A stretch of DNA of 64,000 nucleotides from Candidatus Omnitrophota bacterium (lineage in GTDB: Bacteria > Omnitrophota > Gorgyraeia > Zapsychrales > Zapsychraceae). The position numbers and the translations under genes were made by a program. The stretch covers positions 86,359 through 150,358 of the forward strand of contig JADFYJ010000005.1 in assembly GCA_015233115.1 (NCBI GenBank), written 5' to 3'. Below are positions 1-64,000 of the stretch, in pieces. Positions within the stretch are counted from its first letter, which is position 1. Every line of letters begins with the position of its first letter. The notes under the pieces were generated by a model. That model did not search any database, was not told the origin of the DNA, and saw nothing but the letters and a program-made list of their open reading frames with translations.

Positions 1-1162
1 ATTTTTGCCGCAAACTTTTTAGCGCGGCCGTTATCAAAACTACATCCCCCATAGAACTGAATTTGATGACCAAAATATTCTTCATCCCCAAAATTTCATC
101 ATAAACCGCTAAAGTCCTAACCGCCATTTTTTCCAGCGTATATTCCTGATCAATTTTTTTCTTTGCCTCAGCCGTCATGCGTTCGCATAACTCCCGGTCT
201 TTTAAAAGCCGGTTGACAGCGGCCACCATAGCGTCAATATCTTTGGCCGGAATCATTAATCCATTGCGTTCATGTTCAATAATATCGACCACCCCACCGA
301 CTTCAGTCGCCACCACCGGGACACCCACCGCCTGCGCTTCAATAATCGTACGGCCGAAAGATTCCTGGGTTATGCTGGGAACAACCAATACATCAACCTG
401 AGATAAAAGCTCAGGCACATCTTGCCGATTGCCTAAAAATTCAACCTGTGATCCTATTCCCAACCTTTTAATCAAAAGAATCACTTCATTTTTATATTCC
501 TGTTTATTCGCCGGAGCATCTCCGATAATCCAAATTTTAGCGTACGGATAAACACGCAGTACTTTGGACATGGCTTTAATAAAAAACGTGTGCCCTTTAA
601 TCGGCGTCAACCGGCCGACGACCGCGATAACCGGATTCGTTTTAATTTTAATCTCATGTTTGAATTGGGAGAACCGATCCTGATCTACACTGCGCGGAAT
701 GCAGCGGATATTATCCGCGGGCACTTTATACGTATCAATCATATGCCGGCCAATCACCCGACTAGGCACAATCACCAATTTGGACCACCCCATAATCTTG
801 CTATACCAAGGATTTTTATAAAAGCCATGACAGGTCGTAATGAAAGTAGCCGGAGTTTTTTTCGACGCGAAATACGCGATCCATCCGGGAATACGCGAAC
901 GGGCATGAACAATATCCACTTTTTCATCAAGGATAATCTGCCGCAATTTTTTAATCATGAAAAACATCCGAATCGGATTTTTTTCATGCACCGGCAATTG
1001 ATAATGTTTACTGCCTTCATCCACCAAACGCTTAACCAGCAAGCCGCCATTGGAGATAACAATCGAAGCATGCCCGTGCTGAACCAAATATTTAGCAAAA
1101 TCCACAGTTCCGGTCTCAACCCCGCCCACATTTAATTCAGGTAAAATTTGTAAAATACGCAT
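1..1162 (-). CDS. GT4 (GT-B) glycosyltransferase, probably LPS core. The minus-strand frame runs without a stop from the GT4 C-terminus into a GT9 heptosyltransferase-like N-terminus (MKNILVIKFSSMGDVVLITAALKSLRQK) and off the window edge
   Basis: Minus-strand translation from ATG at 1162 gives MRILQILPELNVGGVETGTVDFAKYLVQHGHASIVISNGG...QESFGRTIIEAQAVGVPVVATEVGG...LAVYDEILGMKNILVIKFSSMGDVV. These are GT4 hallmark motifs. I checked the frame by hand and found no stop before position 1. Confidence 0.75.
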   Translation of the reverse strand, partial: MRILQILPELNVGGVETGTVDFAKYLVQHGHASIVISNGGLLVKRLVDEGSKHYQLPVHEKNPIRMFFMIKKLRQIILDEKVDIVHARSRIPGWIAYFASKKTPATFITTCHGFYKNPWYSKIMGWSKLVIVPSRVIGRHMIDTYKVPADNIRCIPRSVDQDRFSQFKHEIKIKTNPVIAVVGRLTPIKGHTFFIKAMSKVLRVYPYAKIWIIGDAPANKQEYKNEVILLIKRLGIGSQVEFLGNRQDVPELLSQVDVLVVPSITQESFGRTIIEAQAVGVPVVATEVGGVVDIIEHERNGLMIPAKDIDAMVAAVNRLLKDRELCERMTAEAKKKIDQEYTLEKMAVRTLAVYDEILGMKNILVIKFSSMGDVVLITAALKSLRQK

Positions 1163-1335
1163 ATGGCTCTCTCCAAAAAAAATTACAAAATAAAAATAAA
1201 CAATCCGCGTGCCCTGCACTATTTTTTATTAAGTGACAAAGTAACCGAGTACGCCGTCCGCAGGTGCTCCCGGCACTACTCGGACATTACGTCCTCGGTC
1301 GCAGCGTTATTATATCTTCGCGAACATCTTTTCAA

Positions 1336-1456
1336 ACCGCGTGCCCCATACACAAGGTTTGTGTTTAAACCAAAACACCGAGCGAGTTCAGCTCCGCTTA
1401 GGAGCTGCTGTTTGAGCGAATGATTTGGTTTAAATGCAAACCGCCCTACCGCGCGC
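1336..1456. repeat. structured intergenic repeat, copy 1 (about 120 bp): inverted arms ggtttgtgtttaaacc / ggtttaaatgcaaacc around core gagcgagtt-cagctccgcttaggagctg-ctgtttgagcgaa
   Basis: Near-identical to copy at 38689-38816; related to 7084-7198 and 45176-45257. Confidence 0.85.
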
Positions 1457-1469
1457 TTTATTAAAAATG

Positions 1470-3461
1470 TTATATAATTTGTTTCAATCTATTATAAATT
1501 TTTGCCGCGTCATCAATCGGCCGGGTGATAATTTTTTTCCCAGCCATTTGTGAAAGAATTTCCCCCGTTTGATTGACGTTGGCAGTGACTACATAATTTT
1601 GTTCATTCAACCGGTCCACAAAAATTTCATGCTTAAATCGCTTACGCATAAACGTTTTCTTGAATGTAGGCTTAAATACCAAAGTTGGCTTACCCGATGT
1701 TACAGCTTCGGAAACCATCGATATACTATCGCCGGACACCACTAATAAATCTGCCGCACCCAATATGCCTCCCAGTGCTTCTGTAAAATTATTTTTGCTC
1801 GCGATGACCAGCACCGGACACAGAGCATTGTTCTCCAATTCTTTGAGCAATAACGCTTCCACATCAGCCGCTGTCCGCCGTGATGATGTGACCAGCAATT
1901 TCATTCTCTGTTGACCAGCAAACTGTTTTAACTGCTCCACCAATATCCGGATCTGCTCAAACGTGATTGACATATTTTTGGAATCACCGCCGATCAAAAT
2001 CCCTATTTTTAAACATTTATCCGCTTTCACTTGTGGATAACGTTCGAAAAGTTTTTGCCTCATATCACTCAAATAAGCCGGAGAAATAAGATTTGGTGCC
2101 CCTTGGGTGATCACCACATCTTTATAGGTTTGGCCTATTTTCAAATCATGTTGAGGAAGAATTAACGCATTAAAACATTTAAACCGCATCAAACCAGGAC
2201 GTTGAATGCCAATTCTTTTAGCTCCGGTTTCCTGGGCTAAAACGTAATTGATCCCCGCCATGGAAGACCCGCACGAAATCACATAATCTGCTTTAATTTT
2301 CTCGATTCGGGCATAGACCTCAGGCATCAAGAACGGTTTTAACAAAATAATATACCCTTCCCGAATCAAAGGACTCATTAAAAAAGTAACGAGCGATGCC
2401 CAGCGTGATGCCCAAATATTGCGGAATTTGATTTCACAGATCTCAACCGTTGACTCAATATTTTTTTCTTTCAAACATTGCTGTACTAACCCAGCCACCG
2501 CTTGCGCCTGATGGACATGTCCGGCTTTTCCATCGGATAAAATTACCAGATGAGCCTGGGACGAATGTTTCCAAACTCGATAAGTCCATAAATATTCATG
2601 CGGCCGTGAGCGGATTGAATCTTCCATGGTTTTCACACATAGCCGTAAATTCGTCTCAATATCTTTTTGCAAATCTCCGGTGTTGATCATTTTTATTTCC
2701 GGAAACATCTTAAAATAATTCCGACCATTCTTTAAACGGGTAATACTCACCATACAGACCGGGACATCATATTTAAGCGCCAAACGGACGCCACCCGTCG
2801 ACATAGACGCGGTCCGCCCAAAAAAAGGGACACGAAATCCGTCAGCGCCGCCTTGATCGATTACAATCCCAGTTGAATGGTTGCTTTTGAGCGCTTTAAT
2901 AAAATCTCTCGGCCCCATCCCTGTCGATAACGACACCGCCCCATGTTTGGTTCGGTATTCATTTAACAAAGCATTTAATTTTGGATACCGCTTGTGAGGA
3001 TTAACCATGATTTTATAGCGAAAGCCTAAAAATCCGGCTAACGCACTGGCCAATTCCCAGTTTCCCAAATGCATGGCAAAAAAAAGCAAACCATGGCCGC
3101 GGTCCAGAATTTTTCGAGCCTCTTCAATCCCGTTTATTTCAATCAATTCATGAAAATTTTTTGAATTTAAAATCGGAAAACGCAGAAATTCAATAATATT
3201 TTGTCCGAACTGAATAAAAAAAGCTTTTACGAGCGCATGCAATTCTTTAGGCGTTTTTGTCTCTCCAAAAGCTTGTTTCAAATTGTAATAGCACAACCGA
3301 CGTTTTTTGGAGTTTGTCCAATACGCCACATGGCCCATGCCACGGCCAACTATTAACGCAATTTTAACAGGTAACGCGCAAATAAACGCGGCAAACCCTC
3401 TAATGAGGAAACAACAAAGCGATTCTACCAAGTATTTGATCCTTTCCTTCTGTAACATCAA
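1470..3461 (-). CDS. lpxL: fusion protein: N-terminal lipid A lauroyl/myristoyl acyltransferase (LpxL/HtrB family, about 300 aa) plus C-terminal ELM1/DUF1022-like GT-B-fold domain (about 360 aa)
   Basis: N-terminus has a TM helix then ...FAMHLGNWELASALAGFLGF...IVIDQGGADGFRVPFFGRTASMSTGGVRLALKYDVPV (LPLAT/LpxL motifs). The C-terminal half starts HLVILSDGKAGHVHQAQAVAGLV...KIGILIGGDSKNMS...LLVVSGDSISMVSEAVTSGKPTLVF, as in PF06258-like proteins. Confidence 0.8.
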   Translation of the reverse strand: MMLQKERIKYLVESLCCFLIRGFAAFICALPVKIALIVGRGMGHVAYWTNSKKRRLCYYNLKQAFGETKTPKELHALVKAFFIQFGQNIIEFLRFPILNSKNFHELIEINGIEEARKILDRGHGLLFFAMHLGNWELASALAGFLGFRYKIMVNPHKRYPKLNALLNEYRTKHGAVSLSTGMGPRDFIKALKSNHSTGIVIDQGGADGFRVPFFGRTASMSTGGVRLALKYDVPVCMVSITRLKNGRNYFKMFPEIKMINTGDLQKDIETNLRLCVKTMEDSIRSRPHEYLWTYRVWKHSSQAHLVILSDGKAGHVHQAQAVAGLVQQCLKEKNIESTVEICEIKFRNIWASRWASLVTFLMSPLIREGYIILLKPFLMPEVYARIEKIKADYVISCGSSMAGINYVLAQETGAKRIGIQRPGLMRFKCFNALILPQHDLKIGQTYKDVVITQGAPNLISPAYLSDMRQKLFERYPQVKADKCLKIGILIGGDSKNMSITFEQIRILVEQLKQFAGQQRMKLLVTSSRRTAADVEALLLKELENNALCPVLVIASKNNFTEALGGILGAADLLVVSGDSISMVSEAVTSGKPTLVFKPTFKKTFMRKRFKHEIFVDRLNEQNYVVTANVNQTGEILSQMAGKKIITRPIDDAAKIYNRLKQII

Positions 3462-4479
3462 AACAAATATCCAAAACTAATAATCGGATATCTTCTGACA
3501 AAAATTTCAAAAACAAATTAATTTTAACCGCATCTTTGCGCGTCGTAACTAAAATTTTAATTTTTTCAACATTGCAACCCATGTTCATACTCTTAAAATC
3601 TTCTTCAGTATAAGAATGATGATCGATAAAATGAAACCCTTTAATCACGCAAGCGCCCAACTGCTCTAAAGTATGTTTAAATGAAGTCGGATCCGCGATA
3701 CTGCAAAAATATCCCACCACTTGCCCATTCACAAAATCTATTGAAAAAGAACCAGGATGTCGCACATCATAAAACCCAGCTGGTCTATGCACTCCCTGGC
3801 AAACTAACACACTCGGCCCACTTTCAGAAACGCTTTTAAGCACGCTTTGCGAATTTTTTCTCATTAAATCTGTCTTTGTTAAAACAACGACGTGAGCACG
3901 TTTTAAACTTTTTACTGGTTCACGCAGAATTCCTGATGGAAGTAAAGAGCCATTACCCCAGGGATTCGTCGCGTCAACGGCCACCAAATCAAGATCCCGC
4001 TTTAACTGACGATGTTGAAACCCATCATCAAGAATAAACACATCCGCCGGATGTTCATTTAAATAATTTTTAGCATTCAAATAACGGTTAGGACCGATTA
4101 AAACTGGCACATCTTTTACCATTTGCTGGACCACCTGAGCTTCATCACTTAACACCTTACCGCCGTGATGATCCTTGTCCATATAACCACGCATGAGCAC
4201 CACTGGCTTTAATCCCATGGATTTAAATGTCTCAGCCAGCCATATCGCAATGGGTGTTTTTCCTACACCCCCCACTACAATATTTCCAACTGAAATGACC
4301 GGCCGAGGCAGACGGTAAGTTGGCATAAGCCCCGCGTCAAACAGCCCATTACGTGCCTTGATAATTAAACCGTATAAAATCGATAACACAAATAAAAACA
4401 AAACCAAAATAGTCGGCACAATCCCGCGTTTTTCCCCTCGCATCACTGTCCAAAAATATATCTTTAATTTCTCATTCAT
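3400..4479 (-). CDS. lpxK: tetraacyldisaccharide 4'-kinase
   Basis: VISVGNIVVGGVGKTPIAIWLAETF... P-loop and LpxK family similarity across the full length. Its 3' end overlaps the start of the downstream fused gene by 62 nt. Confidence 0.9.
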   Translation of the reverse strand: MNEKLKIYFWTVMRGEKRGIVPTILVLFLFVLSILYGLIIKARNGLFDAGLMPTYRLPRPVISVGNIVVGGVGKTPIAIWLAETFKSMGLKPVVLMRGYMDKDHHGGKVLSDEAQVVQQMVKDVPVLIGPNRYLNAKNYLNEHPADVFILDDGFQHRQLKRDLDLVAVDATNPWGNGSLLPSGILREPVKSLKRAHVVVLTKTDLMRKNSQSVLKSVSESGPSVLVCQGVHRPAGFYDVRHPGSFSIDFVNGQVVGYFCSIADPTSFKHTLEQLGACVIKGFHFIDHHSYTEEDFKSMNMGCNVEKIKILVTTRKDAVKINLFLKFLSEDIRLLVLDICFDVTEGKDQILGRIALLFPH

Positions 4480-4496
4480 AATAGTCCAATTTTATA

Positions 4497-4565
4497 AGCA
4501 TGTAGCATATAGCATGTGGCATGTAGTGAAAACTTGCTACATGCCACATGCTATATGCTATTGCA
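4497..4565. repeat. paired repeat-array element (TACATGC/TAGCATG 7-mer type), compact palindrome between kdtA stop and lpxK start
   Basis: agcatgtagcatatagcatgtggcatgtag-tgaaaacttg-ctacatgccacatgctatatgctattgc. Confidence 0.85.
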
Positions 4566-5823
4566 AATAGTCAATTATCGCCGCCATAGTCCGGTCAGTC
4601 GCCCCGCGTCCAATCTCTAAAGTTTTTTTCGCCGCATCGCCTAATTGTGCCCTTAGTTTGGGAGATTTTAAAAGGTATTTGATCTGCACGCTAAGTTCTT
4701 CTGGATTCTTAACCCGGATAATCGCTTTTTGAGACAAAAAAAGAGTCATGACATCTTTAAAATTTTGGGTATTAGGCCCGACTAAAATCGGTTTTCCAAA
4801 CGCTGCGGGTTCGATCATATTCTGCCCACCCTTAGCGGTTAAAGACTTCCCCATAAAGACCAAAGTAGCCAAACGGTATAAAGACCGCAATTTTCCAATT
4901 ACATCGACGATTATGACTGAATTTGCCGGAAGGTCTTCGCCTTCCTTGTAACTGGAATATTTAATTGGCACAAACCCCTTACGTTTCATTAAATCAACCA
5001 GCTCATCCGCGCGTTCAACATGACGCGGTGTGATAATTAATCGAACATCAGGAAAATCAAAAGTTAAATCCTTATACACATCAGACAAAATATCTTCTTC
5101 ACCATCATGCGTGCTGCCGCCAATGATAAATTGATATTTAACCGGCAATTTCAAGTATTCTTCTGCCACATTGTCCGTAATAGGAGCTAAATCGAATTTT
5201 AAATTCCCACATATTTCAACCCGACCGCGGTCAACCCCCAAATCGCATACCCGTTGGGCATCAGTTGGAGACTGCATACAAAACCGCGCCACACAATTGA
5301 GAACTGGTTTCATCAACCACTTCGCCAATTGATAATGGCTAAAAGAACGATCAGAAATTCTTCCATTCACCAAAACAATCGGAACTTTTTTCTTCGTTAA
5401 AGCATAAAACAAATTGGGCCAAAATTCCGTCTCAGCCGAAATATAAATTCTTGGATTAACAATTTTTATAAATTTTCTAACAATCCAACTCAAATCAAGC
5501 GGCGCGTACAAAACCGTCACATTTTTTCCGATCAATTTTTGCTTTGCTAAATCATTTCCGGTTTTCGTCACAGTCGTCACAATTAAATGATGCTCAGGAA
5601 AACGGTTCCCAACCCGGACAATAAGATCGCAGACAGCCAAAACCTCTCCAACGCTGACAGCGTGAATCCAGATATTATTCGTCTTTTTAATTTTATTTCT
5701 GACATCCACTGGCATAACCCCAAAACGCATCTTAAAATCCGCATGCCATTTTTTCTTAATAAACAGCACCGGAATATAAGCAATCACAAATATCAAAAAT
5801 ATAAAATCGTAAAGAATAAACAT
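4558..5823 (-). CDS. waaA: 3-deoxy-D-manno-octulosonic acid (Kdo) transferase
   Basis: N-terminal TM anchor, IWIHAVSVGEVLAV..., EFWPNLF..., C-terminal GT-B half. KdtA/WaaA family. Confidence 0.9.
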   Translation of the reverse strand: MFILYDFIFLIFVIAYIPVLFIKKKWHADFKMRFGVMPVDVRNKIKKTNNIWIHAVSVGEVLAVCDLIVRVGNRFPEHHLIVTTVTKTGNDLAKQKLIGKNVTVLYAPLDLSWIVRKFIKIVNPRIYISAETEFWPNLFYALTKKKVPIVLVNGRISDRSFSHYQLAKWLMKPVLNCVARFCMQSPTDAQRVCDLGVDRGRVEICGNLKFDLAPITDNVAEEYLKLPVKYQFIIGGSTHDGEEDILSDVYKDLTFDFPDVRLIITPRHVERADELVDLMKRKGFVPIKYSSYKEGEDLPANSVIIVDVIGKLRSLYRLATLVFMGKSLTAKGGQNMIEPAAFGKPILVGPNTQNFKDVMTLFLSQKAIIRVKNPEELSVQIKYLLKSPKLRAQLGDAAKKTLEIGRGATDRTMAAIIDYLQ

Positions 5824-5837
5824 AAAATTCCTAAGCT

Positions 5838-6107
5838 AATAGTATGTAGTACGTAGTATGTGGTATGTAGCAAAAACAAAAAACAAAAAAATCGATGATA
5901 AAACTCTAACCACGCAAAAAACCTTTGTTAAAAAACATTAAATCGTTTTTGTTTGAAACACATTAAATATTAATTTTTATCTAATCCCGAATAATTTTTC
6001 GAATAATCATTTATATCTCTATACATTAAAACTGCATCTAAACATTTTTTTACGACACACTGCTTGCACAACAATCGCTTTTTCACCACATACCACATAC
6101 TACATAC
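5838..6107. repeat. paired repeat-array element (TACATAC type): L arm 5838-5877, AT-rich spacer, core caatcgctttttc 6072-6084, R arm 6085-6107
   Basis: L aatagtatgtagtacgtagtatgtggtatgtagcaaaaac; R accacataccacatactacatac. Between xerC stop and kdtA start. Confidence 0.8.
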
Positions 6108-6112
6108 TTTTT

Positions 6113-6973
6113 TCAAGCTCTCGGATGCGCCAAATCATAAATTTTTTTTAAACGGTCAGTTGTAACATGGGTATAAATCTGAGTTGTTGATAGATTAACA
6201 TGCCCTAACAACTCTTGAACCGCCCTCAAGTCCGCGCCCCGATTAAGCAAATGCGTGGCGAATGAATGACGCAAAACATGCGGCGATACATGTGAATTCA
6301 AGGCTGCTTTAACCACATATTTATTGACTATATTCCTTACACTCCGATCCGTTAAGCGAGTCCCTTGCTTATTTAAAAAAATCGCTTTTGCCGCTGAAAC
6401 CCTGCTTTTTAAATAATCCCGGATGCTTAAAATGGCTGTCTCTCCTAACGGAACCAACCTTTCTTTCTTACCCTTACCCGCGACTTTGGCCACGCCGCCG
6501 ATCATATCTACATGCTCCACATCAAGCCCTACTAACTCACTCACCCGCATGCCTGATCCGTATAAAACCTCAAGAATAGCCCGGTCGCGTTTATCATCGA
6601 TAGCCGCTATAGGCGCGCTTTCAATGAATTTCGTCATATCTTCTTCACTTAAAAATTTCGGCAGCAGCTTTTCTTTTTTAGGCGACATGAGTAAAGACGC
6701 CGGGTTACTTTTAACCAAACCCTCACGTTCCAAAAATCTAAAAAAACTCCTTAAACTCGACAATTTTCTAGACAAAGACCTGCTCTTAAAATTCAAAGTT
6801 CGCAAATGTGCCAAATATTTACGCAACAAAAGATAATCTACGTTATCAACCGCAACCTCGCCAATAAATCCAAAAAATTCCACTAAATCAATCCGGTAAT
6901 TCAATACCGTGTGCGGAGAATAATTCTTTTCAACCTGTAAATACGAAATAAACTTATCCACAAACCGGTTCAT
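6113..6973 (-). CDS. xerC: tyrosine site-specific recombinase XerC/XerD family
   Basis: MNRFVDKFISYLQVEKNYSPHTVLNYRIDL... N-terminal SAM-like domain; C-terminus RHSFATHLLNRGADLRAVQELLGHVNLSTTQIYTHV. The ORF-track N-terminal extension (to 7210) runs through a repeat element and is rejected. ATG at 6973. Confidence 0.88.
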   Translation of the reverse strand: MNRFVDKFISYLQVEKNYSPHTVLNYRIDLVEFFGFIGEVAVDNVDYLLLRKYLAHLRTLNFKSRSLSRKLSSLRSFFRFLEREGLVKSNPASLLMSPKKEKLLPKFLSEEDMTKFIESAPIAAIDDKRDRAILEVLYGSGMRVSELVGLDVEHVDMIGGVAKVAGKGKKERLVPLGETAILSIRDYLKSRVSAAKAIFLNKQGTRLTDRSVRNIVNKYVVKAALNSHVSPHVLRHSFATHLLNRGADLRAVQELLGHVNLSTTQIYTHVTTDRLKKIYDLAHPRA

Positions 6974-7083
6974 ATGCAATCCTTCTTTTAAAAGAAGCAT
7001 TATACTACAAATTATATTAATTAATAGATTTTGAAATAGAAATATAAGAAGAATAAATGAAGCTAAAATCAATCTAAAAAAAC

Positions 7084-7198
7084 TAGGGCCGTACAAACGC
7101 CACATTGCAATCAAATCCCAGAGCGAGTTTCCGTGGCGCCTCGCCACGGTTGTTTGAGCGAAGGATTTGATTGCAATGTGGCCGCAATAGGCCCACGT
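7084..7198. repeat. structured intergenic repeat, variant copy: 20-bp perfect inverted arms gccacattgcaatcaaatcc / ggatttgattgcaatgtggc around core cagagcgagtt-tccgtggcgcctcgccacgg-ttgtttgagcgaa
   Basis: Read from sequence between topA stop and xerC start. Confidence 0.8.
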
Positions 7199-7227
7199 AA
7201 TATAAATCAAAATTGAAATTTACAGAT

Positions 7228-9210
7228 TTATATTGTCGCACTTTTTTCATCTGCAAGTTTATTTTCTTCCGGCAATTCATTGCTGACATAGGTGCATTTC
7301 GGATACTTGGAACATCCGTAAAACTCACCTTTTTTAGAATGACGCTTGATAATTTCACCTTCTTGGCACGTGGGGCATTTGATTCCAGTCGTATAAGGTT
7401 TAGCGAATTTACATTCCGGAAATCCTGAACAACTTAAGAACCGACCGCGGCGTCCCCACTTGATCACCATTTGCTTACCGCAATCCGGGCAATTCTGGTC
7501 AACATAATGGATAGTTTTTTCCGTATTCGCTTCTGCCAGAACCAATTCTTTCTTGAACGGCTCATAAAAATTCTGGAGCAGTTTTAAATACGTCATGCGG
7601 CCTTCCTCAACTTCATCCAGCTCTTCTTCCATCTGCGCCGTAAAACCTATATCCATAACTTTGGAGAAACGCTCCACAAGAAGATCAATGACTTTCATCC
7701 CCAGATCCGTCGGCGCTAAATAGCCTCCCTTTTCCCGCAAAACATAATTACGCAAAACTATGGTTTGAATAATCGCCGCGTAAGTACTTGGGCGGCCAAT
7801 GCCTTCTTCTTCCAAAGATTTAACCAAACTTGCTTCAGAAAAACGGGGCGGCGGTTTGGTAAAATGCTGAGTCGGCTTCAATTCCATTAAATTCAATTTA
7901 TCCCCTTCAACATAGTGGGAAAAATCCGCTTTACCTTCCTCTTCCTCATTTTGCGGATATACAGTCAAATGTCCGTCAAAAATTAAAGTCGAACCTGAAG
8001 CCGCGAACAAACAATTAGCCGCTTGAATCTCCATCCTGCGATATTGATATTCCGCGGATTCCATCTGACAGCTGACAAAACGATTCCAAATTAATTGATA
8101 TAATTTAAATTGATCGCCATCAAGAAATGACCTCACTTCTTCCGGGGTGCGATAGACATCAGACGGGCGGATAGCCTCATGCGCTTCTTGGGCGGACTTA
8201 CGAGACTTGTAAACATTGGGTGTTTCCGGTAAATATTTTGCGCCATGTTTTTCCCCGATATACGCACGAACACGGGCCACGGCTTCCAGCGACAAATTCA
8301 CAGAATCAGTACGCATGTAGGTAATCAAACCAATCGTCTCTCCACCCAATTCCACACCTTCATACAATTGCTGCGCGAGCAACATAGTTTTTGCCGCATT
8401 GTAGCGTAATTTATTAAATGCTTCTTGCTGTAATGTACTGGTGATAAACGGAGGATTCGGCTTTTTACGGACTGAACGGCTGGAAATACTAGTCACCAAA
8501 TAATCAGACGTCTTTAATTTACCCACCAAATCTTCCGTGATTTGTTGATTGCCTAATTCAAATTTCTCCCCATCAATCTTATCCAAATTCGCCGTTAAAA
8601 TATCCGTACGCCCGATTTTCTGAAGATCAGCGGCGATTTGCCAATATTCTTTAGGATTGAAAGCTAAAATAGAACGTTCCCGCTCCACAATCATTCTAAG
8701 CGCGACAGACTGCACGCGGCCGGCGCTTAGACGTGACCCTATTTTTTTCCACAATAAAGGGCTGATCTGATAACCGACTAATCGGTCTAATACCCGGCGG
8801 GCAACCTGCGCGTCAATTTTTTTATGATCAAAATCGCGCGGATGTTCAAAAGCTTTTAAAACCGCTTCTTTAGTGATTTCCTGAAACGTCACACGGAAAT
8901 TCTTTTTCCCTTCACCCAAATGCTCAACTAAATTCCAACCAATCGCTTCTCCTTCCCGGTCAGGATCAGTCGCGAAATAGATGGTATCAGCGCCTTCAAT
9001 ATCTTTTTTAAGTTTGGTCATGATTTTAGATTTACTACGCACCACGATAAAATGCGGAGCAAAATCATGCTCAAGGTCTATGCCCAAAGTTGATTTCGGC
9101 AAATCAACCAAATGTCCCATCGACGCCACCACTTTAAATTTACTGCCCAAAATTTTATTAATCGTCTTAACTTTAGCCGGAGACTCCACAATCACAATCG
9201 ATTTAGCCAT
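7228..9210 (-). CDS. topA: DNA topoisomerase I
   Basis: TOPRIM N-terminus, active-site region ...TYMRTDS..., C-terminal zinc-ribbon repeats (CPDCGKQMVIKWGRRGRFLSCSGFPECKF; CPTCQEGEIIKRHSKKGEFYGCSKYPKC). Confidence 0.93.
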   Translation of the reverse strand: MAKSIVIVESPAKVKTINKILGSKFKVVASMGHLVDLPKSTLGIDLEHDFAPHFIVVRSKSKIMTKLKKDIEGADTIYFATDPDREGEAIGWNLVEHLGEGKKNFRVTFQEITKEAVLKAFEHPRDFDHKKIDAQVARRVLDRLVGYQISPLLWKKIGSRLSAGRVQSVALRMIVERERSILAFNPKEYWQIAADLQKIGRTDILTANLDKIDGEKFELGNQQITEDLVGKLKTSDYLVTSISSRSVRKKPNPPFITSTLQQEAFNKLRYNAAKTMLLAQQLYEGVELGGETIGLITYMRTDSVNLSLEAVARVRAYIGEKHGAKYLPETPNVYKSRKSAQEAHEAIRPSDVYRTPEEVRSFLDGDQFKLYQLIWNRFVSCQMESAEYQYRRMEIQAANCLFAASGSTLIFDGHLTVYPQNEEEEGKADFSHYVEGDKLNLMELKPTQHFTKPPPRFSEASLVKSLEEEGIGRPSTYAAIIQTIVLRNYVLREKGGYLAPTDLGMKVIDLLVERFSKVMDIGFTAQMEEELDEVEEGRMTYLKLLQNFYEPFKKELVLAEANTEKTIHYVDQNCPDCGKQMVIKWGRRGRFLSCSGFPECKFAKPYTTGIKCPTCQEGEIIKRHSKKGEFYGCSKYPKCTYVSNELPEENKLADEKSATI

Positions 9211-9221
9211 TTATCGTCCTA

Positions 9222-10355
9222 TTATTTTATTGCAAAAATTTTTCCAGGTTTTTGTGTGATCAACTTTTTGAGTTCTAATTCTAGCAAAATTAAATTCAAT
9301 TGGGAAACCGGAATATCAATATTTTTTACTAACTCATCAATATGCTCGGTTCCTTTTTTGATAAGAGCATATACTAACTGCTGTGAATCTGTCAATCCCT
9401 GCTTCAAATCATCGACGGTGTTTGGCGGCAATGATCCAGGGATTACGCATAATTTATTTTCTAAACATGCGGATATAGGCAAAGATAATTCTTCCAGCAC
9501 ATCTTCCACGCAGGTAATTAATCGGGCGCCCTGTTTGATTAATTGATTAGTGCCGCTGGCTGTATATGAATCCACTTTTCCCGGAACAGCAAAAACTTCC
9601 CGATTCTGCTCAAGAGCGGTATCTGCCGTAATTAATGCGCCGCTGCGTAGCGCTGCTTCAACGACAATAACACCTAACGACAATCCGCTAATGATTCGAT
9701 TTCTTCGTGGAAAATTATATGGCATAGGTTCGGTATGCATGGGAAACTCTGAAATAACTAAACCATTTATTCCGATCTCTTCTGCTAATTTTTTATTTTC
9801 TGGCGGGTATATGTTGGCTAGTCCTGAACCTAGCACAGCGACAGTAGCGCCTTTGCCTCTAAGCGCGCCTTTATGCGCGGCAGTATCAACACCGCGCGCC
9901 ATTCCCGATATGACTGAAATTCCTAACTCTGCCAGCCGCAAAGCGAATTTATCCGCGATAGATAAACCATACATGGAAGCATGACGCGAACCTACTAAAG
10001 CAACAGATAATTCAGAAATTTTTTTAAGCGCTCCTTTTACATAAAGGACGGCTGGGCAGTCTGAAATGCCATTAAGCCGAGCCGGAAAATTCTCATCTTG
10101 ATAAACCCAAAAACTAACGGTGAATTTTGATAACGCCTGATATTCCTCGTCTAAAAAACGTGGTATTTCAAATTTCAAAAAATTTTGGATAACACTCTTG
10201 GGAATAATATTGGAAAGAATTAAATCGCTTTCGCTGGCATTAACAACGGCAGACGGAGCGCCAAAAAAATCAACGAGTTTTCTAATCCGCTGAGGGCCCA
10301 AACCATTTATAGCGTTTAACACTAATACCGCATCTCTATCATTGATATTCATCAT
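9222..10355 (-). CDS. dprA: DNA processing protein A (Smf)
   Basis: LVGSRHASMYG...GMARGVDTAAHKGAL...GLVISEFPMHTEPMPYNFPRRNRIISGLSLGVIVVEAALRSGALITA. Conserved dprA-topA-xerC neighbourhood. Confidence 0.9.
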   Translation of the reverse strand: MMNINDRDAVLVLNAINGLGPQRIRKLVDFFGAPSAVVNASESDLILSNIIPKSVIQNFLKFEIPRFLDEEYQALSKFTVSFWVYQDENFPARLNGISDCPAVLYVKGALKKISELSVALVGSRHASMYGLSIADKFALRLAELGISVISGMARGVDTAAHKGALRGKGATVAVLGSGLANIYPPENKKLAEEIGINGLVISEFPMHTEPMPYNFPRRNRIISGLSLGVIVVEAALRSGALITADTALEQNREVFAVPGKVDSYTASGTNQLIKQGARLITCVEDVLEELSLPISACLENKLCVIPGSLPPNTVDDLKQGLTDSQQLVYALIKKGTEHIDELVKNIDIPVSQLNLILLELELKKLITQKPGKIFAIK

Positions 10356-10857
10356 ACCATTTCAAAATTTCCTGACCGATCTTCTCTGCTGTTTTGCCAT
10401 CGGTCAGAATTTCCTTATGCGCCGCCTGTTTGTAAAAAATTTCACGCGTAGAAAGCATATCCTGAATTGTTTTTAGAGTATCCGGCACATTAAGTAAAGG
10501 ACGATGGGAATAATGCCTGACTCGTTCTAAAACCGTATCAGGACGAGTAGACAAATAAACCACACAACCTAACGTTCGCAACACCTCAACATTTTTTTGA
10601 TCCAAAACTACGCCACCGCCGCAATCAATCACAATTTCGAGTTTATCCTTTAATTCTTCAACAGCGGCTTTTTCCAACCCTCGAAACACCGCTTCCCCGT
10701 TTTTGACAAAAATATCTTTAATAGAACTATTCGCCCGCTCTTCAATCATCCGGTCTGTTGACACAACCGGCCAGCCTAAATTCTTTCCCAGCCATTGAGC
10801 GACAGTTGACTTACCAGCGCCCATGAATCCAATTAAAATGATTACTTTGCGTAACAT
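10339..10857 (-). CDS. aroK: shikimate kinase
   Basis: MLRKVIILIGFMGAGKSTVAQWLGKNLGWPVVSTDRMIEE... P-loop, size 172 aa. Confidence 0.9.
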   Translation of the reverse strand: MLRKVIILIGFMGAGKSTVAQWLGKNLGWPVVSTDRMIEERANSSIKDIFVKNGEAVFRGLEKAAVEELKDKLEIVIDCGGGVVLDQKNVEVLRTLGCVVYLSTRPDTVLERVRHYSHRPLLNVPDTLKTIQDMLSTREIFYKQAAHKEILTDGKTAEKIGQEILKWYDEYQ

Positions 10858-10929
10858 ATATTTGAATCCCCTTAATTTTTAATTTTTAAATCATAACACA
10901 TTATTTGATATTTTGTCAAATTCGAATTT

Positions 10930-11030
10930 AAAAACAAATTTAAACTCGAATTTGAAATCGGAGAATTCTTATCATAATTTAAAAACAAATTTAAACTCGA
11001 ATTTGAATTCAAAGAATTCTTATCATAATT
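10930..11030. repeat. tandem direct duplication of a roughly 50-bp unit (2 copies) in the aroK / pilin divergent promoter region
   Basis: aaaaacaaatttaaactcgaatttgaaatcggagaattcttatcataatt then aaaaacaaatttaaactcgaatttgaattcaaagaattcttatcataatt. Each unit contains the palindrome aaattcgaattt. Confidence 0.85.
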
Positions 11031-11122
11031 AAAATACACATTTGATTTCAAATGGTTTTGACACTCAACTTATAATATGCCATACTTTAATTAAGCGAAA
11101 CAAAAACTTTGAGGAAATTAAT

Positions 11123-11554
11123 ATGAAAAATACTAAAGGCTTTACTTTAATGGAATTAATGATTGTAGTTATAGTGATTGGCGTCCTTGCCGCGGTCGCA
11201 TTGCCCAGCTTCAATCGAGTCACAGAAATCAGCCGCGCCCAACATGGTATTGATTGGCTTAGAAACGCTTATGGAGCCCAAAGAGCTTTTTTTGTTGCAA
11301 ATGACATCTATACCGGTGCCTTTGCTGATCTTGATGTGGATCTTCTTTATACCGTAAATAATTTCTCCGCAAAAAGTGTAGGGGTGACTGCTACCTCTTG
11401 CGCTTCGATTACCAGAGATGCGGCGTCTGGTTTTGGCTATGGGTTAACCATGAATTGCACAACTGGCTTAATCACTTGCACGGCTGGGGCTGGAGGCACT
11501 GCTGCTGCTGACGCTATAATTTGTGGTCTACTGGGCCACGGAAGTCCTTTTTAA
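11123..11554 (+). CDS. type IV pilin / pseudopilin (prepilin-type N-terminal cleavage/methylation domain)
   Basis: MKNTKG|FTLMELMIVVIVIGVLAAVALP class III signal peptide (G/FTLxE), RBS gaggaaa upstream. Cys-rich C-terminus. The upstream M of the ORF track is rejected. This is the only plus-strand gene in the first 29 kb. Confidence 0.85.
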   Translation: MKNTKGFTLMELMIVVIVIGVLAAVALPSFNRVTEISRAQHGIDWLRNAYGAQRAFFVANDIYTGAFADLDVDLLYTVNNFSAKSVGVTATSCASITRDAASGFGYGLTMNCTTGLITCTAGAGGTAAADAIICGLLGHGSPF

Positions 11555-11610
11555 ATCTAAGCTTTCTTTTCTTTTACTTTTTTCTCGACTATCTTTCCCT
11601 CTGTACTTCT

Positions 11611-12429
11611 TTATAACCTATACCCATTCAATATCCACACAATAATCGGCGGGCCAAAAAATAAAGAAATTATTGCTCCTAAAACTATAAATGGTCCATA
11701 GGCAATTGTACTGTCTTTCGTCCTGATTTTTTCTACAAGTCCGTACACAGCGCCAAATAATGGGGCCAAAAAAAATGTTAATATAGCCAGTTTCCATCCT
11801 AAGAACGCCCCCACCATGGCGAGTAATTTTACGTCACCGCCTCCCATAGATTCTTTTTTAAATAACATATCACCCAGCAATCCCATTAAATAAATTGAAC
11901 CACCACCGGCCAATACTCCAACCAAAGACCATCCTAATGATTTCAAATGAATTAACCAATCAAAACCCGCTATGGCTTGTAACCCATGCATTTCTGGTAT
12001 AAAAAAACTGAAAATCAAACCGAAAATCATCCCTCCCACGCTGATTTCATCAGGAATAATACGGTGGGCAAAGTCAACAAAAGTCGCCACAATAAAACAG
12101 GACATCATAAACACATAGGGTAAATAAAATTTAGAAAGACCGAAATAAACATACATCAAATAAAAAACCACAGCCGTTAATAATTCGACTAAAAAATATA
12201 TGATGGAAAACTTTTCTTTGCAATAACGGCACTGCCCTCCCAGTATCCAATAACTGATCAAGGGAATATTGTCAAACCAGGGAATCATTTTCTGACACTT
12301 AAAACAATGTGACCGCGGCACAACAATCGATTGTTCAAGCGGCATGCGGACTATACACACATTCAAGAAGCTGCCCACCATGGCGCCAAATATAAAAAGA
12401 AAGATGCCGATCACATCAATGCTTACCAT
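11611..12429 (-). CDS. pilD: prepilin peptidase (A24 family)
   Basis: N-terminal zinc-binding CxxC...CxxC (HCFKCQKMIPWFDNIPLISYWILGGQCRYCK) plus polytopic membrane domain with catalytic Asp region. Confidence 0.9.
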   Translation of the reverse strand: MVSIDVIGIFLFIFGAMVGSFLNVCIVRMPLEQSIVVPRSHCFKCQKMIPWFDNIPLISYWILGGQCRYCKEKFSIIYFLVELLTAVVFYLMYVYFGLSKFYLPYVFMMSCFIVATFVDFAHRIIPDEISVGGMIFGLIFSFFIPEMHGLQAIAGFDWLIHLKSLGWSLVGVLAGGGSIYLMGLLGDMLFKKESMGGGDVKLLAMVGAFLGWKLAILTFFLAPLFGAVYGLVEKIRTKDSTIAYGPFIVLGAIISLFFGPPIIVWILNGYRL

Positions 12430-13288
12430 AACAAACCTCCTCGAGTTTATCCCGCATCAAAAGTTTCACGCCCACATCGATCTCCTGCTCTGCCCAATGC
12501 TGTAAAGCCAACACCGCTTGATAATACAGCATGCCCAATCCATTGGCAGACCTGGCTCCGGCATGAACTGCCGCCTGAAGAAGCAAAGTTTGCGCCGGAT
12601 TGTAAATCAAATCATAAACCAGCATATGCGAATGTAATAATTTTGGATTAATCAAAAGTGGATCTGTTGGTTTCATCCCAACAGTTGTGGTATTGATCAA
12701 AATATCGCACAATTCAATATTCAAATCTTCAACGGAAGTAACAGTTGAAACATTATCCACATTCATCCGTTGGCCTAAATCCGCCACCAAATCGACTGCT
12801 TTTTGAGGCGTGCGATTAATTATTTTAATAGACTCGGGCCGTTCAATATCCAAACATAAAGACGTTAAAATCGCCCGGCTAGCCCCTCCCGCGCCAAGGA
12901 TGGCAATACGCTGATCCGCAGTTGAAACTCCCAATTCAGCCAAATGACAAATGAACCCAGGTCCATCTGTATTATAGCCGGTTAGTTTCCGTTTATCGTC
13001 AATCATAATCGTATTTACTGCGCCAGCCTTTTCAGCAAACGGCGATAGTGCATCCAAAAAAGGAATCACTTTCTCTTTATACGGCACAGTAACGTTTAAC
13101 CCGAATATCGGCGACGAAACCTCTTTCAATGATTGAAAAAATCCGTCCAATTCATTGTCCTTAAGCGGAAAAAGTTTGTAAACCGCGTCCACTTCCAAAG
13201 CCTCAAACGCCGTATTCAGCATAGCCGGCGAAAAACTGTGCGCTACCGGATTCCCGATAAGTCCATAAGTAGATTGTTGGTCATCCAT
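12416..13288 (-). CDS. aroE: shikimate dehydrogenase
   Basis: YGLIGNPVAHSFSPAMLNTAFEAL...NVTVPYKEKV...TDGPGF...ILGAGGASRAI. Confidence 0.9.
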   Translation of the reverse strand: MDDQQSTYGLIGNPVAHSFSPAMLNTAFEALEVDAVYKLFPLKDNELDGFFQSLKEVSSPIFGLNVTVPYKEKVIPFLDALSPFAEKAGAVNTIMIDDKRKLTGYNTDGPGFICHLAELGVSTADQRIAILGAGGASRAILTSLCLDIERPESIKIINRTPQKAVDLVADLGQRMNVDNVSTVTSVEDLNIELCDILINTTTVGMKPTDPLLINPKLLHSHMLVYDLIYNPAQTLLLQAAVHAGARSANGLGMLYYQAVLALQHWAEQEIDVGVKLLMRDKLEEVCYGKH

Positions 13289-14808
13289 TATTTTTTTACC
13301 GATAATATTTTATTCACCGCATTTATATACGCTTTCGCCGATGCTTCGACAATGTCTGTGCTGGCACCGTGAGCGATCACTGTTTCTTGTTTGGCTTTCA
13401 GTTTAATCGTGACCTCACCGATCGCGTCCTCACCTTGAGTCACAGAATGGATATTATAATCCAATAATTCTCCTTTAACTTTTGTGATCAAATCAATGGC
13501 TTTATAACACGCGTCCACAGGCCCGTCACCGGTCAAAGTTTTCGTGACAACCTTACCGCTGGATTTTAACGCAATGGTCATCATAGGTTCAACCTGGGTT
13601 CCGCTTTTGTATTCCAGACTGTGCAGAGTCCAGATATTTTTTACAATACGGACTTCATCCTCAATGATCGCGAAAAGATCCTCGTCATATATTTCTTTTT
13701 TCTTGTCTGCCACAATCTTGAAACGTTCAAACGCCTGATCAATTTGAGCTTCAGTCAATTTGATGCCCAGCAATTTCAAACGTTCAGAAAAACCATGGCG
13801 GCCGGAATGCTTGCCCAAAACCAACCCAGTTCCGGTAAACCCGACATCTTCCCCATGGATCACTTCATACGTCGAACGTTCAGCCAAAACGCCATGCTGG
13901 TGAATTCCCGATTCATGCAGAAAAGCATTACCACCGACAATGGCTTTATTTGGCGCGACCGCGAAACCTGACGCTTTGCTCACCAGACGGGAAACCCTGC
14001 ATATCTCTGCTGTCTTGATATTTGTTTCGCAATGATAAATATCCTTACGTGTTTTTAACGCCATAACAATTTCTTCCATAGCCGCATTGCCGGCCCGCTC
14101 ACCTATGCCATTGACTGTGCATTCCACCTGACGCGCGCCATTTTCAACCGCGGCCAGCGAATTAGATACGGACAGCCCCAAATCATCATGACAATGAACG
14201 GAAATAACAGCTTTGTTGATATTAGGCACATTATTCTTCACATGAGCAATTAACTGACCAAACAAAGACGGAACCGTATACCCCACCGTATCCGGAATAT
14301 TGACGGTTGTCGCGCCGGCTTTAATGACCGCTTCGATCACTTTACACAAAAAATCCCGGTCTGATCGCGACGCGTCTTCAGCAGAAAATTCCACATCCGC
14401 CATTTTACCGCGGGCATATTTAACAGCTTCGATCGCCATAGCCAAAACTTCATCTGGCGACTTCTTTAATTTGAATTTCATGTGAATATTGGAGGTGGCC
14501 AAAAAAACATGGATCCGCCCGTGCTTGGCGTTTTTTAACGCATCATAAGCCGCATCAATATCTTTTTTCACCGAGCGAGCTAAACCCGCCACAATCGACT
14601 TCTTGACATTTTTCGCCACCAGTTTAACCGATTCAAAGTCGCCGGGCGAACTGACCGGAAAACCCGCCTCAATAATATCAACCCCCATATACTCCAATGC
14701 CGAAGCAATGGCCAGTTTCTCATCCCGGTTCATGCTGGCGCCAGGAGCCTGCTCCCCGTCGCGCAATGTCGTATCAAAAATTAACACCTTATCCATTTTT
14801 TTTATCAT
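13288..14808 (-). CDS. leuA: 2-isopropylmalate synthase / (R)-citramalate synthase family
   Basis: VLIFDTTLRDGEQAPGASMNRDEKLAIASALEYMGVDIIEAGFP... DRE-TIM barrel plus LeuA dimerisation domain. LeuA versus CimA cannot be decided from sequence alone. Confidence 0.85.
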   Translation of the reverse strand: MIKKMDKVLIFDTTLRDGEQAPGASMNRDEKLAIASALEYMGVDIIEAGFPVSSPGDFESVKLVAKNVKKSIVAGLARSVKKDIDAAYDALKNAKHGRIHVFLATSNIHMKFKLKKSPDEVLAMAIEAVKYARGKMADVEFSAEDASRSDRDFLCKVIEAVIKAGATTVNIPDTVGYTVPSLFGQLIAHVKNNVPNINKAVISVHCHDDLGLSVSNSLAAVENGARQVECTVNGIGERAGNAAMEEIVMALKTRKDIYHCETNIKTAEICRVSRLVSKASGFAVAPNKAIVGGNAFLHESGIHQHGVLAERSTYEVIHGEDVGFTGTGLVLGKHSGRHGFSERLKLLGIKLTEAQIDQAFERFKIVADKKKEIYDEDLFAIIEDEVRIVKNIWTLHSLEYKSGTQVEPMMTIALKSSGKVVTKTLTGDGPVDACYKAIDLITKVKGELLDYNIHSVTQGEDAIGEVTIKLKAKQETVIAHGASTDIVEASAKAYINAVNKILSVKK

Positions 14809-14871
14809 AAATTATGCTCCGCTTACAAAAAAAGATTAAACTAAAAACAAAAAAACGATAATTTTGTAACG

Positions 14872-14990
14872 GGCGATCAGGAGATCGCCCCTACGACCAA
14901 GGACGCAATGTCCGCGTAGTGCTGGAAACTCCGCGCGCTGTACAACAGCTAAATACATATTTTTTTTATTTCGTAGGGGCGATCTCCCGA
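14872..14990. other. leuA leader: two 27-nt GC-rich hairpins (gggcgatcaggagatcgcccctacga / tcgtaggggcgatctcccgatcgccc) that are reverse complements of each other and bracket a 65-nt spacer. Possible attenuator or regulatory RNA.
   Basis: Read directly from the sequence. Located 60-180 nt upstream of the leuA start on the transcribed strand. No T-box consensus seen. Confidence 0.4.
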
Positions 14991-15056
14991 TCGCCCGCAT
15001 CAATCGTTTTTAAATAAAAAACAAAAACAATAATGTCAAAATTATATCCTGATATC

Positions 15057-15092
15057 ATAAAAAAGACCATAGAAAATTCTATGGTCTTTTTA
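15057..15092. terminator. bidirectional intrinsic terminator
   Basis: ataaaaaa-gaccatagaaaattctatggtc-tttttatt. Perfect 9-bp stem with A-run on one side and T-run on the other. Confidence 0.6.
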
Positions 15093-15140
15093 TTATAGGC
15101 CGCTGAGACCGTGGCCTCACGTTTTTATCTTCAACAATTA

Positions 15141-15176
15141 CTTTTTTTAAAAAAGGGCGATTCGTGAATCGCCCCT
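15141..15176 (-). terminator. intrinsic terminator downstream of ilvC
   Basis: gggcgattcgtgaatcgccc hairpin followed on the minus strand by ttttttaaaaaaag. Confidence 0.65.
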
Positions 15177-15182
15177 GCGCTT

Positions 15183-15215
15183 GCCACATACCACATGCTA
15201 CATGCTACATGCTAT
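15183..15215. repeat. half element: R arm only (TACATGC type), directly after ilvC stop; a core-like catcaatcgttttt lies at 14998-15011
   Basis: gccacataccacatgctacatgctacatgctat. Confidence 0.7.
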
Positions 15216-15217
15216 TT

Positions 15218-16207
15218 TTATTCCATCCAAGGCATCATACCGCGCAATTTTTTGCCAACAGCCTCAATCGGATGTTTGGCGGATGCTTGACGGTATTTAT
15301 TAAAATTCGGCCTGCCTTTTTTATTTTCCTCAATCCATTCTTTGGCAAATTTGCCGGTTTGGATTTCTTTGAGAATTTTCTGCATCTCAGCGCGGGTCTT
15401 TTTGTTAATAATCCTCGGACCACGGGAATAATCGCCATATTCCGCTGTATCAGAAACTCTGCGGCGCATGCCGTCGATACCTTTGGAATAAATCAAATCT
15501 GTGATCAACTTTAACTCATGCAGACATTCGTAATACGCGATTTCAGGAGCGTATCCGGCATTCACTAATGTTTCAAAACCGGCATAAATCAATTCACTGC
15601 ATCCGCCGCATAAAACCACTTGCTCGCCGAAAAGATCAGTTTCTGTCTCTTCTTTGAACGTTGTTTCAATAACGCCGGCGCGGGTGCCGCCAATGCCTTT
15701 AGCATAAGCTAACGCGTCTTTTAAAGCATGCTTTGAAGCATCCTGATAAATAGCCACCAAACAAGGAACGCCTTTTCCTTCTTCATATTGCTGACGAACT
15801 AAAGCGCCCGGCCCTTTAGGAGCGATCATCCACACGTCGACATTCTTCGGCGGAACAATCTGTTTAAAATGAATATTAAATCCGTGAGAAAACACTAATG
15901 ACTTACCAGGTTTCATTTCTGCGGCAATGAACTTATTATACATATCCGCTTGCACATGATCCTGAGTCAAAATCTGGATGATGTCGCCATCTTTAGCCGC
16001 TGTTGCCGCATCGACTGGTTTGAACCCATCTTTCAAAGCGATCTTATAATTTTCCGTATCCTTAAGTTCGCTGACAATCACTTTAAGTCCGCTATCACGC
16101 AAGTTCATGGCTTGACTACGACCCTGAATACCATAACCGATAATAGCAATTGTTTTGCCTTTTAATTGCTTTAAGTCTGCTTGTTTATCATTATAAATCT
16201 TAACCAT
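15218..16207 (-). CDS. ilvC: ketol-acid reductoisomerase
   Basis: [31 protein letters not shown]... Rossmann plus C-terminal knotted domain. 329 aa, class I KARI. Confidence 0.93.
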
Positions 16208-16237
16208 ACTGTGTCCTTTCCGTGTTCAAATTTTAAA

Positions 16238-16350
16238 AGTAACAAAGTGACAAAGTAACAGAGTAACAAAGAAACAACAAAAAACGAACGTTTTTTTGCA
16301 TCAATCGCTTTTGTCTCTGTCACTCGGTTACTTGGTTACTCGGTTACTTT
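16238..16350. repeat. paired repeat-array element (GTAACAGAG 9-mer type): L 16238-16278, palindromic mini-loop aaaaaacgaacgttttttt, core catcaatcgctttt 16299-16312, R 16314-16350
   Basis: Between ahcY stop and ilvC start. Arms are mutual reverse complements. Confidence 0.85.
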
Positions 16351-16351
16351 C

Positions 16352-17767
16352 TTAATATCTGTAATGTTCCGGCTTATACGGTCCTTCGACTGATACGCCG
16401 ATATACTTCGCCTGCTTAGGCGTTAATTTCGTTAATTTCGCGCCGACTTTTTCCAAATGCAGGCGAGCCACTTCTTCATCAAGTCTTTTAGGCAAACGAT
16501 AAACATCGACAGGATATTTATTCGTCCACAATTCAATTTGCGCCAAAGTCTGGTTAGTAAATGAATTGCTCATAACGAACGAAGGATGTCCGGTCGCGCA
16601 GCCCAAATTGACTAAACGGCCTTCAGCCAAAAGTAAAATAGCGTGTCCATCAGGAAAAACAAATTGATCGACTTGCGGTTTAATATTAATCCGCTTGATC
16701 CCTTTTCCCTGCATGAGACCTGCCACTTCAATTTCATTGTCAAAATGGCCGATGTTACACACAATCGCCATATGCTTCATTTTAGCCATATGCGCGGAGG
16801 TAATGATTTCCGCGTTACCCGTTGCTGTAACAAAAATATCGCCTTCTGCCAAACAATCTTCCACAGTCTTAACTTCAAAACCTTCCATGGACGCTTGCAA
16901 AGCGCAGATCGGGTCAATCTCAGTGACAATGACGCGGGCGCCGTAGGTACTTAAGGAGCGGGCACAACCTTTGCCCACATCGCCGTAACCGCACACCACA
17001 GCCACTTTACCAGCTAACATAACGCCGGTCGCGCGCTTTATACCGTCTGCCAATGATTCGCGGCAGCCGTATAAATTATCGAATTTCGATTTTGTCACTG
17101 AATCATTCACATTAAACGCCGGGAATTTTAAAATTCCCGCTTCTTTCATTTGATATAAACGATGAACGCCGGTCGTGGTCTCTTCGGACACGCCCTTCAT
17201 GCGTTTCATCATTTTATGCCAAATTTTCGGCGTTTCTTTAAGCATGTCTTTCAAACACGCGTAAAGTTCCTGTTCATCTTCCGTCGAAACTTTAGCGTTT
17301 AAAACTTTTGGATTGTCTTCAGCTTCAAAACCTTTATGCATCATCAAGGTCGCGTCGCCGCCGTCATCCACGATCAAATCCGGGCCATCTCCATCCGGCC
17401 AGATCAAAGCTTTCTTGGTACACCACCAATATTCCTTTAAAGTCTCACCCTTCCAGGCATACACCGGCACGCCGTAATCAACAATCGCTGCCGCAGCTGC
17501 GTCAACGGTCGAGAAAATATTACAGCTCACCCAGCGGACATCCGCGCCTAATTCCACGAGTGTTTTGATCAACACCGCGGTCTGGGTCGTCATATGCAAT
17601 GACCCCATGATCCGGCTGCCTTTAAGGATTTTTTTTGATCCGTATTTTTTCCGTAAAGCCATAAGGCCTGGCATTTCAATTTCTGCCAATTCGATCTCTT
17701 TATGACCAAGCTCGGCCAACGAAAGATCTCTCACCTTAAAATCTTTTCGTTTAATAACGTCGTTCAT
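16352..17767 (-). CDS. ahcY: adenosylhomocysteinase
   Basis: [29 protein letters not shown]...[20 protein letters not shown]... Full-length SAH hydrolase. Confidence 0.93.
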
Positions 17768-18924
17768 TACACTCCCTTTTTAAGAATTGAAGCCATGTCA
17801 GTTTTTTCCCAAGTAAACTCATTACGGCCAAAATGACCATAGGCAGCAGTCTTGCGGAAAACCGGTTTACGTAAATCTAATTTTGTGATAATGCCTTTAG
17901 GCGTTAAATCAAAATTCTTACGAATCAACTGAACTAAAATTTGTTCGGACACTGTACCAGTACCAAACGTATCCACAAAAATACTTAATGGTTCAGGATA
18001 ACCAATCGCGTAGCTTAACTGAATCAAACATTTTTTAGCTAAACCGGCTGCCACGATATTTTTGGAAATATAACGAGCCATGTAAGCCGCAGAACGGTCT
18101 ACCTTGGTCGGATCTTTTCCTGAAAATGCGCCGCCGCCGTGAGGAACCACGCCGCCGTAAGTATCCACAATAATCTTACGTCCGGTCATACCTGTATCTG
18201 ATTGCGGGCCGCCCACTACAAATTTACCGGTTTCATTGACAAAAAATTTAGTTTTCTTATCAATTAATTTACCAACAATCGGCTGTGCGATCACGTCGAT
18301 AATCTCGTTACGCGCTTTAGTCGTGATTTTTTTACCCGTCTTATCCAAAATATCTTCAGTATGCTGACAAGCCAAAACCACCGCATCAACGCGTGTTGGT
18401 TGACCATTGTCATATTCGACAGTCACTTGACTCTTGCAATCCGGCCCTAAATATTTCAACTCATTGCTCTTGCGCACTTCTTCAACACGTTTGACCAATT
18501 TATGCGCTAATGTAATAGGAAGCGGCATATATTCTTTGGTTTCATCCGTCGCGTAACCATACATAATTCCCTGATCGCCTGCCCCGCCGGCGTCAACACC
18601 TTGAGAAATATCCGGAGACTGGGCATTGATCGCGTTTAAGATCGAGCAGGTTCTGCCGTCAAAACCATATTTTTGATGAGTATATCCAATATCTTCCAAA
18701 AGACCGCGCACCAATTTTGGAACGTCAATGTACGTTTTGGTGGTAATTTCACCGCCGACGATAACCAAGCCCATGGTAACAAATGTTTCGCAAGCCACAC
18801 GGCCCATAGGATCATCTTTTAAAACCGCATCCAACACTGAGTCGGAAATTTGATCGCAGACCTTATCCGGATGTCCAGCACCCACTGATTCTGAAGTAAT
18901 GAAATAATTTCCTTTCACCTTCAA
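17767..18924 (-). CDS. metK: S-adenosylmethionine synthetase
   Basis: [28 protein letters not shown]...[24 protein letters not shown]. Start is TTG at 18924 or GTG at 18918 (RBS aaaggcggg). Confidence 0.93.
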
Positions 18925-18965
18925 CCCGCCTTTCTTTAATGATGCATGTTATGAATATTTTAATA

Positions 18966-19364
18966 AGTAACAGAGTAACAGAGTAACAGAGTAACAGAGT
19001 AACAGAGTAACAGAGTGACCGAGTAAAAAACTAAAAAAGCGAATGAGTAAAAACGTCTAAGTAACAAAGTAACGACAAACTGAATAAAAAAGCTACTGAG
19101 TAAAAGCAGCTAAGTAATAAAACTCCAAAATAACAACGCTCCAAACTAACAGAAAAAATGAAATTGGTCAAAAAAAATATTATGATTTTTAAAAAGCAAA
19201 AAAACAATAAAAGTTAAAAAAAATTATCTTATTAAACTTACATCGTTTCTCTAACTTACCGCTTTATTCTCATCAATCGCCTTTTCTCACCAATCGCCTT
19301 TTTCTCTGTTACTCTGTTACTCGATTACTTGGTTACTCTTTGCTCTCGGTTACTTTGTCACTCC
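18966..19364. repeat. paired repeat-array element (GTAACAGAG type): L has 6 perfect agtaacaga units plus degenerate copies to about 19110; AT-rich spacer; two core copies (catcaatcgcctttt, caccaatcgccttttt) 19271-19303; R 19304-19364
   Basis: Between the nucleotidyltransferase 3' end and metK start. The R arm supplies the nucleotidyltransferase stop codon. Confidence 0.85.
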
Positions 19365-20090
19365 AAATCTCTTCTGGGCTTCATAATACGACTCAACACT
19401 GCCGATATCATACCATGTTCCCGTAAATTTAAAACCAAAAACATCCGTCTGTTTATAAAGCCATTTGATATAATCACCCGCTTTATCCGCGGTCTTGCAT
19501 TCATGCAAATACTGCGCGACTGATCCTAATAAATGAGCCGGCAAATAATAAAAACACATCGCGATCAGCGTTGATTTTGGCTGAGCCGGTTTCTCTTCAA
19601 ATAATGTCACTTTTCGGTCAGCATCAATTGCGACTACCCCGAACAATTTCGCTTCTTCTAAATTTCCGATATCATACAGACCAATCGCCGCCGCGTTTTT
19701 CTTTTGAGCAAACAGGACATATTCTTCCACGTTATAATCAAACAAGTTATCGCCGCCAACCACCAAGAGATCATCTTTAATAGGATAATTATCTAAGGTG
19801 AAATGTATATCTCCGATTGACCCTAAACGGGTTTCCGGCGTGTCAGTTTTATCATTGACAATAGTAACTTTGTAAGGAACCTCTAATTTTTTTGACCAAT
19901 CCACGAACTGGTTGTAAAATTTATTATTCGTGACCACAATCACTTCATTCAAACCATTCAAATTTCTGATCCGGTCCAAAATATAATTGATCAACGGCTT
20001 CCCATTAATCGCTAAAAGCGCTTTAGCCGTATCTTTAATAATCGGATAAAGACGAGTGCCATAACCAGCCGCCAGAACCAAAACTTTCAT
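19350..20090 (-). CDS. sugar-phosphate nucleotidyltransferase (NTP_transferase family, glucose-1-P thymidylyl/uridylyltransferase-like)
   Basis: MKVLVLAAGYGTRLYPI...KALL...GKPLI... with RBS aaagga. The ORF-track TTG start at 20105 is rejected. The last codons (VTK-stop) are made from the GTAACAGAG repeat arm. Confidence 0.8.
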   Translation of the reverse strand: MKVLVLAAGYGTRLYPIIKDTAKALLAINGKPLINYILDRIRNLNGLNEVIVVTNNKFYNQFVDWSKKLEVPYKVTIVNDKTDTPETRLGSIGDIHFTLDNYPIKDDLLVVGGDNLFDYNVEEYVLFAQKKNAAAIGLYDIGNLEEAKLFGVVAIDADRKVTLFEEKPAQPKSTLIAMCFYYLPAHLLGSVAQYLHECKTADKAGDYIKWLYKQTDVFGFKFTGTWYDIGSVESYYEAQKRFGVTK

Positions 20091-20110
20091 GCTCGATCCT
20101 TTCAAAAATG

Positions 20111-20194
20111 CGGTTTTTAGTTTTTGGTTGTTAGTTGTTGGTTATAAAAACTATCGTTTTTTCCAAAAACCAAAAACCATCAACAATCAACCAT
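20111..20194. repeat. paired repeat-array element (GGTTTTTGGTTGTT type): L 20111-20145, loop aaaaactatcgtttttt, R 20163-20194
   Basis: Between ptsI stop and nucleotidyltransferase start. Confidence 0.85.
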
Positions 20195-20197
20195 GAT

Positions 20198-21961
20198 TTA
20201 TTCATTCTTCGCATTGAATAAATCCGGCACGAATTCTTTCAACGCTTTTTGCGCCAAAGTTTCGACTTCATGTCCGGTAGACAATTGCAATGCTTCATTA
20301 GCCACTTTTTGCGTGTTAGCAAACGAAACAGTGCGAATCATCTTTTTAATCTGCAAAATACTCAACGGCGACATACTTAAACAATCCACGCCCAGACCGA
20401 TCAGAAGCAAAGCCAAATGCGGCTCATTAGCCATTTCGCCGCAAACACTCACTTCTTTCCCCTGCGCGTGCGCCGCATCAACGGTGAGTTTAATCAAACG
20501 CAGGACTCCGGGATGTCCGGGTTGGTACATGTCCGCGGTTTGTTCATTAACCCGGTCAACAGCCAAAGTATATTGAATCAAGTCATTTGTTCCAATGCTA
20601 AAAAACGCCGCTTCTTTTGCCAACAAATCAGCAGTCATGGCGGCAGATGGAACTTCTATCATGATCCCAACTTTTAAGGCTTCATCAAAAGGAATGTTTT
20701 CCCGTCTTAAAGACGCCCGTACTTCATCCAAAATCGCGTTCGCTTTACGTAAATCTTCAGGCCCGCTGATCATAGGGTACATAATTTGCAATTTCCCAAA
20801 ATGCGAGGCGCGCAAAATCGCCCGTAACTGTGTTTTAAAAATATCCGGGCAGGCGAGACAAAATCGAATCGCGCGCCATCCCCAATAGGCGTACATCTCT
20901 TTGGGGATCTGCAAACTGGAAATAAATTTATCTCCGCCTAAATCTAAGGTTCGGATCGTGACAATTTGCCCCGCCATAATTCCCAAAACTCGTTTATACG
21001 CGTCGAACTGTTCATCTTCTGTCGGCATATCCGTCCGGTTCATGTAGAAAAATTCTGTCCGGTAAAGCCCAATTCCCTCAGCAAAATTTATCTTAGCGCT
21101 GGACGCTTCTCCCTCTAACTCGAGATTCGCGTACAATTGGATACGCCGGCCATCAGTGGTTTCTGCCGGCAAATTCTTGATATCTTGAAATTGGCCGCGA
21201 AACTCTTCCATGCGGTTTTTTTCTTTTTCATAAAACGCAATTGTTTCGGCCGCCGGATTAATGATCAATAGCCCTTTGCGGCCGTCCACGATCAAATAAT
21301 CCTGGTTCTGAACCTGCAACGTAGCATCTTTCAAACCAACAATAGCAGGCACTCCCAAAGTTTTAGCCATAATGGCCGTATGCGATGTGCGCCCGCCAAT
21401 ATCTGTGGCAAAAGCGATAATATTCTGATTGTACATACTCGCCGTATCAGACGGCGATAAATCATGACTAATAATAATCAAAGACTCCGTAATTGAATTA
21501 AGATCATGCAATTTATGTTCGCCCACCAAATTTTTTAAAACCCGGCGGCCGACATCATTGATATCAGTAACGCGTTCCCGCAAATATTCATCTTCAATCT
21601 TTGAAAAAATTTTCACATATTTTTTAATCACCTCAGAAAATATATATTCACATCCTAAATGTTCTTTCTTGATCCGCTTCACCACTTCTTCAATTAAAGC
21701 GCGATCTTCCAAAACCAATAAATGAGCATCGAACAATTGCGCGTGTTCACCCAAAAGCTCATTACTCATTTTCTTTTTAATCTCAATGATTTCCTGCCGG
21801 GTATGGATCAACGCTTCTTCAAAACGCGCGATTTCGATAGGAACTTCTTTTTCCAGAATAGCCCGCGGCGTGACCAAATATTCCTGTTTATCAAGAATAA
21901 AAGCCAAACCGGACGCAATGCCTGGTGCCGCTGGAACACCTTTTAAAACAATTTCTTTCAT
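20198..21961 (-). CDS. ptsI: phosphoenolpyruvate-protein phosphotransferase (PTS Enzyme I)
   Basis: N-terminal HPr-binding domain, phosphohistidine domain (...GGRTSHTAIMAKTLGVPAIVG...), C-terminal PEP-utilising TIM barrel. Confidence 0.93.
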   Translation of the reverse strand: MKEIVLKGVPAAPGIASGLAFILDKQEYLVTPRAILEKEVPIEIARFEEALIHTRQEIIEIKKKMSNELLGEHAQLFDAHLLVLEDRALIEEVVKRIKKEHLGCEYIFSEVIKKYVKIFSKIEDEYLRERVTDINDVGRRVLKNLVGEHKLHDLNSITESLIIISHDLSPSDTASMYNQNIIAFATDIGGRTSHTAIMAKTLGVPAIVGLKDATLQVQNQDYLIVDGRKGLLIINPAAETIAFYEKEKNRMEEFRGQFQDIKNLPAETTDGRRIQLYANLELEGEASSAKINFAEGIGLYRTEFFYMNRTDMPTEDEQFDAYKRVLGIMAGQIVTIRTLDLGGDKFISSLQIPKEMYAYWGWRAIRFCLACPDIFKTQLRAILRASHFGKLQIMYPMISGPEDLRKANAILDEVRASLRRENIPFDEALKVGIMIEVPSAAMTADLLAKEAAFFSIGTNDLIQYTLAVDRVNEQTADMYQPGHPGVLRLIKLTVDAAHAQGKEVSVCGEMANEPHLALLLIGLGVDCLSMSPLSILQIKKMIRTVSFANTQKVANEALQLSTGHEVETLAQKALKEFVPDLFNAKNE

Positions 21962-22227
21962 TCTGGAGTTTCCTTTTTCAATAACGCTTCCAACTCACAA
22001 ATGACTTTTTCTGCGTCGACACCTTCCGCGGTTATCACCACAGATGAATTAAATTGCGCGCCTAAGGTCAAAATACCCATAATCGACCGGCCATTCACCT
22101 CTTCATCGCCTTTGCGCAAAGTGACAATCGATTCATGCTTGGATACGATCTGCACAAACATGGCCGAAGGCCTCGCATGCAACCCCTGAGGATTACGAAT
22201 TATGATTTCTTTTTGTATTTTTACCAT
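21958..22227 (-). CDS. ptsH: phosphocarrier protein HPr
   Basis: MVKIQKEIIIRNPQGLHARPSAMFV... (His15) and GRSIMGILTLGA (Ser46 region). 89 aa. Confidence 0.92.
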   Translation of the reverse strand: MVKIQKEIIIRNPQGLHARPSAMFVQIVSKHESIVTLRKGDEEVNGRSIMGILTLGAQFNSSVVITAEGVDAEKVICELEALLKKETPE

Positions 22228-22229
22228 TT

Positions 22230-23477
22230 TTATCTTTTAATCACACGATATTGTTCAATTAATTTAATAACAGCTTTATTTAATTTTTTAGAATCATGGC
22301 GCAAATAATCCGTAACACTCAAAAGATCCGTCGCATAGGTAATATATCCCATTTCCCGGATCTTGTCGCAATCCGGAATAACCGGATACGAATTTTGCGC
22401 TTTATACCGTCCTAACGCGTCAGATGGAGCATCTAAATTATTATTCAAAATACACGCGTCCACCACTTTTACATCAGCGTGATCGACTAAAGCTTTGAGG
22501 TGGTCGCTCGCGGAGTAGCCATCCGACTCTCCATTCTGGGTCATCATATTGCACACATAAATCTTAAACGCCGCTGACTTGACCAAAGCCTGGCTCATTC
22601 CATCGATAATTAAATTAGGAATAACGCTGGTATACAAACTTCCCGGACCCATAATAATCGCGTCCGCGTCCGCAATCGCGTCTAAGGCATCTTGAGTCGG
22701 CTTCGCTTCTTCACCCGTCAAATAAATCCGTTTTACCCGTGATTTGGTGTTGGGAATATCCGCTTCTCCGCGTGTCACCGAACCATCTTCATATTCCGCT
22801 ACCAAATGAATATTATTTACAGTTGAAGGCACCACCTTGCCCCTAATCGCCAAGACCCGGCTGGTTTCTTTAACCGCTCTTTCAAAATCACGGCCCGTCA
22901 CCTGAAACATGGCCGTCAAAAATAAATTCCCAAAATTATGCCCTTTAAATTCTGATTCATTCGCAAACCGAAACTGAAATAATTCACCCATCAAAGCCGG
23001 CGCGTCTGCCAAAGCCACCAAACAATTCCGGATATCTCCTGGCGCGACAATATCAAAAGCTTCTCTTAAACGTCCGGATGACCCGCCGCTATCGGCCACT
23101 GTCACAATCGCAGTAATATTAGAGGTGTATTCTTTCAAGCCCGATAATAAATGGGACAGGCCATGTCCTCCGCCTATCGCGACAATTTTGGGCCCTCGTT
23201 CCAAATATCGTCGCTGATACAAAATGCTCACCAAATCCTGCTCGCCCTTAGGCAAAAACAATGTCAAAAGCGATACAATCGTTTTTGAAACACCCAACAC
23301 AATCAATACAATTCCGCATAAAATCCATAATGTCCCTAACACCCGCACAAAAACATAATCAAACTTTGAACTTAAAGCCGCACCAATCCCCACGACGACA
23401 ACCCCGGCTAAAACAGTAAATAGCCAGCGTTTCACGCGCATCCCCGGATAAAGTATTTTAAAACGGTCGTTCGGCAT
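22230..23477 (-). CDS. yvcK: YvcK/UPF0052 (CofD-like, gluconeogenesis factor family) with an unusual N-terminal extension of about 75 aa containing two TM helices
   Basis: IVAIGGGHGLSHLLSGLKEYTSNITAIVTVADSGGSSGRLREAF...PGDIRNCLVALAD...GHNFGNLFL. N-terminus is hydrophobic. Confidence 0.82.
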   Translation of the reverse strand: MPNDRFKILYPGMRVKRWLFTVLAGVVVVGIGAALSSKFDYVFVRVLGTLWILCGIVLIVLGVSKTIVSLLTLFLPKGEQDLVSILYQRRYLERGPKIVAIGGGHGLSHLLSGLKEYTSNITAIVTVADSGGSSGRLREAFDIVAPGDIRNCLVALADAPALMGELFQFRFANESEFKGHNFGNLFLTAMFQVTGRDFERAVKETSRVLAIRGKVVPSTVNNIHLVAEYEDGSVTRGEADIPNTKSRVKRIYLTGEEAKPTQDALDAIADADAIIMGPGSLYTSVIPNLIIDGMSQALVKSAAFKIYVCNMMTQNGESDGYSASDHLKALVDHADVKVVDACILNNNLDAPSDALGRYKAQNSYPVIPDCDKIREMGYITYATDLLSVTDYLRHDSKKLNKAVIKLIEQYRVIKR

Positions 23478-23480
23478 ATT

Positions 23481-23957
23481 TTAAATAGCGGCTAAACGGA
23501 TATCTTCTTGTTCAATAATCTTCATAATCGTTGTTTCATCTTTGGCGGTCTTCAAACTATCGCGGATAAATTTATCTTTTAAAATACGCGAAATTTTTGC
23601 GAGAGCCTTTAAATGCGGGCCAGCTGAATCAACCGGCGCCACCAACAAAAAGAAAATATGCGCCAATTCTCCGTCTAGAGAATCAAAATTAACACCTTTT
23701 TTACTGATCCCCAGACACCCAACTAATTCCTTCGCCGCGTCGCATTTCGCATGGGGAATCGCGATTCCCTGACCAATAGCGGTTGACCCAAGTTCCTCAC
23801 GCGCCATTAATACGTCAATCACTTTGTTCTTATTTTTTTTATCAATCAAACCGGCATTTAACAAAAGCTCGACCAATTCTGTGATGACCGCTGGTTTAGT
23901 GTCGCTTTTAAGGTCCGCGCATACGGCCTTTTTGTCGAGGAAATCAGAAATTTTCAT
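23481..23957 (-). CDS. ptsN: PTS EIIA-Ntr (nitrogen regulatory IIA)
   Basis: LDKKAVCADLKSDTKPAVITELVELL... and GQGIAIPHAKC (phospho-His). 158 aa. Confidence 0.88.
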   Translation of the reverse strand: MKISDFLDKKAVCADLKSDTKPAVITELVELLLNAGLIDKKNKNKVIDVLMAREELGSTAIGQGIAIPHAKCDAAKELVGCLGISKKGVNFDSLDGELAHIFFLLVAPVDSAGPHLKALAKISRILKDKFIRDSLKTAKDETTIMKIIEQEDIRLAAI

Positions 23958-24079
23958 ACAACCTCCTTAAATTATTATTATATATTAGAATGAGTAGATC
24001 GAAGTTTAATGTCCCGTATTCCAGTGAAAATAGTATTTAAGAGTGTAGTATAAAAGTTAAAAAAAAACAACAATAAAAT

Positions 24080-24118
24080 ATAAGCAAAAAACCCTGAACC
24101 ATGTGAGGTTCAGGGTTG
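24080..24118 (-). terminator. intrinsic terminator after tRNA-Gly
   Basis: aaccctgaacc-atgtga-ggttcagggtt hairpin followed on the minus strand by ttttttgcttat. Confidence 0.6.
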
Positions 24119-24151
24119 CACCCTGAACTCAACGTAGTTCAGGGGATAATT

Positions 24152-24228
24152 TGGAGCGGCGGATGGGATTCGAACCCACGACATCGTCCTTGGCAAGGAC
24201 GCATTCTAGCCAACTGAATTACCGCCGC
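24152..24228 (-). tRNA. tRNA-Gly (anticodon GCC), CCA encoded
   Basis: Minus-strand GCGGCGGTAATTCAGTTGGCTAGAATGCGTCCTTGCCAAGGACGATGTCGTGGGTTCGAATCCCATCCGCCGCTCCA. Cloverleaf folded by hand; anticodon loop TTGCCAA. Confidence 0.85.
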
Positions 24229-24240
24229 AAAAGATTGTTT

Positions 24241-24325
24241 TGACGGTTGATAGTTGATGGTTTTTGGTTTTTAGAAAAAACAATTGTTTTGATAACCAAC
24301 AACCACAAACCAAGAACCAAAAACG
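24241..24325. repeat. paired repeat-array element (GGTTTTTGG type) in the tRNA-Gly / tRNA-Leu spacer
   Basis: tgacggttgatagttgatggtttttggttttt-agaaaaaacaattgttttgat-aaccaacaaccacaaaccaagaaccaaaaacg. Confidence 0.8.
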
Positions 24326-24343
24326 TTAAATTTGTAAACCTAC

Positions 24344-24425
24344 TGGGCGGAAGAGGACTTGAACCTCCATGAGTCGCCCCACTAGTTCCTAAGACTAGCG
24401 CGTCTACCAATTTCGCCATCCGCCC
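24344..24425 (-). tRNA. tRNA-Leu (anticodon TAG), long variable arm, CCA not encoded
   Basis: Minus-strand GGGCGGATGGCGAAATTGGTAGACGCGCTAGTCTTAGGAACTAGTGGGGCGACTCATGGAGGTTCAAGTCCTCTTCCGCCCA. 7-bp acceptor stem; anticodon loop CTTAGGA. Confidence 0.82.
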
Positions 24426-24430
24426 GAAAA

Positions 24431-24736
24431 AAAGTGACAAAGTAACAGAGTAACCAAGTAACAGAGAAAAAATAGAAAATTTTTATAAAAGACTAACAAA
24501 ACTAAAAAATAACTAAAGTAAAGCATAAGCAAAAAATAAAAAAACTTTAAAAAATTAAAACCGTTTTTTCTTATTTTGTCGCAAACGCTTTTTGGATATC
24601 GTTAATTATGTCTTGCAACCTTTTTCAGTCCGTTACCCTTTTCCCAGCCATCTTTTTTCAATGCTACTCGATGTCATCGCTTTGCCATCAACAGCTTTTA
24701 CTCTGTTACTTTGTCACTCGGTTACTCTGTTACTTG
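24431..24736. repeat. paired repeat-array element (GTAACAGAG type) in the tRNA-Leu / tRNA-Lys spacer: L 24431-24466, AT-rich spacer, core-like catcgctttgccatcaacagctttta, R 24701-24736
   Basis: Read from sequence. Confidence 0.8.
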
Positions 24737-24756
24737 AACAGAATAACAATATAAAG

Positions 24757-24829
24757 TGAGCCACCCGCGACTCGAACGCGGCACCCCAGCCTTAAAAGGG
24801 CTGTGCTCTACCGGATGAGCTAGTGGCTC
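24757..24829 (-). tRNA. tRNA-Lys (anticodon TTT)
   Basis: Minus-strand GAGCCACTAGCTCATCCGGTAGAGCACAGCCCTTTTAAGGCTGGGGTGCCGCGTTCGAGTCGCGGGTGGCTCA. Anticodon loop CTTTTAA. Confidence 0.82.
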
Positions 24830-24912
24830 ATAAAATGCTCACTTAACAGAACGTATCTTTTAGCAAAAATAACCCGTTACGTCAACACAAAAAACAATTA
24901 AATTTTAATTCT

Positions 24913-25473
24913 TTATTCCATCAAACTTTTACTTTTTTGCTCTAAAAGCTCGTCAATCTCTTTAATATAACGATCCGTGATTTTCTGAATCTCCTCGTGA
25001 GAACGATAATATTCATCTTCCGTCATGGATTTATCAACTGTCTCCATTTTTTTCATCTTATCATTAATCTCGCGGCGTATAGACCGTAATGACACGCGTG
25101 ATTTTTCCGCCATGTCTTTGACGACTTTTTTCATCTCATTGCGGCGTTCTTCAGATAAAGCCGGAATATTTAAACGCACCACTTTTCCATCATTAGAACA
25201 GGTCGCCCCTAAAGTAGACGAATTTACCGATTTTTCAATTTCAGGAATAACGCCTGGATCCCAAGGCTGAATTAATACTGTACGGGGATCAGGAATGGAA
25301 ATTGAAGCAATTTGTTTGACAGTCATATGCGTGCCGCAATAATCAATATGTAAGCCTTCTATAAGCCCGGGATGAGCGCGGCCGGTCCGCACCTCATTAA
25401 ATTCACGTTTAGCTGCTTCCACCGCTTTTTTCATTTTATCATCAGTCTGCTTAATCATTTCTTTTCCCAGCAT
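24913..25473 (-). CDS. frr: ribosome recycling factor
   Basis: Full-length RRF, 186 aa: ...VRTGRAHPGLIEGLHIDYCGTHMTVKQIASISIPDPRTVLIQPWD... Confidence 0.92.
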   Translation of the reverse strand: MLGKEMIKQTDDKMKKAVEAAKREFNEVRTGRAHPGLIEGLHIDYCGTHMTVKQIASISIPDPRTVLIQPWDPGVIPEIEKSVNSSTLGATCSNDGKVVRLNIPALSEERRNEMKKVVKDMAEKSRVSLRSIRREINDKMKKMETVDKSMTEDEYYRSHEEIQKITDRYIKEIDELLEQKSKSLME

Positions 25474-25482
25474 AATTCCTCC

Positions 25483-26202
25483 TTATCGTACAATCGTCCC
25501 AATCTTTTCACCTAAAACCGCGCGTTTAATATTTCCGACCTGTAACAAATTAAACACCACAATCGGCATTTTATTATCCATACACATACTGATCGCCGTA
25601 GCATCCATCACTTTTAAATTTTGTTTCAGCGCGTCAATAAACTGTATTTCATCGTACTTGACCGCGCTTTTATTTTTAACCGGATCATCTGAATAAACGC
25701 CATCAACTTTTGTTGCTTTCATGATCACGTCAGCGTTAATTTCGCTAGCGCGCAGCGCCGCAGCTGTGTCGGTCGTAAAATACGGATTTCCTGTTCCGCC
25801 AACAAAAATAACTACGCGTCCCTTTTCCAAATGACGCACCGCTCGTCTACGGATATACGGCTCAGCCACCGAAGTCATGGTAATCGCAGACATCACCCGT
25901 GTAGCCAATCCTAAATGCTCCAAGGCATTTTGCAAAGCCAAACCATTCATAATCGTAGCTAGCATACCCATTGAATCTGCGACTGTACGCTCTAAGTCGA
26001 ATGATTTTGAAGCGACCTGCCCTCTAAAAATATTTCCGCCGCCTACAACGATCCCTATTTTTACACCAAGATCAGCCACTTCTTTTATTTGGGTTGCAAA
26101 AGACACACAAGTATCAGCATCGATCCCGTGTTCCAACGGCCCCATTAATGCTTCGCCGCTCAGCTTAAGAAGAATCTTTTTGTAAATTGGTTTTTCGCTC
26201 AT
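25483..26202 (-). CDS. pyrH: UMP kinase
   Basis: [14 protein letters not shown]...[12 protein letters not shown]... amino-acid kinase fold, 239 aa. Confidence 0.92.
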
Positions 26203-26220
26203 GTCTGGTCCAAATTTTTT

Positions 26221-26350
26221 AAGTATGTAGTATGTCGTATGTTATGAAACAAACAAAGCAACTTGTCCAGATGTTTTACATATTAATTTATTCGCTGTTT
26301 TGCACAAATCGCTTTTCACCACATACTACATGCCACATACTACATGCTAT
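26221..26350. repeat. paired repeat-array element (TACATAC type) inside the rpsB-tsf-pyrH-frr operon, between tsf stop and pyrH start: L 26221-26246, core caaatcgcttttc 26305-26317, R 26318-26350
   Basis: Read from sequence. Confidence 0.85.
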
Positions 26351-26354
26351 TATT

Positions 26355-26879
26355 TTATTCGCCGATCTTGTAACGAACATAACGATGAATAAATATATTT
26401 TCACCAATGCTCGCTATTAAATTCGTAACGCAATCTTTAACGGATTTGCTGGGATCTTTTACAAACGGCTGATCCAACAAACACACTTCTTTATAATATT
26501 GTTCAGCATTCGCGGCGGCCTTAACTTCTGCTTCCGGCACATCTTCACGGTTGATATATTTCGGATTAAATGCCGCTATATGCATAGCAATATTTTTAGT
26601 CAAAGCGATAAAATTTTCACTTTTCGCCACAAAATCAGTTTCACAGGATATTTCCAAAATAACTGCTAATTTATTTCCCGGATGAATATAAGTTTCAATC
26701 CGTCCTTCTTTAGCTTGGCGGCCGCTTTTTTTAGCTGCAATTTCTAGCCCACGATCCATTAAAACTTTTTTTGCTTTTTCAAAATCACCATTCGATGATT
26801 CAAGCGCTTTTTTACATTCAATGACTCCACATGAAGTCATTTCCCGAAGCTTTTTAATATCCTCTGATGAAACAGCCAT
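26355..26879 (-). CDS. tsf: elongation factor Ts (short form)
   Basis: N-terminal UBA-like domain (IKKLREMTSCGVIECKKALESSNGDFEKAKKVL) plus dimerisation domain. 174 aa. Confidence 0.9.
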   Translation of the reverse strand: MAVSSEDIKKLREMTSCGVIECKKALESSNGDFEKAKKVLMDRGLEIAAKKSGRQAKEGRIETYIHPGNKLAVILEISCETDFVAKSENFIALTKNIAMHIAAFNPKYINREDVPEAEVKAAANAEQYYKEVCLLDQPFVKDPSKSVKDCVTNLIASIGENIFIHRYVRYKIGE

Positions 26880-26896
26880 ATATATCTTTCCCTTCC

Positions 26897-27631
26897 TTAA
26901 TTTTTATCTTCTTGAGCAGACTTTTCTTTAATGGTATGCGCGGTTTTAAATTCGTTTCTTCCTTGTACAATGCTTTCAGTAACAATGTTGGCAATCAAAC
27001 TGATGGACTTTAATGCATCATCATTACCAGGAATCGGAAAATTGATATCATCCGGATCACCATTCGTATCAATGATCGCAATAACCGGAATACCTAATTT
27101 TTTTGCTTCACGAACCGCATTCTGCTCTTTGTGAGGATCTACGATAAAAATCGCCTGGGGCACATCTTTCATGTCCAAAATTCCGCCAAAATTAAAAAGT
27201 AATTTTTCACGTTCTTTAGTCAAACGGGCAATTTCTTTTTTCTTTAAGTTATCCCAAACCCCATTTTCTTTCATTTTATCAATTTCACGTAAACGAGCTA
27301 CAGAACCTTTAACCGTCTGAAAATTCGTCAAAAGACCACCTGACCAGCGGTTCTTTACATAATACATTTCCGCACGGTTTGCTTCCTGTTCAACCGTCAT
27401 TTGGGCTTGCTTTTTTGTCCCGACAAACATAATTTTCCCGCCCTTTAAAGCAATATCACGGGCAAAATCTTTAGCTTGATTTAAACAGGCTAAAGTTTTT
27501 TCTAAATCGATAATATAAATGCCGCTTCTTTGACCAAAAATAAATTTCTTCATTTTCGGATTCCAACGTTTTGTCTGGTGTCCGAAATGCACACCGGCTT
27601 CCAACATTTTTTTGATCACTTCATCAATCAT
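26897..27631 (-). CDS. rpsB: 30S ribosomal protein S2
   Basis: MLEAGVHFGHQTKRWNPKMKKFIFGQRSGIYIIDLEKT... Confidence 0.93.
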   Translation of the reverse strand: MIDEVIKKMLEAGVHFGHQTKRWNPKMKKFIFGQRSGIYIIDLEKTLACLNQAKDFARDIALKGGKIMFVGTKKQAQMTVEQEANRAEMYYVKNRWSGGLLTNFQTVKGSVARLREIDKMKENGVWDNLKKKEIARLTKEREKLLFNFGGILDMKDVPQAIFIVDPHKEQNAVREAKKLGIPVIAIIDTNGDPDDINFPIPGNDDALKSISLIANIVTESIVQGRNEFKTAHTIKEKSAQEDKN

Positions 27632-27779
27632 AAAACCTCCATTTGATTTGTTTCAACTTTATACCTTCTCCAAGCTTTTAGCAGCGTTGTTCCAGTATAA
27701 AATTGTTATAAATTGAAAATATAATCTGATGTGGGCGATAGTATATACAAAATTATTTGGTTTTTCAATAGTTATTTTT

Positions 27780-29576
27780 TCATGCCTGAAACTGCATGGT
27801 ATACAATTTGTTATAAAGAGGACAATTTTCTATGAGCTCTTCATGTCTTCCTTGCCCAACAATCTGACCTTTTTCGATAACAACAATCATATCGGCTTTT
27901 TTAATCGTTGATAACCGATGCGCAATAGCTACCACAGTACGGCCCTTCATAAATTCATAAAGCGCGGTCTGAATAAATTGCTCAGATTCAGAATCCAAAT
28001 GCGACGTTGCCTCATCTAAAATAAGAATAGGCGCATTTTTTAATATGGCTCTGGCAATCGTGATCCGTTGTTTTTCCCCGCCGGATAAACGAAATCCTCG
28101 ATCCCCAACGATGGTGTCATATCCGTGCGGCATCTTCATTACAAATAGATGAGCAAAAGCTTTTTTTGCCGCATCCTCAATTTGCTCTTGTGTAACTCCC
28201 GGCATCCCATAAGCAATGTTAGCTTTCACGGTATCATTAAACAAGATCGCTTCCTGGGAAACAACTCCAATTTGACCACGCAATGATTTGAATGTCACAT
28301 CCTTAATATCAATGCCGTCAATGCTCACTAGTCCGCTGGTCGAATCGTAAAAACGAGGGATCAAATTAACCAGTGTTGTTTTCCCCGTGCCAGTCGGCCC
28401 TACTATAGCGACCACTTGGCCGCTCTTGACTTCCAAATTTATCCCTTTTAACACCATCCCAGATTCCTGTTGATAAGAGAAATCCACCTGGTCGATTTTG
28501 ATCACAGACGAAAATTTAGGCAGGTCCATCGCGTCCGATTTTTCTTTGACGACAACTTCCGCGTCTAAAACTTCATAAATACGCACGTTTGCCGCTAAAC
28601 CCTGCTGGATCAACGCCACCGCATTGCCCAGTTTTTTTACGGGGCTGATGATCAACATGATAGAACCGATAAACATCCCCAATATACCAAATGACATTTT
28701 ATGTTCCATGACCGGGGCGGCCAGCGCTGAAATGACGCCCACCACAAAAAGCCCAGCAATAGTTTCAATCAAAGGCGAGATCACAATCAACCGGCGGACC
28801 GATTTCATCTTTAGTTTATAAAAATCCTGATTTCTGACCCGAAATCGTTCCTTTTCATATTTCTCGGAACAGAAAGCTTTAACCACCCGAATGCCGGAAA
28901 TTGTTTCCAGAAGATGAGAATTAATATCCGCCATTTTTTCCTGCGTACCCCTTGATATCTTGCGTAGTTTTTTACCTATCACAGTAAGAGGAATGGCAAT
29001 AAGCGGAAAAACAAAAAATATCACCATAGCTCCGCGCGGATAAAGACCAAACGCTGTGATCACACAAAAAATAATCATAAAAGTCTGCCGGAACAGATCA
29101 ATACACGCGTACGATACCGCGTTTTCAACGACATTAACATCATTGGTGATCCGCGAAATCAATTCTCCAGTTCGTTTTTTACTAAAATATTCCATGGATA
29201 AATCCTGAATCTTCGAATATAAAAGGTAGCGAATATCCCGCATGACCCTTTGCGAAACAGCATTAATTAAAAATTCGTATGTCACGGTCATAATCTGTTT
29301 TAAAAAGAACCCGGCCAAAAATATAGTTAACCCTCCCTTTAACAATACCTTACGGTCCATCGTATTAATCATATGAACCAAATCAGTAATAAATTTTGGC
29401 AAATGAGGATTGGGAAGGATCATTTGTTGGTCAGTAAATATTCGGTCGATCAGGGGCACCAGCATGGAAAACTGAAAAACCTGAAAAATACTCCCAAAAA
29501 AAATCGCCACGATCGCGATAATAAAAATCTTAAGATGCGGCTTAAGAAACTTTAATAATTTTATATAATTATTCAT
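27780..29576 (-). CDS. msbA: ABC exporter, fused permease-ATPase, MsbA-like lipid A / LPS flippase
   Basis: 6-TM N-terminal domain; Walker A GPTGTGKTT, signature LSGGEKQRITIARAIL, Walker B ILILDEATSHLD. Divergent from lpxB. Confidence 0.85.
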   Translation of the reverse strand: MNNYIKLLKFLKPHLKIFIIAIVAIFFGSIFQVFQFSMLVPLIDRIFTDQQMILPNPHLPKFITDLVHMINTMDRKVLLKGGLTIFLAGFFLKQIMTVTYEFLINAVSQRVMRDIRYLLYSKIQDLSMEYFSKKRTGELISRITNDVNVVENAVSYACIDLFRQTFMIIFCVITAFGLYPRGAMVIFFVFPLIAIPLTVIGKKLRKISRGTQEKMADINSHLLETISGIRVVKAFCSEKYEKERFRVRNQDFYKLKMKSVRRLIVISPLIETIAGLFVVGVISALAAPVMEHKMSFGILGMFIGSIMLIISPVKKLGNAVALIQQGLAANVRIYEVLDAEVVVKEKSDAMDLPKFSSVIKIDQVDFSYQQESGMVLKGINLEVKSGQVVAIVGPTGTGKTTLVNLIPRFYDSTSGLVSIDGIDIKDVTFKSLRGQIGVVSQEAILFNDTVKANIAYGMPGVTQEQIEDAAKKAFAHLFVMKMPHGYDTIVGDRGFRLSGGEKQRITIARAILKNAPILILDEATSHLDSESEQFIQTALYEFMKGRTVVAIAHRLSTIKKADMIVVIEKGQIVGQGRHEELIENCPLYNKLYTMQFQA

Positions 29577-29588
29577 AAAAAAATTTAT

Positions 29589-29700
29589 ACGGTTTTTGGT
29601 TGATGATTTTTAGTTTTTAAAGAAAAGTTTTTTATCAAAAATCGCTTTGCCATCAAGGCCTTTTCTTTGTTACTCTGTTACACTGTTACTCTGTTACTTA
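29589..29700. repeat. hybrid element in the divergent msbA/lpxB region: L arm of GGTTTTTGG type (29589-29618), core caaaaatcgctttgccatcaaggccttttc, R arm of GTAACAGAG type (29667-29700). The two arms are not complementary.
   Basis: Read from sequence. Confidence 0.8.
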
Positions 29701-29928
29701 TTATTATATATTTAAGGGGCGATATTATCACACGGATTGACTTTTGTCGAGCCCTTTGTTACCATAAATGTCAGTAAAAAAAGAAGGGAGAAAAGAGACG
29801 ATAGAAAATAGACAAACATAAAAATAAAACCAAAACAACATAAAACAATTTTTTAAAATTCCGTTGATTTTATGTTACGAATTCGCTTTTTTATTTTTCT
29901 ATTTTCTATAATCATCAAAATATATTTT

Positions 29929-31116
29929 ATGCCATTCACAAGCGACCCTCAGAAAACTAAACACATATTTATTATCGCCGGCGAAGCATCAGGCGATATC
30001 CATGCCAGCCATTTGGTCGAAGCGATCAAACGCAAACAGCCATCCTGGCATTTTTCTGGACTGGGCGGAGAACATTTAAAAAATGCAGGTGTGCAAATTT
30101 ACGAAGATCTCACCCAAATGGCCTTTATTGGCGTCTGGGACGTGCTGATCCATTTCCCCCAAATCAAAGCCATATTCGACCGGACAATTCATCGCATCAA
30201 AAGTTCAGCACCAGATGCGGTGATTTTAGTTGATTATCCAGGATTCAACCTCCGCTTAGCTAAAAAAATTAAAAAGATGGGTATCAAAGTAATTTACTAC
30301 ATCAGCCCCCAGGTTTGGGCCTGGAAAAAGAAACGCGTTTTTTTTATACAAAAATATACTGATCGGATGATGGTTTTTTTCAATTTCGAAAAAGATTTTT
30401 ACGCCCAATTTGGCATAACGGTAGATTATGTGGGACATCCCCTCGTAGATATGGTGAAACCCGCCATAAAAGCGGACTTAATCCGTCAAAAATTATCCTT
30501 ACTGAGCGACCGTTTAACAGTAGGATTATTACCCGGATCCCGCCACAAAGAAATTGAATCTCTGCTGGATCCGATGCTGGCCGCCTGTCGAATTTTGAAA
30601 AAAAATTTTTCCTGGATACAATTTGTCCTGGTCAAAGCGCCAACGATATCCCGGGAACATTTAGAGAGTCATTTAAAAAACTATTCCGATCTACACGCCA
30701 AAATTTCGGAAGAAGGCAATTACAATTCCATCAATGCCTGTGACGTGTGCGTGGTCGCCTCGGGCACTGCCACGCTGGAAGTCGCCTTACTGGAAAAACC
30801 CATGGTCATTATCTACAAAACTAATTTTCTGACTTATATCCTGGGTAAAATACTCATTAATATCAAATTCCTGGGCCTTCCCAATATAATTGCCGGAAAA
30901 TCTATTGTCACTGAATTAATTCAAAACCAGGCCAATCCTCCCCGCATAGCTGCTGAAATCCGTTCAATCGTAACCGATGAAATAAAAATTGCCGGAATAA
31001 AATCGGAACTTAAAAATCTAAAACATAAGTTAGATCAAGGCGGGGCAGCCGAACGCGCGGCGGATATAGTAATAAAGACAATTTTGTCCGAAAAATGTGA
31101 CAATGTGACAATGTGA
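29929..31116 (+). CDS. lpxB: lipid-A-disaccharide synthase
   Basis: KHIFIIAGEASGDIHASHLVEAIK...LGGEHLKNAGV...VILVDYPGFNLRLAKKIKKMGIKVIYYISPQVWAWKKKR. GT19. The C-terminal residues CDNVTM-stop are encoded by a TGTGACAA tandem repeat. Confidence 0.9.
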   Translation: MPFTSDPQKTKHIFIIAGEASGDIHASHLVEAIKRKQPSWHFSGLGGEHLKNAGVQIYEDLTQMAFIGVWDVLIHFPQIKAIFDRTIHRIKSSAPDAVILVDYPGFNLRLAKKIKKMGIKVIYYISPQVWAWKKKRVFFIQKYTDRMMVFFNFEKDFYAQFGITVDYVGHPLVDMVKPAIKADLIRQKLSLLSDRLTVGLLPGSRHKEIESLLDPMLAACRILKKNFSWIQFVLVKAPTISREHLESHLKNYSDLHAKISEEGNYNSINACDVCVVASGTATLEVALLEKPMVIIYKTNFLTYILGKILINIKFLGLPNIIAGKSIVTELIQNQANPPRIAAEIRSIVTDEIKIAGIKSELKNLKHKLDQGGAAERAADIVIKTILSEKCDNVTM

Positions 31117-31172
31117 CAGTGTGACAATGCAAAAACGTTCTGCAGGGAAAAAGCGTTACATTGTTACTTTAC
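31094..31172. repeat. TGTGACAA 8-mer tandem array (4.5 units) plus inverted partial copy gttacattgttac between convergent lpxB and batE. Encodes the last residues and stop of both genes.
   Basis: aatgtgacaatgtgacaatgtgacagtgtgacaatg ... cgttacattgttactttac. Confidence 0.85.
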
Positions 31173-31926
31173 TTTTATCAACCTTTTCTAAAACTCCCGT
31201 CTCCACCCATCCACTTTTCCCGTCCATGCGCTCGATCTTACTCCACCCATCCTGTTCTTCTTTAACCCGCACTTCTGTGCCTTCATAAAGCGTAAAATAT
31301 GTGGTTGCATCTTTTCTAGGCTCAAACCGCGCGTCACTCTGGGACATAATAACGGACAATCCCCGATCCAAATATATTTTTACTCCCAATCCAAACATTA
31401 AACACAATATCAAAATAACGCTTATCCCGATAAGAACCTTCCGTCCAATAGGAAGCCACCTCATGTAATACGACCCCACAAATAAACTCCCGCTCAAAAA
31501 TAAAATCCAGCCTAACAGTCCTATAATTCCATCAAAAGAACATCTATTAACCGTATCCGCGACCCAGGAATTCTTTTCTGCTATTTTAGGCCCTTTAACC
31601 GTGTCCAATGCATGCTGCAGATTAAATTGAACATCCCGATCATATGGCGTAAGCCGCAAGGCTCTTTCATATTCTAAAACTGTTTTACCTAACTTATTAT
31701 TTTTAAAATACGCGTTGCCTAAATTATAATGAATTGGTCCGCTCTCCATATCCCGGCTGAGAATTTGTTCATAAATATCAATGCTTTCTTTATATTTCCC
31801 TTGACGGTATAAGTCCGTGGCTTGTTTAAAATCATCTTGCGCCATATCCACGATAACATCCGCCCCGACCCGCGCCGCGGATAAGGCAAGAAATAAAAAA
31901 ACCAAACCATTTAAAAACCGTTTCAT
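31156..31926 (-). CDS. batE: BatE-like protein: signal peptide, TPR repeats, TM helices, C-terminal SH3-like domain
   Basis: ...DLYRQGKYKESIDIYEQIL...YNLGNAYFKNNKLGKTVLEYERALRL... then TM segments and ...DGWSKIERMDGKSGWVE. Last gene of the Bat operon. Confidence 0.75.
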   Translation of the reverse strand: MKRFLNGLVFLFLALSAARVGADVIVDMAQDDFKQATDLYRQGKYKESIDIYEQILSRDMESGPIHYNLGNAYFKNNKLGKTVLEYERALRLTPYDRDVQFNLQHALDTVKGPKIAEKNSWVADTVNRCSFDGIIGLLGWILFLSGSLFVGSYYMRWLPIGRKVLIGISVILILCLMFGLGVKIYLDRGLSVIMSQSDARFEPRKDATTYFTLYEGTEVRVKEEQDGWSKIERMDGKSGWVETGVLEKVDKSKVTM

Positions 31927-31959
31927 GCAAAATCCTTTCGAAAATCTATAACATTTTTT

Positions 31960-32042
31960 AGTTCATGGTTGTTGGTTTTTAGTTGTTGGGTATAAAATTA
32001 TTCTTTTTTTCCAAAAACCAAAAACTATCAACTATCAACCAT
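31960..32042. repeat. paired repeat-array element (GGTTTTTGG type) between batD stop and batE start; loop aaaattattcttttttt
   Basis: Read from sequence; the R arm abuts the batD stop codon. Confidence 0.85.
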
Positions 32043-33836
32043 TTAATAATTACGTTCTAAATAATCTATTATCTTCTCCGCTTTTATATAAGCCTCCCGC
32101 ATACGGTGACCATCAATTTTCGCTTGAGCAAACCTCACCGCGTCACATTCATCAAATAAACTGGCAACAGCTGAAGAAACATTTTGCCAGCGCGTATCCC
32201 CTTTAAACCGTTCGTTTAATTTAACTGAGGCTATTTCTCCAAGCGGCAAATCAAATTTATTGACCATATAAAGAGCTACGGTTTCAAACAAAACATCATA
32301 AAATTCTTTAACCTTTTGCCGCTCTAAAAATTCCATAGCTTTGGCAAAACCCTGCCGAGCATGTCGCGGAGCTTTTAAACTCTTGGCGAATTTTGAATCT
32401 GTCCTCAGCCGCTCATTGTAGAAAAAATAATAATACGCTGATCCCCATACTCCTAAAATCAAAAACCATAATAAATAAAAACCAAAATGATAGTAAAAAT
32501 GATCCCCGAAACGATGGACGCTCCCCCAATCTTCTTTAATAAACAATATGTCCTCACCTAATTTTTCCGGTTCAAGGCGTTTGATCTTTTTGTCAAATTC
32601 AACCACTTTTAACTGATCGCCAGCTTCCGCAGGAGTGACCTCTAATTTAAAAGGCCCTTTGGTAATACTCCGGTATTGCCCGATCGCCGGATCGAAATAC
32701 GAAAATGTCAAAACCGGGAATTCCTTGATATTTTGATCCTTCGGAATGGCGACTTGCTCTAACGATTTCGTATTATCCTGGATCTTAACCGTCGGATCAT
32801 AATCTTTAAATTGATCAAATCGATTAATTTCAGGGAATTTTAAATCGCGCAAATTGCCTTCTCCCGTGACCGACATTTTAACAGTTAAAGGGTCTCCCAC
32901 TTTAACTGCGGTCGGCGACACGGTCGCATCAAAATCAAATTTTCCAACCGCTCCAGAAAAATGGTCTGGCTGTCCTTGAACAGGTAAATCTTTGACCGTC
33001 AAATTAATTATCCCGGAGTTCAGTGTTATTGGCCGCTTATCCTGAAGATTAAAAAAATCATTCATAAAATTCTGATCAAAAACATCCCCAAATTGATTTT
33101 GAAGATTATTACTGCTTGACTTGGCGATTAAAATCTGGCAAGTCGTGGTCGCAGGTTTAAAAATAATTGTTCCGGATTTTTTAGGATAAAAATAGCGTTC
33201 AAAAACCACCACATTGTACCGTACCCCATTGATCACTTGTTGGCCCTGCTTCGGCTCTAAATAATCTTCAAAATTAATCCCCGCCGCATCGAGTTTAGGA
33301 TATTCAATGTCACCCACTTTTAAATCTGCGACAAATAATCCAATCTGGATTTTAACTTTTTCTCCGACATAAACCTCATTTTTTTCAAACCGCTGAGCTA
33401 AAAATATCTTATCCTCTAAGTTCTTTACTTGCCCCCCGTCGGCAGGCTTTGCCGCAGACGTTGCTTGAACATTGACTTTAATAGGAATAGACGAAAATTG
33501 TTTCCCATCCGCGTCAGCCGTTAACGCCGGAATCGTAAACACTCCAACTTTTTTGGGGTACAATGCGTAATTAAAAGTAATCGACGAGCTGTATTGTCCA
33601 TTAACTATCGACACTCTGCGGGAGGGGCCAACGTATTTTACATCAAACCCATCAATAGCTTTCACTTCAACCGGAGTTGCATTCTGCGCGCCATTAACCG
33701 TCAAACTCAATTGAATCGCCGAATCCAATCCCACCGTAGTCCGATCCACTTCAGCAAAAAACTTAATCTCCGCGAAAGCCAATTGGCCAATGCCCAACAC
33801 AATTAGAAAAAATAATATAGTTATTTTTTTATTCAT
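32043..33836 (-). CDS. batD: BatD (oxygen tolerance protein family)
   Basis: Signal peptide, beta-rich body, C-terminal multi-TM region (FYYHFGFYLLWFLILGVWGSAYYYFFY). 597 aa, sits in the conserved Bat position. Confidence 0.8.
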   Translation of the reverse strand: MNKKITILFFLIVLGIGQLAFAEIKFFAEVDRTTVGLDSAIQLSLTVNGAQNATPVEVKAIDGFDVKYVGPSRRVSIVNGQYSSSITFNYALYPKKVGVFTIPALTADADGKQFSSIPIKVNVQATSAAKPADGGQVKNLEDKIFLAQRFEKNEVYVGEKVKIQIGLFVADLKVGDIEYPKLDAAGINFEDYLEPKQGQQVINGVRYNVVVFERYFYPKKSGTIIFKPATTTCQILIAKSSSNNLQNQFGDVFDQNFMNDFFNLQDKRPITLNSGIINLTVKDLPVQGQPDHFSGAVGKFDFDATVSPTAVKVGDPLTVKMSVTGEGNLRDLKFPEINRFDQFKDYDPTVKIQDNTKSLEQVAIPKDQNIKEFPVLTFSYFDPAIGQYRSITKGPFKLEVTPAEAGDQLKVVEFDKKIKRLEPEKLGEDILFIKEDWGSVHRFGDHFYYHFGFYLLWFLILGVWGSAYYYFFYNERLRTDSKFAKSLKAPRHARQGFAKAMEFLERQKVKEFYDVLFETVALYMVNKFDLPLGEIASVKLNERFKGDTRWQNVSSAVASLFDECDAVRFAQAKIDGHRMREAYIKAEKIIDYLERNY

Positions 33837-33901
33837 AGTCTTAACCGTTGGACCACCGCGTCGGTGGACCAGGATCCACCGACGCGGAGGCCTGCATTAT
33901 T

Positions 33902-34882
33902 TTACCAGTCCTTCTCCGGCTGCCCCAAACCTTTGCCCGGATTTAAATTTAGTGTTCCTTTAGGCTCTTCATTATTTTGGTAGTCATTTAACAATGACTG
34001 AGGACTTTTCTGGCTCTGAGGAGCGTTCCCAGAATTTTTATCCTGGTCATTAGAATTATTTTTACCATCATCATTTTTATTTTGATCATTGTTGCCATTT
34101 TTACCATCATTATTATTCTTTTGATCATTGCTGTCACTTTTTCCATCATTATTTTTGTCCTGGTCATTCTTGTCTTTTTTGTCATCCTTATTTTTATCCT
34201 GGCCATTCCTGTCGTTTTTATCATCCTTATTTTTATCCTCGCCATTCTGATCCTGCTGACTTTTATCCTTCCCGCCACCATTACTCCCACCGCCACCACC
34301 TCCGCCTCCGCCTCCACCTCCCCCTCCACCGCCGCCACCTGAATCACGCTCACAAGACCCATCCTCGTTCCAATATTTAGACGGCATCTTCTTTTTTTTG
34401 TTCAACCGTTCAATTTCTTGTGTCATCAAACTTGAATTGTAAACCACGTCCTGATCATGTGGCGCAATCTTTAAAGCTTCCTGATATGATCCGATAGCGT
34501 CATTAACCAATTTTTTCGCGGCATCTAGATCACACCCTGCTTCTTTGACACGGGCCATCCGATAAAAAATATTACCGCGATTATAATAAGCCTTTTCCCT
34601 TATTGCAAAATTATCCGATAATAAAGCCTTATCAATATAACTTTTTGATTTATCAAACTCGGAAATTTTGTACAACGCTGTTGCCGTGTTATAATTCGCC
34701 ATGGCAGATTCCGGATCTTTCGCGACCGCGTCTTTGAAATACTCAACCGACTGCTCATACCGCCCCTGCCGATAAAGCTTATTCCCTTTGCGGAGATCCT
34801 TGGTCTCTTCATTGGCAAAAACGTTCACGCTTACACCTGCCAGGAAAAAAAATATTGTGAATATTATAAAATATTGTTTCAT
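33902..34882 (-). CDS. batC: BatC-like secreted TPR protein with 18-residue poly-Gly and an about 120-aa Asp/Lys/Asn-rich repetitive tail
   Basis: SP plus TPRs (YRQGRYEQSVEYFKDAVAKDPESAMANYNTATALYK...), then GGGGGGGGGGGGGGGGGG and DKNKDDKNDRNGQDKNKDDKKDKNDQ... encoded by imperfect tandem DNA repeats. Confidence 0.75.
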   Translation of the reverse strand: MKQYFIIFTIFFFLAGVSVNVFANEETKDLRKGNKLYRQGRYEQSVEYFKDAVAKDPESAMANYNTATALYKISEFDKSKSYIDKALLSDNFAIREKAYYNRGNIFYRMARVKEAGCDLDAAKKLVNDAIGSYQEALKIAPHDQDVVYNSSLMTQEIERLNKKKKMPSKYWNEDGSCERDSGGGGGGGGGGGGGGGGGGSNGGGKDKSQQDQNGEDKNKDDKNDRNGQDKNKDDKKDKNDQDKNNDGKSDSNDQKNNNDGKNGNNDQNKNDDGKNNSNDQDKNSGNAPQSQKSPQSLLNDYQNNEEPKGTLNLNPGKGLGQPEKDW

Positions 34883-34971
34883 GATCGCATTAACGTTTTT
34901 TTGCTTTTGATTTCTTTAATTATTAGCCGTGTTTTAAGTAAAGGCCATAAACAACGGTTACCCTATGCTTT

Positions 34972-36015
34972 TTATAAATCGTTTTTTCCTTTACCACCTT
35001 TACCACTTTTAATAAACATCCCCGGCCTAATCCATAAAACAGTATCTAAAATTAAAAACAAAATAGCAATCAACAAGGGGATCTGAAATCTTTCAAAATA
35101 ACGCTTCTCCACTTTCGCTTCAAACTCTTTCTTATCCCATCCGGATAAATATTGATTGTAGATAAGATTTAATCCAAACTCAACGCCGCTGGCCTTAATA
35201 TATGTCCCTTGAGTGGCTGACGCAATCGACTCTAAAATATTTTCGCTGAGACGAGTTTTAACAAAATTTTCTTTATCATCTTTTAAAAATTCCTGACCTC
35301 CCTCAGAATTTTTGATCGGAATCAAATCTCCATCTTTTGTTCCGACACCAATACAAAAAATCTTAACTCCCTGACTGCTGGCCAGATCTGCCACCTTCAG
35401 CGGATCGCCTTCCCAATTTTCCCCGTCTGTAATCAAAATAACGGCTTTGTATTTTCCCGGGCTTTGGTTATATCCTTTTAATGCTTCAGACAATCCGCGT
35501 TCAATATTTGTTCCTCCACGCGAAATAACATCATAATTCAAATTATTCATGGCCATTATAAAACCATTATAATCCACAGTTAAAGGACAGATAGATACAG
35601 CGCTTCCCGCAAACGCGACTAAACCAACTCTATCTCCCTTTAAATTTTCCAATAAATCGCGGATAGCCAATTTAGTCCGCTCCAAACGATTAGGTTTGAC
35701 GTCTGTACTTAACATGCTTTTTGATACGTCCACAACTAATACAATGTCCAAACCCACTCGTTTAGATTTTTCCCAAGTATAACCCCACAACGGCCGCATG
35801 AGCGCAAACATAGAAAACGATAAAACAATAAGGATAATCCCCATACTTACACGGCGAAGTAATATCAAAGAGGGATGCATTAATTGCCGCAAAAGATCTG
35901 TCTGCCCGAATGCTTCCAGAGTCCTCTGGTAAGCACGGTCGAAAAATACAAACAACCCTGCAACAATAAAAATAATCCAAATCAAATTTAAAAAATATAA
36001 ATCAGCAAAATGCAT
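34972..36015 (-). CDS. batB: BatB-like von Willebrand factor A domain membrane protein
   Basis: N-terminal TM helices, then MIDAS region LDIVLVVDVSKSMLSTD...RLERTKLAIRDLLENLKGDRVGLVAFAG. Confidence 0.85.
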   Translation of the reverse strand: MHFADLYFLNLIWIIFIVAGLFVFFDRAYQRTLEAFGQTDLLRQLMHPSLILLRRVSMGIILIVLSFSMFALMRPLWGYTWEKSKRVGLDIVLVVDVSKSMLSTDVKPNRLERTKLAIRDLLENLKGDRVGLVAFAGSAVSICPLTVDYNGFIMAMNNLNYDVISRGGTNIERGLSEALKGYNQSPGKYKAVILITDGENWEGDPLKVADLASSQGVKIFCIGVGTKDGDLIPIKNSEGGQEFLKDDKENFVKTRLSENILESIASATQGTYIKASGVEFGLNLIYNQYLSGWDKKEFEAKVEKRYFERFQIPLLIAILFLILDTVLWIRPGMFIKSGKGGKGKNDL

Positions 36016-36028
36016 AATATATAACTCT

Positions 36029-36127
36029 ATGGTTTTTGGTTGTTGGTTTTTGGTTGTTGGTTTTTAGTTGTTGGTTGTTGAAAACATTCTTTTTTCCAAA
36101 AGCTACAAACCATCAACCATCAACCAT
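36029..36127. repeat. paired repeat-array element (GGTTTTTGGTTGTTGG type, 3.5 units) between batA stop and batB start; loop aaaacattcttttttcc
   Basis: Read from sequence. Confidence 0.85.
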
Positions 36128-36146
36128 AAACTAAAAAAATTTTATC

Positions 36147-37142
36147 TTACGGTATTTTTAAAAACAATGTATTCCGCAAAATCATTTCTCCAATTAACAC
36201 CCCCATAGCCACCAGCAAAAATATTTGAAAAAGTTCTTTATATTGAAAATACTGCTTCCCTTCCATCTTTACTTTTTCTAATGAATCAATCTCATTACAA
36301 ATGGCCGCTAATTCTTGCGTATCTGTTGCCCGATAATATTTCCCGCCTGTGCTGGATGCCACGGCTTTAAGCATTTCTTCATCAATTTCCACCCGAATAT
36401 TTTGATAAAAAACCCGGCCATACTGATCCTGTACTGGATACGGAGCCATACCTCTCACTCCGACACCAATCGTATAAATTTTTATCCCATATGATTTGGC
36501 AGCGAACGCCGCGTCAATAGGCGTCACTGTCCCCCGGTTATTCAATCCATCTGTTAATAAAATAATCACTTTACTTTTAGCTTTAGAATCACGCAAACGC
36601 AAAGTTGCCGACGCAATGGCTGAACCAATCGCCGTTCCATCATCGATTCCTCCCAGTTTCACTTCATCTAAATATTTCGCGATCCAGGTGTAATCCGTCG
36701 TTAAAGGACAAACCGTATACGCGGTTCCCCCAAAAATAACTAACCCGATCCGGTCTGAAACCCGTCTGGATATAAAGTCGCTGACCTGATTTTTAACGGT
36801 ATCTAAACGGGAAATCCGTTTCCCATCCACTTGAAAATCCAACGACGCCATACTGCCGGAATCATCCAACGCCAGCATAATATCAATACCTTCCATTTGT
36901 GAATTGGACTTATCCAATAACAAACGCGGACCAGCCAGCGCAAAAATAAATAATCCTATTGATACCAATCTCAAAATAAACATACTGGTATCACCCTGGA
37001 TCCGCCAGTTTTTCCCCGCAGAGCCCGCGATAAATTTCGAGGGGAATTTGATGCCGCTAGGCCGCGACATATTCCGCTGCACCCATAACACAATAACGGC
37101 GATGGGTATAAAAAATAAAATCCAAAAATTTTTAAAGTCCAT
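36147..37142 (-). CDS. batA: BatA-like vWA domain membrane protein
   Basis: TM helices, GIDIMLALDDSGSMAS...RLDTVKNQVSDFISRRVSDRIGLVIFGGTAY. Confidence 0.85.
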   Translation of the reverse strand: MDFKNFWILFFIPIAVIVLWVQRNMSRPSGIKFPSKFIAGSAGKNWRIQGDTSMFILRLVSIGLFIFALAGPRLLLDKSNSQMEGIDIMLALDDSGSMASLDFQVDGKRISRLDTVKNQVSDFISRRVSDRIGLVIFGGTAYTVCPLTTDYTWIAKYLDEVKLGGIDDGTAIGSAIASATLRLRDSKAKSKVIILLTDGLNNRGTVTPIDAAFAAKSYGIKIYTIGVGVRGMAPYPVQDQYGRVFYQNIRVEIDEEMLKAVASSTGGKYYRATDTQELAAICNEIDSLEKVKMEGKQYFQYKELFQIFLLVAMGVLIGEMILRNTLFLKIP

Positions 37143-37752
37143 GAGTCATCGTTTCTCCGACTAATCTCCGTACCAGCGCCATACTCACTTCAGCATCGGT
37201 CACATTTGAATGAAATCGCGCGAATTTAACCATATCACAATGCGTTAAAAAATCCGCCAAATTTTTTCGGTGATCTTCAGTTAACACCGCGCGGGTTTTA
37301 GGCGCTAACAAAAATTCTTCTGTCGTCATTTCTGGCGCGGATATAGAAAACCGCTCTTCAATATATTGCCGTAAAATATCACTTAACTCGGAAAAATATA
37401 TTTTATATCCTTCTCGTTGAGGCAAGCGTTGTTTTTCTAAAGCATCAATCCGCTCAAAAGTTCTTTCCCATAAAGTTTTAGGCACGGCAACCGGTTCTTT
37501 TTTCTTTCTTAAAGAGAATATAACAAAAATAACCCCTCCGATCACGACCAGCAACACAATAATCCAGGGGATAATAGAAGTCACTTCGCCCAAAACCCCC
37601 ACCGTGATCGTCGGCTTAACATCACGAATATCCCCGTCCGGTTGTTGAGCAAAAGATAGACCAGGAATAAGCAAAAGATGAAAAGCTAAAAGAAAACAAT
37701 ATGAAATAATATTTTTTCGCTTCACATTTACCACCTTTATCACCTTTATCAC
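37132..37752 (-). CDS. DUF4381-like small membrane protein of Bat/MoxR operons
   Basis: Signal peptide/TM, second TM, C-terminal ...FLTHCDMVKFARF... Position between DUF58 and batA is typical for DUF4381. Confidence 0.6.
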   Translation of the reverse strand: MIKVIKVVNVKRKNIISYCFLLAFHLLLIPGLSFAQQPDGDIRDVKPTITVGVLGEVTSIIPWIIVLLVVIGGVIFVIFSLRKKKEPVAVPKTLWERTFERIDALEKQRLPQREGYKIYFSELSDILRQYIEERFSISAPEMTTEEFLLAPKTRAVLTEDHRKNLADFLTHCDMVKFARFHSNVTDAEVSMALVRRLVGETMTHGL

Positions 37753-38654
37753 TTCTTATGTGAACGCTTTTTAAAGAAATTTATAATTTCATCAACATAC
37801 GATTTATTCGTGAATATATCAATCATGTCAACCCGCGCGCGTCTTAACATCCTTTCCCTCTCAGTGAACCGTTTAACATTCCAGGCCTGATACTCTTCCC
37901 TGACAGATTGACTACTGCAATCCAAGGTAAAAATTTCTCCGGTTTCCGCGTCTTCTAAATAAACCAATCCCCGGTCCGGTAAATTAAATTCGCGCGGGTC
38001 ATTCAGCGTAATAGCGACGATATCGTGTCGTTTATTGGCGATTGAAATAGTCTTTTGAAGGACTTCAGTTTTTTTGTTTTGGACTTTAGCTGTTTCTGTT
38101 ATGAAATCAGAAATTAAAAAAACAATGGCTTTGCGGGTCATGGTAAGAATTAGGAAATCCAATGCCGCTACAATATCGGTAGTTTTTCCTTGGGGTTCAT
38201 AATATAAAACCTCACGAATGACCCTAAGGACATGACTTCGGCCTTTACGCGGTGGAATAAATTTTTCAACTTTATCGGTAAAAATGATCAACCCGACTTT
38301 ATCATTATTTTGTATCGCGGACAATGCTAACACAGCGGATATTTCTGCTGCGATCTGATTCTTGAGATTATTGACTGATCCAAACCTGAGCGAACGGGAC
38401 ATGTCGACCATGATCATAACCGTTAATTCGCGTTCTTCCACAAATTTTTTTACGTAAGGCTTTCCCGTACGCGCGGTCACATTCCAATCAATGGTCCGTA
38501 TATCATCGCCGATCTGATATTCACGCACCTCGTCAAACTCAATACCCTGCCCTTTAAAAACACTGTGATATTGACCGGCAAAAAGATCCGTGACCAAACG
38601 CGAAGTCTTGATCTCGATCCGACGTATCTTTTTAAATATCTCTTTTGGAATCAT
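37749..38654 (-). CDS. DUF58 protein (vWA-like partner of MoxR)
   Basis: ...GQYHSVFKGQGIEFDEVREYQIGDDIRTIDWNVTARTGKPYVKKFVEERELTVMIMVDMSRSL... Confidence 0.88.
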   Translation of the reverse strand: MIPKEIFKKIRRIEIKTSRLVTDLFAGQYHSVFKGQGIEFDEVREYQIGDDIRTIDWNVTARTGKPYVKKFVEERELTVMIMVDMSRSLRFGSVNNLKNQIAAEISAVLALSAIQNNDKVGLIIFTDKVEKFIPPRKGRSHVLRVIREVLYYEPQGKTTDIVAALDFLILTMTRKAIVFLISDFITETAKVQNKKTEVLQKTISIANKRHDIVAITLNDPREFNLPDRGLVYLEDAETGEIFTLDCSSQSVREEYQAWNVKRFTERERMLRRARVDMIDIFTNKSYVDEIINFFKKRSHKK

Positions 38655-38688
38655 AATAAAAACAGTATATGAAAAATTAAAAACTATA

Positions 38689-38816
38689 ACCGCGTGCCCA
38701 ACCTCAAGGTTTGTGTTTAAACTGAATCACCGAGCGAGTTCAGCTCCGCTTAGGAGCTGCTGTTTGAGCGAATGATTTGGTTTAAATGCAAACCGCCTAA
38801 CCGCGCGCTTTACTGG
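38689..38816. repeat. structured intergenic repeat, copy 2 (full length)
   Basis: ccgcgtgcccaacctcaaggtttgtgtttaaactgaatcaccgagcgagttcagctccgcttaggagctgctgtttgagcgaatgatttggtttaaatgcaaaccgcctaaccgcgcgc between moxR stop and DUF58 start. Confidence 0.85.
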
Positions 38817-38840
38817 ACGATTCTTTCCCACTCATTGTTT

Positions 38841-39838
38841 TTATGGAACCGGCACTTCATTAAAAATTCGCGTCACCACATCTTCAGAAGTTTTTTCTTC
38901 CGCTTCAGCTTCATACGTGACAATCACGCGGTGGCGCAAAACATCCATTCCAATAGACTTCACATCCTGCGGAGTCACATAGCCTCTGCCCTGCAAAAAA
39001 GCATACGCTTTCGAAGCAATGGTTAAATTGATCGTGGCGCGCGGAGATCCGCCGTACTGAATCAATCCTTTAAGATCATTTAATTTGTATTTTTCCGGAT
39101 AACGGGTCGCGTCGACGATATCCACAATATATTTCTGCACTTTATCATCCACATAAATATCATCGACGACACTGCGGGCGCGTAAGATCTGCTCCGGCGT
39201 CATGATCGGCAACACCTCAATCGTGTGGGATGTAAAACTCATTCTTTTGAGAATTTCCAATTCTTCTTCTTTTGTAGGATACGTCAGCTTGACTTTAAGC
39301 ATGAAACGGTCAACTTGTGCTTCAGGTAATCGATAAGTACCTTCTTGTTCAATGGGGTTCTGAGTCGCCAATACCATAAATAGATCGTCTAACTTCATGG
39401 TGTTGTTGCCCAGGGTAATTTGACGTTCCTGCATAGATTCGAGTAAGGCACTCTGAACTTTAGCCGGAGCACGGTTAATTTCGTCAGCCAAAATCAAATT
39501 TCCAAATAAAGGACCTTTTTGTATCCTAAATTCCGTAGTTCTCTGGTCATAAATCAAAGTTCCAGTCAAATCAGCTGGAAGCATATCCGGAGTAAATTGA
39601 ATACGCTGAAATTTTGCTTGAATCGTTGACGCGAGAGTTTTAACAGCCGTTGTTTTGGCCAAGCCCGGTACGCTTTCAATCAGCACATGCCCATTCGCCA
39701 TTAATCCAACCAACAGACGGTCCAACAAATAACTTTGCCCAACAATAACCTTTTGACACTCAGACAAAATTTTTCTGACAAACGCGCTTTCATGCCGCAC
39801 CTTCTCATTTAATGCCGTGATATCCATAAAAGACATAT
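38841..39838 (-). CDS. moxR: MoxR-family AAA+ ATPase
   Basis: VIVGQSYLLDRLLVGLMANGHVLIESVPGLAKTTAVKTLAS...FMVLATQNPIEQEGTYRLPEAQVDRF. ATG at 39838. The longer ORF-track N-terminus runs into a repeat arm. Confidence 0.9.
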
Positions 39839-39852
39839 ACGTTCTCCTTTTA

Positions 39853-40134
39853 AATAGTAACCGAGTAACAAAGCAACCGCGTAACAAAAAAACAGAACAA
39901 CATCGTAATATTTTGACAATACAAAAACATTAAATTTTAAAAAAATAAAACATAGATATGACGTTACCAATAAAATATTTAATAAAACGAATAAAAGTTA
40001 AAAAATATATTTTCAAAATATTTTCAAATAAATAACATAATTTTATTATTGCGATATCATCAACGCCTTACCAACATCGCTTTACCATCAAGCGCTTTTT
40101 CTCTGTTACTCTGTTACTCGGTTACTTTGTTACG
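39853..40134. repeat. paired repeat-array element (GTAACAGAG type): L 39853-39896, AT-rich spacer, triple core 40058-40101, R 40102-40134
   Basis: Between the stop of the 1095-aa gene and moxR start. Confidence 0.8.
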
Positions 40135-40136
40135 TA

Positions 40137-43100
40137 TTAATTAAAAAATACATCAACCCGTTCTACTTTACGGGAACGAATATCTAGTGCATATGGAGCA
40201 GTGAGCACCCCTGATTCTACAACGATCGGCTTTTTATTATTCATATACGTCAAATGGACTTCTTTAATTACAACCCGGTCTTTCCCATAGGTATTTTTTC
40301 TGCCCGGATTATGATATACCACGATCATGGATCCAAACAATGTAAACGCGTACGCATTTTTAGGAATTTCCACCATCCGCTGGTGGTTTAAACTGTCAAT
40401 ATAAGTCATCTCAGTTTTTTGTTCAGTAAAAATCCAACCCGGTAAAGCAGGACTAAATTCTAGCACTAAACCTTTTTTATTGTCAAGATAGAATGGTTTT
40501 TTTCCAACATTCATTAACATCCAAATATGCAGGAACTCCGCCGTGCTCCCCGATAAACGCGCCACAAACCCCTGGCCATGAAGATTAATATCTTGATGGG
40601 CGCTCGAAACCAAAAAGGATGAATTTTCCAAAATACTACGGCCATATACCTCCGGCTTCATAAAAGGCACCAACACCTGTTTAAAATTAGCGTAAAAATC
40701 ATCCGCTAAATCACAGCGCAATAACTCCAGCATCAACTTGTATTCCATATGTAGCCAGACGGATTCATTTTCGAGCCAACCAGCGGGAAAGACCCGGGAA
40801 CGTCCAATATCCGTCGAGCTGGAAGACAAATCCGCGTTCACTTTATACATCTTCAATTTTTTATCAAACAGGTCACTGCGTCGGACATCCTCATATAATT
40901 TCCGGGCTGAGTCACCTACTCCCTCTGTTCTTAACGCATGCACATAGCCTTCTAAAAACAAAGGCAGCCGGTGTAATTCAAATTTTTTGGGCCGAATTAA
41001 TTTTTTAGTTTTATCGATCAGCTCATATTCCTTAACTTCATGAAAAAAGTAAGTGGATAAAAATCCTTTTTCATCTTTTGCCAATTCAACGGCTTTAGTG
41101 GTCTTTGTTACAACCGCATTCAAAAAAGTCTTGATTTCTTTTAAAGTCATTTCCTGCTCATGACCTTGAATACCCTTGCGGACTTTCCCACGATAATGCT
41201 CTTTAATATCATTCGCTTTGGTCCAAAACGCCAAGGGGTTTGGTTCTAGTGATAACACATTTGTCAAACCTGAAATAAATGTGGCCAGCTCTTCGAAAAC
41301 CGTCACTTTGACTGTATCCGCTATACTTAACTCATTCACCGCATTGATTAAAAATTGCGCGAAGCGTTTGACTTCATAGGTCTCGCAGATTGATGAACCT
41401 AATAAGCCCGGCAAACCATTTAACGAATCGTACCAACTCGGTTTATCTGCCTCCATTTCAATTCCTATGTTACTAGGATCTAACGTCGCAACTTTATTGG
41501 CTAACAGGCAAAGCATTTTTACAAACAAATTAGTGCGATAAACAACACCGCCCCCATTCATAGTTTTGATCTTATGTTCAGCGACATCGCCGACTTCAGA
41601 CACTCCACCTTTGGCCACAGACGAATACTGCCTGACCCCTTTATCTGTCAGCACGTATCGTTTATCTCTAGGCAAAACATAGTGATCACTATGATAAAAA
41701 GAAAATTCTTTTCGATCAAACAAAACACCTTTGAGATCTTCCGGGTAAACACTCAAATAACTTTCAACCAAATCAAGATTATAAGCCCAATGGTCAATCC
41801 AAAATCCTTCGCCATGGTCAGCCATTTCATTTTTATGGCAAACTTCAAGAACCTTACCTAAAAATTCTTTTTTGTCGACGGTCAACTGAATATGATGCAG
41901 ATAAATAAACCGGAGAAGCTCTCCTGGTAAAAAAGATTTTTTTAGAAATTCGAGTAACTTCTCCTGATCCGAAGGCGCAGCGCTTCCGGCTAACACCGTC
42001 TTTATTTTTTCAACATCATTAACCAAAAAAGTCGTCCCTTTAATGATCAAAGGATTATAACCATCCGGCTGGATCAAATTAAGAAAATTCACCAAATGGC
42101 TGTCTTTAATGTCCGTGTTAAACCATACATCATTCCTGCGATTCTGGTTCACATCGCGGTAATTACCATTTCCCTGAGAATAAAATGTCGACGCCACAAA
42201 AAAATAATTATAATCACGTTCTAGATCACCATGTTTCCGGCTATAGACGTTGAAAGCCACGTCTCCGTCCGTTGTTTTTAAAGAAACGGGCAATCCGCCT
42301 CGTAAAATATTATCCAAAAATGTGTGCTGGCTATAAAGATCAAATTCAAGAGATGAGCTTTTGGTCAACGCGAAATTTTTTATCTGATCAATGAGCTCTT
42401 TATTCCGTGCGGCTTTTTGACTGATAAAATTTTCTCCTCCCACAACCTGCTGAACAATGCTGTTTAATTGCCCAACTTCATGAGCATATCCAAACAGAGA
42501 ACTAATCGTTTGTTCTCCTCCCGGTTCAATGACCGTGACCCAATGACTCATCGCCGACGGAGTCCGGTTGGCAGTCTGTTGTACCTCTGGAACTTTAAAA
42601 TCAGCCTTTAAAAATTCCGCGGGCGCGATGAAATCGTTACAATGATCAAATACAATGGCTGACTCAACCAAAGGCGGCAACAATACATTTTTCCCGCTTT
42701 CATTTTTAAAGCTAAAAAAGAAATTCCCTTCTTTAATCTCATTAACTTCCGGACGGTCTGCCACTTCCACATTCAAATGATAATAAGGTGCTTTATTGTC
42801 TAAATTTTGCACTTTCACCCAAGCCTCAACCGTACGGCACATATTTTTACTAACCCAATCATTAATCCCATACGGAATAATAACCGGCAAACCATCCACC
42901 ACTTCGATTTCGCGGCGCCTTGAACCCGTATTTTGAATGGTAACCCGGCGGACTAAACCAGCAAACGGCTCTTCCGGCAGTGTAAAATAATTAACTGTTA
43001 CAGTCATCTCCAAATCTTCATTTTTTTCAATGAGTGTCAAATCATGGGCCGTTATCGACATGGTCTGCGTGGTTTTATAATCCGTCCCTGGTAAAAAAGT

Positions 43101-43424
43101 CTGGAAAGGTTCCCAATAAATAGTTTTATCCGCATCTTTAATTTTAATAAAAGTTCGGAAGCCTTGCAACGAAGTCAGACGGTAAGATTTATTCGCGGGC
43201 TGAAATTCCATGATCGCTTTGTCTTTTGATTCAATCCCAAAACTAGCGATCCCCTGTCCGCGGTTGGTATAAAAAACCCACATCGGAATTCCCCAAAGTC
43301 CGGAAATTCCTGGGAAAAAATTACTGAAAGTTTTACTAAAATTATAATTTTCAATCAAAAAACTGCCATTATCCTGGTTTAAAAAATACCGTGCAGTTCT
43401 ATTCTGTTTGATCACTTCACTCAT
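40137..43424 (-). CDS. large (about 1095 aa) cytoplasmic protein, probably a glycoside hydrolase/phosphorylase-like enzyme (N-terminal beta-sandwich plus (alpha/alpha)6-type half; possibly GH94-like). Function unassigned.
   Basis: No signal peptide. Start MSEVIKQNRTARYF with RBS aagggcgaagg. Motifs YRDVNQNRRNDVWF and GFWIDHWAYNLDL. Size is comparable to 1,2-beta-oligoglucan phosphorylases. Family assignment is weak. Confidence 0.45.
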   Translation of the reverse strand: MSEVIKQNRTARYFLNQDNGSFLIENYNFSKTFSNFFPGISGLWGIPMWVFYTNRGQGIASFGIESKDKAIMEFQPANKSYRLTSLQGFRTFIKIKDADKTIYWEPFQTFLPGTDYKTTQTMSITAHDLTLIEKNEDLEMTVTVNYFTLPEEPFAGLVRRVTIQNTGSRRREIEVVDGLPVIIPYGINDWVSKNMCRTVEAWVKVQNLDNKAPYYHLNVEVADRPEVNEIKEGNFFFSFKNESGKNVLLPPLVESAIVFDHCNDFIAPAEFLKADFKVPEVQQTANRTPSAMSHWVTVIEPGGEQTISSLFGYAHEVGQLNSIVQQVVGGENFISQKAARNKELIDQIKNFALTKSSSLEFDLYSQHTFLDNILRGGLPVSLKTTDGDVAFNVYSRKHGDLERDYNYFFVASTFYSQGNGNYRDVNQNRRNDVWFNTDIKDSHLVNFLNLIQPDGYNPLIIKGTTFLVNDVEKIKTVLAGSAAPSDQEKLLEFLKKSFLPGELLRFIYLHHIQLTVDKKEFLGKVLEVCHKNEMADHGEGFWIDHWAYNLDLVESYLSVYPEDLKGVLFDRKEFSFYHSDHYVLPRDKRYVLTDKGVRQYSSVAKGGVSEVGDVAEHKIKTMNGGGVVYRTNLFVKMLCLLANKVATLDPSNIGIEMEADKPSWYDSLNGLPGLLGSSICETYEVKRFAQFLINAVNELSIADTVKVTVFEELATFISGLTNVLSLEPNPLAFWTKANDIKEHYRGKVRKGIQGHEQEMTLKEIKTFLNAVVTKTTKAVELAKDEKGFLSTYFFHEVKEYELIDKTKKLIRPKKFELHRLPLFLEGYVHALRTEGVGDSARKLYEDVRRSDLFDKKLKMYKVNADLSSSSTDIGRSRVFPAGWLENESVWLHMEYKLMLELLRCDLADDFYANFKQVLVPFMKPEVYGRSILENSSFLVSSAHQDINLHGQGFVARLSGSTAEFLHIWMLMNVGKKPFYLDNKKGLVLEFSPALPGWIFTEQKTEMTYIDSLNHQRMVEIPKNAYAFTLFGSMIVVYHNPGRKNTYGKDRVVIKEVHLTYMNNKKPIVVESGVLTAPYALDIRSRKVERVDVFFN

Positions 43425-43446
43425 CCTTCGCCCTTTCACTGTTATC

Positions 43447-44229
43447 TTAATTTGGATTCTTAAGCATTCTGAAATAATTATAATATCCGGACAATTTAAC
43501 AACCATTTCAACAGGAGTATGGTCACGGCTGCTTAAACGGATTCTTTTCAATTCATACACATCATGATTAAAGCGGTCTGATCCCCGATTAGTCGCGAAC
43601 GCGGCCTTAAACCCCGCTTCTTGAGTCATACGTTTGATCGGATCGCTAAACCCTCCTATAGGATAAGCCAGAAAATTTATCGGCGCTCCTAAACGCTCTT
43701 CAATTATCTTCTTGCTTTCAAAAATTTCCCGACGTTGTCCAGCAATATCAAAATCCAGTAAATACGCGTGACTAACGGTATGGCTTCCAAAAGCAATGCC
43801 ATTTTTAGCCATTTCCCTGATGTTAGATTCAGATAAAAAACTTTTGTTTTCAAACGCGGACGCGATCAAAAAAATGGTAGCCGGAATTTTATATTTTTTC
43901 AAAATCGGATAAGCATATTGATAATTATTATAGTTTCCATCATCAAAAGTGATGGCCACTGTATTATGCGGCATCTTGCTCCCCGCCTTGATCCTGTCGA
44001 CTAATTCAGTTAAAGTAATGACATTATAATGATGCTTGCGGAGAAAAGACATCTGCCAATCAAATTCTTCTGGAGAAACCCAATTGGGCGCTTGATGATC
44101 CAACACCTCAACATTGTGATACATCAAAACCGGGACAGTATATTGATCCCAAACCCAAATAAAAAATCCGCATACAGAAATAAATAATACGGCAATCCCC
44201 AACAAAATAATTTTAACTACTTTTTTCAT
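43447..44229 (-). CDS. polysaccharide deacetylase (NodB homology, CE4) with N-terminal membrane anchor
   Basis: MKKVVKIILLGIAVLFI... then ...AITFDDGNYNNYQYAYPILKKYKIPATIFLI...GSHTVSHAYL... Confidence 0.85.
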   Translation of the reverse strand: MKKVVKIILLGIAVLFISVCGFFIWVWDQYTVPVLMYHNVEVLDHQAPNWVSPEEFDWQMSFLRKHHYNVITLTELVDRIKAGSKMPHNTVAITFDDGNYNNYQYAYPILKKYKIPATIFLIASAFENKSFLSESNIREMAKNGIAFGSHTVSHAYLLDFDIAGQRREIFESKKIIEERLGAPINFLAYPIGGFSDPIKRMTQEAGFKAAFATNRGSDRFNHDVYELKRIRLSSRDHTPVEMVVKLSGYYNYFRMLKNPN

Positions 44230-44236
44230 TTTATTC

Positions 44237-44689
44237 CTAAACTGCAGACAACGCCGCTTTGACCAATTCACTAATCATTTTATTATCCGCACGCCCAGCG
44301 GCCTTAGCTACGACTTCTTTCATAATTCTTCCCATATCTTTCACCGTCACCGCGCCCATTTCTTTAACCACTTCCGCGACAATGATTTTAAGCTCATCTT
44401 CAGATAACTCCTGAGGCAAATATTTTTTTAATATCCCCATTTCCACCGTCTCTTTATCTACCAAATCAGGACGGTTACCCTGTTTAAATTGTTCGATCGA
44501 ATCCTGACGTTGTTTAATCTGTTTTTTAATAATAGCCACGACCTCCAAATCATCCAACTTTTCAACCCGTTTATCAATAATGACATTTTTAATCTGGGCC
44601 CGTAAAAAACTTAAGCATGAAGACGTGACAGAATTTTTATCCTTCATAGCTTGAACATAATCTTTTTGTATCTGCTGTTCTAAAAGCAT
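44237..44689 (-). CDS. yqeY: GatB/YqeY domain protein
   Basis: MLLEQQIQKDYVQAMKDKNSVTSSCLSFLRAQIKNVIID... 150 aa, typical YqeY. Confidence 0.85.
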   Translation of the reverse strand: MLLEQQIQKDYVQAMKDKNSVTSSCLSFLRAQIKNVIIDKRVEKLDDLEVVAIIKKQIKQRQDSIEQFKQGNRPDLVDKETVEMGILKKYLPQELSEDELKIIVAEVVKEMGAVTVKDMGRIMKEVVAKAAGRADNKMISELVKAALSAV

Positions 44690-44705
44690 TTTATACTCCT
44701 TTTAA

Positions 44706-44941
44706 AAGTATGTAGTATGCGGTCTGTCGTATGTAGCAAAAACGATAAAACCGTAAAAAATAAAACCAGAAAAACACGCTTATATTATGCCATAACAACC
44801 GCTGTAAAAAGCGATGACTGATAAAAAAATTTCACAAAAATTTATTCGTTTTTTAATAGATAATTTACTAATTACCCAACAATTAATAGTTTCCCAGTCC
44901 TTCAATTCACACCACATACGACATACGACATACTACATACC
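44706..44941. repeat. paired repeat-array element (TACATAC/TACGAC type): L 44706-44743, AT-rich spacer, R 44908-44941
   Basis: Between DUF167 stop and yqeY start. Confidence 0.75.
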
Positions 44942-45166
44942 ATTTTTAATTTCATTTATATTAATTGTTTTGTTTCGTGATTTCAATCCTTTTATGATCT
45001 CGATATTTGTCTTCCTGACATCATAATAATCCGCTAAAAAATCAATGACTGCTTTATTAGCTTTGCCTTCCACAGCCGGCGCAGTCAAATGTAATTTCAA
45101 CTGTCCATTCTCGTCCTTCAACAAATTCTTTTTAGCACCAGGGGTGACTTTAATATTTATAATCAT
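44933..45166 (-). CDS. DUF167 (YggU/UPF0235) protein
   Basis: MIINIKVTPGAKKNLLKDENGQLKLHLTAPAVEGKANKAVIDFLADYY... The longer ORF-track start would overlap repeat copy 3. Confidence 0.75.
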   Translation of the reverse strand: MIINIKVTPGAKKNLLKDENGQLKLHLTAPAVEGKANKAVIDFLADYYDVRKTNIEIIKGLKSRNKTININEIKNGM

Positions 45167-45175
45167 AAATTTAAT

Positions 45176-45257
45176 CCGCGTGCCCAACACAAGGTTTGTG
45201 TTTAAACCGAATCACCGAGCGCCTGCCTGCCGGCAGGCAGGAGTTCAGCTCCGCTTA
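45176..45257. repeat. structured intergenic repeat, copy 3 (truncated, with inserted palindrome gcctgcctgccggcaggcagg)
   Basis: Shares ccgcgtgcccaacacaaggtttgtgtttaaaccgaatcaccgagcg...agttcagctccgctta; ends at the ygjP stop codon. Confidence 0.75.
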
Positions 45258-46019
45258 CAATTCCGGTATCACCATCTCCCCCTGATGCTGTCTTAACCAT
45301 TTCTTCCGTTCGCGGTAATCGGGCATAAATGTTTCGACTTGCTTCCAAAAACGCGGAGAATGATTAGCTTCAATCAAATGACACAATTCATGCACTGCCA
45401 CATAATCAATAACTGCCAGAGGGGCTAAAACAACTTGCCAGTTTATATTAATAGAACGGTTTCCCTTATGGCAGTTTCCCCATACTCTTTTCTGAGTACG
45501 CACCGCTATGGTTTCAGGTTCGACCCCAATAATCCGGCTATAATGAAATATCCTTCCCCCCACAATTTCTTTAGCCTGCGCCTTATACCAATCAATCAAT
45601 AAATTACGGATCACCCCTTGAACCGCGTCTTTTGCGTCTCCCGCAACCTTAATATCCCATTTTACACCATCGAAGAACAGAACAGACCGACCTTCAGCTA
45701 TCTCGATAATCGACAATGGATATTTTGAACCCAAAAATAAAAACTCTTCCCCATGCTTGAATTCTTTGCTCCAACCCGCGCCACGCTGTTGAACTTCGGT
45801 CAATTTTGACCATATCCAATCCGACCGTTCGCGTATGAATTCATGGACCCCGTCTAATGAAACAGATACGGGTACCGACACTTTAACGCGGCATTGAGAA
45901 TCAACACTGATAGACAGACTCCTGCGTCTGGGGGAACGAGCTAAAGTATAATTCAGTTCTCCCTGAGGCGTTTTAACACAACAAGCCAGTTTGGCAACCG
46001 GACGAAAATATTTTCGCAT
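45255..46019 (-). CDS. ygjP: YgjP-like metal-dependent hydrolase (DUF45 / M48-like, HExxH)
   Basis: ...WGNCHKGNRSININWQVVLAPLAVIDYVAVHELCHLIEANHSPRFW... Confidence 0.85.
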   Translation of the reverse strand: MRKYFRPVAKLACCVKTPQGELNYTLARSPRRRSLSISVDSQCRVKVSVPVSVSLDGVHEFIRERSDWIWSKLTEVQQRGAGWSKEFKHGEEFLFLGSKYPLSIIEIAEGRSVLFFDGVKWDIKVAGDAKDAVQGVIRNLLIDWYKAQAKEIVGGRIFHYSRIIGVEPETIAVRTQKRVWGNCHKGNRSININWQVVLAPLAVIDYVAVHELCHLIEANHSPRFWKQVETFMPDYRERKKWLRQHQGEMVIPEL

Positions 46020-46093
46020 ATCTGTAACATACCAGAAACCGTAAACAAAAAAACCAAAAAGTAATAAAACTTTTTGGTTTTTTTATTTTATCA

Positions 46094-46165
46094 GGGCGGT
46101 TCGTAAACCGCCCATAAACAATCGCTTTTTCATTGTCACATTGTTACATTGTCACACTGTCACGC
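46094..46165. repeat. GC hairpin gggcggttcgtaaaccgccc, core caatcgctttttc, and R arm of TGTCACA type (attgtcacattgttacattgtcacactgtcacgc) after the PilZ gene stop
   Basis: Read from sequence. Confidence 0.75.
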
Positions 46166-46166
46166 T

Positions 46167-47276
46167 TTACTTTACAACCTGCACATCAATATTAACTTTT
46201 TTGCCGCTTTCTGTTTGTGATTGATTTAAATCCCCTGACTTGTAACGCCCTTCATCAACCTTGACAGCTTGCCCACCTTTAAACAAAAATCCATTATTTC
46301 CCAAAACCGTACGAGCATGATCGCGTTCGCGTAAGGCTTTATGTTGAATTTCGTCTGCATCTTGCTGAAATTTGTGGATCTTTGATTTAACTAATCTCAT
46401 CCGGTCTTTGTAAAGGCGAATGAGTTCTTTTCCTTCAGGAATATTATTGATTTCACCTTCGTAATAACGGACTTTTCCATTTAATGTTTCAACTTCAGTC
46501 GTTAATTTTGCGTTTTTCTCATTTAACAATGCCAGATTTTGGTTAAATTCTTCTGTTAATTTAGCATTTTGCTCGGTCATTTGCCGGACTTGCTCCTGCA
46601 GTTGAGTATTTGCTGTTTTTTCTTGAGCTAATTGCTGTTGGGCCTGCGCCAACATGGTTTGAGTTTCCGCGAGAGCCGCTTTCGTTGTTGCCAGCTCTTT
46701 AGTAACCACTTCCAATTGTTGTTTAGTTTCTGTATACAATTGATGATAAGTTTGGGTTAATTTTGTCTGACCATCAATCGCTACTGTTAAATTTTGAGTC
46801 GTCTTGTTCAAACTGTTGTAAATTGAACCGCTGGTCCATACTGAATAAACCACAATCCACGCTAAAAAAATTGACGCAGCAACATTTAAAACAATCAGCC
46901 AGCCGCGCATTTTCTTTTCTTTTTCAATACCATCTTGAACTCGGCGGCGTAACGCATTCGCCAAATCTTCAGAAACATTTTCAAACTTAATGCCCCAATA
47001 ATGTTTGCTGTCATTTTTAGGTTTTGACCAGATCACGCGTCCTTGAGATGGAACAACACCAAAATCCCCTTCCTTGGCACGAAAATTAAAATTCCCGTTC
47101 ATACTTGAATCGTGTGGGGCATCAGTCTCTAACAACATGCCGGACGCACTAATGTTGCGCATACTGCCTTTTCCCTGAGCCGCCCCGCCCTCTTGCGACC
47201 AAAGAATATCTTTTTTTTCTTTTACGCGCACATCCATACGCGACTCGTTTAAAATAGTACTGACACGATTTGCCAT
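46167..47276 (-). CDS. membrane-anchored PilZ-domain c-di-GMP receptor with long extracytoplasmic coiled coil
   Basis: Strong RBS aaggagg. N-terminal PilZ motifs RxxxR (SRMDVR) and N/DxSxxG (NISASGMLLE); one TM (LIVLNVAASIFLAWIVVYSVW); then about 150 aa Q/E/K-rich heptad coiled coil plus about 70-aa C-terminal domain. Confidence 0.7.
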   Translation of the reverse strand: MANRVSTILNESRMDVRVKEKKDILWSQEGGAAQGKGSMRNISASGMLLETDAPHDSSMNGNFNFRAKEGDFGVVPSQGRVIWSKPKNDSKHYWGIKFENVSEDLANALRRRVQDGIEKEKKMRGWLIVLNVAASIFLAWIVVYSVWTSGSIYNSLNKTTQNLTVAIDGQTKLTQTYHQLYTETKQQLEVVTKELATTKAALAETQTMLAQAQQQLAQEKTANTQLQEQVRQMTEQNAKLTEEFNQNLALLNEKNAKLTTEVETLNGKVRYYEGEINNIPEGKELIRLYKDRMRLVKSKIHKFQQDADEIQHKALRERDHARTVLGNNGFLFKGGQAVKVDEGRYKSGDLNQSQTESGKKVNIDVQVVK

Positions 47277-47475
47277 AGAATAAACCTCCTTAATTGAACT
47301 TAGGACATGTTCTTAATTCCAAAAACCTCTCAGATTAAGTGCGTGTCCCCATTAACAAACAGGGTCGACAAAAACAGATTATTTTTAATTGTCAAGTAAT
47401 TTTCGTATAAAAATAAAAGTTGGTGATTAAGTATATCCTATTATTTTCAATATGGCAAGTTTTTTGGCTTTTCTC

Positions 47476-49344
47476 TTATTTTAAAATTTTATCTAACAAT
47501 CCGTTAATTAAATCTTTGCCTGGCTTTTCATTTTGCGGCTCTGAAGTTGTCCCGGCTGGTTGAGCAGGCTGGCCGGAGGACTCTTGAGGATTTATTTTTA
47601 AAGCTTTATATATCAAGCCTTTAATTTCCTCTTTCCCTCTATTATTAATGTAGTTTTTAGCCACATCTTTCAAATCTGGAAAAATTTTAAATTTAACCGC
47701 TGGACCCTGATAAGGCTTAAATGGAAAATGCATGCGTCCATCTTGTTGCAATAAATATTTGAGATCTGGAGACGATCCTAATAATTCTCCTGACAATTCC
47801 GCATCCATATACATATCCATGGCAAAATTTAAATTTTGCGTGAGATCCATATCTCCGTTAAAATTCACTTCAAAGCCCTGAGCCTTGACCAAACCTTTGC
47901 TGAAAACCAATTTATTATTGGCAAATTGTAGATCTGAAGAAACCATTTCAAATTCCGTATCTTTTGAACCAAGATAGTTTTTATATTTTTCCGCAAGGTT
48001 AGCTTCTGCTTTAGCGCCCAAATTAGGAATAAATGAAACTTGATCCAACACGAATTTTAATAAATTGAAATCCAATATTTTCATGCCATCCACCCGCGCG
48101 TCGCCGTTAGCTCCCAAATTAGCAATTCCTACCCCGCTCATGGTCATTTTTCCGTTAATCTTTCCAGCTAATTTAAACGGCATTTTAAAAATAGACGTTA
48201 ATTCACCCAAATCAACCGCTTTTACTTCCGCGATTCCGCTTAACGTTTGCGTTTTTAAATAATCTTTTACATCTGCGTCAACAGTCACATGACCTTGAGC
48301 TAAATCCAGGGATACTTCTTTAACCAAGGCATCTTTTTCGTTCACTTCTGCCCTTAATTTAATATTTGAAATAGGATCTTTCAGCCATTCAGTCGCAATA
48401 CTGCCATCATCAATAGTAGCCCGGCTAACCAATTGGGATAAACCCTGCGGGCTTAAATCCAACGAATCCACATCAACCAGGGTCATCACTTTGGGACTTG
48501 CTTTCAGCTTAGCCGCGTCGATTTGTGGACACAATTTTTTTACACCGTCCATATCCAATTGACTCGAATCAATTTTAACTTTAATATTATGTAAACTGAT
48601 TTGACTCGTTTTTAAATCAATTTTAAACCCGCCTTCCGCCGAAACCAAAGGCTGTCCCTTAGTTAAAATATCCACACTCGCTTTAAATGGTACCCACTTA
48701 TCCAAACCAAAATCATTAACCTGAACATTAATATTATTAATCGCCAGCGCCAAAGGACCGGCGGTTTGTTTTTGCGCGTACAACACACTCCCATTGTCTA
48801 CTCTTATATTAGTAACTACGATATTAGGCATCGCGGCAGGAGCATTGGAAACATTTGTAGAAGGTTTGGTATTCGGCTGTGGCTGGCCCTGAGACTGTGC
48901 CTGCGACGGTACTGGTGTAGTTGGCTTATTATTCAATTGTTGCGCCAAATAAGTAAAATTATTCGAACCGTCTGCCAGCATAATAAAATGGATAACTGGC
49001 TTACTTAAAACCAAATGCGTCACAACTAATTGACGCTGAACAATCAAAGGCCAAATTTTAACACCCACTTCAACTGAATCTAGTTCAACTAAAAATGGAT
49101 TATCAAACAGTTTATCATCGGGCAGCTTAATCCCCTTTAACGCCAGCACAAACCCGTCTTTAAGCTTAAAATTCAATTCAATCTTCGACAATTCAATATT
49201 ACGCCCAACCGCTTCCTGAGCCTTAGCCACAATCACCGGTCTAAATTGATCAAAATTATAACACTTAAAAAAAACAAACAAGCCGGCAACCAAAACAACA
49301 CCCAATATGACCAAAACCCGTAAAACCATCGATAATTTTTTCAT
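47476..49344 (-). CDS. AsmA-family protein (AsmA/TamB-like envelope biogenesis)
   Basis: N-terminal signal-anchor (MKKLSMVLRVLVILGVVLVAGLFVF), then about 600 aa of beta-rich AsmA-like sequence with the family's N-terminal region (...RNIELSKIELNFKLKDGFVLALKGIKL...). Confidence 0.6.
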   Translation of the reverse strand: MKKLSMVLRVLVILGVVLVAGLFVFFKCYNFDQFRPVIVAKAQEAVGRNIELSKIELNFKLKDGFVLALKGIKLPDDKLFDNPFLVELDSVEVGVKIWPLIVQRQLVVTHLVLSKPVIHFIMLADGSNNFTYLAQQLNNKPTTPVPSQAQSQGQPQPNTKPSTNVSNAPAAMPNIVVTNIRVDNGSVLYAQKQTAGPLALAINNINVQVNDFGLDKWVPFKASVDILTKGQPLVSAEGGFKIDLKTSQISLHNIKVKIDSSQLDMDGVKKLCPQIDAAKLKASPKVMTLVDVDSLDLSPQGLSQLVSRATIDDGSIATEWLKDPISNIKLRAEVNEKDALVKEVSLDLAQGHVTVDADVKDYLKTQTLSGIAEVKAVDLGELTSIFKMPFKLAGKINGKMTMSGVGIANLGANGDARVDGMKILDFNLLKFVLDQVSFIPNLGAKAEANLAEKYKNYLGSKDTEFEMVSSDLQFANNKLVFSKGLVKAQGFEVNFNGDMDLTQNLNFAMDMYMDAELSGELLGSSPDLKYLLQQDGRMHFPFKPYQGPAVKFKIFPDLKDVAKNYINNRGKEEIKGLIYKALKINPQESSGQPAQPAGTTSEPQNEKPGKDLINGLLDKILK

Positions 49345-49429
49345 AAAATTCCCCAATCTTTTTTTACTATATTTGCAAAGCATAAAAGATAATTATTAAC
49401 ATTTTAAGGGTAAGCGTCAAGAAAAAAAA

Positions 49430-52400
49430 TTATTTAAGATATTTCCCGACATCTTTAAAAGTCGGGTCGATTTCGCGGATGGCGGAGAAAATGCGGCGGG
49501 ATTCAGCGGTGTTGCCTTTGGAGTTTAAATCCAGGGCTCTTTGATACATGCGGTCTAATTGGGAAGACAAATCCATTTGAACCTGTTTGCGGTCTACGTC
49601 AATTTCTTGCTGACGTTTCTTCATTAAATCCAATAATTGATCCCGTTGATCTTGGGCGTCTTGCAAATTGTTTTGATTTTGAATATCTTCCCGTTTAGCT
49701 TTGGGCTCGCCAGCAGCAAGGGCTTCGTTTGACTTTTGAATCTTTACGTCTTTTAAATTTACCGATTGTTCCAATTGACGTAAAGAGTCCCGGTCTTTTT
49801 GAAGTTGAGTTTCTTCGTGATTGATTTGTTTTTCAAGACGATCAAGATCCTGATCTTCTTTGTCTATCCGGCCTTGGTTATTTTTATCCTCTTTCCGGGC
49901 TTTTGCTGTATATTCGTTAATCCTTGTTTTATTCGCTTCCTTGACAATTTTCCGAATTTGCCGAGATTGTTGATCTACTTTTCGCTGCATATTCACGGTG
50001 AATTTATGATCCAAATTACCGTCGGCTAAAAGAGCATTGAGTACCCCAACTTTTTTCTCTGCCAACCTCACATCTTTTTGATCAACATAAGACAACAAAT
50101 CATTATATGCATCTGTCACATTGGCCTGTAAGTCTTTTTGAAGATCTACTTTTTCTTCAGCATGTTTAGCTATAGGAGCTTTTCCCATATTCACAGCCTC
50201 AGATAACTTAATCTTTTGAGCCGCTAATTTTCCCCGGATAGAATGAACAAAACGTTTATCAAGAGAAGGGTTAGCCAGCATCTTTTCCGTTTCATTAATT
50301 TTTTTCGATGCTAATTCGAGCTTTTGTTCATTGACCGAATCCACAACTTCGTCAAACTCTTGGCGCACATCATTTTGTAGATTGTTTTGGACAACAGCCA
50401 TTTTGACAGCATCGGACTGATCCGCTACCGTTGGTTCCGAAGCCGCCATCTTGGTTTCAGCAAACGATGCCATACCTGATGGTTTTAGAGGAACAACTTT
50501 TTTAACCTCCGGCCTGCTGACTGGTTTAGTAATTATTTCTTGAGTTTTATATTTTTCATCTGCTTCAACAGCTTTCAATACGTCATCACAACGCCGGATC
50601 ATTTTCGAAGCAGACTTATATCCAGGATATATTTTTTCTACTGAATTAAATTTAATCCGGGCACTTCTATAGTCACCCGCATTATAGGCTGACATAGCTT
50701 CTCTATATAAAACACCCGCGTCTTTCTGCCAACGTTTTAATTCAACAAAATCGGTTTTTTCTAACAACGAGTTAACTTTACTTTTTTCTTGCCGCAATAT
50801 TCTTTGCTGATTAGCCTCAGTTTCAATCTGTTTCTTTTTATAAATTTCAAGTTCCACCGCCAGTCTTCTGCGCTCTTCACTTCGATCATGCGCTTCAGCA
50901 CGTCGGATCTCACTTTGTGTTACCTGATTACCGCTGTCCTGAGGCTGTGATTTCGAGATCTGAGATGACGGAGAATTAACCACTTCCTCTTTTCTGGCTG
51001 GGACAATTTTTTCAACTTCAGCTGTTTTTTTCGCTTCTTCTACTAAATGGACAGCTTCGCGCTCATTTTCAGCTATTGCTAATTGTTGTTCAGCACAAAA
51101 TTCTGTCAATGCATCTAATTCCACGCTCATATCTTCTTCTATCAACTCCGGTGGTTCAGCCATATCTGGGACAGCATTAGTTAAAATATCGCGCTCAAGC
51201 GCTTTGGTTAAACGATTTTCCTCTTTAGATCGCAACTTGGCAACCTGCCCGTTATTACGTTCTTTGGCGTCAATTTCCTTTCGGAACTGGGCATACTGCA
51301 TATCCCGGATATGTTCCCGGGCATTTTCTTTCGCTTTAAGTGAAGCAATCTGAGCCACAGATCCTGAAACATATCCATCTAATTGTTCACGATCCAACCG
51401 ATGCTCTTCAGTCGCCTTGGTTTTTGCTTCATTGATTTGCTGTGCTTCAGCACGAATGGCCTGATTTATTTTACTAATATATTCATCAATATTTTTATGT
51501 CTGCCCGGGACTGTTGCTTTAGCTAAATAAAATTTCCTTTTCGCTTGAACAAATTGTGACGCATTGTAAAATTCAACCGCTTGATCAAAATATTTATCAC
51601 ATAATTTATCTGAGTCCATGACTTCCGACGTTTCCAGACTGCCCCTCTTATTTTCCACGATCTGGTTTTTAACTTTTTGCTGTTCTAAAGCAACCTTAAT
51701 CAATTCTAAATATCGTTGTGACGAGCGATATCCGGGACTTTTAAATTCAACCAGATTGAATTTTTCACGAGCGATTTCATATTCTTGAGCTTTATATAAA
51801 GAAACAGCTTCAAAATACATATTCTCAATATCTTTGTCATTTAACGATTGCGCGACCTGAGGTTCAGACAAAACCGACGGAGCACTGGTTGGAACAGATA
51901 CTGGAGGCAAGACCACCGGATTTTCCCCTGGCCGTGCCTTCTCTATATACTTCTTTTGTTTCTCAAGAAGCTTATCAATTTTGAGAAGATATTTTTCTGT
52001 ATCCCGGTAATTCGGTTTCATCGTATTCACATCTTCAAAAATTTTCTTTGACCGTTCGTACTGTTTAGCCCGATATAAATCAATACCGTGCTGATAAACC
52101 TTGTTCAATGACTGCGAATCAACATTAGTAAAATCATCGTGTTCGGAAATGGAATGAGAGGATGAAGCAACCGGTGGAACAGGATAATTTTGGTTGATCA
52201 CGGGCTTAACGCCTTTTTCTTTTCCAATGGTATCGTCAATCTTCTTCAAATATTTCGCGGTCTGTTTATACTGCGGACTTAAACGCTCGACCTGATTAAA
52301 ACGGGTCCGGGCTAAAGGATAATTCTTATTATCAAACAAAGAAACCGCGGTCGTATAAATCTCATCTATCTCTTTTTGAATGGCTAAGGGAATTTTAGCT

Positions 52401-54307
52401 TTAACGCCTTGTTCAAATTTATTTTTTTCCCACGCGCCTTTATTAACCTCAGGTTGAAATTGATTCGATTCCTCATCGATCTTTTTTAGATAATCAGCGG
52501 TATCTTTATAATTTGGGTAAACCGCTTCAACCTGAATAAATTTCCTTTTTGATTCGGAAAAATTATTTTCTTTAAAAAATTTTAACGCTAATTGATATTT
52601 TGTTTCCGCTTCTTCAGTGAACTTTAACTTGCGTTCCTCGATAGCTTTCTGTACAAACATATTCTCTGCTTGCGCGCCGGTCAAAACGGGAGAAACTTCC
52701 AGCCCTTTCCCGCCTTTTAAAGCTTTTTTATTTTGGCCGACCGCTTTATTCGTCTTAACCTCAGGCAAGTTAGGCTCATATCTAGCTTTTTTCAGGCTAT
52801 ATTCTGGCTTAACCGGAACCGGCACACCTGTCGCTTTGCTGATCAAGTTAAGATAATTATTGGTGGCCTTATAATTAGAATAAAGTTCCTTAACCTGCAA
52901 AAATTTTTCTTGCGCCAGAGCATATTTTTTCTGATCATAAAAACGCAGAGCCTCAATATAAAGCTTTTTGATTTCTTCCCCATTAGTCCGCAGCGATTCT
53001 TTATCTTCCCAATCTTGAATTTTTTTAAGGAACGAACGTGTCGCTTTATATTCCGGAGCAATCGCTTCTACAGAATCAAATTGAATTTTGGCCTTGGTAT
53101 ATTGCTGCAAATTAAACAAGGCAACAGCCCCTTCATAAATAAATTGGGCTTCATCATAAATACGTTTTTGAGTTTTCTCGTCAGTTAAAGCTTCTTGCTT
53201 CTCCTTAGTCGCTTCTTCCTGCTTATCATCAAGCCGCTCTTCACGGACTTGCTTTGAAAAGAAGGTAACCTTCTCATCATTCGTCAGAATTTTTCCATCC
53301 TGCGGTCCTTGCGCGTTTAATTTGGCCAGATACCGCTGAGTAAATTTATAATCCGGCACGATCCATTCCACTTCTTTAAACCGTTCTAAGGCCTGAGTAT
53401 ATTGTCCGATTTTATATAAACGGATCGCTTCCGTATAAAACTTTTCAGCTTGAACCACGGATTTATGCTGACGGTCTTTTTCTTCTGAGTCTATTTTTTT
53501 ACGCCACTCTTCTTTTTTCTTGCGGGCGGCATCCGTCTGATCTTTTAATTTTTTCTCGATGATCTGGGCTTGATCTTTTTGGATCTCCTGATCAATAACC
53601 ATGAGATAACTGCGGGCGGCTTTGTAATCCGGAAACATTTCTTCGACGGATTCAAATTGTTCTTTCGCGGGGAGATATTTGGCTTGTTGAAAAAGCTTTA
53701 CAGCAGCTTCATAAACTTTATCCACTTCCTTAGCACTAAAACCGCGTTCTTGTTCAAGTTGCTTTATACGGGTATTTTCTTCTTCAGCCAAAACTTTTTC
53801 TTGTTTTTTAAAACGGCTCGAACTGATCCCGATATATCCCTTCATTTCCGGATGTTCGGTAATCTTAATCGCTTTATCCCAATATTCGCGTGCCTGATCA
53901 TATTTGCCGTCCTCATAAAACTGCATAGCTTTTTGATAATACTCGCGGGCTTTTTCTTCGCGTTGTTGATTCCGCCGGAACTTAGCCTGTTCTTCCAGCT
54001 TCACATTAACTTTTTCAATCTTCGCTTTAGAACGTTTAATCAAATCTTTAATATTTACAACAAAACCATCTTCGGTTTTTTCTTCGCGCAAAGTTTTTTC
54101 TTTATTGATAAGAGCTGGTGCTAACGCGGGCAGAGTTGTTTTTTCAATAGACGAATCTTGCGGCTGGACTACTCCGGCAGGGGTCAGATCGGCAACAGCC
54201 GACGTCGAGGTTTTCGCGGCAGGCCCAGCGGCGAAAACTATCCTCGCCGAGAGCGTAAACGCAAACCCCAATGAAACGATCAATAAAGTGCGGTTGAGAC
54301 CTCTCAT
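49430..54307 (-). CDS. giant (1625 aa) secreted repeat protein: signal peptide plus at least 14 copies of an about 70-100-aa TPR-like unit with charged coiled-coil linkers
   Basis: SP MRGLNRTLLIVSLGFAFTLSARIVFA. Recurring unit such as YYQKAMQFYEDGKYDQAREYWDKAIKI / VYEAAVKLFQQAKYLPAKEQFESVEEMFPDYKAARSYLMVI / IYDEAQFIYEGAVALFNLQQYTKAKIQFDSVEAIAPEYKATRSFLKKI. Confidence 0.8.
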   Translation of the reverse strand: MRGLNRTLLIVSLGFAFTLSARIVFAAGPAAKTSTSAVADLTPAGVVQPQDSSIEKTTLPALAPALINKEKTLREEKTEDGFVVNIKDLIKRSKAKIEKVNVKLEEQAKFRRNQQREEKAREYYQKAMQFYEDGKYDQAREYWDKAIKITEHPEMKGYIGISSSRFKKQEKVLAEEENTRIKQLEQERGFSAKEVDKVYEAAVKLFQQAKYLPAKEQFESVEEMFPDYKAARSYLMVIDQEIQKDQAQIIEKKLKDQTDAARKKKEEWRKKIDSEEKDRQHKSVVQAEKFYTEAIRLYKIGQYTQALERFKEVEWIVPDYKFTQRYLAKLNAQGPQDGKILTNDEKVTFFSKQVREERLDDKQEEATKEKQEALTDEKTQKRIYDEAQFIYEGAVALFNLQQYTKAKIQFDSVEAIAPEYKATRSFLKKIQDWEDKESLRTNGEEIKKLYIEALRFYDQKKYALAQEKFLQVKELYSNYKATNNYLNLISKATGVPVPVKPEYSLKKARYEPNLPEVKTNKAVGQNKKALKGGKGLEVSPVLTGAQAENMFVQKAIEERKLKFTEEAETKYQLALKFFKENNFSESKRKFIQVEAVYPNYKDTADYLKKIDEESNQFQPEVNKGAWEKNKFEQGVKAKIPLAIQKEIDEIYTTAVSLFDNKNYPLARTRFNQVERLSPQYKQTAKYLKKIDDTIGKEKGVKPVINQNYPVPPVASSSHSISEHDDFTNVDSQSLNKVYQHGIDLYRAKQYERSKKIFEDVNTMKPNYRDTEKYLLKIDKLLEKQKKYIEKARPGENPVVLPPVSVPTSAPSVLSEPQVAQSLNDKDIENMYFEAVSLYKAQEYEIAREKFNLVEFKSPGYRSSQRYLELIKVALEQQKVKNQIVENKRGSLETSEVMDSDKLCDKYFDQAVEFYNASQFVQAKRKFYLAKATVPGRHKNIDEYISKINQAIRAEAQQINEAKTKATEEHRLDREQLDGYVSGSVAQIASLKAKENAREHIRDMQYAQFRKEIDAKERNNGQVAKLRSKEENRLTKALERDILTNAVPDMAEPPELIEEDMSVELDALTEFCAEQQLAIAENEREAVHLVEEAKKTAEVEKIVPARKEEVVNSPSSQISKSQPQDSGNQVTQSEIRRAEAHDRSEERRRLAVELEIYKKKQIETEANQQRILRQEKSKVNSLLEKTDFVELKRWQKDAGVLYREAMSAYNAGDYRSARIKFNSVEKIYPGYKSASKMIRRCDDVLKAVEADEKYKTQEIITKPVSRPEVKKVVPLKPSGMASFAETKMAASEPTVADQSDAVKMAVVQNNLQNDVRQEFDEVVDSVNEQKLELASKKINETEKMLANPSLDKRFVHSIRGKLAAQKIKLSEAVNMGKAPIAKHAEEKVDLQKDLQANVTDAYNDLLSYVDQKDVRLAEKKVGVLNALLADGNLDHKFTVNMQRKVDQQSRQIRKIVKEANKTRINEYTAKARKEDKNNQGRIDKEDQDLDRLEKQINHEETQLQKDRDSLRQLEQSVNLKDVKIQKSNEALAAGEPKAKREDIQNQNNLQDAQDQRDQLLDLMKKRQQEIDVDRKQVQMDLSSQLDRMYQRALDLNSKGNTAESRRIFSAIREIDPTFKDVGKYLK

Positions 54308-54365
54308 TTATTATTTAGTGTCTTCTTTTTATTATTATAAAAGATGGGATCCCCCAATTTTGTTT

Positions 54366-57300
54366 TTATTCTATCACACCCTTCTTAGCATCTTCCAGAA
54401 GTTTCTCTAATATTTTCTTAGCTTTTTCATATTGCCCAGTGCGGTAATAATCGTCTGCCTTTTGTTTCATATCCACCAATTGTTTTTCCTGCGCAACACG
54501 GGTCCGAATATAGGAAGCGGCCTCTTCATACATCATCTGCCCGGTTAATACAATGTCGCGATAGATATCGAAAGACTCTTCCCAACTGCCGCGATTGGCA
54601 GATTTTTGCGCTAATTTATAATAGGTGTTGAGCTCCTGCATAATAGGACTTTGCGGATTAGACAATTCCTGTTCAACCATGGCCCAGGCCCAATGACTAA
54701 TCTTTTCCTCAACCCAACGGTCATTGGAGCGGGCAATTTCATCCGGAGTCCGGTCATAAAATTTACCTGTCAGACGGACAAACGGGCCGCGAGACGCAAA
54801 GCTTAATGACGTAAGATCATCATTATAATCCGTAAAATTAAAGCCAACGCCTAATTGCGCGAAATCGTTCAACCGGCGTGCCGCCTCGATCAAGAAGCCG
54901 GATTTCATATCCCGTGATTCATGTTGAGCTAAAATCCTGAATTCTCCGCCGATCATCCAGTCGCGGTCAATCTTATAATTAATACGGTGAATCATCAACC
55001 ACGTATGGGTGTTAGTAAAATCAAATCCGGCCACTTTTTCCTTGGCCATCCGGTACGCGAATTTTTCTCCCACTTGCCAATGTTCGTCAATATCATACAA
55101 ACCTTCGGCGGAGAAAATATCCGCGATGCTCTGTTGAATATCCGAATTCGTAGCGTCCGCCTGACTGGCCGGAGACTGTTCTTCTTTGTGGGTCACTTCA
55201 CCAATCAAATTTAATTTATCCATCATCAAAGGACGATAGGCCGCGCCTAAGGTCACTTGATGCAGCATGGCGATCGTTCCCGTACCAATTGACGGGATAC
55301 CCGTTGAGGTTAAAGTTGTTTCCTGATCCATATTTTGGGAATTCGTATATTGCCCTTTCGCGTAAAGGGTCAATTCCGGCGACACTTTACCCTGCGCGGA
55401 GGCGTAAACCAAATATTGATTCATATCCGAACTTCCCGTATCCTTGCGGTATTCCGCTTTAACCGACGAGGTCAGCACTTTTTCTCCGGTCTGTTCATCC
55501 GCCTTCGCGTATCCAACACCGAGGGTATACGCGTCACGATCCGTGATTGTTCCGTTGTAATTCTGCACTTTGCCGCGTTCATAACTGCCCGACAGCGCCC
55601 AGCGATCACCAATATCCCCGGTTAAACCAAAAATATTAGACTGAGTAATGGAATCCGGCGCGTCCGCTAATTGACGGGTTAACGTTCCCTTTAAACGCAC
55701 ATTGTCTTTCTCCCGAACCAAACCGTATTCATCACCCGTCGACTTTTGACTGCCGGCTTGACCAAAAGACCGCGTCGTCAACATAGATACTTCACTGTTT
55801 AATTTCTTTTCTGTTCCAAACGTCAACTTAGTATCTTTGCCGTCACGCGTCGTATCGGCCACCGATATCCCGCTGGTCGTCGTCGTATTAGGATCCACTT
55901 GAGACCGCCCGCCAAAGGTCATCACCATATCCTGATCCAATGAATTCGTCGCGTAGGATAATTTCGACTCAACCGCACTGTCTCGATCGATTTGAGACTT
56001 GCCTCCAAAACTCACTAATTTTTTGGGTTCTTTATCCTGCAAATCTGTTAACCCCACATCTGTTTCGATTTTGTTTTTCTCATTCGGACTATATTCCGCG
56101 CCGACCGTGGCCTGATTCTGGCCCAAAGCCGTATTATACGTTTGCGAAGTGGCACCGGTAGACGTAGATATAGACGGATTAGCCGCGATATCATAATTAG
56201 CTTTTAAGACCAGCTTGCCTGCTGTGACCGACTTGTTGACATCATATTTGGCCGCCATTTGCGCGGAAGCGCCCATCTGGCCATTAGTATATTTTAGATC
56301 AACGGTGGTTTTATCAGTGGGTTTAATCGTGGCGCCGACAGTGTTTTGATCATTAGGCGTTCCGGATAAGGTCTGTTGTCGTCTGGCCATCACACTCAAC
56401 TTATCATTGACTTGATAATCAGCCTGAAACGCCAGCAGGGTCCCTTGGCCCGGAGAAGCAAAGGTGGTATCTCCTGGGCTTAAAGCATTGGCCGCTTGGT
56501 TAGAAAACTCAGCCGTCAAACGGAGTTTGCTGTTGACATCATGCACAATTTGCGCCAAGGTCGTCGTAGTCTTTTGCCCTCCGACCTGCAGTTTGGTTTG
56601 CGTGCTCCCTCCGTCTAGTAAAGTCTGAATATCATGCCGTAACCTTAAACGGGTATGATCCGTGATATCATACGTCGCGGCTAAAGAAACCAACTCTTTG
56701 CCTTGCTGGGCCGTCGAATCTGTGGTCGAGAAATTATTATCAATCCACCGATATGCGGCCGTCAGACCTAGACGGTTAAACAACGTCGCGTCGCCGGAAA
56801 TCCCATACGCTTTATTTTTAGATCCAGCTGGAGCGCTGACGCTCGTAAAGGATAAACCACCGTCCGTAGATAAATATGTATCCTGGGCATTGGATGTCGT
56901 TTCCGCGACCTCCGCTTTAACTTTGGCGTTATCGCCGACATGCAAGGTCGCGTCTGTGCCGGTCAATTGATAATTGCCGCCCTGTTGTTCTTCCTTGACA
57001 TATGTTTCCCCAATGATCAAATGATTTCCAATCGCTTTAGCCAGACGGGTTCCTTCGCTGGCCTCATTCATCGTGCCAGAGACGCTGTACGCGTAATCCG
57101 CGACTACATACACCAGGTTTCCGTCAAGAATATTATTCGACACAATCGATGTTGAGGTCACAATCTGCGGCACCGGCCGCCAGAATATAACCCGGCCGCT
57201 CGGATAATCAATATCATAGTCTGACCCTTCCTTTAAATCCTGAGTACTGACGACAACACCCGTCACGCGATCGCGGACTTCCGCGCGAATCTTGTCTGAA

Positions 57301-60300
57301 CCTTCCACGACTTCTTTATTTTTTAGATAATACAATGATGTGCCAGTGGCCAAAAATTCGTTATGCGCGGTCTTTTGATGTGCCTGTGCGTAAAACACCA
57401 CCGCCTTGGTATCAGGCTCGCCGAATTTGGTCGTTCCTAAAGATTCCAGATCCACCTTGCCGCCGTAATAACTCCGGGCAAAACGGGCAAAATCGGTATC
57501 TTTAAAATCAATTGAGTAATTGCTCCATTGGGCGCTGGATTTATCCCATTCCACCAATAAATATAACGGCCCTTGCGTATCCGTCGCTGAATAATTGATG
57601 GATGAATTGTCCCCATAAACCGGGTAGAATTTATCCGGATCCAATTTCTTGAATAAAGCGCTGTTTTGACGGTCGGTATCTAAACTTGATGTGATCAAAT
57701 ATTTCCCAAGAATTTTTCCCTTCAAATAGTACGCAGCCCGTCCCTGACTATACAAGCCGGTATTATATTGATCCGCCGGGCTGACCGCTTCCATATTGCC
57801 TTTGTTAAAATTATATCCGACTTTTTCATCTCCCATACCGACGAGAAACATATAATTTTCACCGACTCGCACATTTTTGACATACGTTTTCCCTCCGATA
57901 ACATTATCGCCCGGGGCAGCGGCCAAAGGAATTCCAGTCGGAGAAACCAGTGTCCCAGCCGGCAAAGCCGGTGCTCCGAGTGTTGGTATAACATTTACGG
58001 GTGATGCCCCTTCAGCCGGTACAGCGGGTATCCCTTCTTGCACCAGAAAATCATAATTTCCGTTAGGCATAATCAATCTGATCGTATTGATGTCGTCCGC
58101 GACTTTACCATTAAGAACATCCTGCGCTGTAACTTTTGTTCGCGTCGTTAAAGGCACATCCATTTCCAACCTGCCATCTTTTTTGATCTGGATCGACTTT
58201 AAGTTACCAGCCAATTTACTGATGACCACCATCTCTCCATTCAAACTAATGGACTGCTTGGCGAGATTATTTGTCTCCGACGCTTGCCGTACCCAATCCG
58301 CGTAATTCGTAGGATTCAGTTTTGTGTCAGCCTGAGTTTCTTTATCTAAGCTCAACTTGGTAATATCACGGGCATCCTCTTGTGCTTGCTTTTGCCGGGC
58401 AAATTCATCCACATCACGAAACACAATCGGACGAATCTTGGTTTCATCCGTACGGTTATGTTCGTCTTTCGCGATAAAATAATATTCATAATCTTTTTTC
58501 ACATCGATATACCGGCCCATTTGATCTTTCCCGTCCCAAAATATCGGATCATCTATCGTATACCGGTCGCCCTCGAATTTCTTGACCAAACTCTTGGTGT
58601 ATTTATCCTGGATAATTAATTTCCATTGACTGATAAAAAGCGGATAATTCGTGAATATCCTAAACTCTACTTTATTAAGGAATATTCCATCACGAATATC
58701 GATTTGATTGCCAAACATATCCGCGTTCAATAACGGCACTGGAACAGTCTGGTCTTTCTGAACTGTAACATTTTTCATAAAGAATTGCGCGTCGTCACTC
58801 TTGAACCGGCCATAATCCATGTTCACACCAAAATTCACTTTATTGATCATGCCGTTGGTCACATCAATAATGACCGCTTTATCTGTCGTCAAATACGCGC
58901 CTTCCGGTAAGGTCCGTTCATCCAAGCGAACCACGTGGCGTCCAGGAGTTAAGCCCGGAATACTAAACTGTCCATTTTTATCCGTCGTGATAACTGTACC
59001 GTCTTCCATGGCCAACGTCACATTTGGCACAGGCTCTTCACGGATCACGTCTTGACCCATAGCGGAATATTCCGGAGCATCTTGAATACCATTTTCATTC
59101 TGATCCCAGAACACTTTTCCGATAACAGTTCCCATATCGAACAACGGATCCATCGCCACTTTAATATTAACCCTGGAGGTATTGGATAATTTAGTACCAT
59201 TACGATAAACCGCTTGCGCTTTATTTTCATATGTTCCCGGAACCACTCCTGAACCAACCACTAATTGATATTTTAAAGTCCTGGCCATGCCGGGAGTCAT
59301 TTTATGATCAGCGTTACCGATATAAAACATCAAAGGCCGGTTCCCAATCGGGTCAGCCGTCGGAAGGCCGTCTAAAGTCACCCGACCCGGCAAGAATTTA
59401 AATCCAGGAGGTATGATATCTTTTAAATACGGGTCAATAATATCATTGCTGCTAATACTTTCCATCTTCACGGTGTAGGTCGCAACTTCGCCCACGTGAA
59501 TTTGATTTTTATTAACGGATTTCTCGATCTTAATCAAAGTACCCGCTGAATCCACCGGCATATCCAACTGCATCACATTAGCGCCGACAGTAAAATGTTC
59601 ACCCAATGACCCGGTTGCCACAGTACGTCCGGCAGGGAATGTCTTTTCAACGGATGGGAAGTCATACCCGTTCACTTCAACCTTAATGTAATAATCACCA
59701 GGGGCAGCCAGGAAACTATAATATCCGTCGGCTAAAGTCGTGACCGGATTGGTATCCGTCACAGATAATTCTATATTGTCAGTCTTAGCCGGTAGATTCG
59801 TCGCGGCATTATAAATAGTGACCACAGCGCCTTTGATCAAATGATCAGATACAGAATCAAAAACATACCCGAATGGATCAACTAAAGAAACTGTGATGAT
59901 CCGGCTCGCTACCCCATCGCTCACCGCAACCAATTTTATAGCCCCTCTGGTCAAATCTGTGGTCAATATACCAGAATATGCTGTTCCACCAGCATTCTTA
60001 ACCAAGCTTCCCACTTTTTGCAACAGCAAGTTATGGGCAGCCGCGTCATCTTGCGCCAAAATATCAACCAAAACTGACGGAGTATCCGCGTTACCTGACA
60101 CCACCGGCCTAGGACTATTGACGCGGTCTGCCATAGCTGGAGAAACAATGACCGGCACTTGCTCAACAGTCGGGTTAGCGACGACTACAATTGGACGGTC
60201 AATGTATTTGATAAAAGCACCAGGATTAATTGGATCCGGCGCGTATAGCCTGAGCGCGTTTGCTCCAACAGCTAACTGCATATTGGAATACAAAGCCTTG

Positions 60301-63300
60301 TTCGGATCTTTTATATTAAGAGCGTCATTCGGGGCATTCTGGATGACAAAATTACCATTTGCATCCGTCGTAGCTCTGCCGATCTCATTGTCTGATCCGT
60401 CCTTGACTATCACCAATGTACCAGCAATTGCTGACCCGATGACTGTTACATACTGTCCAACCGTCTTTCCTGTGAAAGGATAATTGATATTCAAATTCAC
60501 AAAATTCCATTTAGGATTCGGGTTGACCACGTCATTATTTCCCAAATTCGTACACATGTTACAAATCAAATCATTTCCTGGCGCGCCCAGTACATCCGAA
60601 TCCTGCACTTTCAAATTCTGGGTAGACAAACCTGCCGCCAATAAATTCAAATTCCAAGTTCCTGGAGATGCGGTTGAAAGCAGACTTGTATACCCGGTTG
60701 TATCCCCATTGATGCCCTCAGTTCCGCGGACATTAAATGACCCGCCCACCGCAATAGTCTGAGTTGACCCGGCCGCAAATTTGATCGTCTTGGTGAGTTC
60801 ATTAGAATAAAGTGAATAAAACGTTGTGCTTCCGGTGATGGTCGCCGTACTTGCGGTATTAAAATTAATTTCACCAGTTCCAGGTGTAAATAAGCCCGGA
60901 TTGGTTCTGGTAAAACTTCCGGCGATTTTAAAGGTATTATGATTGTTCGCGTCAATAGTGGCCGGCGCTTTTAATTCACCGCCGGTGATGCTGACATCAT
61001 GCAGAACAGCTATTTTTCCGTTTACCGCGTTTAATATGCCATTAGTCGCAGCCGCACCATTCAACAGCAAATCATGGCCCACCGTCAAAAGGTTAGACGC
61101 ATTTGAAGTATCTAGAGAACCATTGGTAATCGTTAAATCATGATTAACCACCAAATCCGCAGTCGTGCGGTAATTATCCGGTACAGCGTTTATGTCATTG
61201 AGGATTAAATTATAATATGGAATATTAAGGATAGTACGCTGATTCAATACCCCATTATTGTCTCCAGTATAAATAAAGGTTCCACGGAATCCGGCATCAA
61301 CCTGAATAGTCGGAGTTTCTGTTCCCAGCATTTTGATCGTCCCATCATCAACACCCGCGGCATTATTGAATATTTTCCCAGTCATGATAATGTTGATGCC
61401 ATTTAAAGTCACGACAGCGCCGTTCGCGACTTTTAAATCTACGATCGAAACCGGTGTAGCCAAAGTAGGCTGATTCGGCACATTCGGAATCTTCGCGCCA
61501 TCTATTGGTCGAGGAATAAAGCCCAGATCCCAGTTCAAAGGATCATCCCAGCTCGTACCATTAGAACCATTCCAGACATCTTCGGCAGGACCAAACAACC
61601 AATTCGTATTATTGCCGTTAATTTGCGTTGAATTCGACGGCACCAAAAGAACACCAGCGTCAGCACGGCCTTTAACATTAGAGTCTCTCACGTCCAGAAA
61701 ATCCAAATCCTGGATGCCGTGGAATTTAAGTTCAAAATACGCCTGCGTGGTTGGCGCTGAACTGTTAATAGAAAGCAGATTTCCTGCGGCACCTTTTAAC
61801 GTCAATTGATGCGCAATCAATGGCGAATTGGCTTTGGCCACCGTGGTATCAAACGTTAAAGTTGCTGGGACTGCTGTTGTTTTTGTCAAATCATAGAAAT
61901 TCGTATTAACCGCGGAAATAGTTTGATTAACACCATTTAAGAGCACTAAACCGCCATTCGCGTTAAAGTTGTCGCTCGTCACATTCCCGCCATTGGAAGT
62001 AAAATTCCCCTGCACAGAAAATGTTTTTCCTAACCCCGGAGCGGTAAAGGTACCCGCGGTCATCACAAATGATCCATTATTCCCTGCAGAATCTTTGTTC
62101 ACCACAATATTACCGTTACCAGCCGTGAAGACTCCGCCACCCATATTCAAATTCCCGCCCACGCCGGTCGCGTTAGCTACTGTTAAAGTTTTAGCGTTCG
62201 TGGAAATATCAAACGTGCCTTTGGTCAAGGTCAAAGAACCGAAAATATTTAGATTCTTGTCAATGATGAATGTATCGGTCGCATCAGCGTTATTAATAAT
62301 CACATTGTAATAATCCATCTTCACATCGCCAAAATTCGGCTGCGGCAGAGTACGCGTGGTATTTGTATTTACACCATCACCAGTAAACGTAAACGTACCA
62401 GCGTCTTTATTGGACGTCGTAATGTGTAATTGATCAATAAAACCCCATAAAAGAACATTACCGCTATTCGACAGATTAATGATCGTCGCTTTAAAACTGT
62501 TAAAATTAATGGTCGCGCCAGCTTGAACGCTCATTGTTCCTACATTAATATCCCCCGTCAAAACCGGTTGGACACCCCCAGAGCCAGTTACGTTAGGTAT
62601 GATGACATTGTCCCCAACAAAAGGCACAATACCTAAATCCCAGTTGGCAGCCACATTCCAATCTGAAGATGTGGTTCCCTTCCAGGTCAAAGTTCCCGTA
62701 TTAAATACCCAATGCGGACTGGGCTGAAGAGTGTCATTGCCGCCCACATCAATGGAATTACGCGCCACCATATCCAAATTCGCTGCGTTGCCATTTTTAA
62801 CTTTTAGATATTGCAGAGCCTGAGAACTGCCATTATTCATATTTACTGTAAACTGCACCGGAGTTCCATCATCATCATTACTGTTTAAAGACAATTCTGT
62901 TCCTACCCCTGTTCCTTTTAACGTCAATGTCCCCGCCACATACTGAATGCCAGTACTGTCAAATATCAACGTATCAGTCCCAATTTTATTTAAATTGTAA
63001 AACGCGTTGGTTGTCCCCAGCACAGACTGATTATTTCCAACTAACGTCACAGTAACGTTGGTTCCAATAAATGTCGCTGCTGCTGCCCCGGTCCAGTTTC
63101 CGGTTACATTCATATTCTGGCCATTCATGTCAAAAGTGCCTGCTGTATTAAAAAATGAGCCACCGATCACAGCCAAACCATTATTTAATTTCGCGGTTCC
63201 GGTACCGGTATGACTTAAATTATAAAACGAAGTATTAGGAAGATTAAGAGTTTGAATACCTGCTGGAGCATATAATTTAAACGTACCCGCTGTCGGAGTG

Positions 63301-63536
63301 TATGTCCCGTTGTTGGTCCAATCCCCGGTTAAGCCGACGGTGCCTGTCGTCGTAGAAATCGTCCCGGCATTGACAATACTCCCGGCCACATTCAACGTAT
63401 CATTATTAATTTTAACAGTAGACCCGGCAGGAATATTTAGGCCCTGAGCAAAACATAAAAAAGAAAGTCCGCTGATAAGAAATAATATCAGCAGAGCATT
63501 GCGAAAAAATGAAGTAAAAACTTTTTTCCCGAGCAT
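54366..63536 (-). CDS. giant (3056 aa) outer-membrane protein: signal peptide, about 1000-aa T/N/G-rich beta-helix-like repeat region, Ig-like / CarboxypepD_reg-like / DUF11-like domains, about 800-aa C-terminal beta-barrel, then about 130-aa TPR-like tail
   Basis: SP MLGKKVFTSFFRNALLILFLISGLSFLCFAQG. Repeats like NVTGNWTGAAAATFIGTNVTVTLVGNNQSV. Domain-like segments (VTIYNAATNLPAKTDNIELSVTDTNPVTTLADGYYSFLAAPGDYYIKVEVNGYDF; IEKSVNKNQIHVGEVATYTVKMESISSND). Long run of amphipathic beta-strands ending ...LGVGFNFTDY...FVRLTGKF. Tail YYRTGQYEKAKKILEKLLEDAKK. Confidence 0.8.
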   Translation of the reverse strand: MLGKKVFTSFFRNALLILFLISGLSFLCFAQGLNIPAGSTVKINNDTLNVAGSIVNAGTISTTTGTVGLTGDWTNNGTYTPTAGTFKLYAPAGIQTLNLPNTSFYNLSHTGTGTAKLNNGLAVIGGSFFNTAGTFDMNGQNMNVTGNWTGAAAATFIGTNVTVTLVGNNQSVLGTTNAFYNLNKIGTDTLIFDSTGIQYVAGTLTLKGTGVGTELSLNSNDDDGTPVQFTVNMNNGSSQALQYLKVKNGNAANLDMVARNSIDVGGNDTLQPSPHWVFNTGTLTWKGTTSSDWNVAANWDLGIVPFVGDNVIIPNVTGSGGVQPVLTGDINVGTMSVQAGATINFNSFKATIINLSNSGNVLLWGFIDQLHITTSNKDAGTFTFTGDGVNTNTTRTLPQPNFGDVKMDYYNVIINNADATDTFIIDKNLNIFGSLTLTKGTFDISTNAKTLTVANATGVGGNLNMGGGVFTAGNGNIVVNKDSAGNNGSFVMTAGTFTAPGLGKTFSVQGNFTSNGGNVTSDNFNANGGLVLLNGVNQTISAVNTNFYDLTKTTAVPATLTFDTTVAKANSPLIAHQLTLKGAAGNLLSINSSAPTTQAYFELKFHGIQDLDFLDVRDSNVKGRADAGVLLVPSNSTQINGNNTNWLFGPAEDVWNGSNGTSWDDPLNWDLGFIPRPIDGAKIPNVPNQPTLATPVSIVDLKVANGAVVTLNGINIIMTGKIFNNAAGVDDGTIKMLGTETPTIQVDAGFRGTFIYTGDNNGVLNQRTILNIPYYNLILNDINAVPDNYRTTADLVVNHDLTITNGSLDTSNASNLLTVGHDLLLNGAAATNGILNAVNGKIAVLHDVSITGGELKAPATIDANNHNTFKIAGSFTRTNPGLFTPGTGEINFNTASTATITGSTTFYSLYSNELTKTIKFAAGSTQTIAVGGSFNVRGTEGINGDTTGYTSLLSTASPGTWNLNLLAAGLSTQNLKVQDSDVLGAPGNDLICNMCTNLGNNDVVNPNPKWNFVNLNINYPFTGKTVGQYVTVIGSAIAGTLVIVKDGSDNEIGRATTDANGNFVIQNAPNDALNIKDPNKALYSNMQLAVGANALRLYAPDPINPGAFIKYIDRPIVVVANPTVEQVPVIVSPAMADRVNSPRPVVSGNADTPSVLVDILAQDDAAAHNLLLQKVGSLVKNAGGTAYSGILTTDLTRGAIKLVAVSDGVASRIITVSLVDPFGYVFDSVSDHLIKGAVVTIYNAATNLPAKTDNIELSVTDTNPVTTLADGYYSFLAAPGDYYIKVEVNGYDFPSVEKTFPAGRTVATGSLGEHFTVGANVMQLDMPVDSAGTLIKIEKSVNKNQIHVGEVATYTVKMESISSNDIIDPYLKDIIPPGFKFLPGRVTLDGLPTADPIGNRPLMFYIGNADHKMTPGMARTLKYQLVVGSGVVPGTYENKAQAVYRNGTKLSNTSRVNIKVAMDPLFDMGTVIGKVFWDQNENGIQDAPEYSAMGQDVIREEPVPNVTLAMEDGTVITTDKNGQFSIPGLTPGRHVVRLDERTLPEGAYLTTDKAVIIDVTNGMINKVNFGVNMDYGRFKSDDAQFFMKNVTVQKDQTVPVPLLNADMFGNQIDIRDGIFLNKVEFRIFTNYPLFISQWKLIIQDKYTKSLVKKFEGDRYTIDDPIFWDGKDQMGRYIDVKKDYEYYFIAKDEHNRTDETKIRPIVFRDVDEFARQKQAQEDARDITKLSLDKETQADTKLNPTNYADWVRQASETNNLAKQSISLNGEMVVISKLAGNLKSIQIKKDGRLEMDVPLTTRTKVTAQDVLNGKVADDINTIRLIMPNGNYDFLVQEGIPAVPAEGASPVNVIPTLGAPALPAGTLVSPTGIPLAAAPGDNVIGGKTYVKNVRVGENYMFLVGMGDEKVGYNFNKGNMEAVSPADQYNTGLYSQGRAAYYLKGKILGKYLITSSLDTDRQNSALFKKLDPDKFYPVYGDNSSINYSATDTQGPLYLLVEWDKSSAQWSNYSIDFKDTDFARFARSYYGGKVDLESLGTTKFGEPDTKAVVFYAQAHQKTAHNEFLATGTSLYYLKNKEVVEGSDKIRAEVRDRVTGVVVSTQDLKEGSDYDIDYPSGRVIFWRPVPQIVTSTSIVSNNILDGNLVYVVADYAYSVSGTMNEASEGTRLAKAIGNHLIIGETYVKEEQQGGNYQLTGTDATLHVGDNAKVKAEVAETTSNAQDTYLSTDGGLSFTSVSAPAGSKNKAYGISGDATLFNRLGLTAAYRWIDNNFSTTDSTAQQGKELVSLAATYDITDHTRLRLRHDIQTLLDGGSTQTKLQVGGQKTTTTLAQIVHDVNSKLRLTAEFSNQAANALSPGDTTFASPGQGTLLAFQADYQVNDKLSVMARRQQTLSGTPNDQNTVGATIKPTDKTTVDLKYTNGQMGASAQMAAKYDVNKSVTAGKLVLKANYDIAANPSISTSTGATSQTYNTALGQNQATVGAEYSPNEKNKIETDVGLTDLQDKEPKKLVSFGGKSQIDRDSAVESKLSYATNSLDQDMVMTFGGRSQVDPNTTTTSGISVADTTRDGKDTKLTFGTEKKLNSEVSMLTTRSFGQAGSQKSTGDEYGLVREKDNVRLKGTLTRQLADAPDSITQSNIFGLTGDIGDRWALSGSYERGKVQNYNGTITDRDAYTLGVGYAKADEQTGEKVLTSSVKAEYRKDTGSSDMNQYLVYASAQGKVSPELTLYAKGQYTNSQNMDQETTLTSTGIPSIGTGTIAMLHQVTLGAAYRPLMMDKLNLIGEVTHKEEQSPASQADATNSDIQQSIADIFSAEGLYDIDEHWQVGEKFAYRMAKEKVAGFDFTNTHTWLMIHRINYKIDRDWMIGGEFRILAQHESRDMKSGFLIEAARRLNDFAQLGVGFNFTDYNDDLTSLSFASRGPFVRLTGKFYDRTPDEIARSNDRWVEEKISHWAWAMVEQELSNPQSPIMQELNTYYKLAQKSANRGSWEESFDIYRDIVLTGQMMYEEAASYIRTRVAQEKQLVDMKQKADDYYRTGQYEKAKKILEKLLEDAKKGVIE

Positions 63537-63541
63537 TAAGA

Positions 63542-63594
63542 AAATGTGACAATGTTAAAATAGTAATTGTCATCCCCGAGAGCTTGAATCGGGG
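63542..63594. repeat. TGTGACAAT inverted pair (atgtgacaatg...attgtcat) plus GC hairpin ccccga-gagcttgaa-tcgggg immediately upstream of the giant OMP gene start
   Basis: Read from sequence. Confidence 0.6.
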
Positions 63595-63706
63595 ATCCGT
63601 GGTTAAATATATTAGTAATATATTAATTATATACTACCAAATCACCACACCAGCTCAAGCACAGATTGAAAAATTTTTGCTTTTATTATATTAAGGAAGG
63701 ATTTTA

Positions 63707-64000
63707 TCAGAGGGAAAATTTATTAAGCCAATCCAATTCTTTTCGGTCGGGATTTTCTTGATACCAACCGCCTTCGGAGAAACGCTTTAGCATTTCGAAA
63801 TATTCTTCATACATTAAACCAACCCGCTTTATGGAATAATTTTTCTCGGCGTGTTCACGGCAGTCTTTGGGTTTGATAAGATGAATATTTTTCGCGGCCC
63901 AAACAAATTGCTCGAAGGTGCGACAGCGAAATCCCGTTTTGCCGTGGACCACGGTTTCCGGAAAAACGCCAAAATCCGTTGATATAACCGGCGTGCCGCA
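63707..64000 (-). CDS. glycosyltransferase (GT4-like), C-terminal part only; gene starts beyond the window
   Basis: Minus-strand ...GTPVISTDFGVFPETVVHGKTGFRCRTFEQFVWAAKNI...EHAEKNYSIKRVGLMYEEYFEML matches the GT-B C-terminal motif. Confidence 0.6.
   Translation of the reverse strand, partial: CGTPVISTDFGVFPETVVHGKTGFRCRTFEQFVWAAKNIHLIKPKDCREHAEKNYSIKRVGLMYEEYFEMLKRFSEGGWYQENPDRKELDWLNKFSL

Follow-up and report, generated by a model that had tools for sequence, protein, structure and literature searches.

Repeats of the REP, REPIN and MITE kinds are usually confined to one lineage and recognised by conserved stems or termini, and RAYT genes (IS200/IS605-like, Y1 HUH) are typically flanked by REPs. 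Two small DNA folds stand out for their stability, the d(GCGNAGC) mini-hairpin and the d(ATGAGCGAATA) duplex, which contains tandem sheared G.A pairs; RNA, too, has tandem G.A pairs as well as GNA triloops. GCGNAGC-type tips are present in enterobacterial REPs (PMC2817692). The UG27 ncRNA carries an asymmetric internal loop and conserved motifs around a variable, reverse-transcribed central hairpin, and its units, of about 135-167 nt, form prophage tandem arrays beside a reverse transcriptase and two accessory genes (bioRxiv 10.64898/2026.09.22.753630).

A pattern scan and direct inspection of the window (the whole 64-kb stretch of Omnitrophota DNA analysed here) bore out four elements that a first-pass annotation had placed in it, three complete and one broken (Table 1). 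The pattern GAGCGAGTT-N(8-36)-TGTTTGAGCGAA has exactly three matches in the window, all on the + strand, compared to 0.00 expected from shuffles, and each complete copy folds far better than its shuffles (z -6.7 to -8.6). As had been claimed, each element closely follows a stop codon and is flanked by genes of one strand: the neighbours are all minus-strand genes, and the copies lie 0-30 nt beyond the stop codons of housekeeping genes. In all four copies the motif strand is antisense to both neighbouring genes. Copies A and C are 93% identical over 116 nt, and copy B has the same core as both, with unrelated arms and a different central hairpin. The first-pass annotation had assigned these properties under a permuted numbering: in coordinate order, the near-identical pair, given as copies 1 and 2, is 1 and 3; the copy with different arms, given as copy 4, is copy 2 (at 7084, with 20-bp perfect arms); and the truncated copy with a palindrome, given as copy 3, is copy 4 (at 45176). 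This last, broken copy D has a left arm of the 1336/38689 type, and its palindrome interrupts the conserved core between GAGCG and AGTT. The TAA stop (45255-45257) of a YgjP-like gene (45255-46019, minus strand) is the TTA of the copy D loop, and the C-terminus of the YgjP-like protein is intact compared to homologues. A solitary fragment near copy A matches the left end of copy D exactly.

Table 1. Elements, their parts and flanking genes in the window.
Feature	Position	Strand	Details
Solitary left-terminus fragment	1203-1214	+	AATCCGCGTGCCC; 13 nt; 120 nt upstream of copy A
Copy A	1336-1460	+	Complete, subfamily 1; covariance model 64.4 bits
Copy A, outer stem			CGCGTG/CGCGCG
Copy A, P1 arms	1356-1377 and 1421-1442	+	
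Copy A, CC	1378-1379		
Copy A, pattern match	1380-1420	+	
Copy A, core halves	1380-1388 and 1409-1420		5' half GAGCGAGTT, 3' half TGTTTGAGCGAA
Copy A, P2 hairpin	1389-1407		CAGCTCC-GCTTA-GGAGCTG
Copy A, flanking gene	1470-3461	-	lpxL/ELM1; stop at 1470, 9-nt gap to copy A
Copy A, flanking gene	2-1162	-	GT4 glycosyltransferase
Copy B	7084-7198	+	Complete, subfamily 2, unrelated arms; z -8.6; covariance model 63.8 bits
Copy B, outer stem	7086-7090 and 7190-7194		GGGCC/GGCCC
Copy B, P1 arms	7099-7118 and 7163-7182		20 perfect pairs
Copy B, CA	7119-7120		
Copy B, pattern match	7121-7162	+	
Copy B, core halves	7121-7129 and 7151-7162		
Copy B, P2	7131-7149		CCGTGGCG-CCT-CGCCACGG
Copy B, flanking gene	7228-9210	-	topA; stop at 7228, 29-nt gap to copy B
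Copy B, flanking gene	6113-about 6991	-	xerC
Copy C	38689-38812	+	Complete, subfamily 1; covariance model 64.7 bits
Copy C, P1 arms	38708-38729 and 38773-38794		
Copy C, core and pattern match	38732-38772	+	
Copy C, flanking gene	38841-39887	-	moxR (bat/moxR operon); stop at 38841, gap of about 28 nt to copy C
Copy C, flanking gene	37749-38654	-	DUF58 gene (bat/moxR operon)
Copy D	45176-45257	+	Broken, subfamily 1, left half only
Copy D, left terminus and 5' arm	45176-45214		
Copy D, GAGCG	45217-45221		
Copy D, perfect palindrome	45222-45241		CCTGCCTGCCGGCAGGCAGG = CCTGCCTGCC/GGCAGGCAGG; 20 bp; unique in window
Copy D, AGTT	45242-45245		
Copy D, 5' half of P2 and loop	45246-45257		Everything 3' of the loop deleted

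The element is one long hairpin in which variable paired arms (P1) lie below an invariant tip, composed in order of two unpaired bases (usually CC), GAGCGAGTT, a small variable hairpin (P2) and TGTTTGAGCGAA. The family extends well beyond the window. Scans with the exact core found 33 loci in genomes and 45 in metagenomes, and a covariance model of arms and core recovered 55 true copies at 30.7-74 bits (at least 43 bits for 49 of them), while pattern matches lacking arms scored about 28 bits or less. Because the collection scans demanded the exact 21-nt core, its invariance outside the window is partly by construction; the only degenerate copies seen lie at L056 1220-1276 and L059 1133-1188. 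By record title, the true genome matches come from Omnitrophota, Bacillota, Actinomycetota, Pseudomonadota, Planctomycetota and Bacteroidota. The tip is thus shared by at least five bacterial phyla with a patchy distribution, a count taken from genome-collection titles only, as the metagenome contigs carry no taxonomy. The Bacteroidota (Cytophagales) copy is closely like a Woeseiaceae copy and may be mis-binned. Elements range from about 60 to 150 nt in length. Copies in the same genome have common arms, several copies sit at contig ends, and clustered or inverted pairs occur at three loci (L023, L032 and L063).

The arms fall into 26 unrelated sequence clusters among the 55 copies, all on the same core. 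Across these copies the 12 innermost P1 pairs are paired in 91.7% of cases compared to 53.9% after shuffling, double changes occur at every one of these pairs, and slid controls give 32-50% pairing. P1 therefore covaries strongly, and the stem is under pairing constraint. Our source being a MAG, one could suspect chance or an assembly artefact. This reading is refuted by the shuffle expectation for the three window matches, by the recurrence of the element in assemblies made independently across many studies and phyla, and by the covariation of P1; we regard its probability as negligible.

Within the tip, RNAalifold independently paired G3-C4' and C4-G3' of the two GAGCGA hexamers in 55 of 55 copies, which is the register that a G.A model needs. 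In this model the hexamers would face each other antiparallel in the folded strand, forming two central G-C pairs with tandem G.A/A.G mismatches on either side; the pairing geometry beyond the two G-C pairs is predicted. P2 contains C-GNA-G in 38 of 53 distinct copies, with all four middle bases occurring, and many of its 3-bp hairpins are predicted to be unfolded as RNA (0.0 kcal/mol). P2 thus resembles a mini-hairpin of the DNA type, very often with a C-GNA-G triloop. Folding energies from nearest-neighbour parameters for DNA and for RNA did not discriminate between the two molecules. On the motif strand, G-T wobbles outnumber A-C mismatches by 53:14 over all copies, and by 15:4 when one copy per arm cluster is used (p = 0.019). 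This strand-specific bias shows that one particular strand folds.

G-T wobbles are a classic RNA signature. The main rival to a DNA element is a structured ncRNA, in which the motif strand is transcribed, the internal loop and small hairpin serve as a protein-binding site, ribozyme core or reverse-transcriptase template or signal, and the family has spread horizontally. The strong P1 covariation and the many G-U pairs on one strand only fit such an RNA, and functional RNAs typically combine a variable stem with an internal loop that is purine-rich and conserved. In the termite-gut subfamily a second internal loop, rich in GA, is conserved as well, GGTGAGGA / TCCGAGCG(A/C)AAGG; the architecture parallels that of UG27 ncRNA units (bioRxiv 10.64898/2026.09.22.753630), and an orthologous copy has been kept in two species. 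However, against Rfam 15 only tRNAs reached the gathering threshold, and the elements matched no family at threshold, including the hammerhead, twister, twister-sister, pistol, hatchet, hairpin and HDV-like ribozymes and STAXI; at E up to 10 the only matches were generic miRNA-precursor hairpins, far below threshold. No conserved promoter lies within or beside the element, no linked reverse transcriptase or other gene was found, and the core lacks the UG27 motifs (AUCN7UANAG / UUYA). Bacterial RNAs seldom have perfect stems of 20-46 bp, and many P2 hairpins, as noted, would not fold as RNA.

Orientation also counts against transcription. Copies are split 21:16 with respect to local GC skew, and in the spacers of tandem genes 15 are antisense and 6 sense, according to gene calls made in the fetched loci with a crude home-made caller. 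In addition, the element lies in opposite orientations at one set of orthologous loci (L026/L046 vs L042), and in the window each of the four copies is antisense to the genes on both sides. Across loci, orientation is unbiased relative to genes and GC skew, and folding is not tied to transcription. Overall, the small structured RNA (terminator or insulator) suggested in the first-pass annotation found no support, and we consider an RNA role unlikely. The orthologous copy mentioned above is kept in two gammaproteobacterial species, which could also mean a host-level function.

A second rival reading, centred on the host, treats the element as a selected 3'-end device, that is, a terminator or insulator or an mRNA 3'-end stabiliser, as proposed for REPs, with the tip incidental to its spread. 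The distance from a copy to a gene 3' end is 0-90 nt, about 16 copies stand between convergent genes, and in the UBA2337 genome two copies lie 10-15 nt past tRNA genes. Like intrinsic terminators, they are hairpins just downstream of genes, and in copy B, on the sense strand of its gene, the outer stem is followed by a T7 run (GGCCC-TAG-TTTTTTT), and its P2 with TTGTTTG is called terminator-like by a simple consensus scan. However, terminator-like sites are overall no more common than in shuffles, copies A, C and D fail the scan, and most copies lack a T-run. Unlike terminators, the elements as a family have no consistent T-run, are oriented freely with respect to the upstream gene and carry a large invariant internal loop. 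A strong terminator in copy C, which splits the moxR-DUF58 pair, would be polar, and a generic hairpin role leaves both the invariant 21-nt tip and the strand-specific wobble bias unexplained. A 3'-end location is equally expected from purifying selection on tolerated insertion sites. We consider this reading quite improbable.

Complete copies A-C are all (3/3) missing from the closest relative, which has syntenic sites and proteins 80-83% identical, and are therefore lineage-specific insertions. In that relative the copy A site is a 3-nt spacer and the copy B site a 102-nt topA-xerC spacer (both L084), and the copy C site a spacer of 5 nt between moxR and DUF58 (L034), none of them with the element; in L080 these last two genes overlap. 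Over about 111 kb of syntenic Omnitrophota relatives the covariance model gave zero matches. Together with the inverted orthologous copy, these sequence comparisons indicate that the element is mobile. No direct repeats were found flanking copies A-C, and the moxR-DUF58 site shows only a loose (A/T)ATGA repeat of start-codon context, the relatives being too diverged for base-exact junctions. Nor was a conserved flanking cleavage motif found. No neighbour protein family recurs across 54 loci, where the neighbours are housekeeping genes. The window contains no transposase, reverse transcriptase or RAYT gene, its sole recombinase being the housekeeping xerC, and the fetched loci contain no reverse transcriptase. 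The element is non-autonomous.

Altogether, we think it rather likely that the family is a non-autonomous, REP/MITE-like palindromic mobile element whose folded tip, probably as single-stranded DNA, is recognised by a trans-acting enzyme. The arms would need only to pair, leaving their sequence free to differ between subfamilies, and the tip folded on the motif strand, most likely of single-stranded DNA rather than RNA, would be the recognition site. An enzyme encoded elsewhere in the genome would then copy or move the element. Because the mobilising enzyme was not found, this mechanism is proposed by analogy, which also makes an HUH-type single-strand transposase or another structure-specific recombinase the best guess for its kind. 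New copies may prefer to settle in intergenic DNA directly behind genes and tRNAs, possibly within existing hairpins.

In exact-core scans the family reverses the usual pattern of repeats, with stems that vary and a 21-base tip that is kept, identical across Omnitrophota, Bacillota, Actinomycetota, Pseudomonadota and Planctomycetota. The same tip on free stems across phyla suggests a partner protein that recognises structure and serves a very wide range of hosts, and that could be found by co-occurrence analysis or phylogenetic profiling; on either a DNA or an RNA reading, the element offers a handle on this partner enzyme. We suggest only tentatively that the GAGCGA/GAGCGA tip is the recognition module of an undescribed folded-ssDNA transposition or recombination system across at least five phyla or, if RNA, a new class of catalytic or protein-binding motif. 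If the tandem G.A pairs and GNA triloop do form, they would show DNA motifs known mostly from biophysics at work in natural genomes. The family would also fill a gap in RNA and repeat catalogues, and annotation pipelines leave such insertions unexplained, including operon-splitting ones such as that at moxR-DUF58.

Among known systems, UG27 units resemble the element in having a main hairpin interrupted by an asymmetric loop, with short conserved motifs around a variable central hairpin and sequence-diverse stems; the motifs themselves differ, and the element is dispersed and chromosomal, with no linked reverse transcriptase and zero matches among viral contigs. Integron attC sites are recognised by structure in a folded single strand, as is proposed for the element, and likewise show little stem conservation, measure about 60-140 nt and directly follow ORFs. 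However, attC sites carry R''/R' boxes (RYYYAAC / GTTRRRY) at the stem base and extrahelical bases, and form cassette arrays next to intI, whereas the element is conserved at the tip, has variable outer ends and is dispersed among lpx, topA/xerC, moxR and other housekeeping genes with no linked integrase.

MITEs (Correia/NEMIS, ERIC, IS200/IS605-derived PATEs) share small size, non-autonomous insertion, inverted-repeat arms and polymorphism between relatives. A MITE retains terminal inverted repeats from its parent IS and usually duplicates the target site, whereas here the termini differ by subfamily (26 arm clusters on one core), the element has no known parent IS, and plasmid and viral contigs gave no match. 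Neither refuting outcome named in the first-pass annotation was thus observed, copies being present beyond the window and no match to a mobile element appearing among those contigs. The MITE-like character proposed in the first-pass annotation is supported: the element is non-coding, multi-copy, not found at the orthologous sites of the closest relative and patchy across phyla. It is no classical MITE, having a conserved tip instead of family-wide terminal inverted repeats, and no target-site duplication is visible around copies A-C. REPs have a conserved 5' GTAG or GTGG foot and a family-specific stem, are imperfect palindromes of 20-40 nt, are lineage-specific and form inverted doublets, whereas in the element foot and stem vary, the tip is conserved and common to several phyla, and the two GAGCGA hexamers are direct repeats. 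Its lifestyle may nevertheless be likened to that of MITEs and of REP/REPIN elements, since the latter are also short, non-coding, multi-copy extragenic palindromes that lie near gene 3' ends and in convergent spacers, sometimes in clustered or inverted pairs, and are presumed to work in folded, single-stranded form; REPs make no target-site duplication, and none is visible around copies A-C.

The two halves of the invariant core, searched for as GAGCGAGTT-N(8-36)-TGTTTGAGCGAA, gave three matches in the window, all on the + strand, compared with 0.00 expected from shuffles. The coordinates that the first-pass annotation gave for four elements proved correct. Its descriptions of a near-identical pair, a copy with different arms and a truncated copy with an inserted palindrome concern real features, but the copy numbers attached to them were wrong. 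The near-identical copies are A and C (93% identity); copy B has perfectly paired 20-bp arms unrelated to those of the other copies and a different central hairpin around the same core; and the broken copy, D, consists of the left half only and ends within the central-hairpin loop. A unique 20-bp perfect palindrome separates GAGCG from AGTT in copy D, and a TTA in the loop provides the stop for the YgjP-like gene upstream, whose C-terminus is otherwise intact and whose nearest relatives are only ~50% identical. Consistent with the earlier placement just behind stop codons between same-strand genes, the elements start 0–30 nt past the stop of the upstream gene, and the adjoining genes are housekeeping genes lying without exception on the minus strand (GT4 glycosyltransferase, lpxL/ELM1, xerC, topA, DUF58, moxR, yggU-like and ygjP-like). 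At each of the four elements the motif strand, which bears the core, is antisense to the upstream gene. Each complete copy folded well above shuffled sequence (z -6.7 to -8.6).

The element is ordered P1 arm, CC, GAGCGAGTT, P2 hairpin, (C)TGTTTGAGCGAA, P1 arm, where P1 is the stem formed by the variable arms and P2 the small variable hairpin within the core. An example of the tip (core with P2) reads CACC-GAGCGAGTT-TGCGAAGCA-TGTTTGAGCGAA-TG. P1 arms pair up to the core in every copy, with two unpaired bases on the 5' side (usually CC) and none on the 3' side. Pairing in P1 amounted to 91.7%, compared with 53.9% in column shuffles and 32–50% in slid controls, and double changes were seen at 12/12 P1 pairs. 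The two GAGCGA hexamers, aligned antiparallel, can form G-C and C-G pairs with tandem G.A/A.G on both sides; their central two G-C pairs were predicted in 55/55 sequences by RNAalifold with the alignment as its only input. By analogy with the known d(ATGAGCGAATA) duplex we propose the G.A pairs of the tip, to which nearest-neighbour models are blind. P2 contains C-GNA-G in 38/53 distinct copies, the middle base being any of the four, and many of the 3-bp C-GNA-G hairpins have no predicted RNA fold. Mini-hairpins of sequence GCGNAGC are renowned for their stability in DNA. Enterobacterial REPs have tips similar to GCGNAGC (PMC2817692). In a termite-gut subfamily, a second conserved internal loop, GA-rich/purine-rich, lies lower in the stem, below P1, and is enclosed by a further variable stem, making a three-tier hairpin. 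This loop superficially resembles a hammerhead or box C/D k-turn and fits neither.

Confinement of the copies to the window, raised earlier as an argument against such a family, was refuted by copies in other genomes and in metagenomes. Exact-core scans found 33 loci in a collection holding one genome per species, where roughly 8 chance matches are expected from base composition alone, and 45 loci in metagenomes. Under a covariance model that combined the core with 12 pairs of the arms, copies with complementary arms reached 30.7–74 bits (n = 55), 49 of them at least 43 bits, and core-pattern matches without arms ~28 bits or less. The six lowest-scoring true copies represent divergent-arm subfamilies and degenerate copies. 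Altogether, the 55 true copies form 26 clusters, with arms unrelated between clusters. Since the scans demanded an exact core, invariance of the core outside the window is partly circular; independent support comes from the same core on two unrelated arm sets in the window and from the excess of armed matches over chance. By record title, carriers in the genome collection are Omnitrophota (four genomes besides the source), Lachnospiraceae and other Clostridia, Eggerthellaceae and Acidimicrobiia, Woeseiaceae and other Gammaproteobacteria, Phycisphaeraceae, and a Cytophagales bin. The metagenome contigs have no taxonomy and come from sources such as human gut. Neither plasmids (BLAST) nor viral contigs (core-pattern scan) matched the element. 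Literature searches with core strings returned unrelated primers only, and the papers on REP/REPIN, RepRanger and UG27 that keyword searches brought up do not describe the core motif.

The nearest available relative of the source MAG (Candidatus Omnitrophica), GCA_015233195.1 (protein identity 80–83%), shows collinearity with the window along two stretches totalling 36 kb (L034 and L084; L numbers denote loci fetched for comparison). Its spacers at the positions of the three complete copies are short or element-free, and these sites are therefore empty there. The covariance model found nothing in ~111 kb of Omnitrophota relatives. Elsewhere, copies within a genome have arms in common, lie at contig ends, or occur as tandem or inverted pairs. 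In Gammaproteobacteria the element occupies one and the same spacer at three syntenic loci; at one of these it is inverted together with its arms, which reflects either inversion of the whole element or a separate insertion into that spacer. No target-site duplication was visible around the element. At the moxR–DUF58 junction, where copy C lies, two other Omnitrophota have unrelated long-hairpin inserts at exactly the same place, whereas moxR and DUF58 are separated by 5 nt in L034 and overlap in L080. This junction is apparently a hotspot at which hairpins of different families insert. Both copies in Omnitrophota UBA2337 begin 10–15 nt past a tRNA 3' end (tRNA-Met, tRNA-Pro) on the opposite strand, and in L029 a partial inverted core fragment, TTCGCTCAAAC, lies 40 nt from the copy.

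The conserved unit GAGTGCG...core...CGYGATC is found in a marine-sediment population, represented by 11 Ga0224508 contigs together with close copies in other samples. The elements are near-identical, and the outer stems around them, 6–16 bp long and perfectly complementary, differ in each copy. Each copy seems to occupy the middle of a palindrome of its own. Ordinary palindromes are present in these contigs, and the tips of existing ones may be where the element inserts; alternatively, fold-back synthesis or template switching may lengthen its arms. The palindrome inside the core of copy D may stem from a related event.

Counted on the motif strand, G-T wobbles and A-C mismatches stand at 53:14 across all copies and at 15:4 with one copy per arm cluster (p = 0.019), an excess of wobbles indicating that selection favours folding of one strand in particular. 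The folded molecule could be single-stranded DNA during mobilisation or, instead, a structured RNA transcribed from that strand. No conserved promoter was detected in or beside the element, and terminator-like sites showed no excess over shuffles. Rfam, whose search had been proposed with a small structured RNA in mind, contained no family matching the element: at gathering thresholds, the whole window and 19 loci yielded tRNAs only, while at permissive E-values single copies and 10 short loci yielded only sub-threshold miRNA-like hairpins. Orientation of the element follows neither transcription nor replication. Copies in tandem-gene spacers are antisense in 15 cases and sense in 6, ~16 copies lie between convergent genes, and one orthologous site has the element in both orientations. 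Relative to local GC skew the ratio was 21:16, with no bias, so the antisense uniformity of the four window copies cannot be generalised. DNA and RNA nearest-neighbour energies, calculated for P2 and for whole elements, did not discriminate, because the parameter sets give no credit to GNA triloops and tandem G.A pairs. Taking the wobble bias, the orientation data, the lack of a conserved promoter or of a terminator excess, and P2 together, we favour folded single-stranded DNA during mobilisation, with a transcribed RNA as the less probable reading.

All-against-all BLASTP of ORFs lying up to 3 kb from 54 loci revealed no recurrent protein family near the element beyond syntenic duplicates. 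The neighbours tested were all housekeeping genes, and Pfam identified no transposase, reverse transcriptase or HUH protein among the window ORFs tested. A mobilising enzyme, the choice of DNA over RNA and the insertion chemistry are what we infer.

In the window, many intergenic sites contain inverted pairs of short tandem arrays built from 7-8-mers, for example (AGTAACAG)n ... (CTCTGTTA)n, (TGGTTGT)n ... (AACCATC)n and (AGCATGT)n ... (TGCTACA)n, which would form long hairpins around 100–300 nt; some have a common inner block such as CGCTTTGCCATCAA-GCTTTT. They are presumably the first repeat family, or array elements, of the first-pass annotation. Over positions 1-64000, GC skew of the + strand is very strong and uniform (-0.10 to -0.26), and nearly all genes are on the minus strand.

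Positions of the elements, related loci and other window features
Feature	Sequence	Position	Remark
Copy A, complete	Window	1336-1460	GCA_015233195.1: lpxL/ELM1 to next gene, spacer 3 nt
Copy B, complete	Window	7084-7198	GCA_015233195.1: topA-xerC, spacer 102 nt, AT-rich, without element
Copy C, complete	Window	38689-38812	GCA_015233195.1: moxR-DUF58, spacer 5 nt
Copy D, broken	Window	45176-45257	
Solitary left terminus of element	Window	1203-1214	13 nt
7-8-mer inverted arrays	Window	4497-4526/5840-5870, 15182-15214, 16236-16348, 18966-19363, 20112-20201, 24240-24324, 24431-24734, 26319-26347, 29578-29698, 31955-32049, 36030-36131, 39843-40133, 44703-44940	
39-nt tandem repeat, 5.5 copies	Window	34034-34247	Inside TPR-protein ORF 33902-34882; encodes repetitive low-complexity segment
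51-nt tandem repeat, 2.3 copies	Window	10918-11043	91% match, 12-nt subunits; just upstream of prepilin-type gene 11042-11554
Two adjacent giant ORFs, 1625 and 3056 aa	Window	49430-54307, 54366-63536	Pfam: little but TPR, CarboxypepD_reg and SpaA-like folds
ORF, 1129 aa	Window	40137-43526	No Pfam match whatsoever
Long-hairpin insert at moxR-DUF58	L081	9828-10000	173 nt
Long-hairpin insert at moxR-DUF58	L082	9870-10000	131 nt
Syntenic gammaproteobacterial element	L026	7199-7283	Opposite to L042, asymmetric arm features included
Syntenic gammaproteobacterial element	L046	5562-5646	As L026
Syntenic gammaproteobacterial element	L042	3150-3240	
UBA2337 copy near tRNA	L027	3823-3974	
UBA2337 copy near tRNA	L029	2473-2631	
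Termite-gut element with second loop	L071, L064	760-930 in each	5' G(G/A)TGAGGA, 3' TCCGA(G/A)(C/T)G(A/C)AAGG
Termite-gut element with second loop	L066	340-520	
Termite-gut element with second loop	L037	20-190	
Marine-sediment subfamily (element flanks)	L040, L041, L047, L049, L053, L054, L057, L058, L065, L068, L076		

Several known motifs were compared by eye and rejected. The element is missing the CUGAUGA/GAAA of a hammerhead, and the termite-gut flank GAUGAGGA...UCCGAAUGAAA has neither U4 nor the GAAA register. There is no register for a canonical k-turn, with a 3-nt bulge directly against G.A plus a paired C-stem. At boxA/nut the element has GCUC then AAACA, not UUUAACAA; with the CRISPR I-E repeat it has only GAGTT in common; and parS and dif were likewise discarded, as were attC R boxes. 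Integron attC sites have conserved boxes at the stem base and cassette arrays, and the element was rejected as one. The recently described UG27 ncRNA units match the element in architecture, with a variable central hairpin framed by conserved motifs of an asymmetric internal loop, but their motifs, array organisation and linked reverse transcriptase are all absent from the element (bioRxiv 10.64898/2026.09.22.753630). In lifestyle it is nearest to REP/REPIN sequences and MITEs, although it lacks defining features of both: the GTAG foot of REPs is absent, and termini are not conserved. No RAYT or IS was linked to it in the window or the 54 loci. We file the element with the dispersed palindromic mobile elements, among which it stands out for keeping its tip invariant across phyla while its stems vary freely.

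Follow-up and report, generated by a model that had tools for sequence, protein, structure and literature searches.

About half of the gene junctions in this uncultured Omnitrophota bacterium appear, from comparison with a congeneric genome, to have been filled recently with hairpin-forming inserts. The analysis covers one 64-kb window, the whole stretch of DNA under study, which is a housekeeping chromosome segment of a metagenome-assembled genome (MAG), and one sister genome whose contig (L105, L109) carries the same gene order with a mean amino-acid identity of 79% (26 proteins). On balance, we favour a lineage-specific burst of non-autonomous foldback-type hairpin repeats which spread after the split from the closest sampled relative and would act as intercistronic RNA stem-loops.

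Architecture of the elements

TRF detects 45 arrays of period 7-9 in the window, 29 of them within non-coding DNA (p=1e-18), which accounts for 10% of the window. Read on the sense (minus) strand, arrays of four families are located at 16 junctions between 4.5 and 46.2 kb (Table 1). A preliminary description had claimed one common layout at 16 or more junctions. The number of junctions with arrays stands, but both arms are present at 12 only (E1-E12), and the other four (15178-15214, 29591-29697, 31092-31167, 46131-46165) have a lone arm or a chimeric pair. The full layout with both arms and a clear core applies to E2, E3, E4, E7, E8 and E11 and not to the remaining elements. Moreover, the unit given as the 9-mer GTAACAGAG has a true period of 8 (GTAACAGA), the supposed family of ~14-mers consists of two 7-mers, and the spacer measures 10-292 nt instead of 20 to 250 bp.

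The arms are base-for-base inverted copies. Paired arms are 24-42 nt long, 76-100% complementary and 10-308 nt apart. A strict unit-matching test of neighbouring array pairs returned seven inverted and no direct pairs, and unit variants are mirrored between the arms (24/24 in E1, 21/21 in E7). Whichever the unit size (7 or 8 nt), the arm measures ~32 nt, which equals four units; the E4 array holds six perfect units. Families a, b and c have a module of four units plus core in common, with unrelated T-rich loops. No homology beyond the core was found among the loops of the long elements, so that a simple master-copy model fits family d only. The four family-d copies (E5, E9, E10, E6) can be aligned over their full ~85 nt, E6 aligning full-length to the three others only as its + strand, i.e. 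as an inverted copy. By its alignments, family d resembles a dispersed repeat of the MITE/REPIN type, present in both orientations.

A non-repetitive 16-nt motif, the core GAAAAAGCGATTGATG, is found again at 8-10 junctions, where it directly abuts the last unit of the upstream-gene arm. Allowing up to three mismatches, the window contains 14 matches, all on the + strand, versus 1.6 expected. This upholds the earlier claim of a conserved core in a relaxed form, as there are no exact matches and the best copies have one mismatch. Six of the 14 matches are intragenic and probably unrelated to the elements. The core is itself a unit of 14-17 nt, repeated two to three times in E4, E11, E7 and at 29634-29665. 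Contrary to the preliminary description it does not accompany every element: E1 and E12 are without it, and the four short family-d elements keep an A-run/CGAT remnant. The core adjoins GTAG-tagged GC palindromes (REP-like) in the sister genome as well as in the window. Across 1.5 Mb of related loci it is confined to these two genomes, apart from chance matches, one in each of two unrelated loci.

Table 1. Array-bearing junctions of the window and their counterparts in the sister genome
Element	Family	Position	Strand	Location	Parts	Sister counterpart
E1	b (7-mer TAGCATG)	4497..4566	-	kdtA/lpxK junction	arms 4503-4526, 4537-4560; 10-nt loop; core absent	
E2	b	5838..6111	-	xerC-like gene/kdtA junction	sense 3' arm 5838-5876; core 6069-6084 (1 mismatch); sense 5' arm 6080-6111	
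Unpaired 5' arm	b	14871..15214	-	after ilvC stop	in order: arm 15178-15214, GC palindrome 15155-15174 + T-run, core copy 14998-13; GTAG-tagged palindrome 14977-14996 abuts core; inverted palindrome copy 14871-14890	69-nt junction, simple terminator only
E3	a (8-mer GTAACAGA)	16236..16348	-	SAHH (S-adenosylhomocysteine hydrolase)/ilvC junction	3' arm 16236-16277; core 16299-16314; 5' arm 16315-16348	
E4	a	18966..19363	-	upstream of metK	3' arm 18966-19026 (7.6 units); tandem cores 19271-19286 + 19288-19303; 5' arm 19304-19363	55 nt
E5	d (GGTTGAT/GGTTTTT units)	20112..20196	-	ptsI/nucleotidyltransferase gene junction	~85-nt hairpin	11 nt
E6	d, reversed orientation	24248..24326	+	tRNA-Leu/tRNA-Gly junction		
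E7	a	24431..24734	-	tRNA-Lys/tRNA-Leu junction	3' arm 24431-24463; core 24686-24701; 5' arm 24698-24734	12 nt
E8	b	26222..26349	-	tsf/pyrH junction	3' arm 26222-26242; core (one deletion) ~26303-26317; 5' arm 26318-26349	genes overlap
Chimeric element	a and d	29591..29697	-	5' UTR of ABC-transporter gene	family-a 5' arm 29666-29697; two cores 29634-29665; family-d 3' arm 29591-29618	
Array	c (8-mer GTGACAAT)	31092..31167	.	lpxB/TPR-SH3 gene convergent junction	half core GAAAAAGCG 31145-31153 (+ strand)	4-nt overlap
E9	d	31957..32042	-	batD/TPR-SH3 gene junction		genes overlap
E10	d	36026..36137	-	batA/batB junction	longer 3' arm (7.3 units)	~8 nt (by reading)
E11	a	39856..40133	-	1129-aa gene/moxR junction	3' arm 39856-39885; three tandem core-like units 40060-40101; 5' arm 40101-40133	18 nt
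E12	b	44707..44940	-	upstream of yqeY	arms 44707-44736, 44914-44940; core absent	
Unpaired 5' arm	c	46094..46165	-	after PilZ-gene stop	in order: arm 46131-46165, core 46116-46131, GC palindrome 46094-46113	

Insertion history and placement

At the 28 junctions shared with the sister genome, arrays are present at none in the sister versus 12 in the window. The elements are recent insertions, because junctions with inserts of 85-400 nt in the window correspond to overlapping genes or gaps of 0-18 nt in the sister. Flanking coding sequence of both genomes is aligned up to sharp insert edges, and at eight junctions aligned to empty sister sites no target-site duplication was found. The related loci compared in more distant Omnitrophota are free of the elements as well, and the window contains no transposase or RAYT gene.

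The claim of non-random placement was confirmed. The elements adjoin stop codons and Shine-Dalgarno (SD) sites, and how often they occur depends on the number of junctions rather than of nucleotides: 7/18 tight junctions (at most 28 nt in the sister) and 5/10 long ones carry an element, and a model of uniform per-nucleotide insertion is rejected (p=7e-5). The inserts disrupt neither reading frames nor SD sites. The unit carries a stop triplet and therefore the upstream (5') arms contain stops in all three frames; 3' arms contain none. Arms provide the stop codons of four genes. In E1, the kdtA stop TAG (4558-4560) is the opening triplet of the arm, in E4 the nucleotidyltransferase stop TAA (19350-19352) lies inside the arm, and lpxB (+, 31114-31116) and the TPR-SH3 gene (minus, 31156-31158) both take their stops from the family-c array.

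The suggestion that the hairpins bracket intercistronic promoters was not sustained. In the sole case of a promoter conserved in the sister (TCGACA..TGTGATAATAT), the element is a ~137-nt insertion downstream of it, in the 5' UTR and ahead of the ATG (29591-29697). At several junctions, among them tsf/pyrH, tRNA-Lys/tRNA-Leu, ptsI/nucleotidyltransferase, batA/batB and batD/TPR, the sister has 0-12 nt and no promoter, and in a sigma-70 consensus scan sites were no commoner than in shuffled sequence.

Predicted RNA folding

Folding bears out the proposal of long RNA hairpins: all elements fold on the sense RNA, with minimum free energies (MFE) of -21 to -118 kcal/mol and z of -4 to -12. The arm-arm stem closes the MFE fold in every long element, for instance around the T-rich loop of ~200 nt in E2 (z -5.7). 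E1, whose arms are complementary over 24/24 nt, reaches -41 kcal/mol (z -11.8), E3 forms a near-continuous hairpin of ~50 bp (MFE -43.9, z -8.0), and E12 has an MFE of -70.2 (z -6.8). The sense fold is stabler than the antisense fold in all six long elements and in E3. Among stem mismatches, G:T is more frequent than A:C (36 vs 15, p=0.005); since the sense strand is G-rich throughout, this excess could stem from strand-biased mutation. Changes among the four family-d copies are mostly pair-breaking, with one compensatory change, and therefore provide no evidence of selection for pairing.

Origin and possible function

As a foldback-type repeat, an element reads on either strand as an A/T flank (TTAAAA-like), a ~32-nt arm of four G/T-rich 7-/8-nt units, an A-run with the core as subterminal motif (tandem in some), a T-rich loop of 10-290 nt that is not homologous between copies, the mirror motif ATCG-TTTTTG and the complementary C/A-rich arm. 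Copying would be performed by an enzyme encoded elsewhere in the genome. That the core also flanks the GTAG-tagged REP-like palindromes hints at a single-strand mechanism of the REP/RAYT or IS200 type. Replication slippage would keep the arrays uniform and tune their length, and copies would survive only if their insertion point fell precisely between a stop codon and the ribosome-binding site that follows, helped by stops in three frames. Once transcribed, the elements would, by analogy with REP, BIME or Correia hairpins, act as intercistronic stem-loops which block 3' exonucleases and are candidate RNase III substrates, and the T-run after the stem in E7 and E5 may cause partial transcript termination. 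In effect, the elements would uncouple adjacent cistrons from each other and not supply promoters.

Arms and core might instead constitute a dedicated system spread by selection on gene expression, such as a module for RNase III processing or insulation, or a cistron-separating switch. The frequency per junction and not per nucleotide, the uniform core orientation beside the upstream gene in 8-10 elements, the constant arm length across 7- and 8-nt units, the kept SD sites and the fold favouring the sense strand all agree with such selection by the host. We nevertheless consider it unlikely, since the congener runs identical operons without any element, half of the junctions do without one, and normal intrinsic terminators (24090-24117) are present and conserved in both genomes. 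Moreover, one family-d copy is inverted, one chimeric element has arms unable to pair, three junctions have a single arm or a truncated partner, and compensatory evolution is absent. Growth in situ without any mobility, by local slippage and intrastrand template switching at gene-end hairpins or stop contexts, would put the arrays down to a mutational bias specific to the lineage, with convergence or a common seed behind the shared core. The high uniformity of arrays such as that of E4, the tandem repetition of core and T-runs, the low-complexity loops differing between copies and the lack of target-site duplications speak for it. Polymerase slippage has been credited for an excess of heptamer simple repeats (PMC4692102, citing Mrazek 2007), and similar tandem-unit hairpins with unrelated units occur sporadically in other Omnitrophota and in Nitrospirota MAGs. 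This origin is quite unlikely, however, given the non-periodic detail which the family-d copies, including the inverted one, have in common along 85 nt although their four junctions are unrelated, the recurrence of a 16-nt non-repetitive core and the 300-nt inserts where the sister offers 0-12 nt as seed.

The units, the core or both could also act at the DNA level, by binding a nucleoid-associated, IHF/HU-like or iteron-binding protein, with the inverted arms organising DNA loops or supercoil domains at junctions. Position and orientation of the core are fixed, and by eye it resembles the E. coli IHF consensus at 7/9 specified positions. On the phage contig L108, inverted GTAACA 8-mer arrays flank a ~270-nt divergent intergenic region beside a helicase gene, a setting that resembles an origin or operator. 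IHF binding is documented for BIME and Correia elements (PMC2649163). Still, no core copy matches the strict consensus WATCAANNNNTTR, a pattern found 7 times versus 7.0 expected. Four unrelated unit sequences are interchangeable and would call for as many proteins or for none at all, the periods of 7-8 bp are not in helical phase, and binding sites do not need base-for-base complementarity of arms, all of which makes this very unlikely. That the elements are an assembly or amplification artefact may be suspected because they come from a MAG, its sole close relative is without them and copy numbers of short tandem units are prone to mis-assembly. It is extremely improbable for elements which sit exactly between intact ORFs, keep SD sites, supply in-frame stops, differ in sequence at each junction and contain arrays shorter than one sequencing read, and which have comparable hairpin arrays in independent MAGs of other studies.

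In agreement with the preliminary description, we place the elements outside the families REP/BIME, Correia and RPE. In Correia elements, for which effects of RNase III and of IHF are described, a core occurs together with inverted repeats (PMC2649163). REPs are found 3' of ORFs and probably represent RNA elements (PMC3733652), and paired inverted heptamer arrays have previously been described in intergenic DNA of Xanthomonas (PMC4692102). Compared with the intergenic palindromic repeats of other bacteria, the present elements are an unusual variant, in which the arms are inverted arrays of 7-/8-base units.

Anatomy of the array elements

Tandem arrays of period 7-9 were detected 45 times by TRF, and 29 of the 45 lie in the non-coding 10% of the window (p=1e-18). 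Every junction was read on the sense (minus) strand, and 16 of them proved to carry arrays, in agreement with the preliminary description, which had claimed 16 or more, and the TRF consensus units bore out its four arm families (a-d, see table). The period of 9 it had assigned to family a has to be corrected, the true period being 8. Tandem units of 7 or 8 nt in intergenic position near ORF ends define the heptamer and octamer simple-repeat arrays, and this is what we find here. The array finding is real and not an artefact.

Two arms are present at 12 of the 16 junctions (elements E1-E12); the other junctions are listed in the table. An inverted-repeat search returned arm pairs of 24-42 nt, 76-100% complementary and 10-308 nt apart, and a stricter TRF-based unit-matching test for neighbouring array pairs gave 7 inverted and 0 direct pairs. 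The arms are inverted copies base by base, with unit variants mirrored in order (24/24 in E1, 21/21 in E7). The first arm is G/T-rich and the second C/A-rich, whichever strand is read. The first arm contains stop codons in three frames, the second none, and four genes terminate at a stop codon supplied by an arm.

Arm families, incomplete or chimeric arrays, arm-supplied stop codons, junctions compared with the sister genome, and tandem-unit hairpins in loci of other genomes (L numbers; all other positions are those of the window)
Feature	Gene, junction or locus	Unit or coordinates	Sister genome	Window	Period or element
Family a		GTAACAGA			period 8
Family b		TAGCATG / GTATGTG			period 7
Family c		GTGACAAT			period 8
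Family d		GGTTGAT / GGTTTTT			period 7
Lone arm		15178-15214			
Chimeric a+d arm pair		29591-29697			
Array with truncated partner	convergent junction	31092-31167			
Lone arm		46131-46165			
Arm-supplied stop codon	kdtA	4558-4560			
Arm-supplied stop codon	nucleotidyltransferase	19350-19352			
Arm-supplied stop codon	lpxB	31114-31116			
Arm-supplied stop codon	TPR-SH3 gene	31156-31158			
Shared junction	tsf / pyrH		overlap	152 nt	E8
Shared junction	tRNA-Lys / tRNA-Leu		12 nt	330 nt	E7
Shared junction	ptsI / nucleotidyltransferase		11 nt	92 nt	E5
Shared junction	nucleotidyltransferase / metK		55 nt	425 nt	E4
Shared junction	batA / batB		about 8 nt	131 nt	E10
Shared junction	batD / TPR-SH3		overlap	116 nt	E9
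Shared junction	1129-aa gene / moxR		18 nt	about 250 nt	E11
Tandem-unit hairpins	L065	887-942, 7554-7629			
Tandem-unit hairpins	L077	13135-13213, 16817-16925			
Tandem-unit hairpins	L011	5370-5477, 20284-20345			
Tandem-unit hairpins	L044	1312-1439, 6805-6879			
Tandem-unit hairpins	L013	5315-5371			

The conserved core proposed earlier, a motif of about 16 nt, held as a degenerate motif: 14 matches with <=3 mismatches occur, all on the + strand, versus 1.6 expected, but there is no exact copy. Its fixed place was likewise confirmed in part, as 8-10 copies directly follow the last unit of the upstream-gene arm, but E1 and E12 are coreless. In families a-c the upstream-gene arm comprises about four units (~32 nt), with 7- and 8-nt units alike, followed by the core. 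The other arm is preceded by the mirror motif ATCG(N)TTTTTG, so that the stem continues through the A-run/T-run, and A/T flanks (TTAAAA / TTTTAA) lengthen it outwards. The core is itself a tandem unit of 14-17 nt in E4, E11, E7 and at 29634-29665, and is reduced to an A-run/CGAT remnant in family d.

Several roles for the core and the arms were considered and rejected. Taken as a small-ORF start, the core opens 22 codons (hydrophobic) in E3 and 35 in E2, and elsewhere meets a stop after 2-6 codons. As a -35 box, its distance to -10-like hexamers varies between copies. An IHF site as in Correia elements (CREE) appears improbable from the base sequence, since 0 core copies fit the strict consensus WATCAANNNNTTR; this pattern is not enriched in the window either (7 found, 7.0 expected). 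Genes as cassettes between arms of the same family holds for kdtA and metK-SAHH and fails for the rest. The anatomy rules out attC, CRISPR, uptake-sequence and Chi/KOPS readings.

Within 1.5 Mb of related loci, the core is confined to the window and a single site of the sister genome, the congener GCA_015233195.1 (loci L105 and L109), but for one chance-level match in each of two unrelated loci. The sister copy lies in the aroK 5' UTR and is followed by a GC palindrome (L105 19310-19330) and CTACGAAA, GTAG when read on the opposite strand. The same composite of core and GC palindrome occurs in the window at 14977-15013, with an inverted palindrome copy 74 nt off (14871-14890), forming a REPIN-like doublet. 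Similar palindromes adjoin the unpaired arms (15155-15174, 46094-46113). All are of the form GGGCGATC-N4-GATCGCCC and relatives, and two of the four in the window carry a GTAG tag. The largest REP super-family, for which mobilisation by RAYT transposases is presumed, is defined by a GC palindrome with an unpaired GTAG tag next to it (PMC3733652). The four palindromes of the window fit the REP definition partially, and the GTAG-tagged ones fit GTAG REPs. This resemblance of the GTAG palindromes beside the core is the sole lead to a mobilising enzyme; no transposase or RAYT (Y1 transposase) gene was found by Pfam within the 64-kb window. The array elements themselves were rejected as REP or REPIN, being 70-400 nt long, with AT-rich arms of tandem units and no terminal GTAG/CGTC tag. 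This small size, together with terminal inverted repeats of 24-42 nt, agrees with the definition of MITEs.

Gain and placement of the elements

The genes of the window are almost all on the minus strand, and the GC skew of the + strand is negative throughout. Pfam assigns housekeeping functions: lpxK, kdtA, an xerC-like recombinase, topA, dprA, aroK, pilD, aroE, leuA, ilvC, S-adenosylhomocysteine hydrolase (SAHH), metK, nucleotidyltransferase, ptsI, a CofD-like protein, EIIA, frr, pyrH, tsf, rpsB, an ABC exporter, lpxB, a bat/moxR aerotolerance operon and giant proteins. Three genes encode tRNAs. MetK shares 83% identity with Omnitrophota MAGs. The closest relative among 5.8 billion proteins is the sister genome, of which 37 kb of contig JADFYE010000013.1 were read; it has the gene order of the window and a similar GC content (0.385 over L105), and 26 proteins average 79% amino-acid identity. 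The protein database contained no closer relative except the window's own genome, represented by entries of a 'Candidatus Omnitrophica' MAG that are 100% identical to two window proteins, and scans of genome and metagenome contigs retrieved element-free relatives only.

Three ORFs of the window are very large: 40137-43526 (1129 aa, no Pfam match), 49430-54307 (1625 aa, TPR-type matches only) and 54366-63536 (3056 aa). Array elements are absent upstream of the latter two and at the junctions between them. A TPR (batC-like) gene contains a coding 39-nt repeat in 5.5 copies (34034-34247) and a CCGCCT hexamer run (34286-34339), both unrelated to the intergenic arrays. A 51-nt tandem repeat (10925-11043, 2.3 copies, 91% match) lies where aroK and a type IV pilin-like gene diverge, adjoining a promoter-like TTGACA-17-TGTTATGAT at about 10888-10917.

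Array elements occupy 12 of the 28 junctions shared by both genomes in the window and 0 of 28 in the sister genome. Coding flanks match up to sharp boundaries in the junction alignments. The 8 junctions aligned with the sister's empty sites lack the target-site duplication expected of MITEs; several show instead that a few ancestral bases have been replaced. The elements are also missing in more distant Omnitrophota of the same gene order, and gain in the lineage of the window is thus the parsimonious reading. Judged from these alignments, the elements are recent insertions. For such a comparison the two congeners are well suited, since their common gene order provides clean and dated empty sites.

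At the ABC-transporter gene, both genomes keep a promoter, TCGACA-17-TAATAT with an upstream TG, and in the window ~137 nt are inserted between promoter and ATG. The element hence sits in the 5' UTR, downstream of the promoter, and does not bracket it; the earlier candidate of hairpins that bracket intercistronic promoters is not supported here. A promoter consensus scan was uninformative, sites being no more numerous than in shuffled sequence. The promoter stretch TCGACA..TGTGATAATAT is identical base for base in both genomes (window 29722-29750, L105 1062-1095). In the sister genome the ATG lies ~10 nt past the -10 box and has no Shine-Dalgarno sequence, suggesting a leaderless or near-leaderless mRNA.

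Elements were found at 7 of 18 tight junctions (<=28 nt in the sister genome) and at 5 of 10 longer ones. As tight junctions hold only 10.5% of non-coding nucleotides, a uniform insertion rate per nucleotide can be rejected (p=7e-5); element frequency follows the number of gene boundaries, not the amount of non-coding DNA. Even in long junctions both arms adjoin the flanking genes. The distance from the stop codon to the first arm is 0-16 nt, and that from the second arm to the start codon is 15-40 nt, which leaves Shine-Dalgarno sites intact. This placement reflects either targeting of gene boundaries or strong selective filtering, and the data fit both. Targeting would amount to a new insertion specificity; under selection, arrays with stops in three frames and hairpins may separate cistrons at little cost. 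Either way, hairpin inserts of 85-400 nt are tolerated inside tight operons and between tRNA genes.

Predicted RNA structure, origin and other hairpins

The preliminary description had listed long RNA hairpins among its candidates. Folding of the junctions supports this, for in 6 of 6 long elements the arm-arm stem closes the whole element in the minimum-energy fold, with predicted stems of 24-50 bp. The sense RNA of every element has an MFE of -21 to -118 kcal/mol (z -4 to -12 versus shuffled controls), and the sense strand exceeds the antisense strand in stability by 9-30 kcal/mol in the six long elements and in E3. Arm-arm mismatches in sense orientation are G:T in 36 and A:C in 15 cases (p=0.005). 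These predictions are compatible with structure at the RNA level on the transcribed strand; the wobble excess could alternatively arise from strand-biased mutation of the G-rich strand. Changes among the family-d copies, which vary little overall, are compensatory in 1 and pair-breaking in 8 cases, so that selection for pairing is not demonstrated. A terminator scan did not call the arm hairpins as intrinsic terminators; a T-run follows the stem in E7 (T7), E5 (T5), E3 and E12 (T4) only. Rfam 15 gave no match for the element at gathering score, three tRNAs alone passing, and a permissive scan yielded only hairpin-like chance matches far under threshold. The elements are candidate transcript processing signals in Omnitrophota.

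How the elements arose has to be judged from their copies. The four copies of family d align over ~85 nt including non-periodic detail, with 74% mean column identity, and the copy between tRNA-Leu and tRNA-Gly (E6) lies in the opposite orientation to the others. Such a pattern marks a dispersed repeat of the kind seen in MITEs and REPINs. Only the module of arm plus core is common to families a-c. Loops of the long elements are T-rich and mutually unrelated, with low-complexity matches only, and stretches of them resemble decayed units or tandem T-rich heptamers. The dispersed copies of family d and the unrelated loops of a-c suggest that copying may seed the elements and that slippage would then reshape arrays and loops. 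Growth purely in situ, without any copying, is a live rival. A test of whether the E4 loop retains the ancestral 55-nt metK junction fell short of significance (p=0.07).

On balance, we regard as most probable a lineage-specific burst of foldback-type hairpin repeats at gene boundaries, which would act as intercistronic RNA stem-loops when transcribed. It is unlikely, in our estimate, that the elements represent an undescribed bacterial foldback-transposon system which targets gene boundaries and whose arms are generated or resized during insertion, not inherited. Such a system would install paired, stop-bearing tandem arms exactly at stop and start codons, and its enzyme, perhaps of HUH/Y1-type or another single-strand DNA enzyme, would be tied to the core and the GTAG palindromes. 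A variant would have the elements domesticated by the host as a general cistron-separating device.

Hairpins built from tandem units with 7-8 nt period are also found elsewhere. Across 1.5 Mb of loci from other genomes, 10 pairs in inverted and 2 in direct orientation were detected, hosted by a few MAGs of Omnitrophota (L011, L044, L013) and Nitrospirota (L065, L077, L043). Their units are unrelated and coreless, and nowhere in the sample does their density equal that of the window. As unrelated units occur in several MAGs, the architecture seems to arise repeatedly. The hairpins of L065, L077, L011, L044 and L013 mostly have a short loop and the G-rich arm first, and several units contain GTAAC or GTGAC. 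A phage contig (L108; Dda-like helicase, small and large terminase) carries inverted arrays of GTAACA-containing 8-mers at 3031-3071 and 3343-3390, which flank a divergent intergenic region of ~270 nt. Their units, GTAACAGA and GTAACAAT, are nearly identical to families a and c; these arrays may represent an origin or an operator, or else an element of the kind described here.

Other repeats fill further junctions. A second dispersed family, unrelated to the arrays, occurs at 1375-1430, 7118-7170, 38690-38830 and 45176-45254, all four in junctions without an array element. It has the form ..ACCGAGCGAGTT-[7-8 bp GC hairpin]-CTGTTTGAGCGAATGATTTGGT.. within a foldback of ~110 nt (GTTTAAAC..GGTTTAAA). 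The sister genome has intergenic foldback repeats of its own (L105 13383-13510, 925-1070; L109 4940-5060, 5640-5760), e.g. CAGACTGTTGAAAAACGC...GCATTTTTGAACAGTCTG. One of these lies at SAHH/ilvC, the site of E3 in the window; the congeners thus bear different hairpins at the same junction. The batC/batD junction (33856-33887), 4 nt in the sister genome, is filled by a 13-bp GC-rich hairpin (CCGCGTCGGTGGA..TCCACCGACGCGG), a third type of lineage-specific junction insert.

Comparison with known systems

Cyanobacterial STRR heptamers, attributed to Mazel and the year 1990, were reportedly known earlier than the TAACTGA and GGGAATC arrays. None of the TRF consensus units of families a-d is a GGGAATC, TAACTGA or STRR unit, and our search found no relevant literature on intergenic repeats of Omnitrophota. 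Intergenic heptamer arrays are without an accepted account of origin and function.

GGGAATC heptamer arrays of Xanthomonas form 70-75 convergent pairs per genome, are capable of stem-loops and have no known function (Rehm et al. 2015, PMC4692102); their length differs between related species (PMC4692102). They share with the present arrays inverted pairs of tandem 7-nt units, nearly only intergenic and near ORF ends. In Xanthomonas, however, there is one G-rich, quadruplex-forming unit with positions largely conserved between species, whereas four non-G4 families occur here, with a common subterminal motif, a stop triplet per unit and complete absence from the congener. TAACTGA direct repeats of Beggiatoaceae, Cyanobacteria and Bacteroidetes consist of 2-6 intergenic heptamers (MacGregor 2015, PMC4679880), often a few nucleotides upstream of start codons, housekeeping genes included; their stops in all frames limit gene overlap, and translational regulation has been proposed (PMC4679880). 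Short intergenic arrays with stops in all frames are common to both systems, but the TAACTGA repeats are direct (one indirect reported), have other unit sequences and lack partner arm, hairpin and core.

REP, BIME and REPIN are GTAG- or CGTC-tagged extragenic palindromes, mostly 3' of ORFs between co-directional genes (PMC3733652, PMC3116915). Like these, which often pair up in inverted orientation, the elements form larger hairpins, leave the target site unduplicated and are probably transcribed. REP stems measure 20-40 bp, are rich in GC and contain no tandem units, and the array elements lack the unpaired tag. Correia elements (NEMIS) of Neisseria have inverted terminal repeats around a core, with hundreds of copies at junctions (PMC2649163). 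They bind IHF, RNase III binds or cuts the hairpins in their transcripts, and expression of neighbours can change (PMC2649163). Inverted repeats and a conserved core at gene junctions are shared; fixed 26-bp terminal repeats, TA duplication, IHF site and promoter-forming ends are seen in Correia elements but not here. By analogy, they are the best model of how the elements may work.

Foldback transposons of eukaryotes (Drosophila FB, Galileo, Tetris) have terminal inverted repeats made from tandem short units (PMC4079207, PMC4168063), and arm length and central loop vary from copy to copy, as they do here. In contrast, they are kilobase-scale, with target-site duplications and known transposase superfamilies; the likeness is architectural only, with no evolutionary link. 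An integron origin was rejected, as the units by eye fit neither the R'' nor the R' core site (RYYYAAC, GTTRRRY) of attC, and the flanked genes are not cassettes but housekeeping genes, whose order Omnitrophota have conserved. The elements are members of no known family compared. They combine features of several, and intergenic palindromic repeats (REP, BIME, Correia, MITEs) and heptamer arrays, treated separately so far, are united in one element.

Follow-up and report, generated by a model that had tools for sequence, protein, structure and literature searches.

Four neighboring genes of an uncultured Candidatus Omnitrophota bacterium, represented by a MAG, raise the question of whether they form a single envelope system under c-di-GMP control or are independent genes that share a neighborhood. 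In the window, the 64,000-nucleotide stretch of DNA that was analyzed, they lie on the minus strand: a giant outer-membrane protein gene (54366..63536; 3056 aa), identified by its ORF, Pfam domains, and the 957 homologues returned by a homologue search; a TPR-module protein gene (49430..54307; 1625 aa; own HMM, TPR_2, and signal peptides); an AsmA-family gene (47476..49383; 635 aa; Pfam and TM prediction); and a bitopic PilZ protein gene (46167..47276; 369 aa; Pfam, motifs, topology, and model). By ORF coordinates, the intergenic gaps are 58 bp (giant-TPR), 46 bp (TPR-AsmA), and 199 bp (AsmA-PilZ). An earlier sequence-only reading of this DNA had the coordinates, lengths, and domain types of the four co-directional ORFs exactly right, and ORF and domain checks upheld its gene-by-gene descriptions apart from the extent of the TPR repeats. 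The four genes make up an envelope gene set peculiar to one clade of Omnitrophota. Evidence that they act together in a single c-di-GMP-gated machine is no more than suggestive, and we assign a giant-TPR-AsmA-PilZ system of this kind, as the best explanation of the whole, a probability of about 0.35. Their common orientation and the fact that each encodes an envelope protein count in its favor.

The cytoplasmic domain of the PilZ protein (46938..47240, minus strand; aa 13-113) matched Pfam PilZ at 4e-11 (43.6 bits versus a cut-off of 22.5) and carries the motifs R13xxxR17 and N41xS43xxG46. The RxxxR and NxSxxG residues were invariant in 39/39 family members, which counts for a linked system, and by structure comparison the fold matched the c-di-GMP-bound PilZ domains of BcsA, MapZ, YcgR, and Alg44. 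A hydropathy scan placed a transmembrane helix at aa 125-143 (46848..46904, minus strand), with seven K/R residues before it and one after. Exactly one TM was predicted in the window protein and in 35 of the 39 family members, none of which had two, and the K/R bias lay on the PilZ side. As a prediction, the single-TM, N-in topology proposed earlier was thus borne out by hydropathy and charge bias. A periplasmic coiled-coil region (aa 144-325) and tail are encoded at 46170..46847 (minus strand). In an AF2 model, an unbroken helix (residues 103-272) crosses the membrane and is followed by a second helix (279-325), and the protein has about 180 periplasmic helical residues. After the coiled coil come a conserved LGNNGF..K.G..VKVD motif, in which G326, N327, and G329 were invariant in the 39-member family alignment, and a short tail; the distance from TM to motif had a median of 187 aa (range 146-264). 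Judged from sequence, the PilZ gene product is predicted to be an N-in, single-pass inner-membrane protein with intact c-di-GMP-binding motifs; this topology and the modelled unbroken helix also count for a linked system.

The giant protein begins with a Sec signal peptide (aa 1-31), followed by a beta-helix-like region of about 1,000 residues (~aa 32-1010) and by Ig-like domains (~aa 1030-1570), with Pfam matches to CarboxypepD_reg, SpaA, DUF11, and Big_6 at residues 1030-1570. The stretch between these domains and the barrel is highly conserved and was modelled poorly. The C-terminal beta-barrel region (54759..57884, minus strand; aa ~1885-2926) has ~44 predicted strands. An AF2 model of residues 1882-3056 (m762a5cbb0d00), of moderate confidence (mean pLDDT 67, pTM 0.44), contained 44 consecutive strands with a mean length of 12, joined by connections that alternate between short (mean 4.0) and longer (mean 7.8), and then four helices; the last predicted strand is GPFVRLTGKF. 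The top Foldseek matches were outer-membrane barrels (SlpA at 8.5e-10, LptD, TonB-dependent transporters, and ushers), with low TM-scores of 0.17-0.21, and a PDB sequence search returned no chain with sequence similarity to the barrel. Structure prediction thus agreed with the barrel claimed by the sequence-only reading. The four helices form a 130-residue tail (54369..54758, minus strand; aa 2927-3056) that is closed by a TPR-like hairpin and is presumably periplasmic because it comes after the last barrel strand. On this model, the giant gene product is held in the outer membrane by its very large predicted C-terminal barrel, and its N-terminal part is probably surface exposed. The N-terminal 1200 aa were collinear with the orthologue in locus L024 at 34% identity. 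Type Va autotransporter barrels have 12 strands and ~280 aa. The giant protein resembles these autotransporters in that a single chain carries a signal peptide, a beta-helix-like/Ig-like N-terminal 'passenger', and a barrel at the C-terminus, but its predicted barrel comprises ~1040 aa and ~44 strands and precedes the helical tail, and a Pfam search gave no match to Autotransporter in the giant protein.

The second gene had been described as encoding a giant secreted protein made of one TPR-like unit. Secretion and the TPR-like nature of the unit held, with a TPR_2 match in Pfam (3e-11) and a signal peptide in every orthologue examined, but the repeats do not run throughout. Our own unit HMM detected 12 isolated 47-aa TPR-like three-helix modules (consensus AEKVYQEAVKLYKAKKYEQAKEKFEQVEEISPNYKATKKYLKKIDKEL), which make up ~35% of the chain and are joined by charged or Pro-rich linkers; orthologues have 8-19 modules each. 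A continuous TPR solenoid was rejected in view of this isolation and of the long, charged C-terminal half. The product is a Sec-exported, flexible protein with 12 TPR-like modules. The same HMM also matched barrel homologues at their extreme C-terminus, with E about 1e-6 for the Scalindua proteins. Its match to the giant tail in the window was weak (E 0.1), which counts against a linked system. A module type common to the TPR protein and to barrel-family C-termini is one of two points that favor a real link.

The third gene product is an inner-membrane-anchored AsmA-family protein, which agrees with its earlier description as an AsmA/TamB-like envelope protein. It matched AsmA (1e-14, 54.7 bits, cut-off 29.8) and DUF748 (2e-14, 53 bits, cut-off 50) in Pfam, a hydropathy scan found an N-terminal membrane anchor (TM residues 20-38), and orthologues in relatives match YhdP as well. 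TamB assists autotransporter assembly, and AsmA-like proteins such as TamB and GspN can serve dedicated surface-protein pathways, a precedent that counts for a linked system. The window gene is similar in lying beside a gene for a large outer-membrane/surface protein and in encoding an inner-membrane anchor. It differs from TamB in size (635 aa, as in E. coli AsmA), in its NCBIfam TamB score (32 bits versus a cut-off of 825), in the lack of an Omp85/TamA partner in the window block, and in being missing from the block in at least five related loci.

The order giant-TPR-AsmA-PilZ recurred in at least seven other species-level Omnitrophota genomes with 23-51% protein identity, which counts for a linked system, and gene order was kept across about 30 related loci. 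Collinearity goes on, however, through YgjP, YqeY, a CE4 deacetylase, a GH149-like phosphorylase, and a MoxR/Bat operon, and the downstream block from YgjP/YqeY/CE4 onward was kept in 29 of 30 assessable loci. The most constant neighbors of the PilZ gene are therefore these three downstream genes and not AsmA, which lies directly upstream in 16/28 loci; in four loci, 3-10 kb of glycan-synthesis genes come between AsmA and PilZ. Of 11 assessable loci, eight have the giant gene upstream of the TPR gene; its absence from the other three (L017, L020, and L030) counts against a linked system. Since synteny in this clade also takes in unrelated housekeeping genes, gene adjacency is weak evidence. 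Synteny in relatives, a check proposed in the sequence-only reading, thus gave a mixed answer, and the linked-system interpretation is partly supported: the order is present in further species, but housekeeping genes are collinear as well and the AsmA or giant gene is missing from some loci.

These observations bear on a reading without any dedicated system, in which a very stable clade chromosome backbone has kept independent envelope genes adjacent. The giant would then act on its own, as an adhesin or a surface-layer-like outer-membrane protein, and the AsmA protein would be a general phospholipid bridge, and the PilZ coiled-coil protein a c-di-GMP effector with another target. We hold this reading to be about as probable as a linked system. 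At least 15 genes are collinear, those named above among them; the neighborhood is generally of envelope/housekeeping type (LpxB, MsbA-like ABC transporter, WaaA, LpxK, and rpsB-tsf-pyrH-frr); most relatives have a DsbH/YyaL-like gene inserted inside the block; and the intervening glycan genes and the losses of AsmA or the giant gene point the same way. Barrel-family members stand alone in other phyla. A neighborhood check found no TPR/AsmA/PilZ partners downstream of a Scalindua barrel homologue (L007), nor were any found downstream of a second Omnitrophota homologue (L023), and both results count against a linked system. On the other hand, chance is unlikely to have placed four genes for envelope proteins in a row, three of which are lineage-specific, and a common module type is found in the giant tail and the TPR protein. 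Where AsmA is absent (L029, L030, and L024), the TPR and PilZ genes abut or overlap, and this tight coupling is the second point that favors a real link. TPR-AsmA-PilZ is kept in L016 although synteny is lost directly after PilZ, and the syntenic giants, with ~3000 aa, stand apart as a subfamily from the unlinked members of the family, which have 1500-2000 aa; both findings count for a linked system.

The region 3' of the PilZ gene (46047..46156, minus strand) contains TGTGACAA in three tandem copies, a GC-rich hairpin (GGGCGGT...ACCGCCC), and a 16-bp A/T-rich hairpin with a T-run after it. This terminator-like structure is likely the end of the transcription unit and counts for a linked system, as do the short gaps on either side of the TPR gene (58 and 46 bp in the window; giant-TPR gaps of 21-92 bp in relatives). 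In the six loci where it was measured, the AsmA-PilZ gap spans 100-240 bp, and it has a promoter-like site inside; therefore, the PilZ gene may be transcribed alone, which counts against a linked system.

If the four proteins do form a c-di-GMP-gated system, c-di-GMP binding would alter the packing of the PilZ domains, and this change would be signalled from inside to outside, running down the continuous helix until it reached the periplasmic coiled coil. There, the contact that the coiled coil or its tip makes with the TPR-module protein would change and, via the common module type, so would contact with the giant barrel protein's periplasmic tail. The outcome would be tethering, organization, or release of the surface protein or of the surrounding outer membrane. 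The AsmA protein would be an accessory, providing lipid or helping to insert the very large barrel, and would be dispensable in several lineages. Among known systems, LapD is a HAMP-GGDEF-EAL receptor that has two TMs and binds LapG through a periplasmic domain, and LapA is a T1SS-secreted RTX adhesin held in the TolC-like LapE. No LapD/LapA-type domains, LapG-type protease, or T1SS genes were found among the scanned window ORFs. The likeness to LapD/LapG/LapA lies solely in the concept of inside-out c-di-GMP control, in which a cytoplasmic c-di-GMP signal crosses the inner membrane and controls a giant surface protein (PMC3032545, PMC3032553).

The PilZ coiled-coil and TPR-module proteins might instead make up a c-di-GMP-tuned, periplasm-spanning tether or spacer from inner to outer membrane, functioning like the Lpp, OmpM, or SlpA connectors or like TolA, with the giant barrel as one of several anchors. 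Such a role would suit the periplasmic helical region (median 187 residues), modelled as a 129-residue helix of ~19 nm and a return helix, as well as the TPR-protein linkers, whose Pro-rich, charged composition resembles that of TonB and TolA. Several loci also keep the TPR and PilZ genes while lacking the giant gene or AsmA, and the best structural match of the barrel, SlpA, is an outer-membrane-to-wall connector (PMC9388160). We nevertheless consider a tether unlikely: Pfam/NCBIfam searches gave no peptidoglycan-binding domain (SLH, OmpA-like, or LysM) in any of the four proteins, a coiled-coil length of 146-264 residues argues against a strict ruler, and the PilZ C-terminal motif has no known binding function.

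To regard the PilZ topology as without a described counterpart would be too strong: Alg44 has an N-terminal PilZ domain, a single TM helix, and a periplasmic domain, and its partners are a TPR protein (AlgK) and an outer-membrane barrel (AlgE) (PMC8461298), a precedent that counts for a linked system. The window protein likewise has a cytoplasmic N-terminal PilZ domain with RxxxR, one TM, and a periplasmic C-terminal part, and its PilZ fold matched Alg44 structure 4rt1 (E 5e-4); outside the PilZ domain, a sequence relationship was undetectable. A synthase-dependent exopolysaccharide secretion apparatus of the alginate/cellulose/PNAG type would fit this topology; the PilZ protein would serve as an Alg44-like co-polymerase alongside a TPR scaffold, a porin in the outer membrane, and the CE4 deacetylase encoded nearby. 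It would also fit the membrane-anchored CE4 deacetylase conserved three genes downstream, a GT4 fragment encoded upstream of the giant gene, and the glycan-synthesis genes, including a GT2, between AsmA and PilZ in some relatives, but it is very improbable given that no multi-TM GT2 synthase (Alg8-like) occurs in the block or among the scanned window ORFs, that the PilZ periplasmic part is all helical (a long coiled coil and then a small motif) without the membrane-fusion (HlyD-like) beta domains of Alg44, that the barrel has ~44 predicted strands versus 16-18 plus an N-terminal extension of ~1900 aa, that the TPR modules form an isolated array and no superhelix, that YgjP and YqeY stand between the CE4 gene and the block, and that the upstream GT4 gene is not conserved in L024.

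Deinococcus SlpA is a 30-strand barrel, and T9SS SprA is a 36-strand barrel. The giant protein shares with them a very large single-chain outer-membrane barrel with extra non-barrel domains, but it has no SLH domain, and its ~44 predicted strands, if they form one closed barrel, would exceed those of SprA. SprA has been called the largest known barrel in a preprint (10.64898/2026.03.07.710327), and the very large barrel family to which the giant protein belongs may be the most notable part of the locus.

The four consecutive minus-strand open reading frames (ORFs) described by the sequence-only reading were recovered with identical coordinates. They encode a giant protein of 3056 aa (54366-63536), a 1625-aa protein with TPR-like units (49430-54307), a 635-aa AsmA protein (47476-49383), and a 369-aa PilZ protein (46167-47276), hereafter referred to as giant, TPR, AsmA, and PilZ. 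The intergenic gaps are 58 bp (giant-TPR), 46 bp (TPR-AsmA), and 199 bp (AsmA-PilZ). The 3' end of a GT4 glycosyltransferase gene and an A/T-rich spacer of ~170 bp lie upstream of the giant gene. The PilZ stop codon is followed by TGTGACAA in three tandem copies and by a pair of hairpins, of which one is GC-rich and the other has a T-run after its 16-bp stem; judged from sequence, these elements together look like a terminator. Apart from these hairpins, a promoter and terminator scan provided little information (70 promoter-like sites versus 44 expected). Only three tRNAs were identified by Rfam, and the AsmA-PilZ gap contains no c-di-GMP riboswitch. The remainder of the window is ordinary chromosome, with a Bat/MoxR operon, rpsB-tsf-pyrH-frr, tRNAs, amino-acid biosynthesis genes, and genes for LpxB, an MsbA-like ABC transporter, WaaA, LpxK, and an LpxL-like protein; the organism is therefore an LPS-making diderm.

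The 8-bp unit TGTGACAA lies at 31096-31129 (plus strand), 46131-46156 (minus strand), and 63545-63554 (plus strand) of the window. The LpxB and PilZ genes each have three to four tandem copies at the 3' end, and a lone copy is found 9 nt upstream of the giant start codon. With up to one mismatch, 13 matches were counted versus 4.1 ± 2.0 expected. The unit may be either a short intergenic repeat or a binding site for a protein at the flanks of the block.

The giant protein starts with a Sec signal peptide, followed by ~1000 Gly/Thr/Asn-rich, beta-helix-like residues and, at residues ~1030-1570, by Ig-like domains (Pfam Big_6, CarboxypepD_reg, DUF11, and SpaA). Motifs of the form W..G....W....NW..G..P, spotted by eye only, recur in the N-terminal part. 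BLAST self-comparison of the N-terminal 1900 aa revealed no internal repeats, and a PDB sequence search with the N-terminal 980 aa gave no match. Residues 1882-3056 were modeled by AlphaFold2 (AF2) on a 42-sequence alignment (mean pLDDT, 67; pTM, 0.44). After its first ~260 residues, the model has ~44 predicted consecutive beta-strands of mean length 12, a pTM of 0.44 limiting the exact count and closure, and short connections (mean, 4.0) alternate with longer ones (mean, 7.8). In the model, this pattern is the signature of an outer-membrane barrel. The last strand (GPFVRLTGKF) has a terminal aromatic residue and is followed by a predicted four-helix tail of 130 residues. The best Foldseek matches in the PDB were all outer-membrane barrels (SlpA, 8.5e-10; LptD; TonB-dependent transporters; ushers; and MtrB), with TM-scores of only ~0.2 because no solved barrel is so large; a PDB sequence search with the barrel region gave no match. 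The signal peptide, strands, terminal strand, and fold similarity thus assign the giant protein to the predicted outer-membrane beta-barrels.

Structurally, the barrel compares most closely with SlpA and SprA. SprA, with 36 strands, is the largest known barrel according to a 2026 preprint (10.64898/2026.03.07.710327). The predicted giant barrel exceeds every solved barrel, and solving its structure would probe how large a BAM-assembled barrel can become. A type Va autotransporter, which has a 12-strand barrel of ~280 aa (PF03797), was rejected, as there was no Pfam match and the barrel region spans ~1040 aa. An outer membrane-wall connector of the SLH/OmpM/SlpA type was likewise rejected, with no SLH, OmpA, or LysM match in Pfam or NCBIfam.

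Homologs of the C-terminal region form a family with at least 957 matches at E ≤ 1e-3. Those with named sources come from at least five phyla and include Scalindua, Thermodesulfovibrionia, Chlamydiae, Sedimentisphaerales, and gammaproteobacteria. The first ~260 modeled residues combine high conservation with low model confidence: aa 1885-2140 (~57117-57884, minus strand) are the most conserved stretch of the family, where near-invariant columns cluster and pLDDT is only 26-40, and may form a plug or partner-binding domain rather than barrel strands. At 6633-16018 of L023, a locus from another Omnitrophota MAG, a 2005-aa barrel-family paralog lies directly downstream of a diversity-generating retroelement comprising an FGE-sulfatase-fold protein, bAvd, and a reverse transcriptase. 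This family deserves attention whether or not a functional link to the neighboring genes holds.

The PilZ protein matched Pfam PilZ (PF07238) at residues 13-113 with 43.6 bits (cut-off, 22.5). It carries the RxxxR and (D/N)xSxxG motifs (R13-R17 and N41-S43-G46), which are invariant in 39 family members. AF2 predicted a six-stranded beta-barrel with a pLDDT of ~90 over residues 18-98 (75 for the whole model), and Foldseek matched the fold to BcsA (4hg6; 5e-6), MapZ, PP4397, YcgR, and Alg44, c-di-GMP-bound PilZ domains being among them. By profile, motifs, and modeled fold, the domain is a predicted c-di-GMP receptor. The proposed topology, with a single transmembrane (TM) segment and the N-terminus inside, was borne out. 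The window protein has one TM helix (residues 125-143) with seven K/R residues before and one after, 35 of 39 family members have exactly one hydropathy-predicted TM at the same position and none has two, and K/R residues are enriched on the PilZ side. In the AF2 model, a single helix (residues 103-272) runs through the membrane, a second helix spans residues 279-325, and the poorly modeled C-terminus carries an invariant G326-N327-x-G329 motif. Neither a membrane-fusion beta domain (AF2) nor an HlyD or biotin-lipoyl match (Pfam) was found, and the only PDB sequences retrieved with the family profile were coiled coils and a weakly matching Xanthomonas PilZ.

A PilZ profile search of 1.84 billion representatives returned 161 matches at E ≤ 1e-30, most of them full-length proteins that share this layout and have 330-450 aa, and all source-named members are from Omnitrophota. 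The PilZ-TM-coiled-coil family is uniform and unannotated, comprises ~160 representatives at 50% identity, and would give catalogs of c-di-GMP effectors a further defined class. Two database proteins of the family, P0164 (585 aa) and P0266 (701 aa), have C-terminal regions far longer than usual and might reveal alternative periplasmic output domains.

A signal peptide is present in the TPR protein and in all orthologs examined. An HMM built from units chosen by eye identified 12 copies of a 47-residue unit (consensus, AEKVYQEAVKLYKAKKYEQAKEKFEQVEEISPNYKATKKYLKKIDKEL) in the window protein and 8-19 copies in orthologs. Each unit corresponds to a single TPR-like hairpin plus a third helix, and only one passed the Pfam TPR_2 threshold. 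The description as a TPR-repeat protein was therefore partly apt: the 12 units are TPR-like, but they make up only ~35% of the chain. Charged or Pro-rich linkers of 12-349 residues separate them, so that a contiguous superhelical solenoid of the AlgK, BcsC, or PgaA N-terminal type was rejected. Barrel-family proteins carry one copy of the same unit type at their very C-terminus. This match is clear and includes the third helix in Scalindua homologs (E ~1e-6) but is weak in Omnitrophota barrel proteins (E of 0.1 for the window giant).

The AsmA protein, with an N-terminal membrane anchor (TM residues 20-38) and matches to Pfam AsmA (PF05170; 54.7 bits, cut-off 29.8) and DUF748 (53 bits, cut-off 50), is assigned to the AsmA family by profile and anchor. 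It falls far under the NCBIfam equivalog cut-offs of AsmA and TamB, and a PDB sequence search gave no match. AsmA-like proteins can be devoted to pathways for surface proteins, as exemplified by TamB/TamA and GspN. A TamA/TamB system was nevertheless rejected, since the TamB score was 32 bits versus a cut-off of 825 and the block has no gene for an Omp85 partner.

Gene order was compared across ~33 distinct PilZ-bearing loci annotated with purpose-built family HMMs. The backbone starts with giant and TPR, after which some loci have a DsbH/YyaL-like gene (~750 aa) that the window lacks. AsmA, PilZ, and YgjP come next, then in some loci a PF1765-like gene, and finally YqeY, a CE4 deacetylase, a GH149-like phosphorylase (~1090 aa), and MoxR/Bat. 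Identity to the window proteins was 23-30% for AsmA, 31-37% for PilZ, 34-42% for TPR, 44-51% for the giant C-terminus, 56-61% for YqeY, 57-61% for the phosphorylase, and 69-73% for MoxR. The genomes are thus well diverged, yet gene order is maintained over at least 15 genes. AsmA is the direct upstream neighbor of PilZ in 16 of 28 assessable loci, TPR in four (L018, L024, L029, and L030), a Trx-like gene in one (L036), and another gene in seven. In four of these seven (L015, L021, L022, and L033), AsmA lies 3-10 kb farther upstream, separated from PilZ by insertions of glycan-synthesis or multi-TM genes. Of the 11 loci assessable upstream of TPR, 8 have the giant gene there, and the other three (L017, L020, and L030) have an AmmeMemoRadiSam-type gene instead. 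YgjP/YqeY lie downstream of PilZ in 29 of 30 assessable loci, the exception being L016, where UvrA is found. The partner genes were not found at a Scalindua locus or at a second Omnitrophota barrel locus, beside a diversity-generating retroelement.

The DsbH/YyaL-like gene, encoding thioredoxin and six-hairpin domains, occupies the TPR-AsmA interval in most relatives (L002, 5794-8001; L004, 5822-8104; L005, 5746-7923; L006, 5754-8015; and also L017, L022, L027, L036, and L038). In distant lineages, 3-10 kb of sugar-nucleotide or glycan genes lie beside PilZ, mostly between AsmA and PilZ (L021, 127-9781; L022, 4792-9275; L031, 1-3195 and 4888-6414; L015, 6982-9844). Among their products are an oxidoreductase, acetyltransferases, an aminotransferase, methyltransferases, a GT2, and large (~600-aa) multi-TM ArnT/PMT-like proteins.

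The sequence-only reading had proposed that the four genes form a c-di-GMP-gated system that assembles or displays the giant protein. The conserved order and the envelope character of all four products support it in part, but clearly unrelated genes are also collinear, so that collinearity cuts both ways and the gating is unproven. We give inside-out gating by c-di-GMP linking PilZ, TPR, giant, and AsmA a probability of roughly one in three. Under it, c-di-GMP binding would repack the PilZ domains, and the helix would relay the signal to the coiled coil in the periplasm. This coiled coil, or the conserved tip, would engage the TPR protein and, either through that protein or directly, the tail of the barrel protein, with AsmA as an accessory in lipid supply or barrel insertion. 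The alternative that these are independent envelope genes on a stable chromosomal backbone is about equally probable, given that collinearity extends over at least 15 genes including unrelated ones. Several observations argue against independence and favor a real link. Giants of the syntenic loci form a distinct ~3000-aa subfamily, and their extra N-terminal 1000-1200 aa are collinear (34% identity, window versus L024), whereas family members without the linkage have 1500-2000 aa. The TPR unit type recurs at barrel-protein C-termini. In L029 and L030, which lack AsmA, the TPR stop and PilZ start adjoin or overlap, and L016 retains TPR-AsmA-PilZ after loss of the downstream block. Finally, each of the four genes encodes an envelope protein, and the sequence after PilZ resembles a terminator. 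The link is circumstantial, between members of known superfamilies in an undescribed combination, and the organism is uncultured. It is unlikely that they form the complete device, in which a bitopic PilZ protein with a periplasm-spanning coiled coil, a TPR array, and a shared module would control a surface protein anchored by a ~44-strand barrel, which would be the largest formed by a single chain so far (36 in SprA).

A periplasmic tether tuned by c-di-GMP is an unlikely reading of the same proteins. Alg44 with AlgK and AlgE is the closest precedent for topology and partner types (PMC8461298), and the window PilZ protein shares with Alg44 the N-terminal PilZ domain and single N-in TM; it differs in lacking the HlyD-like membrane-fusion domain, AF2 showing only the two helices, and the giant barrel is wholly different from AlgE, so that membership in the Alg44 group fails. 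A synthase-dependent polysaccharide exporter is accordingly very improbable, as no Alg8/BcsA-like GT2 synthase was found among the window ORFs scanned, and the 12 TPR units are separate. The likeness to LapD/LapG/LapA is conceptual only, and a Lap system was rejected, HAMP-GGDEF-EAL, a LapG protease, a T1SS, and RTX being absent from the four proteins and the other window ORFs scanned.

Should the functional link prove true, inside-out gating would join LapD and Alg44 as a third architecture by which c-di-GMP signals are relayed through the inner membrane; the ~44-strand predicted barrel and the uniform PilZ-TM-coiled-coil family each merit study alone. Omnitrophota is a phylum of ultra-small, possibly host-dependent bacteria, and to our knowledge almost nothing is known of their surface biology. 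A literature search on Omnitrophota together with PilZ, AsmA, or adhesins turned up nothing but the "giant genes" preprint, which concerns different multi-TM proteins of >30,000 aa followed by small pilZ genes.

Three other window genes were noted. The GH149-like gene at 40137-43526 (minus strand) encodes a cytoplasmic protein of ~1095 aa, probably starting at M35, without a Pfam match and with a subthreshold match to the NCBIfam GH149 beta-1,3-glucan phosphorylase (1e-38; 133 bits versus a cut-off of 1150). Its identity of 57-61% places it, on par with YqeY, among the best-conserved proteins of the syntenic region, and it may represent a new glycoside phosphorylase family. A gene at 1470-3461 (minus strand), adjoining LpxK and WaaA, encodes a lipid A acyltransferase (Lip_A_acyltrans) fused to an ELM1-like glycosyltransferase-fold domain. 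The gene at 6113-7210 (minus strand), adjoining topA and dprA, encodes a tyrosine recombinase that belongs to the phage integrase family, has a SAM-like domain at its N-terminus, and is probably XerC/D-like and not a mobile-element integrase.
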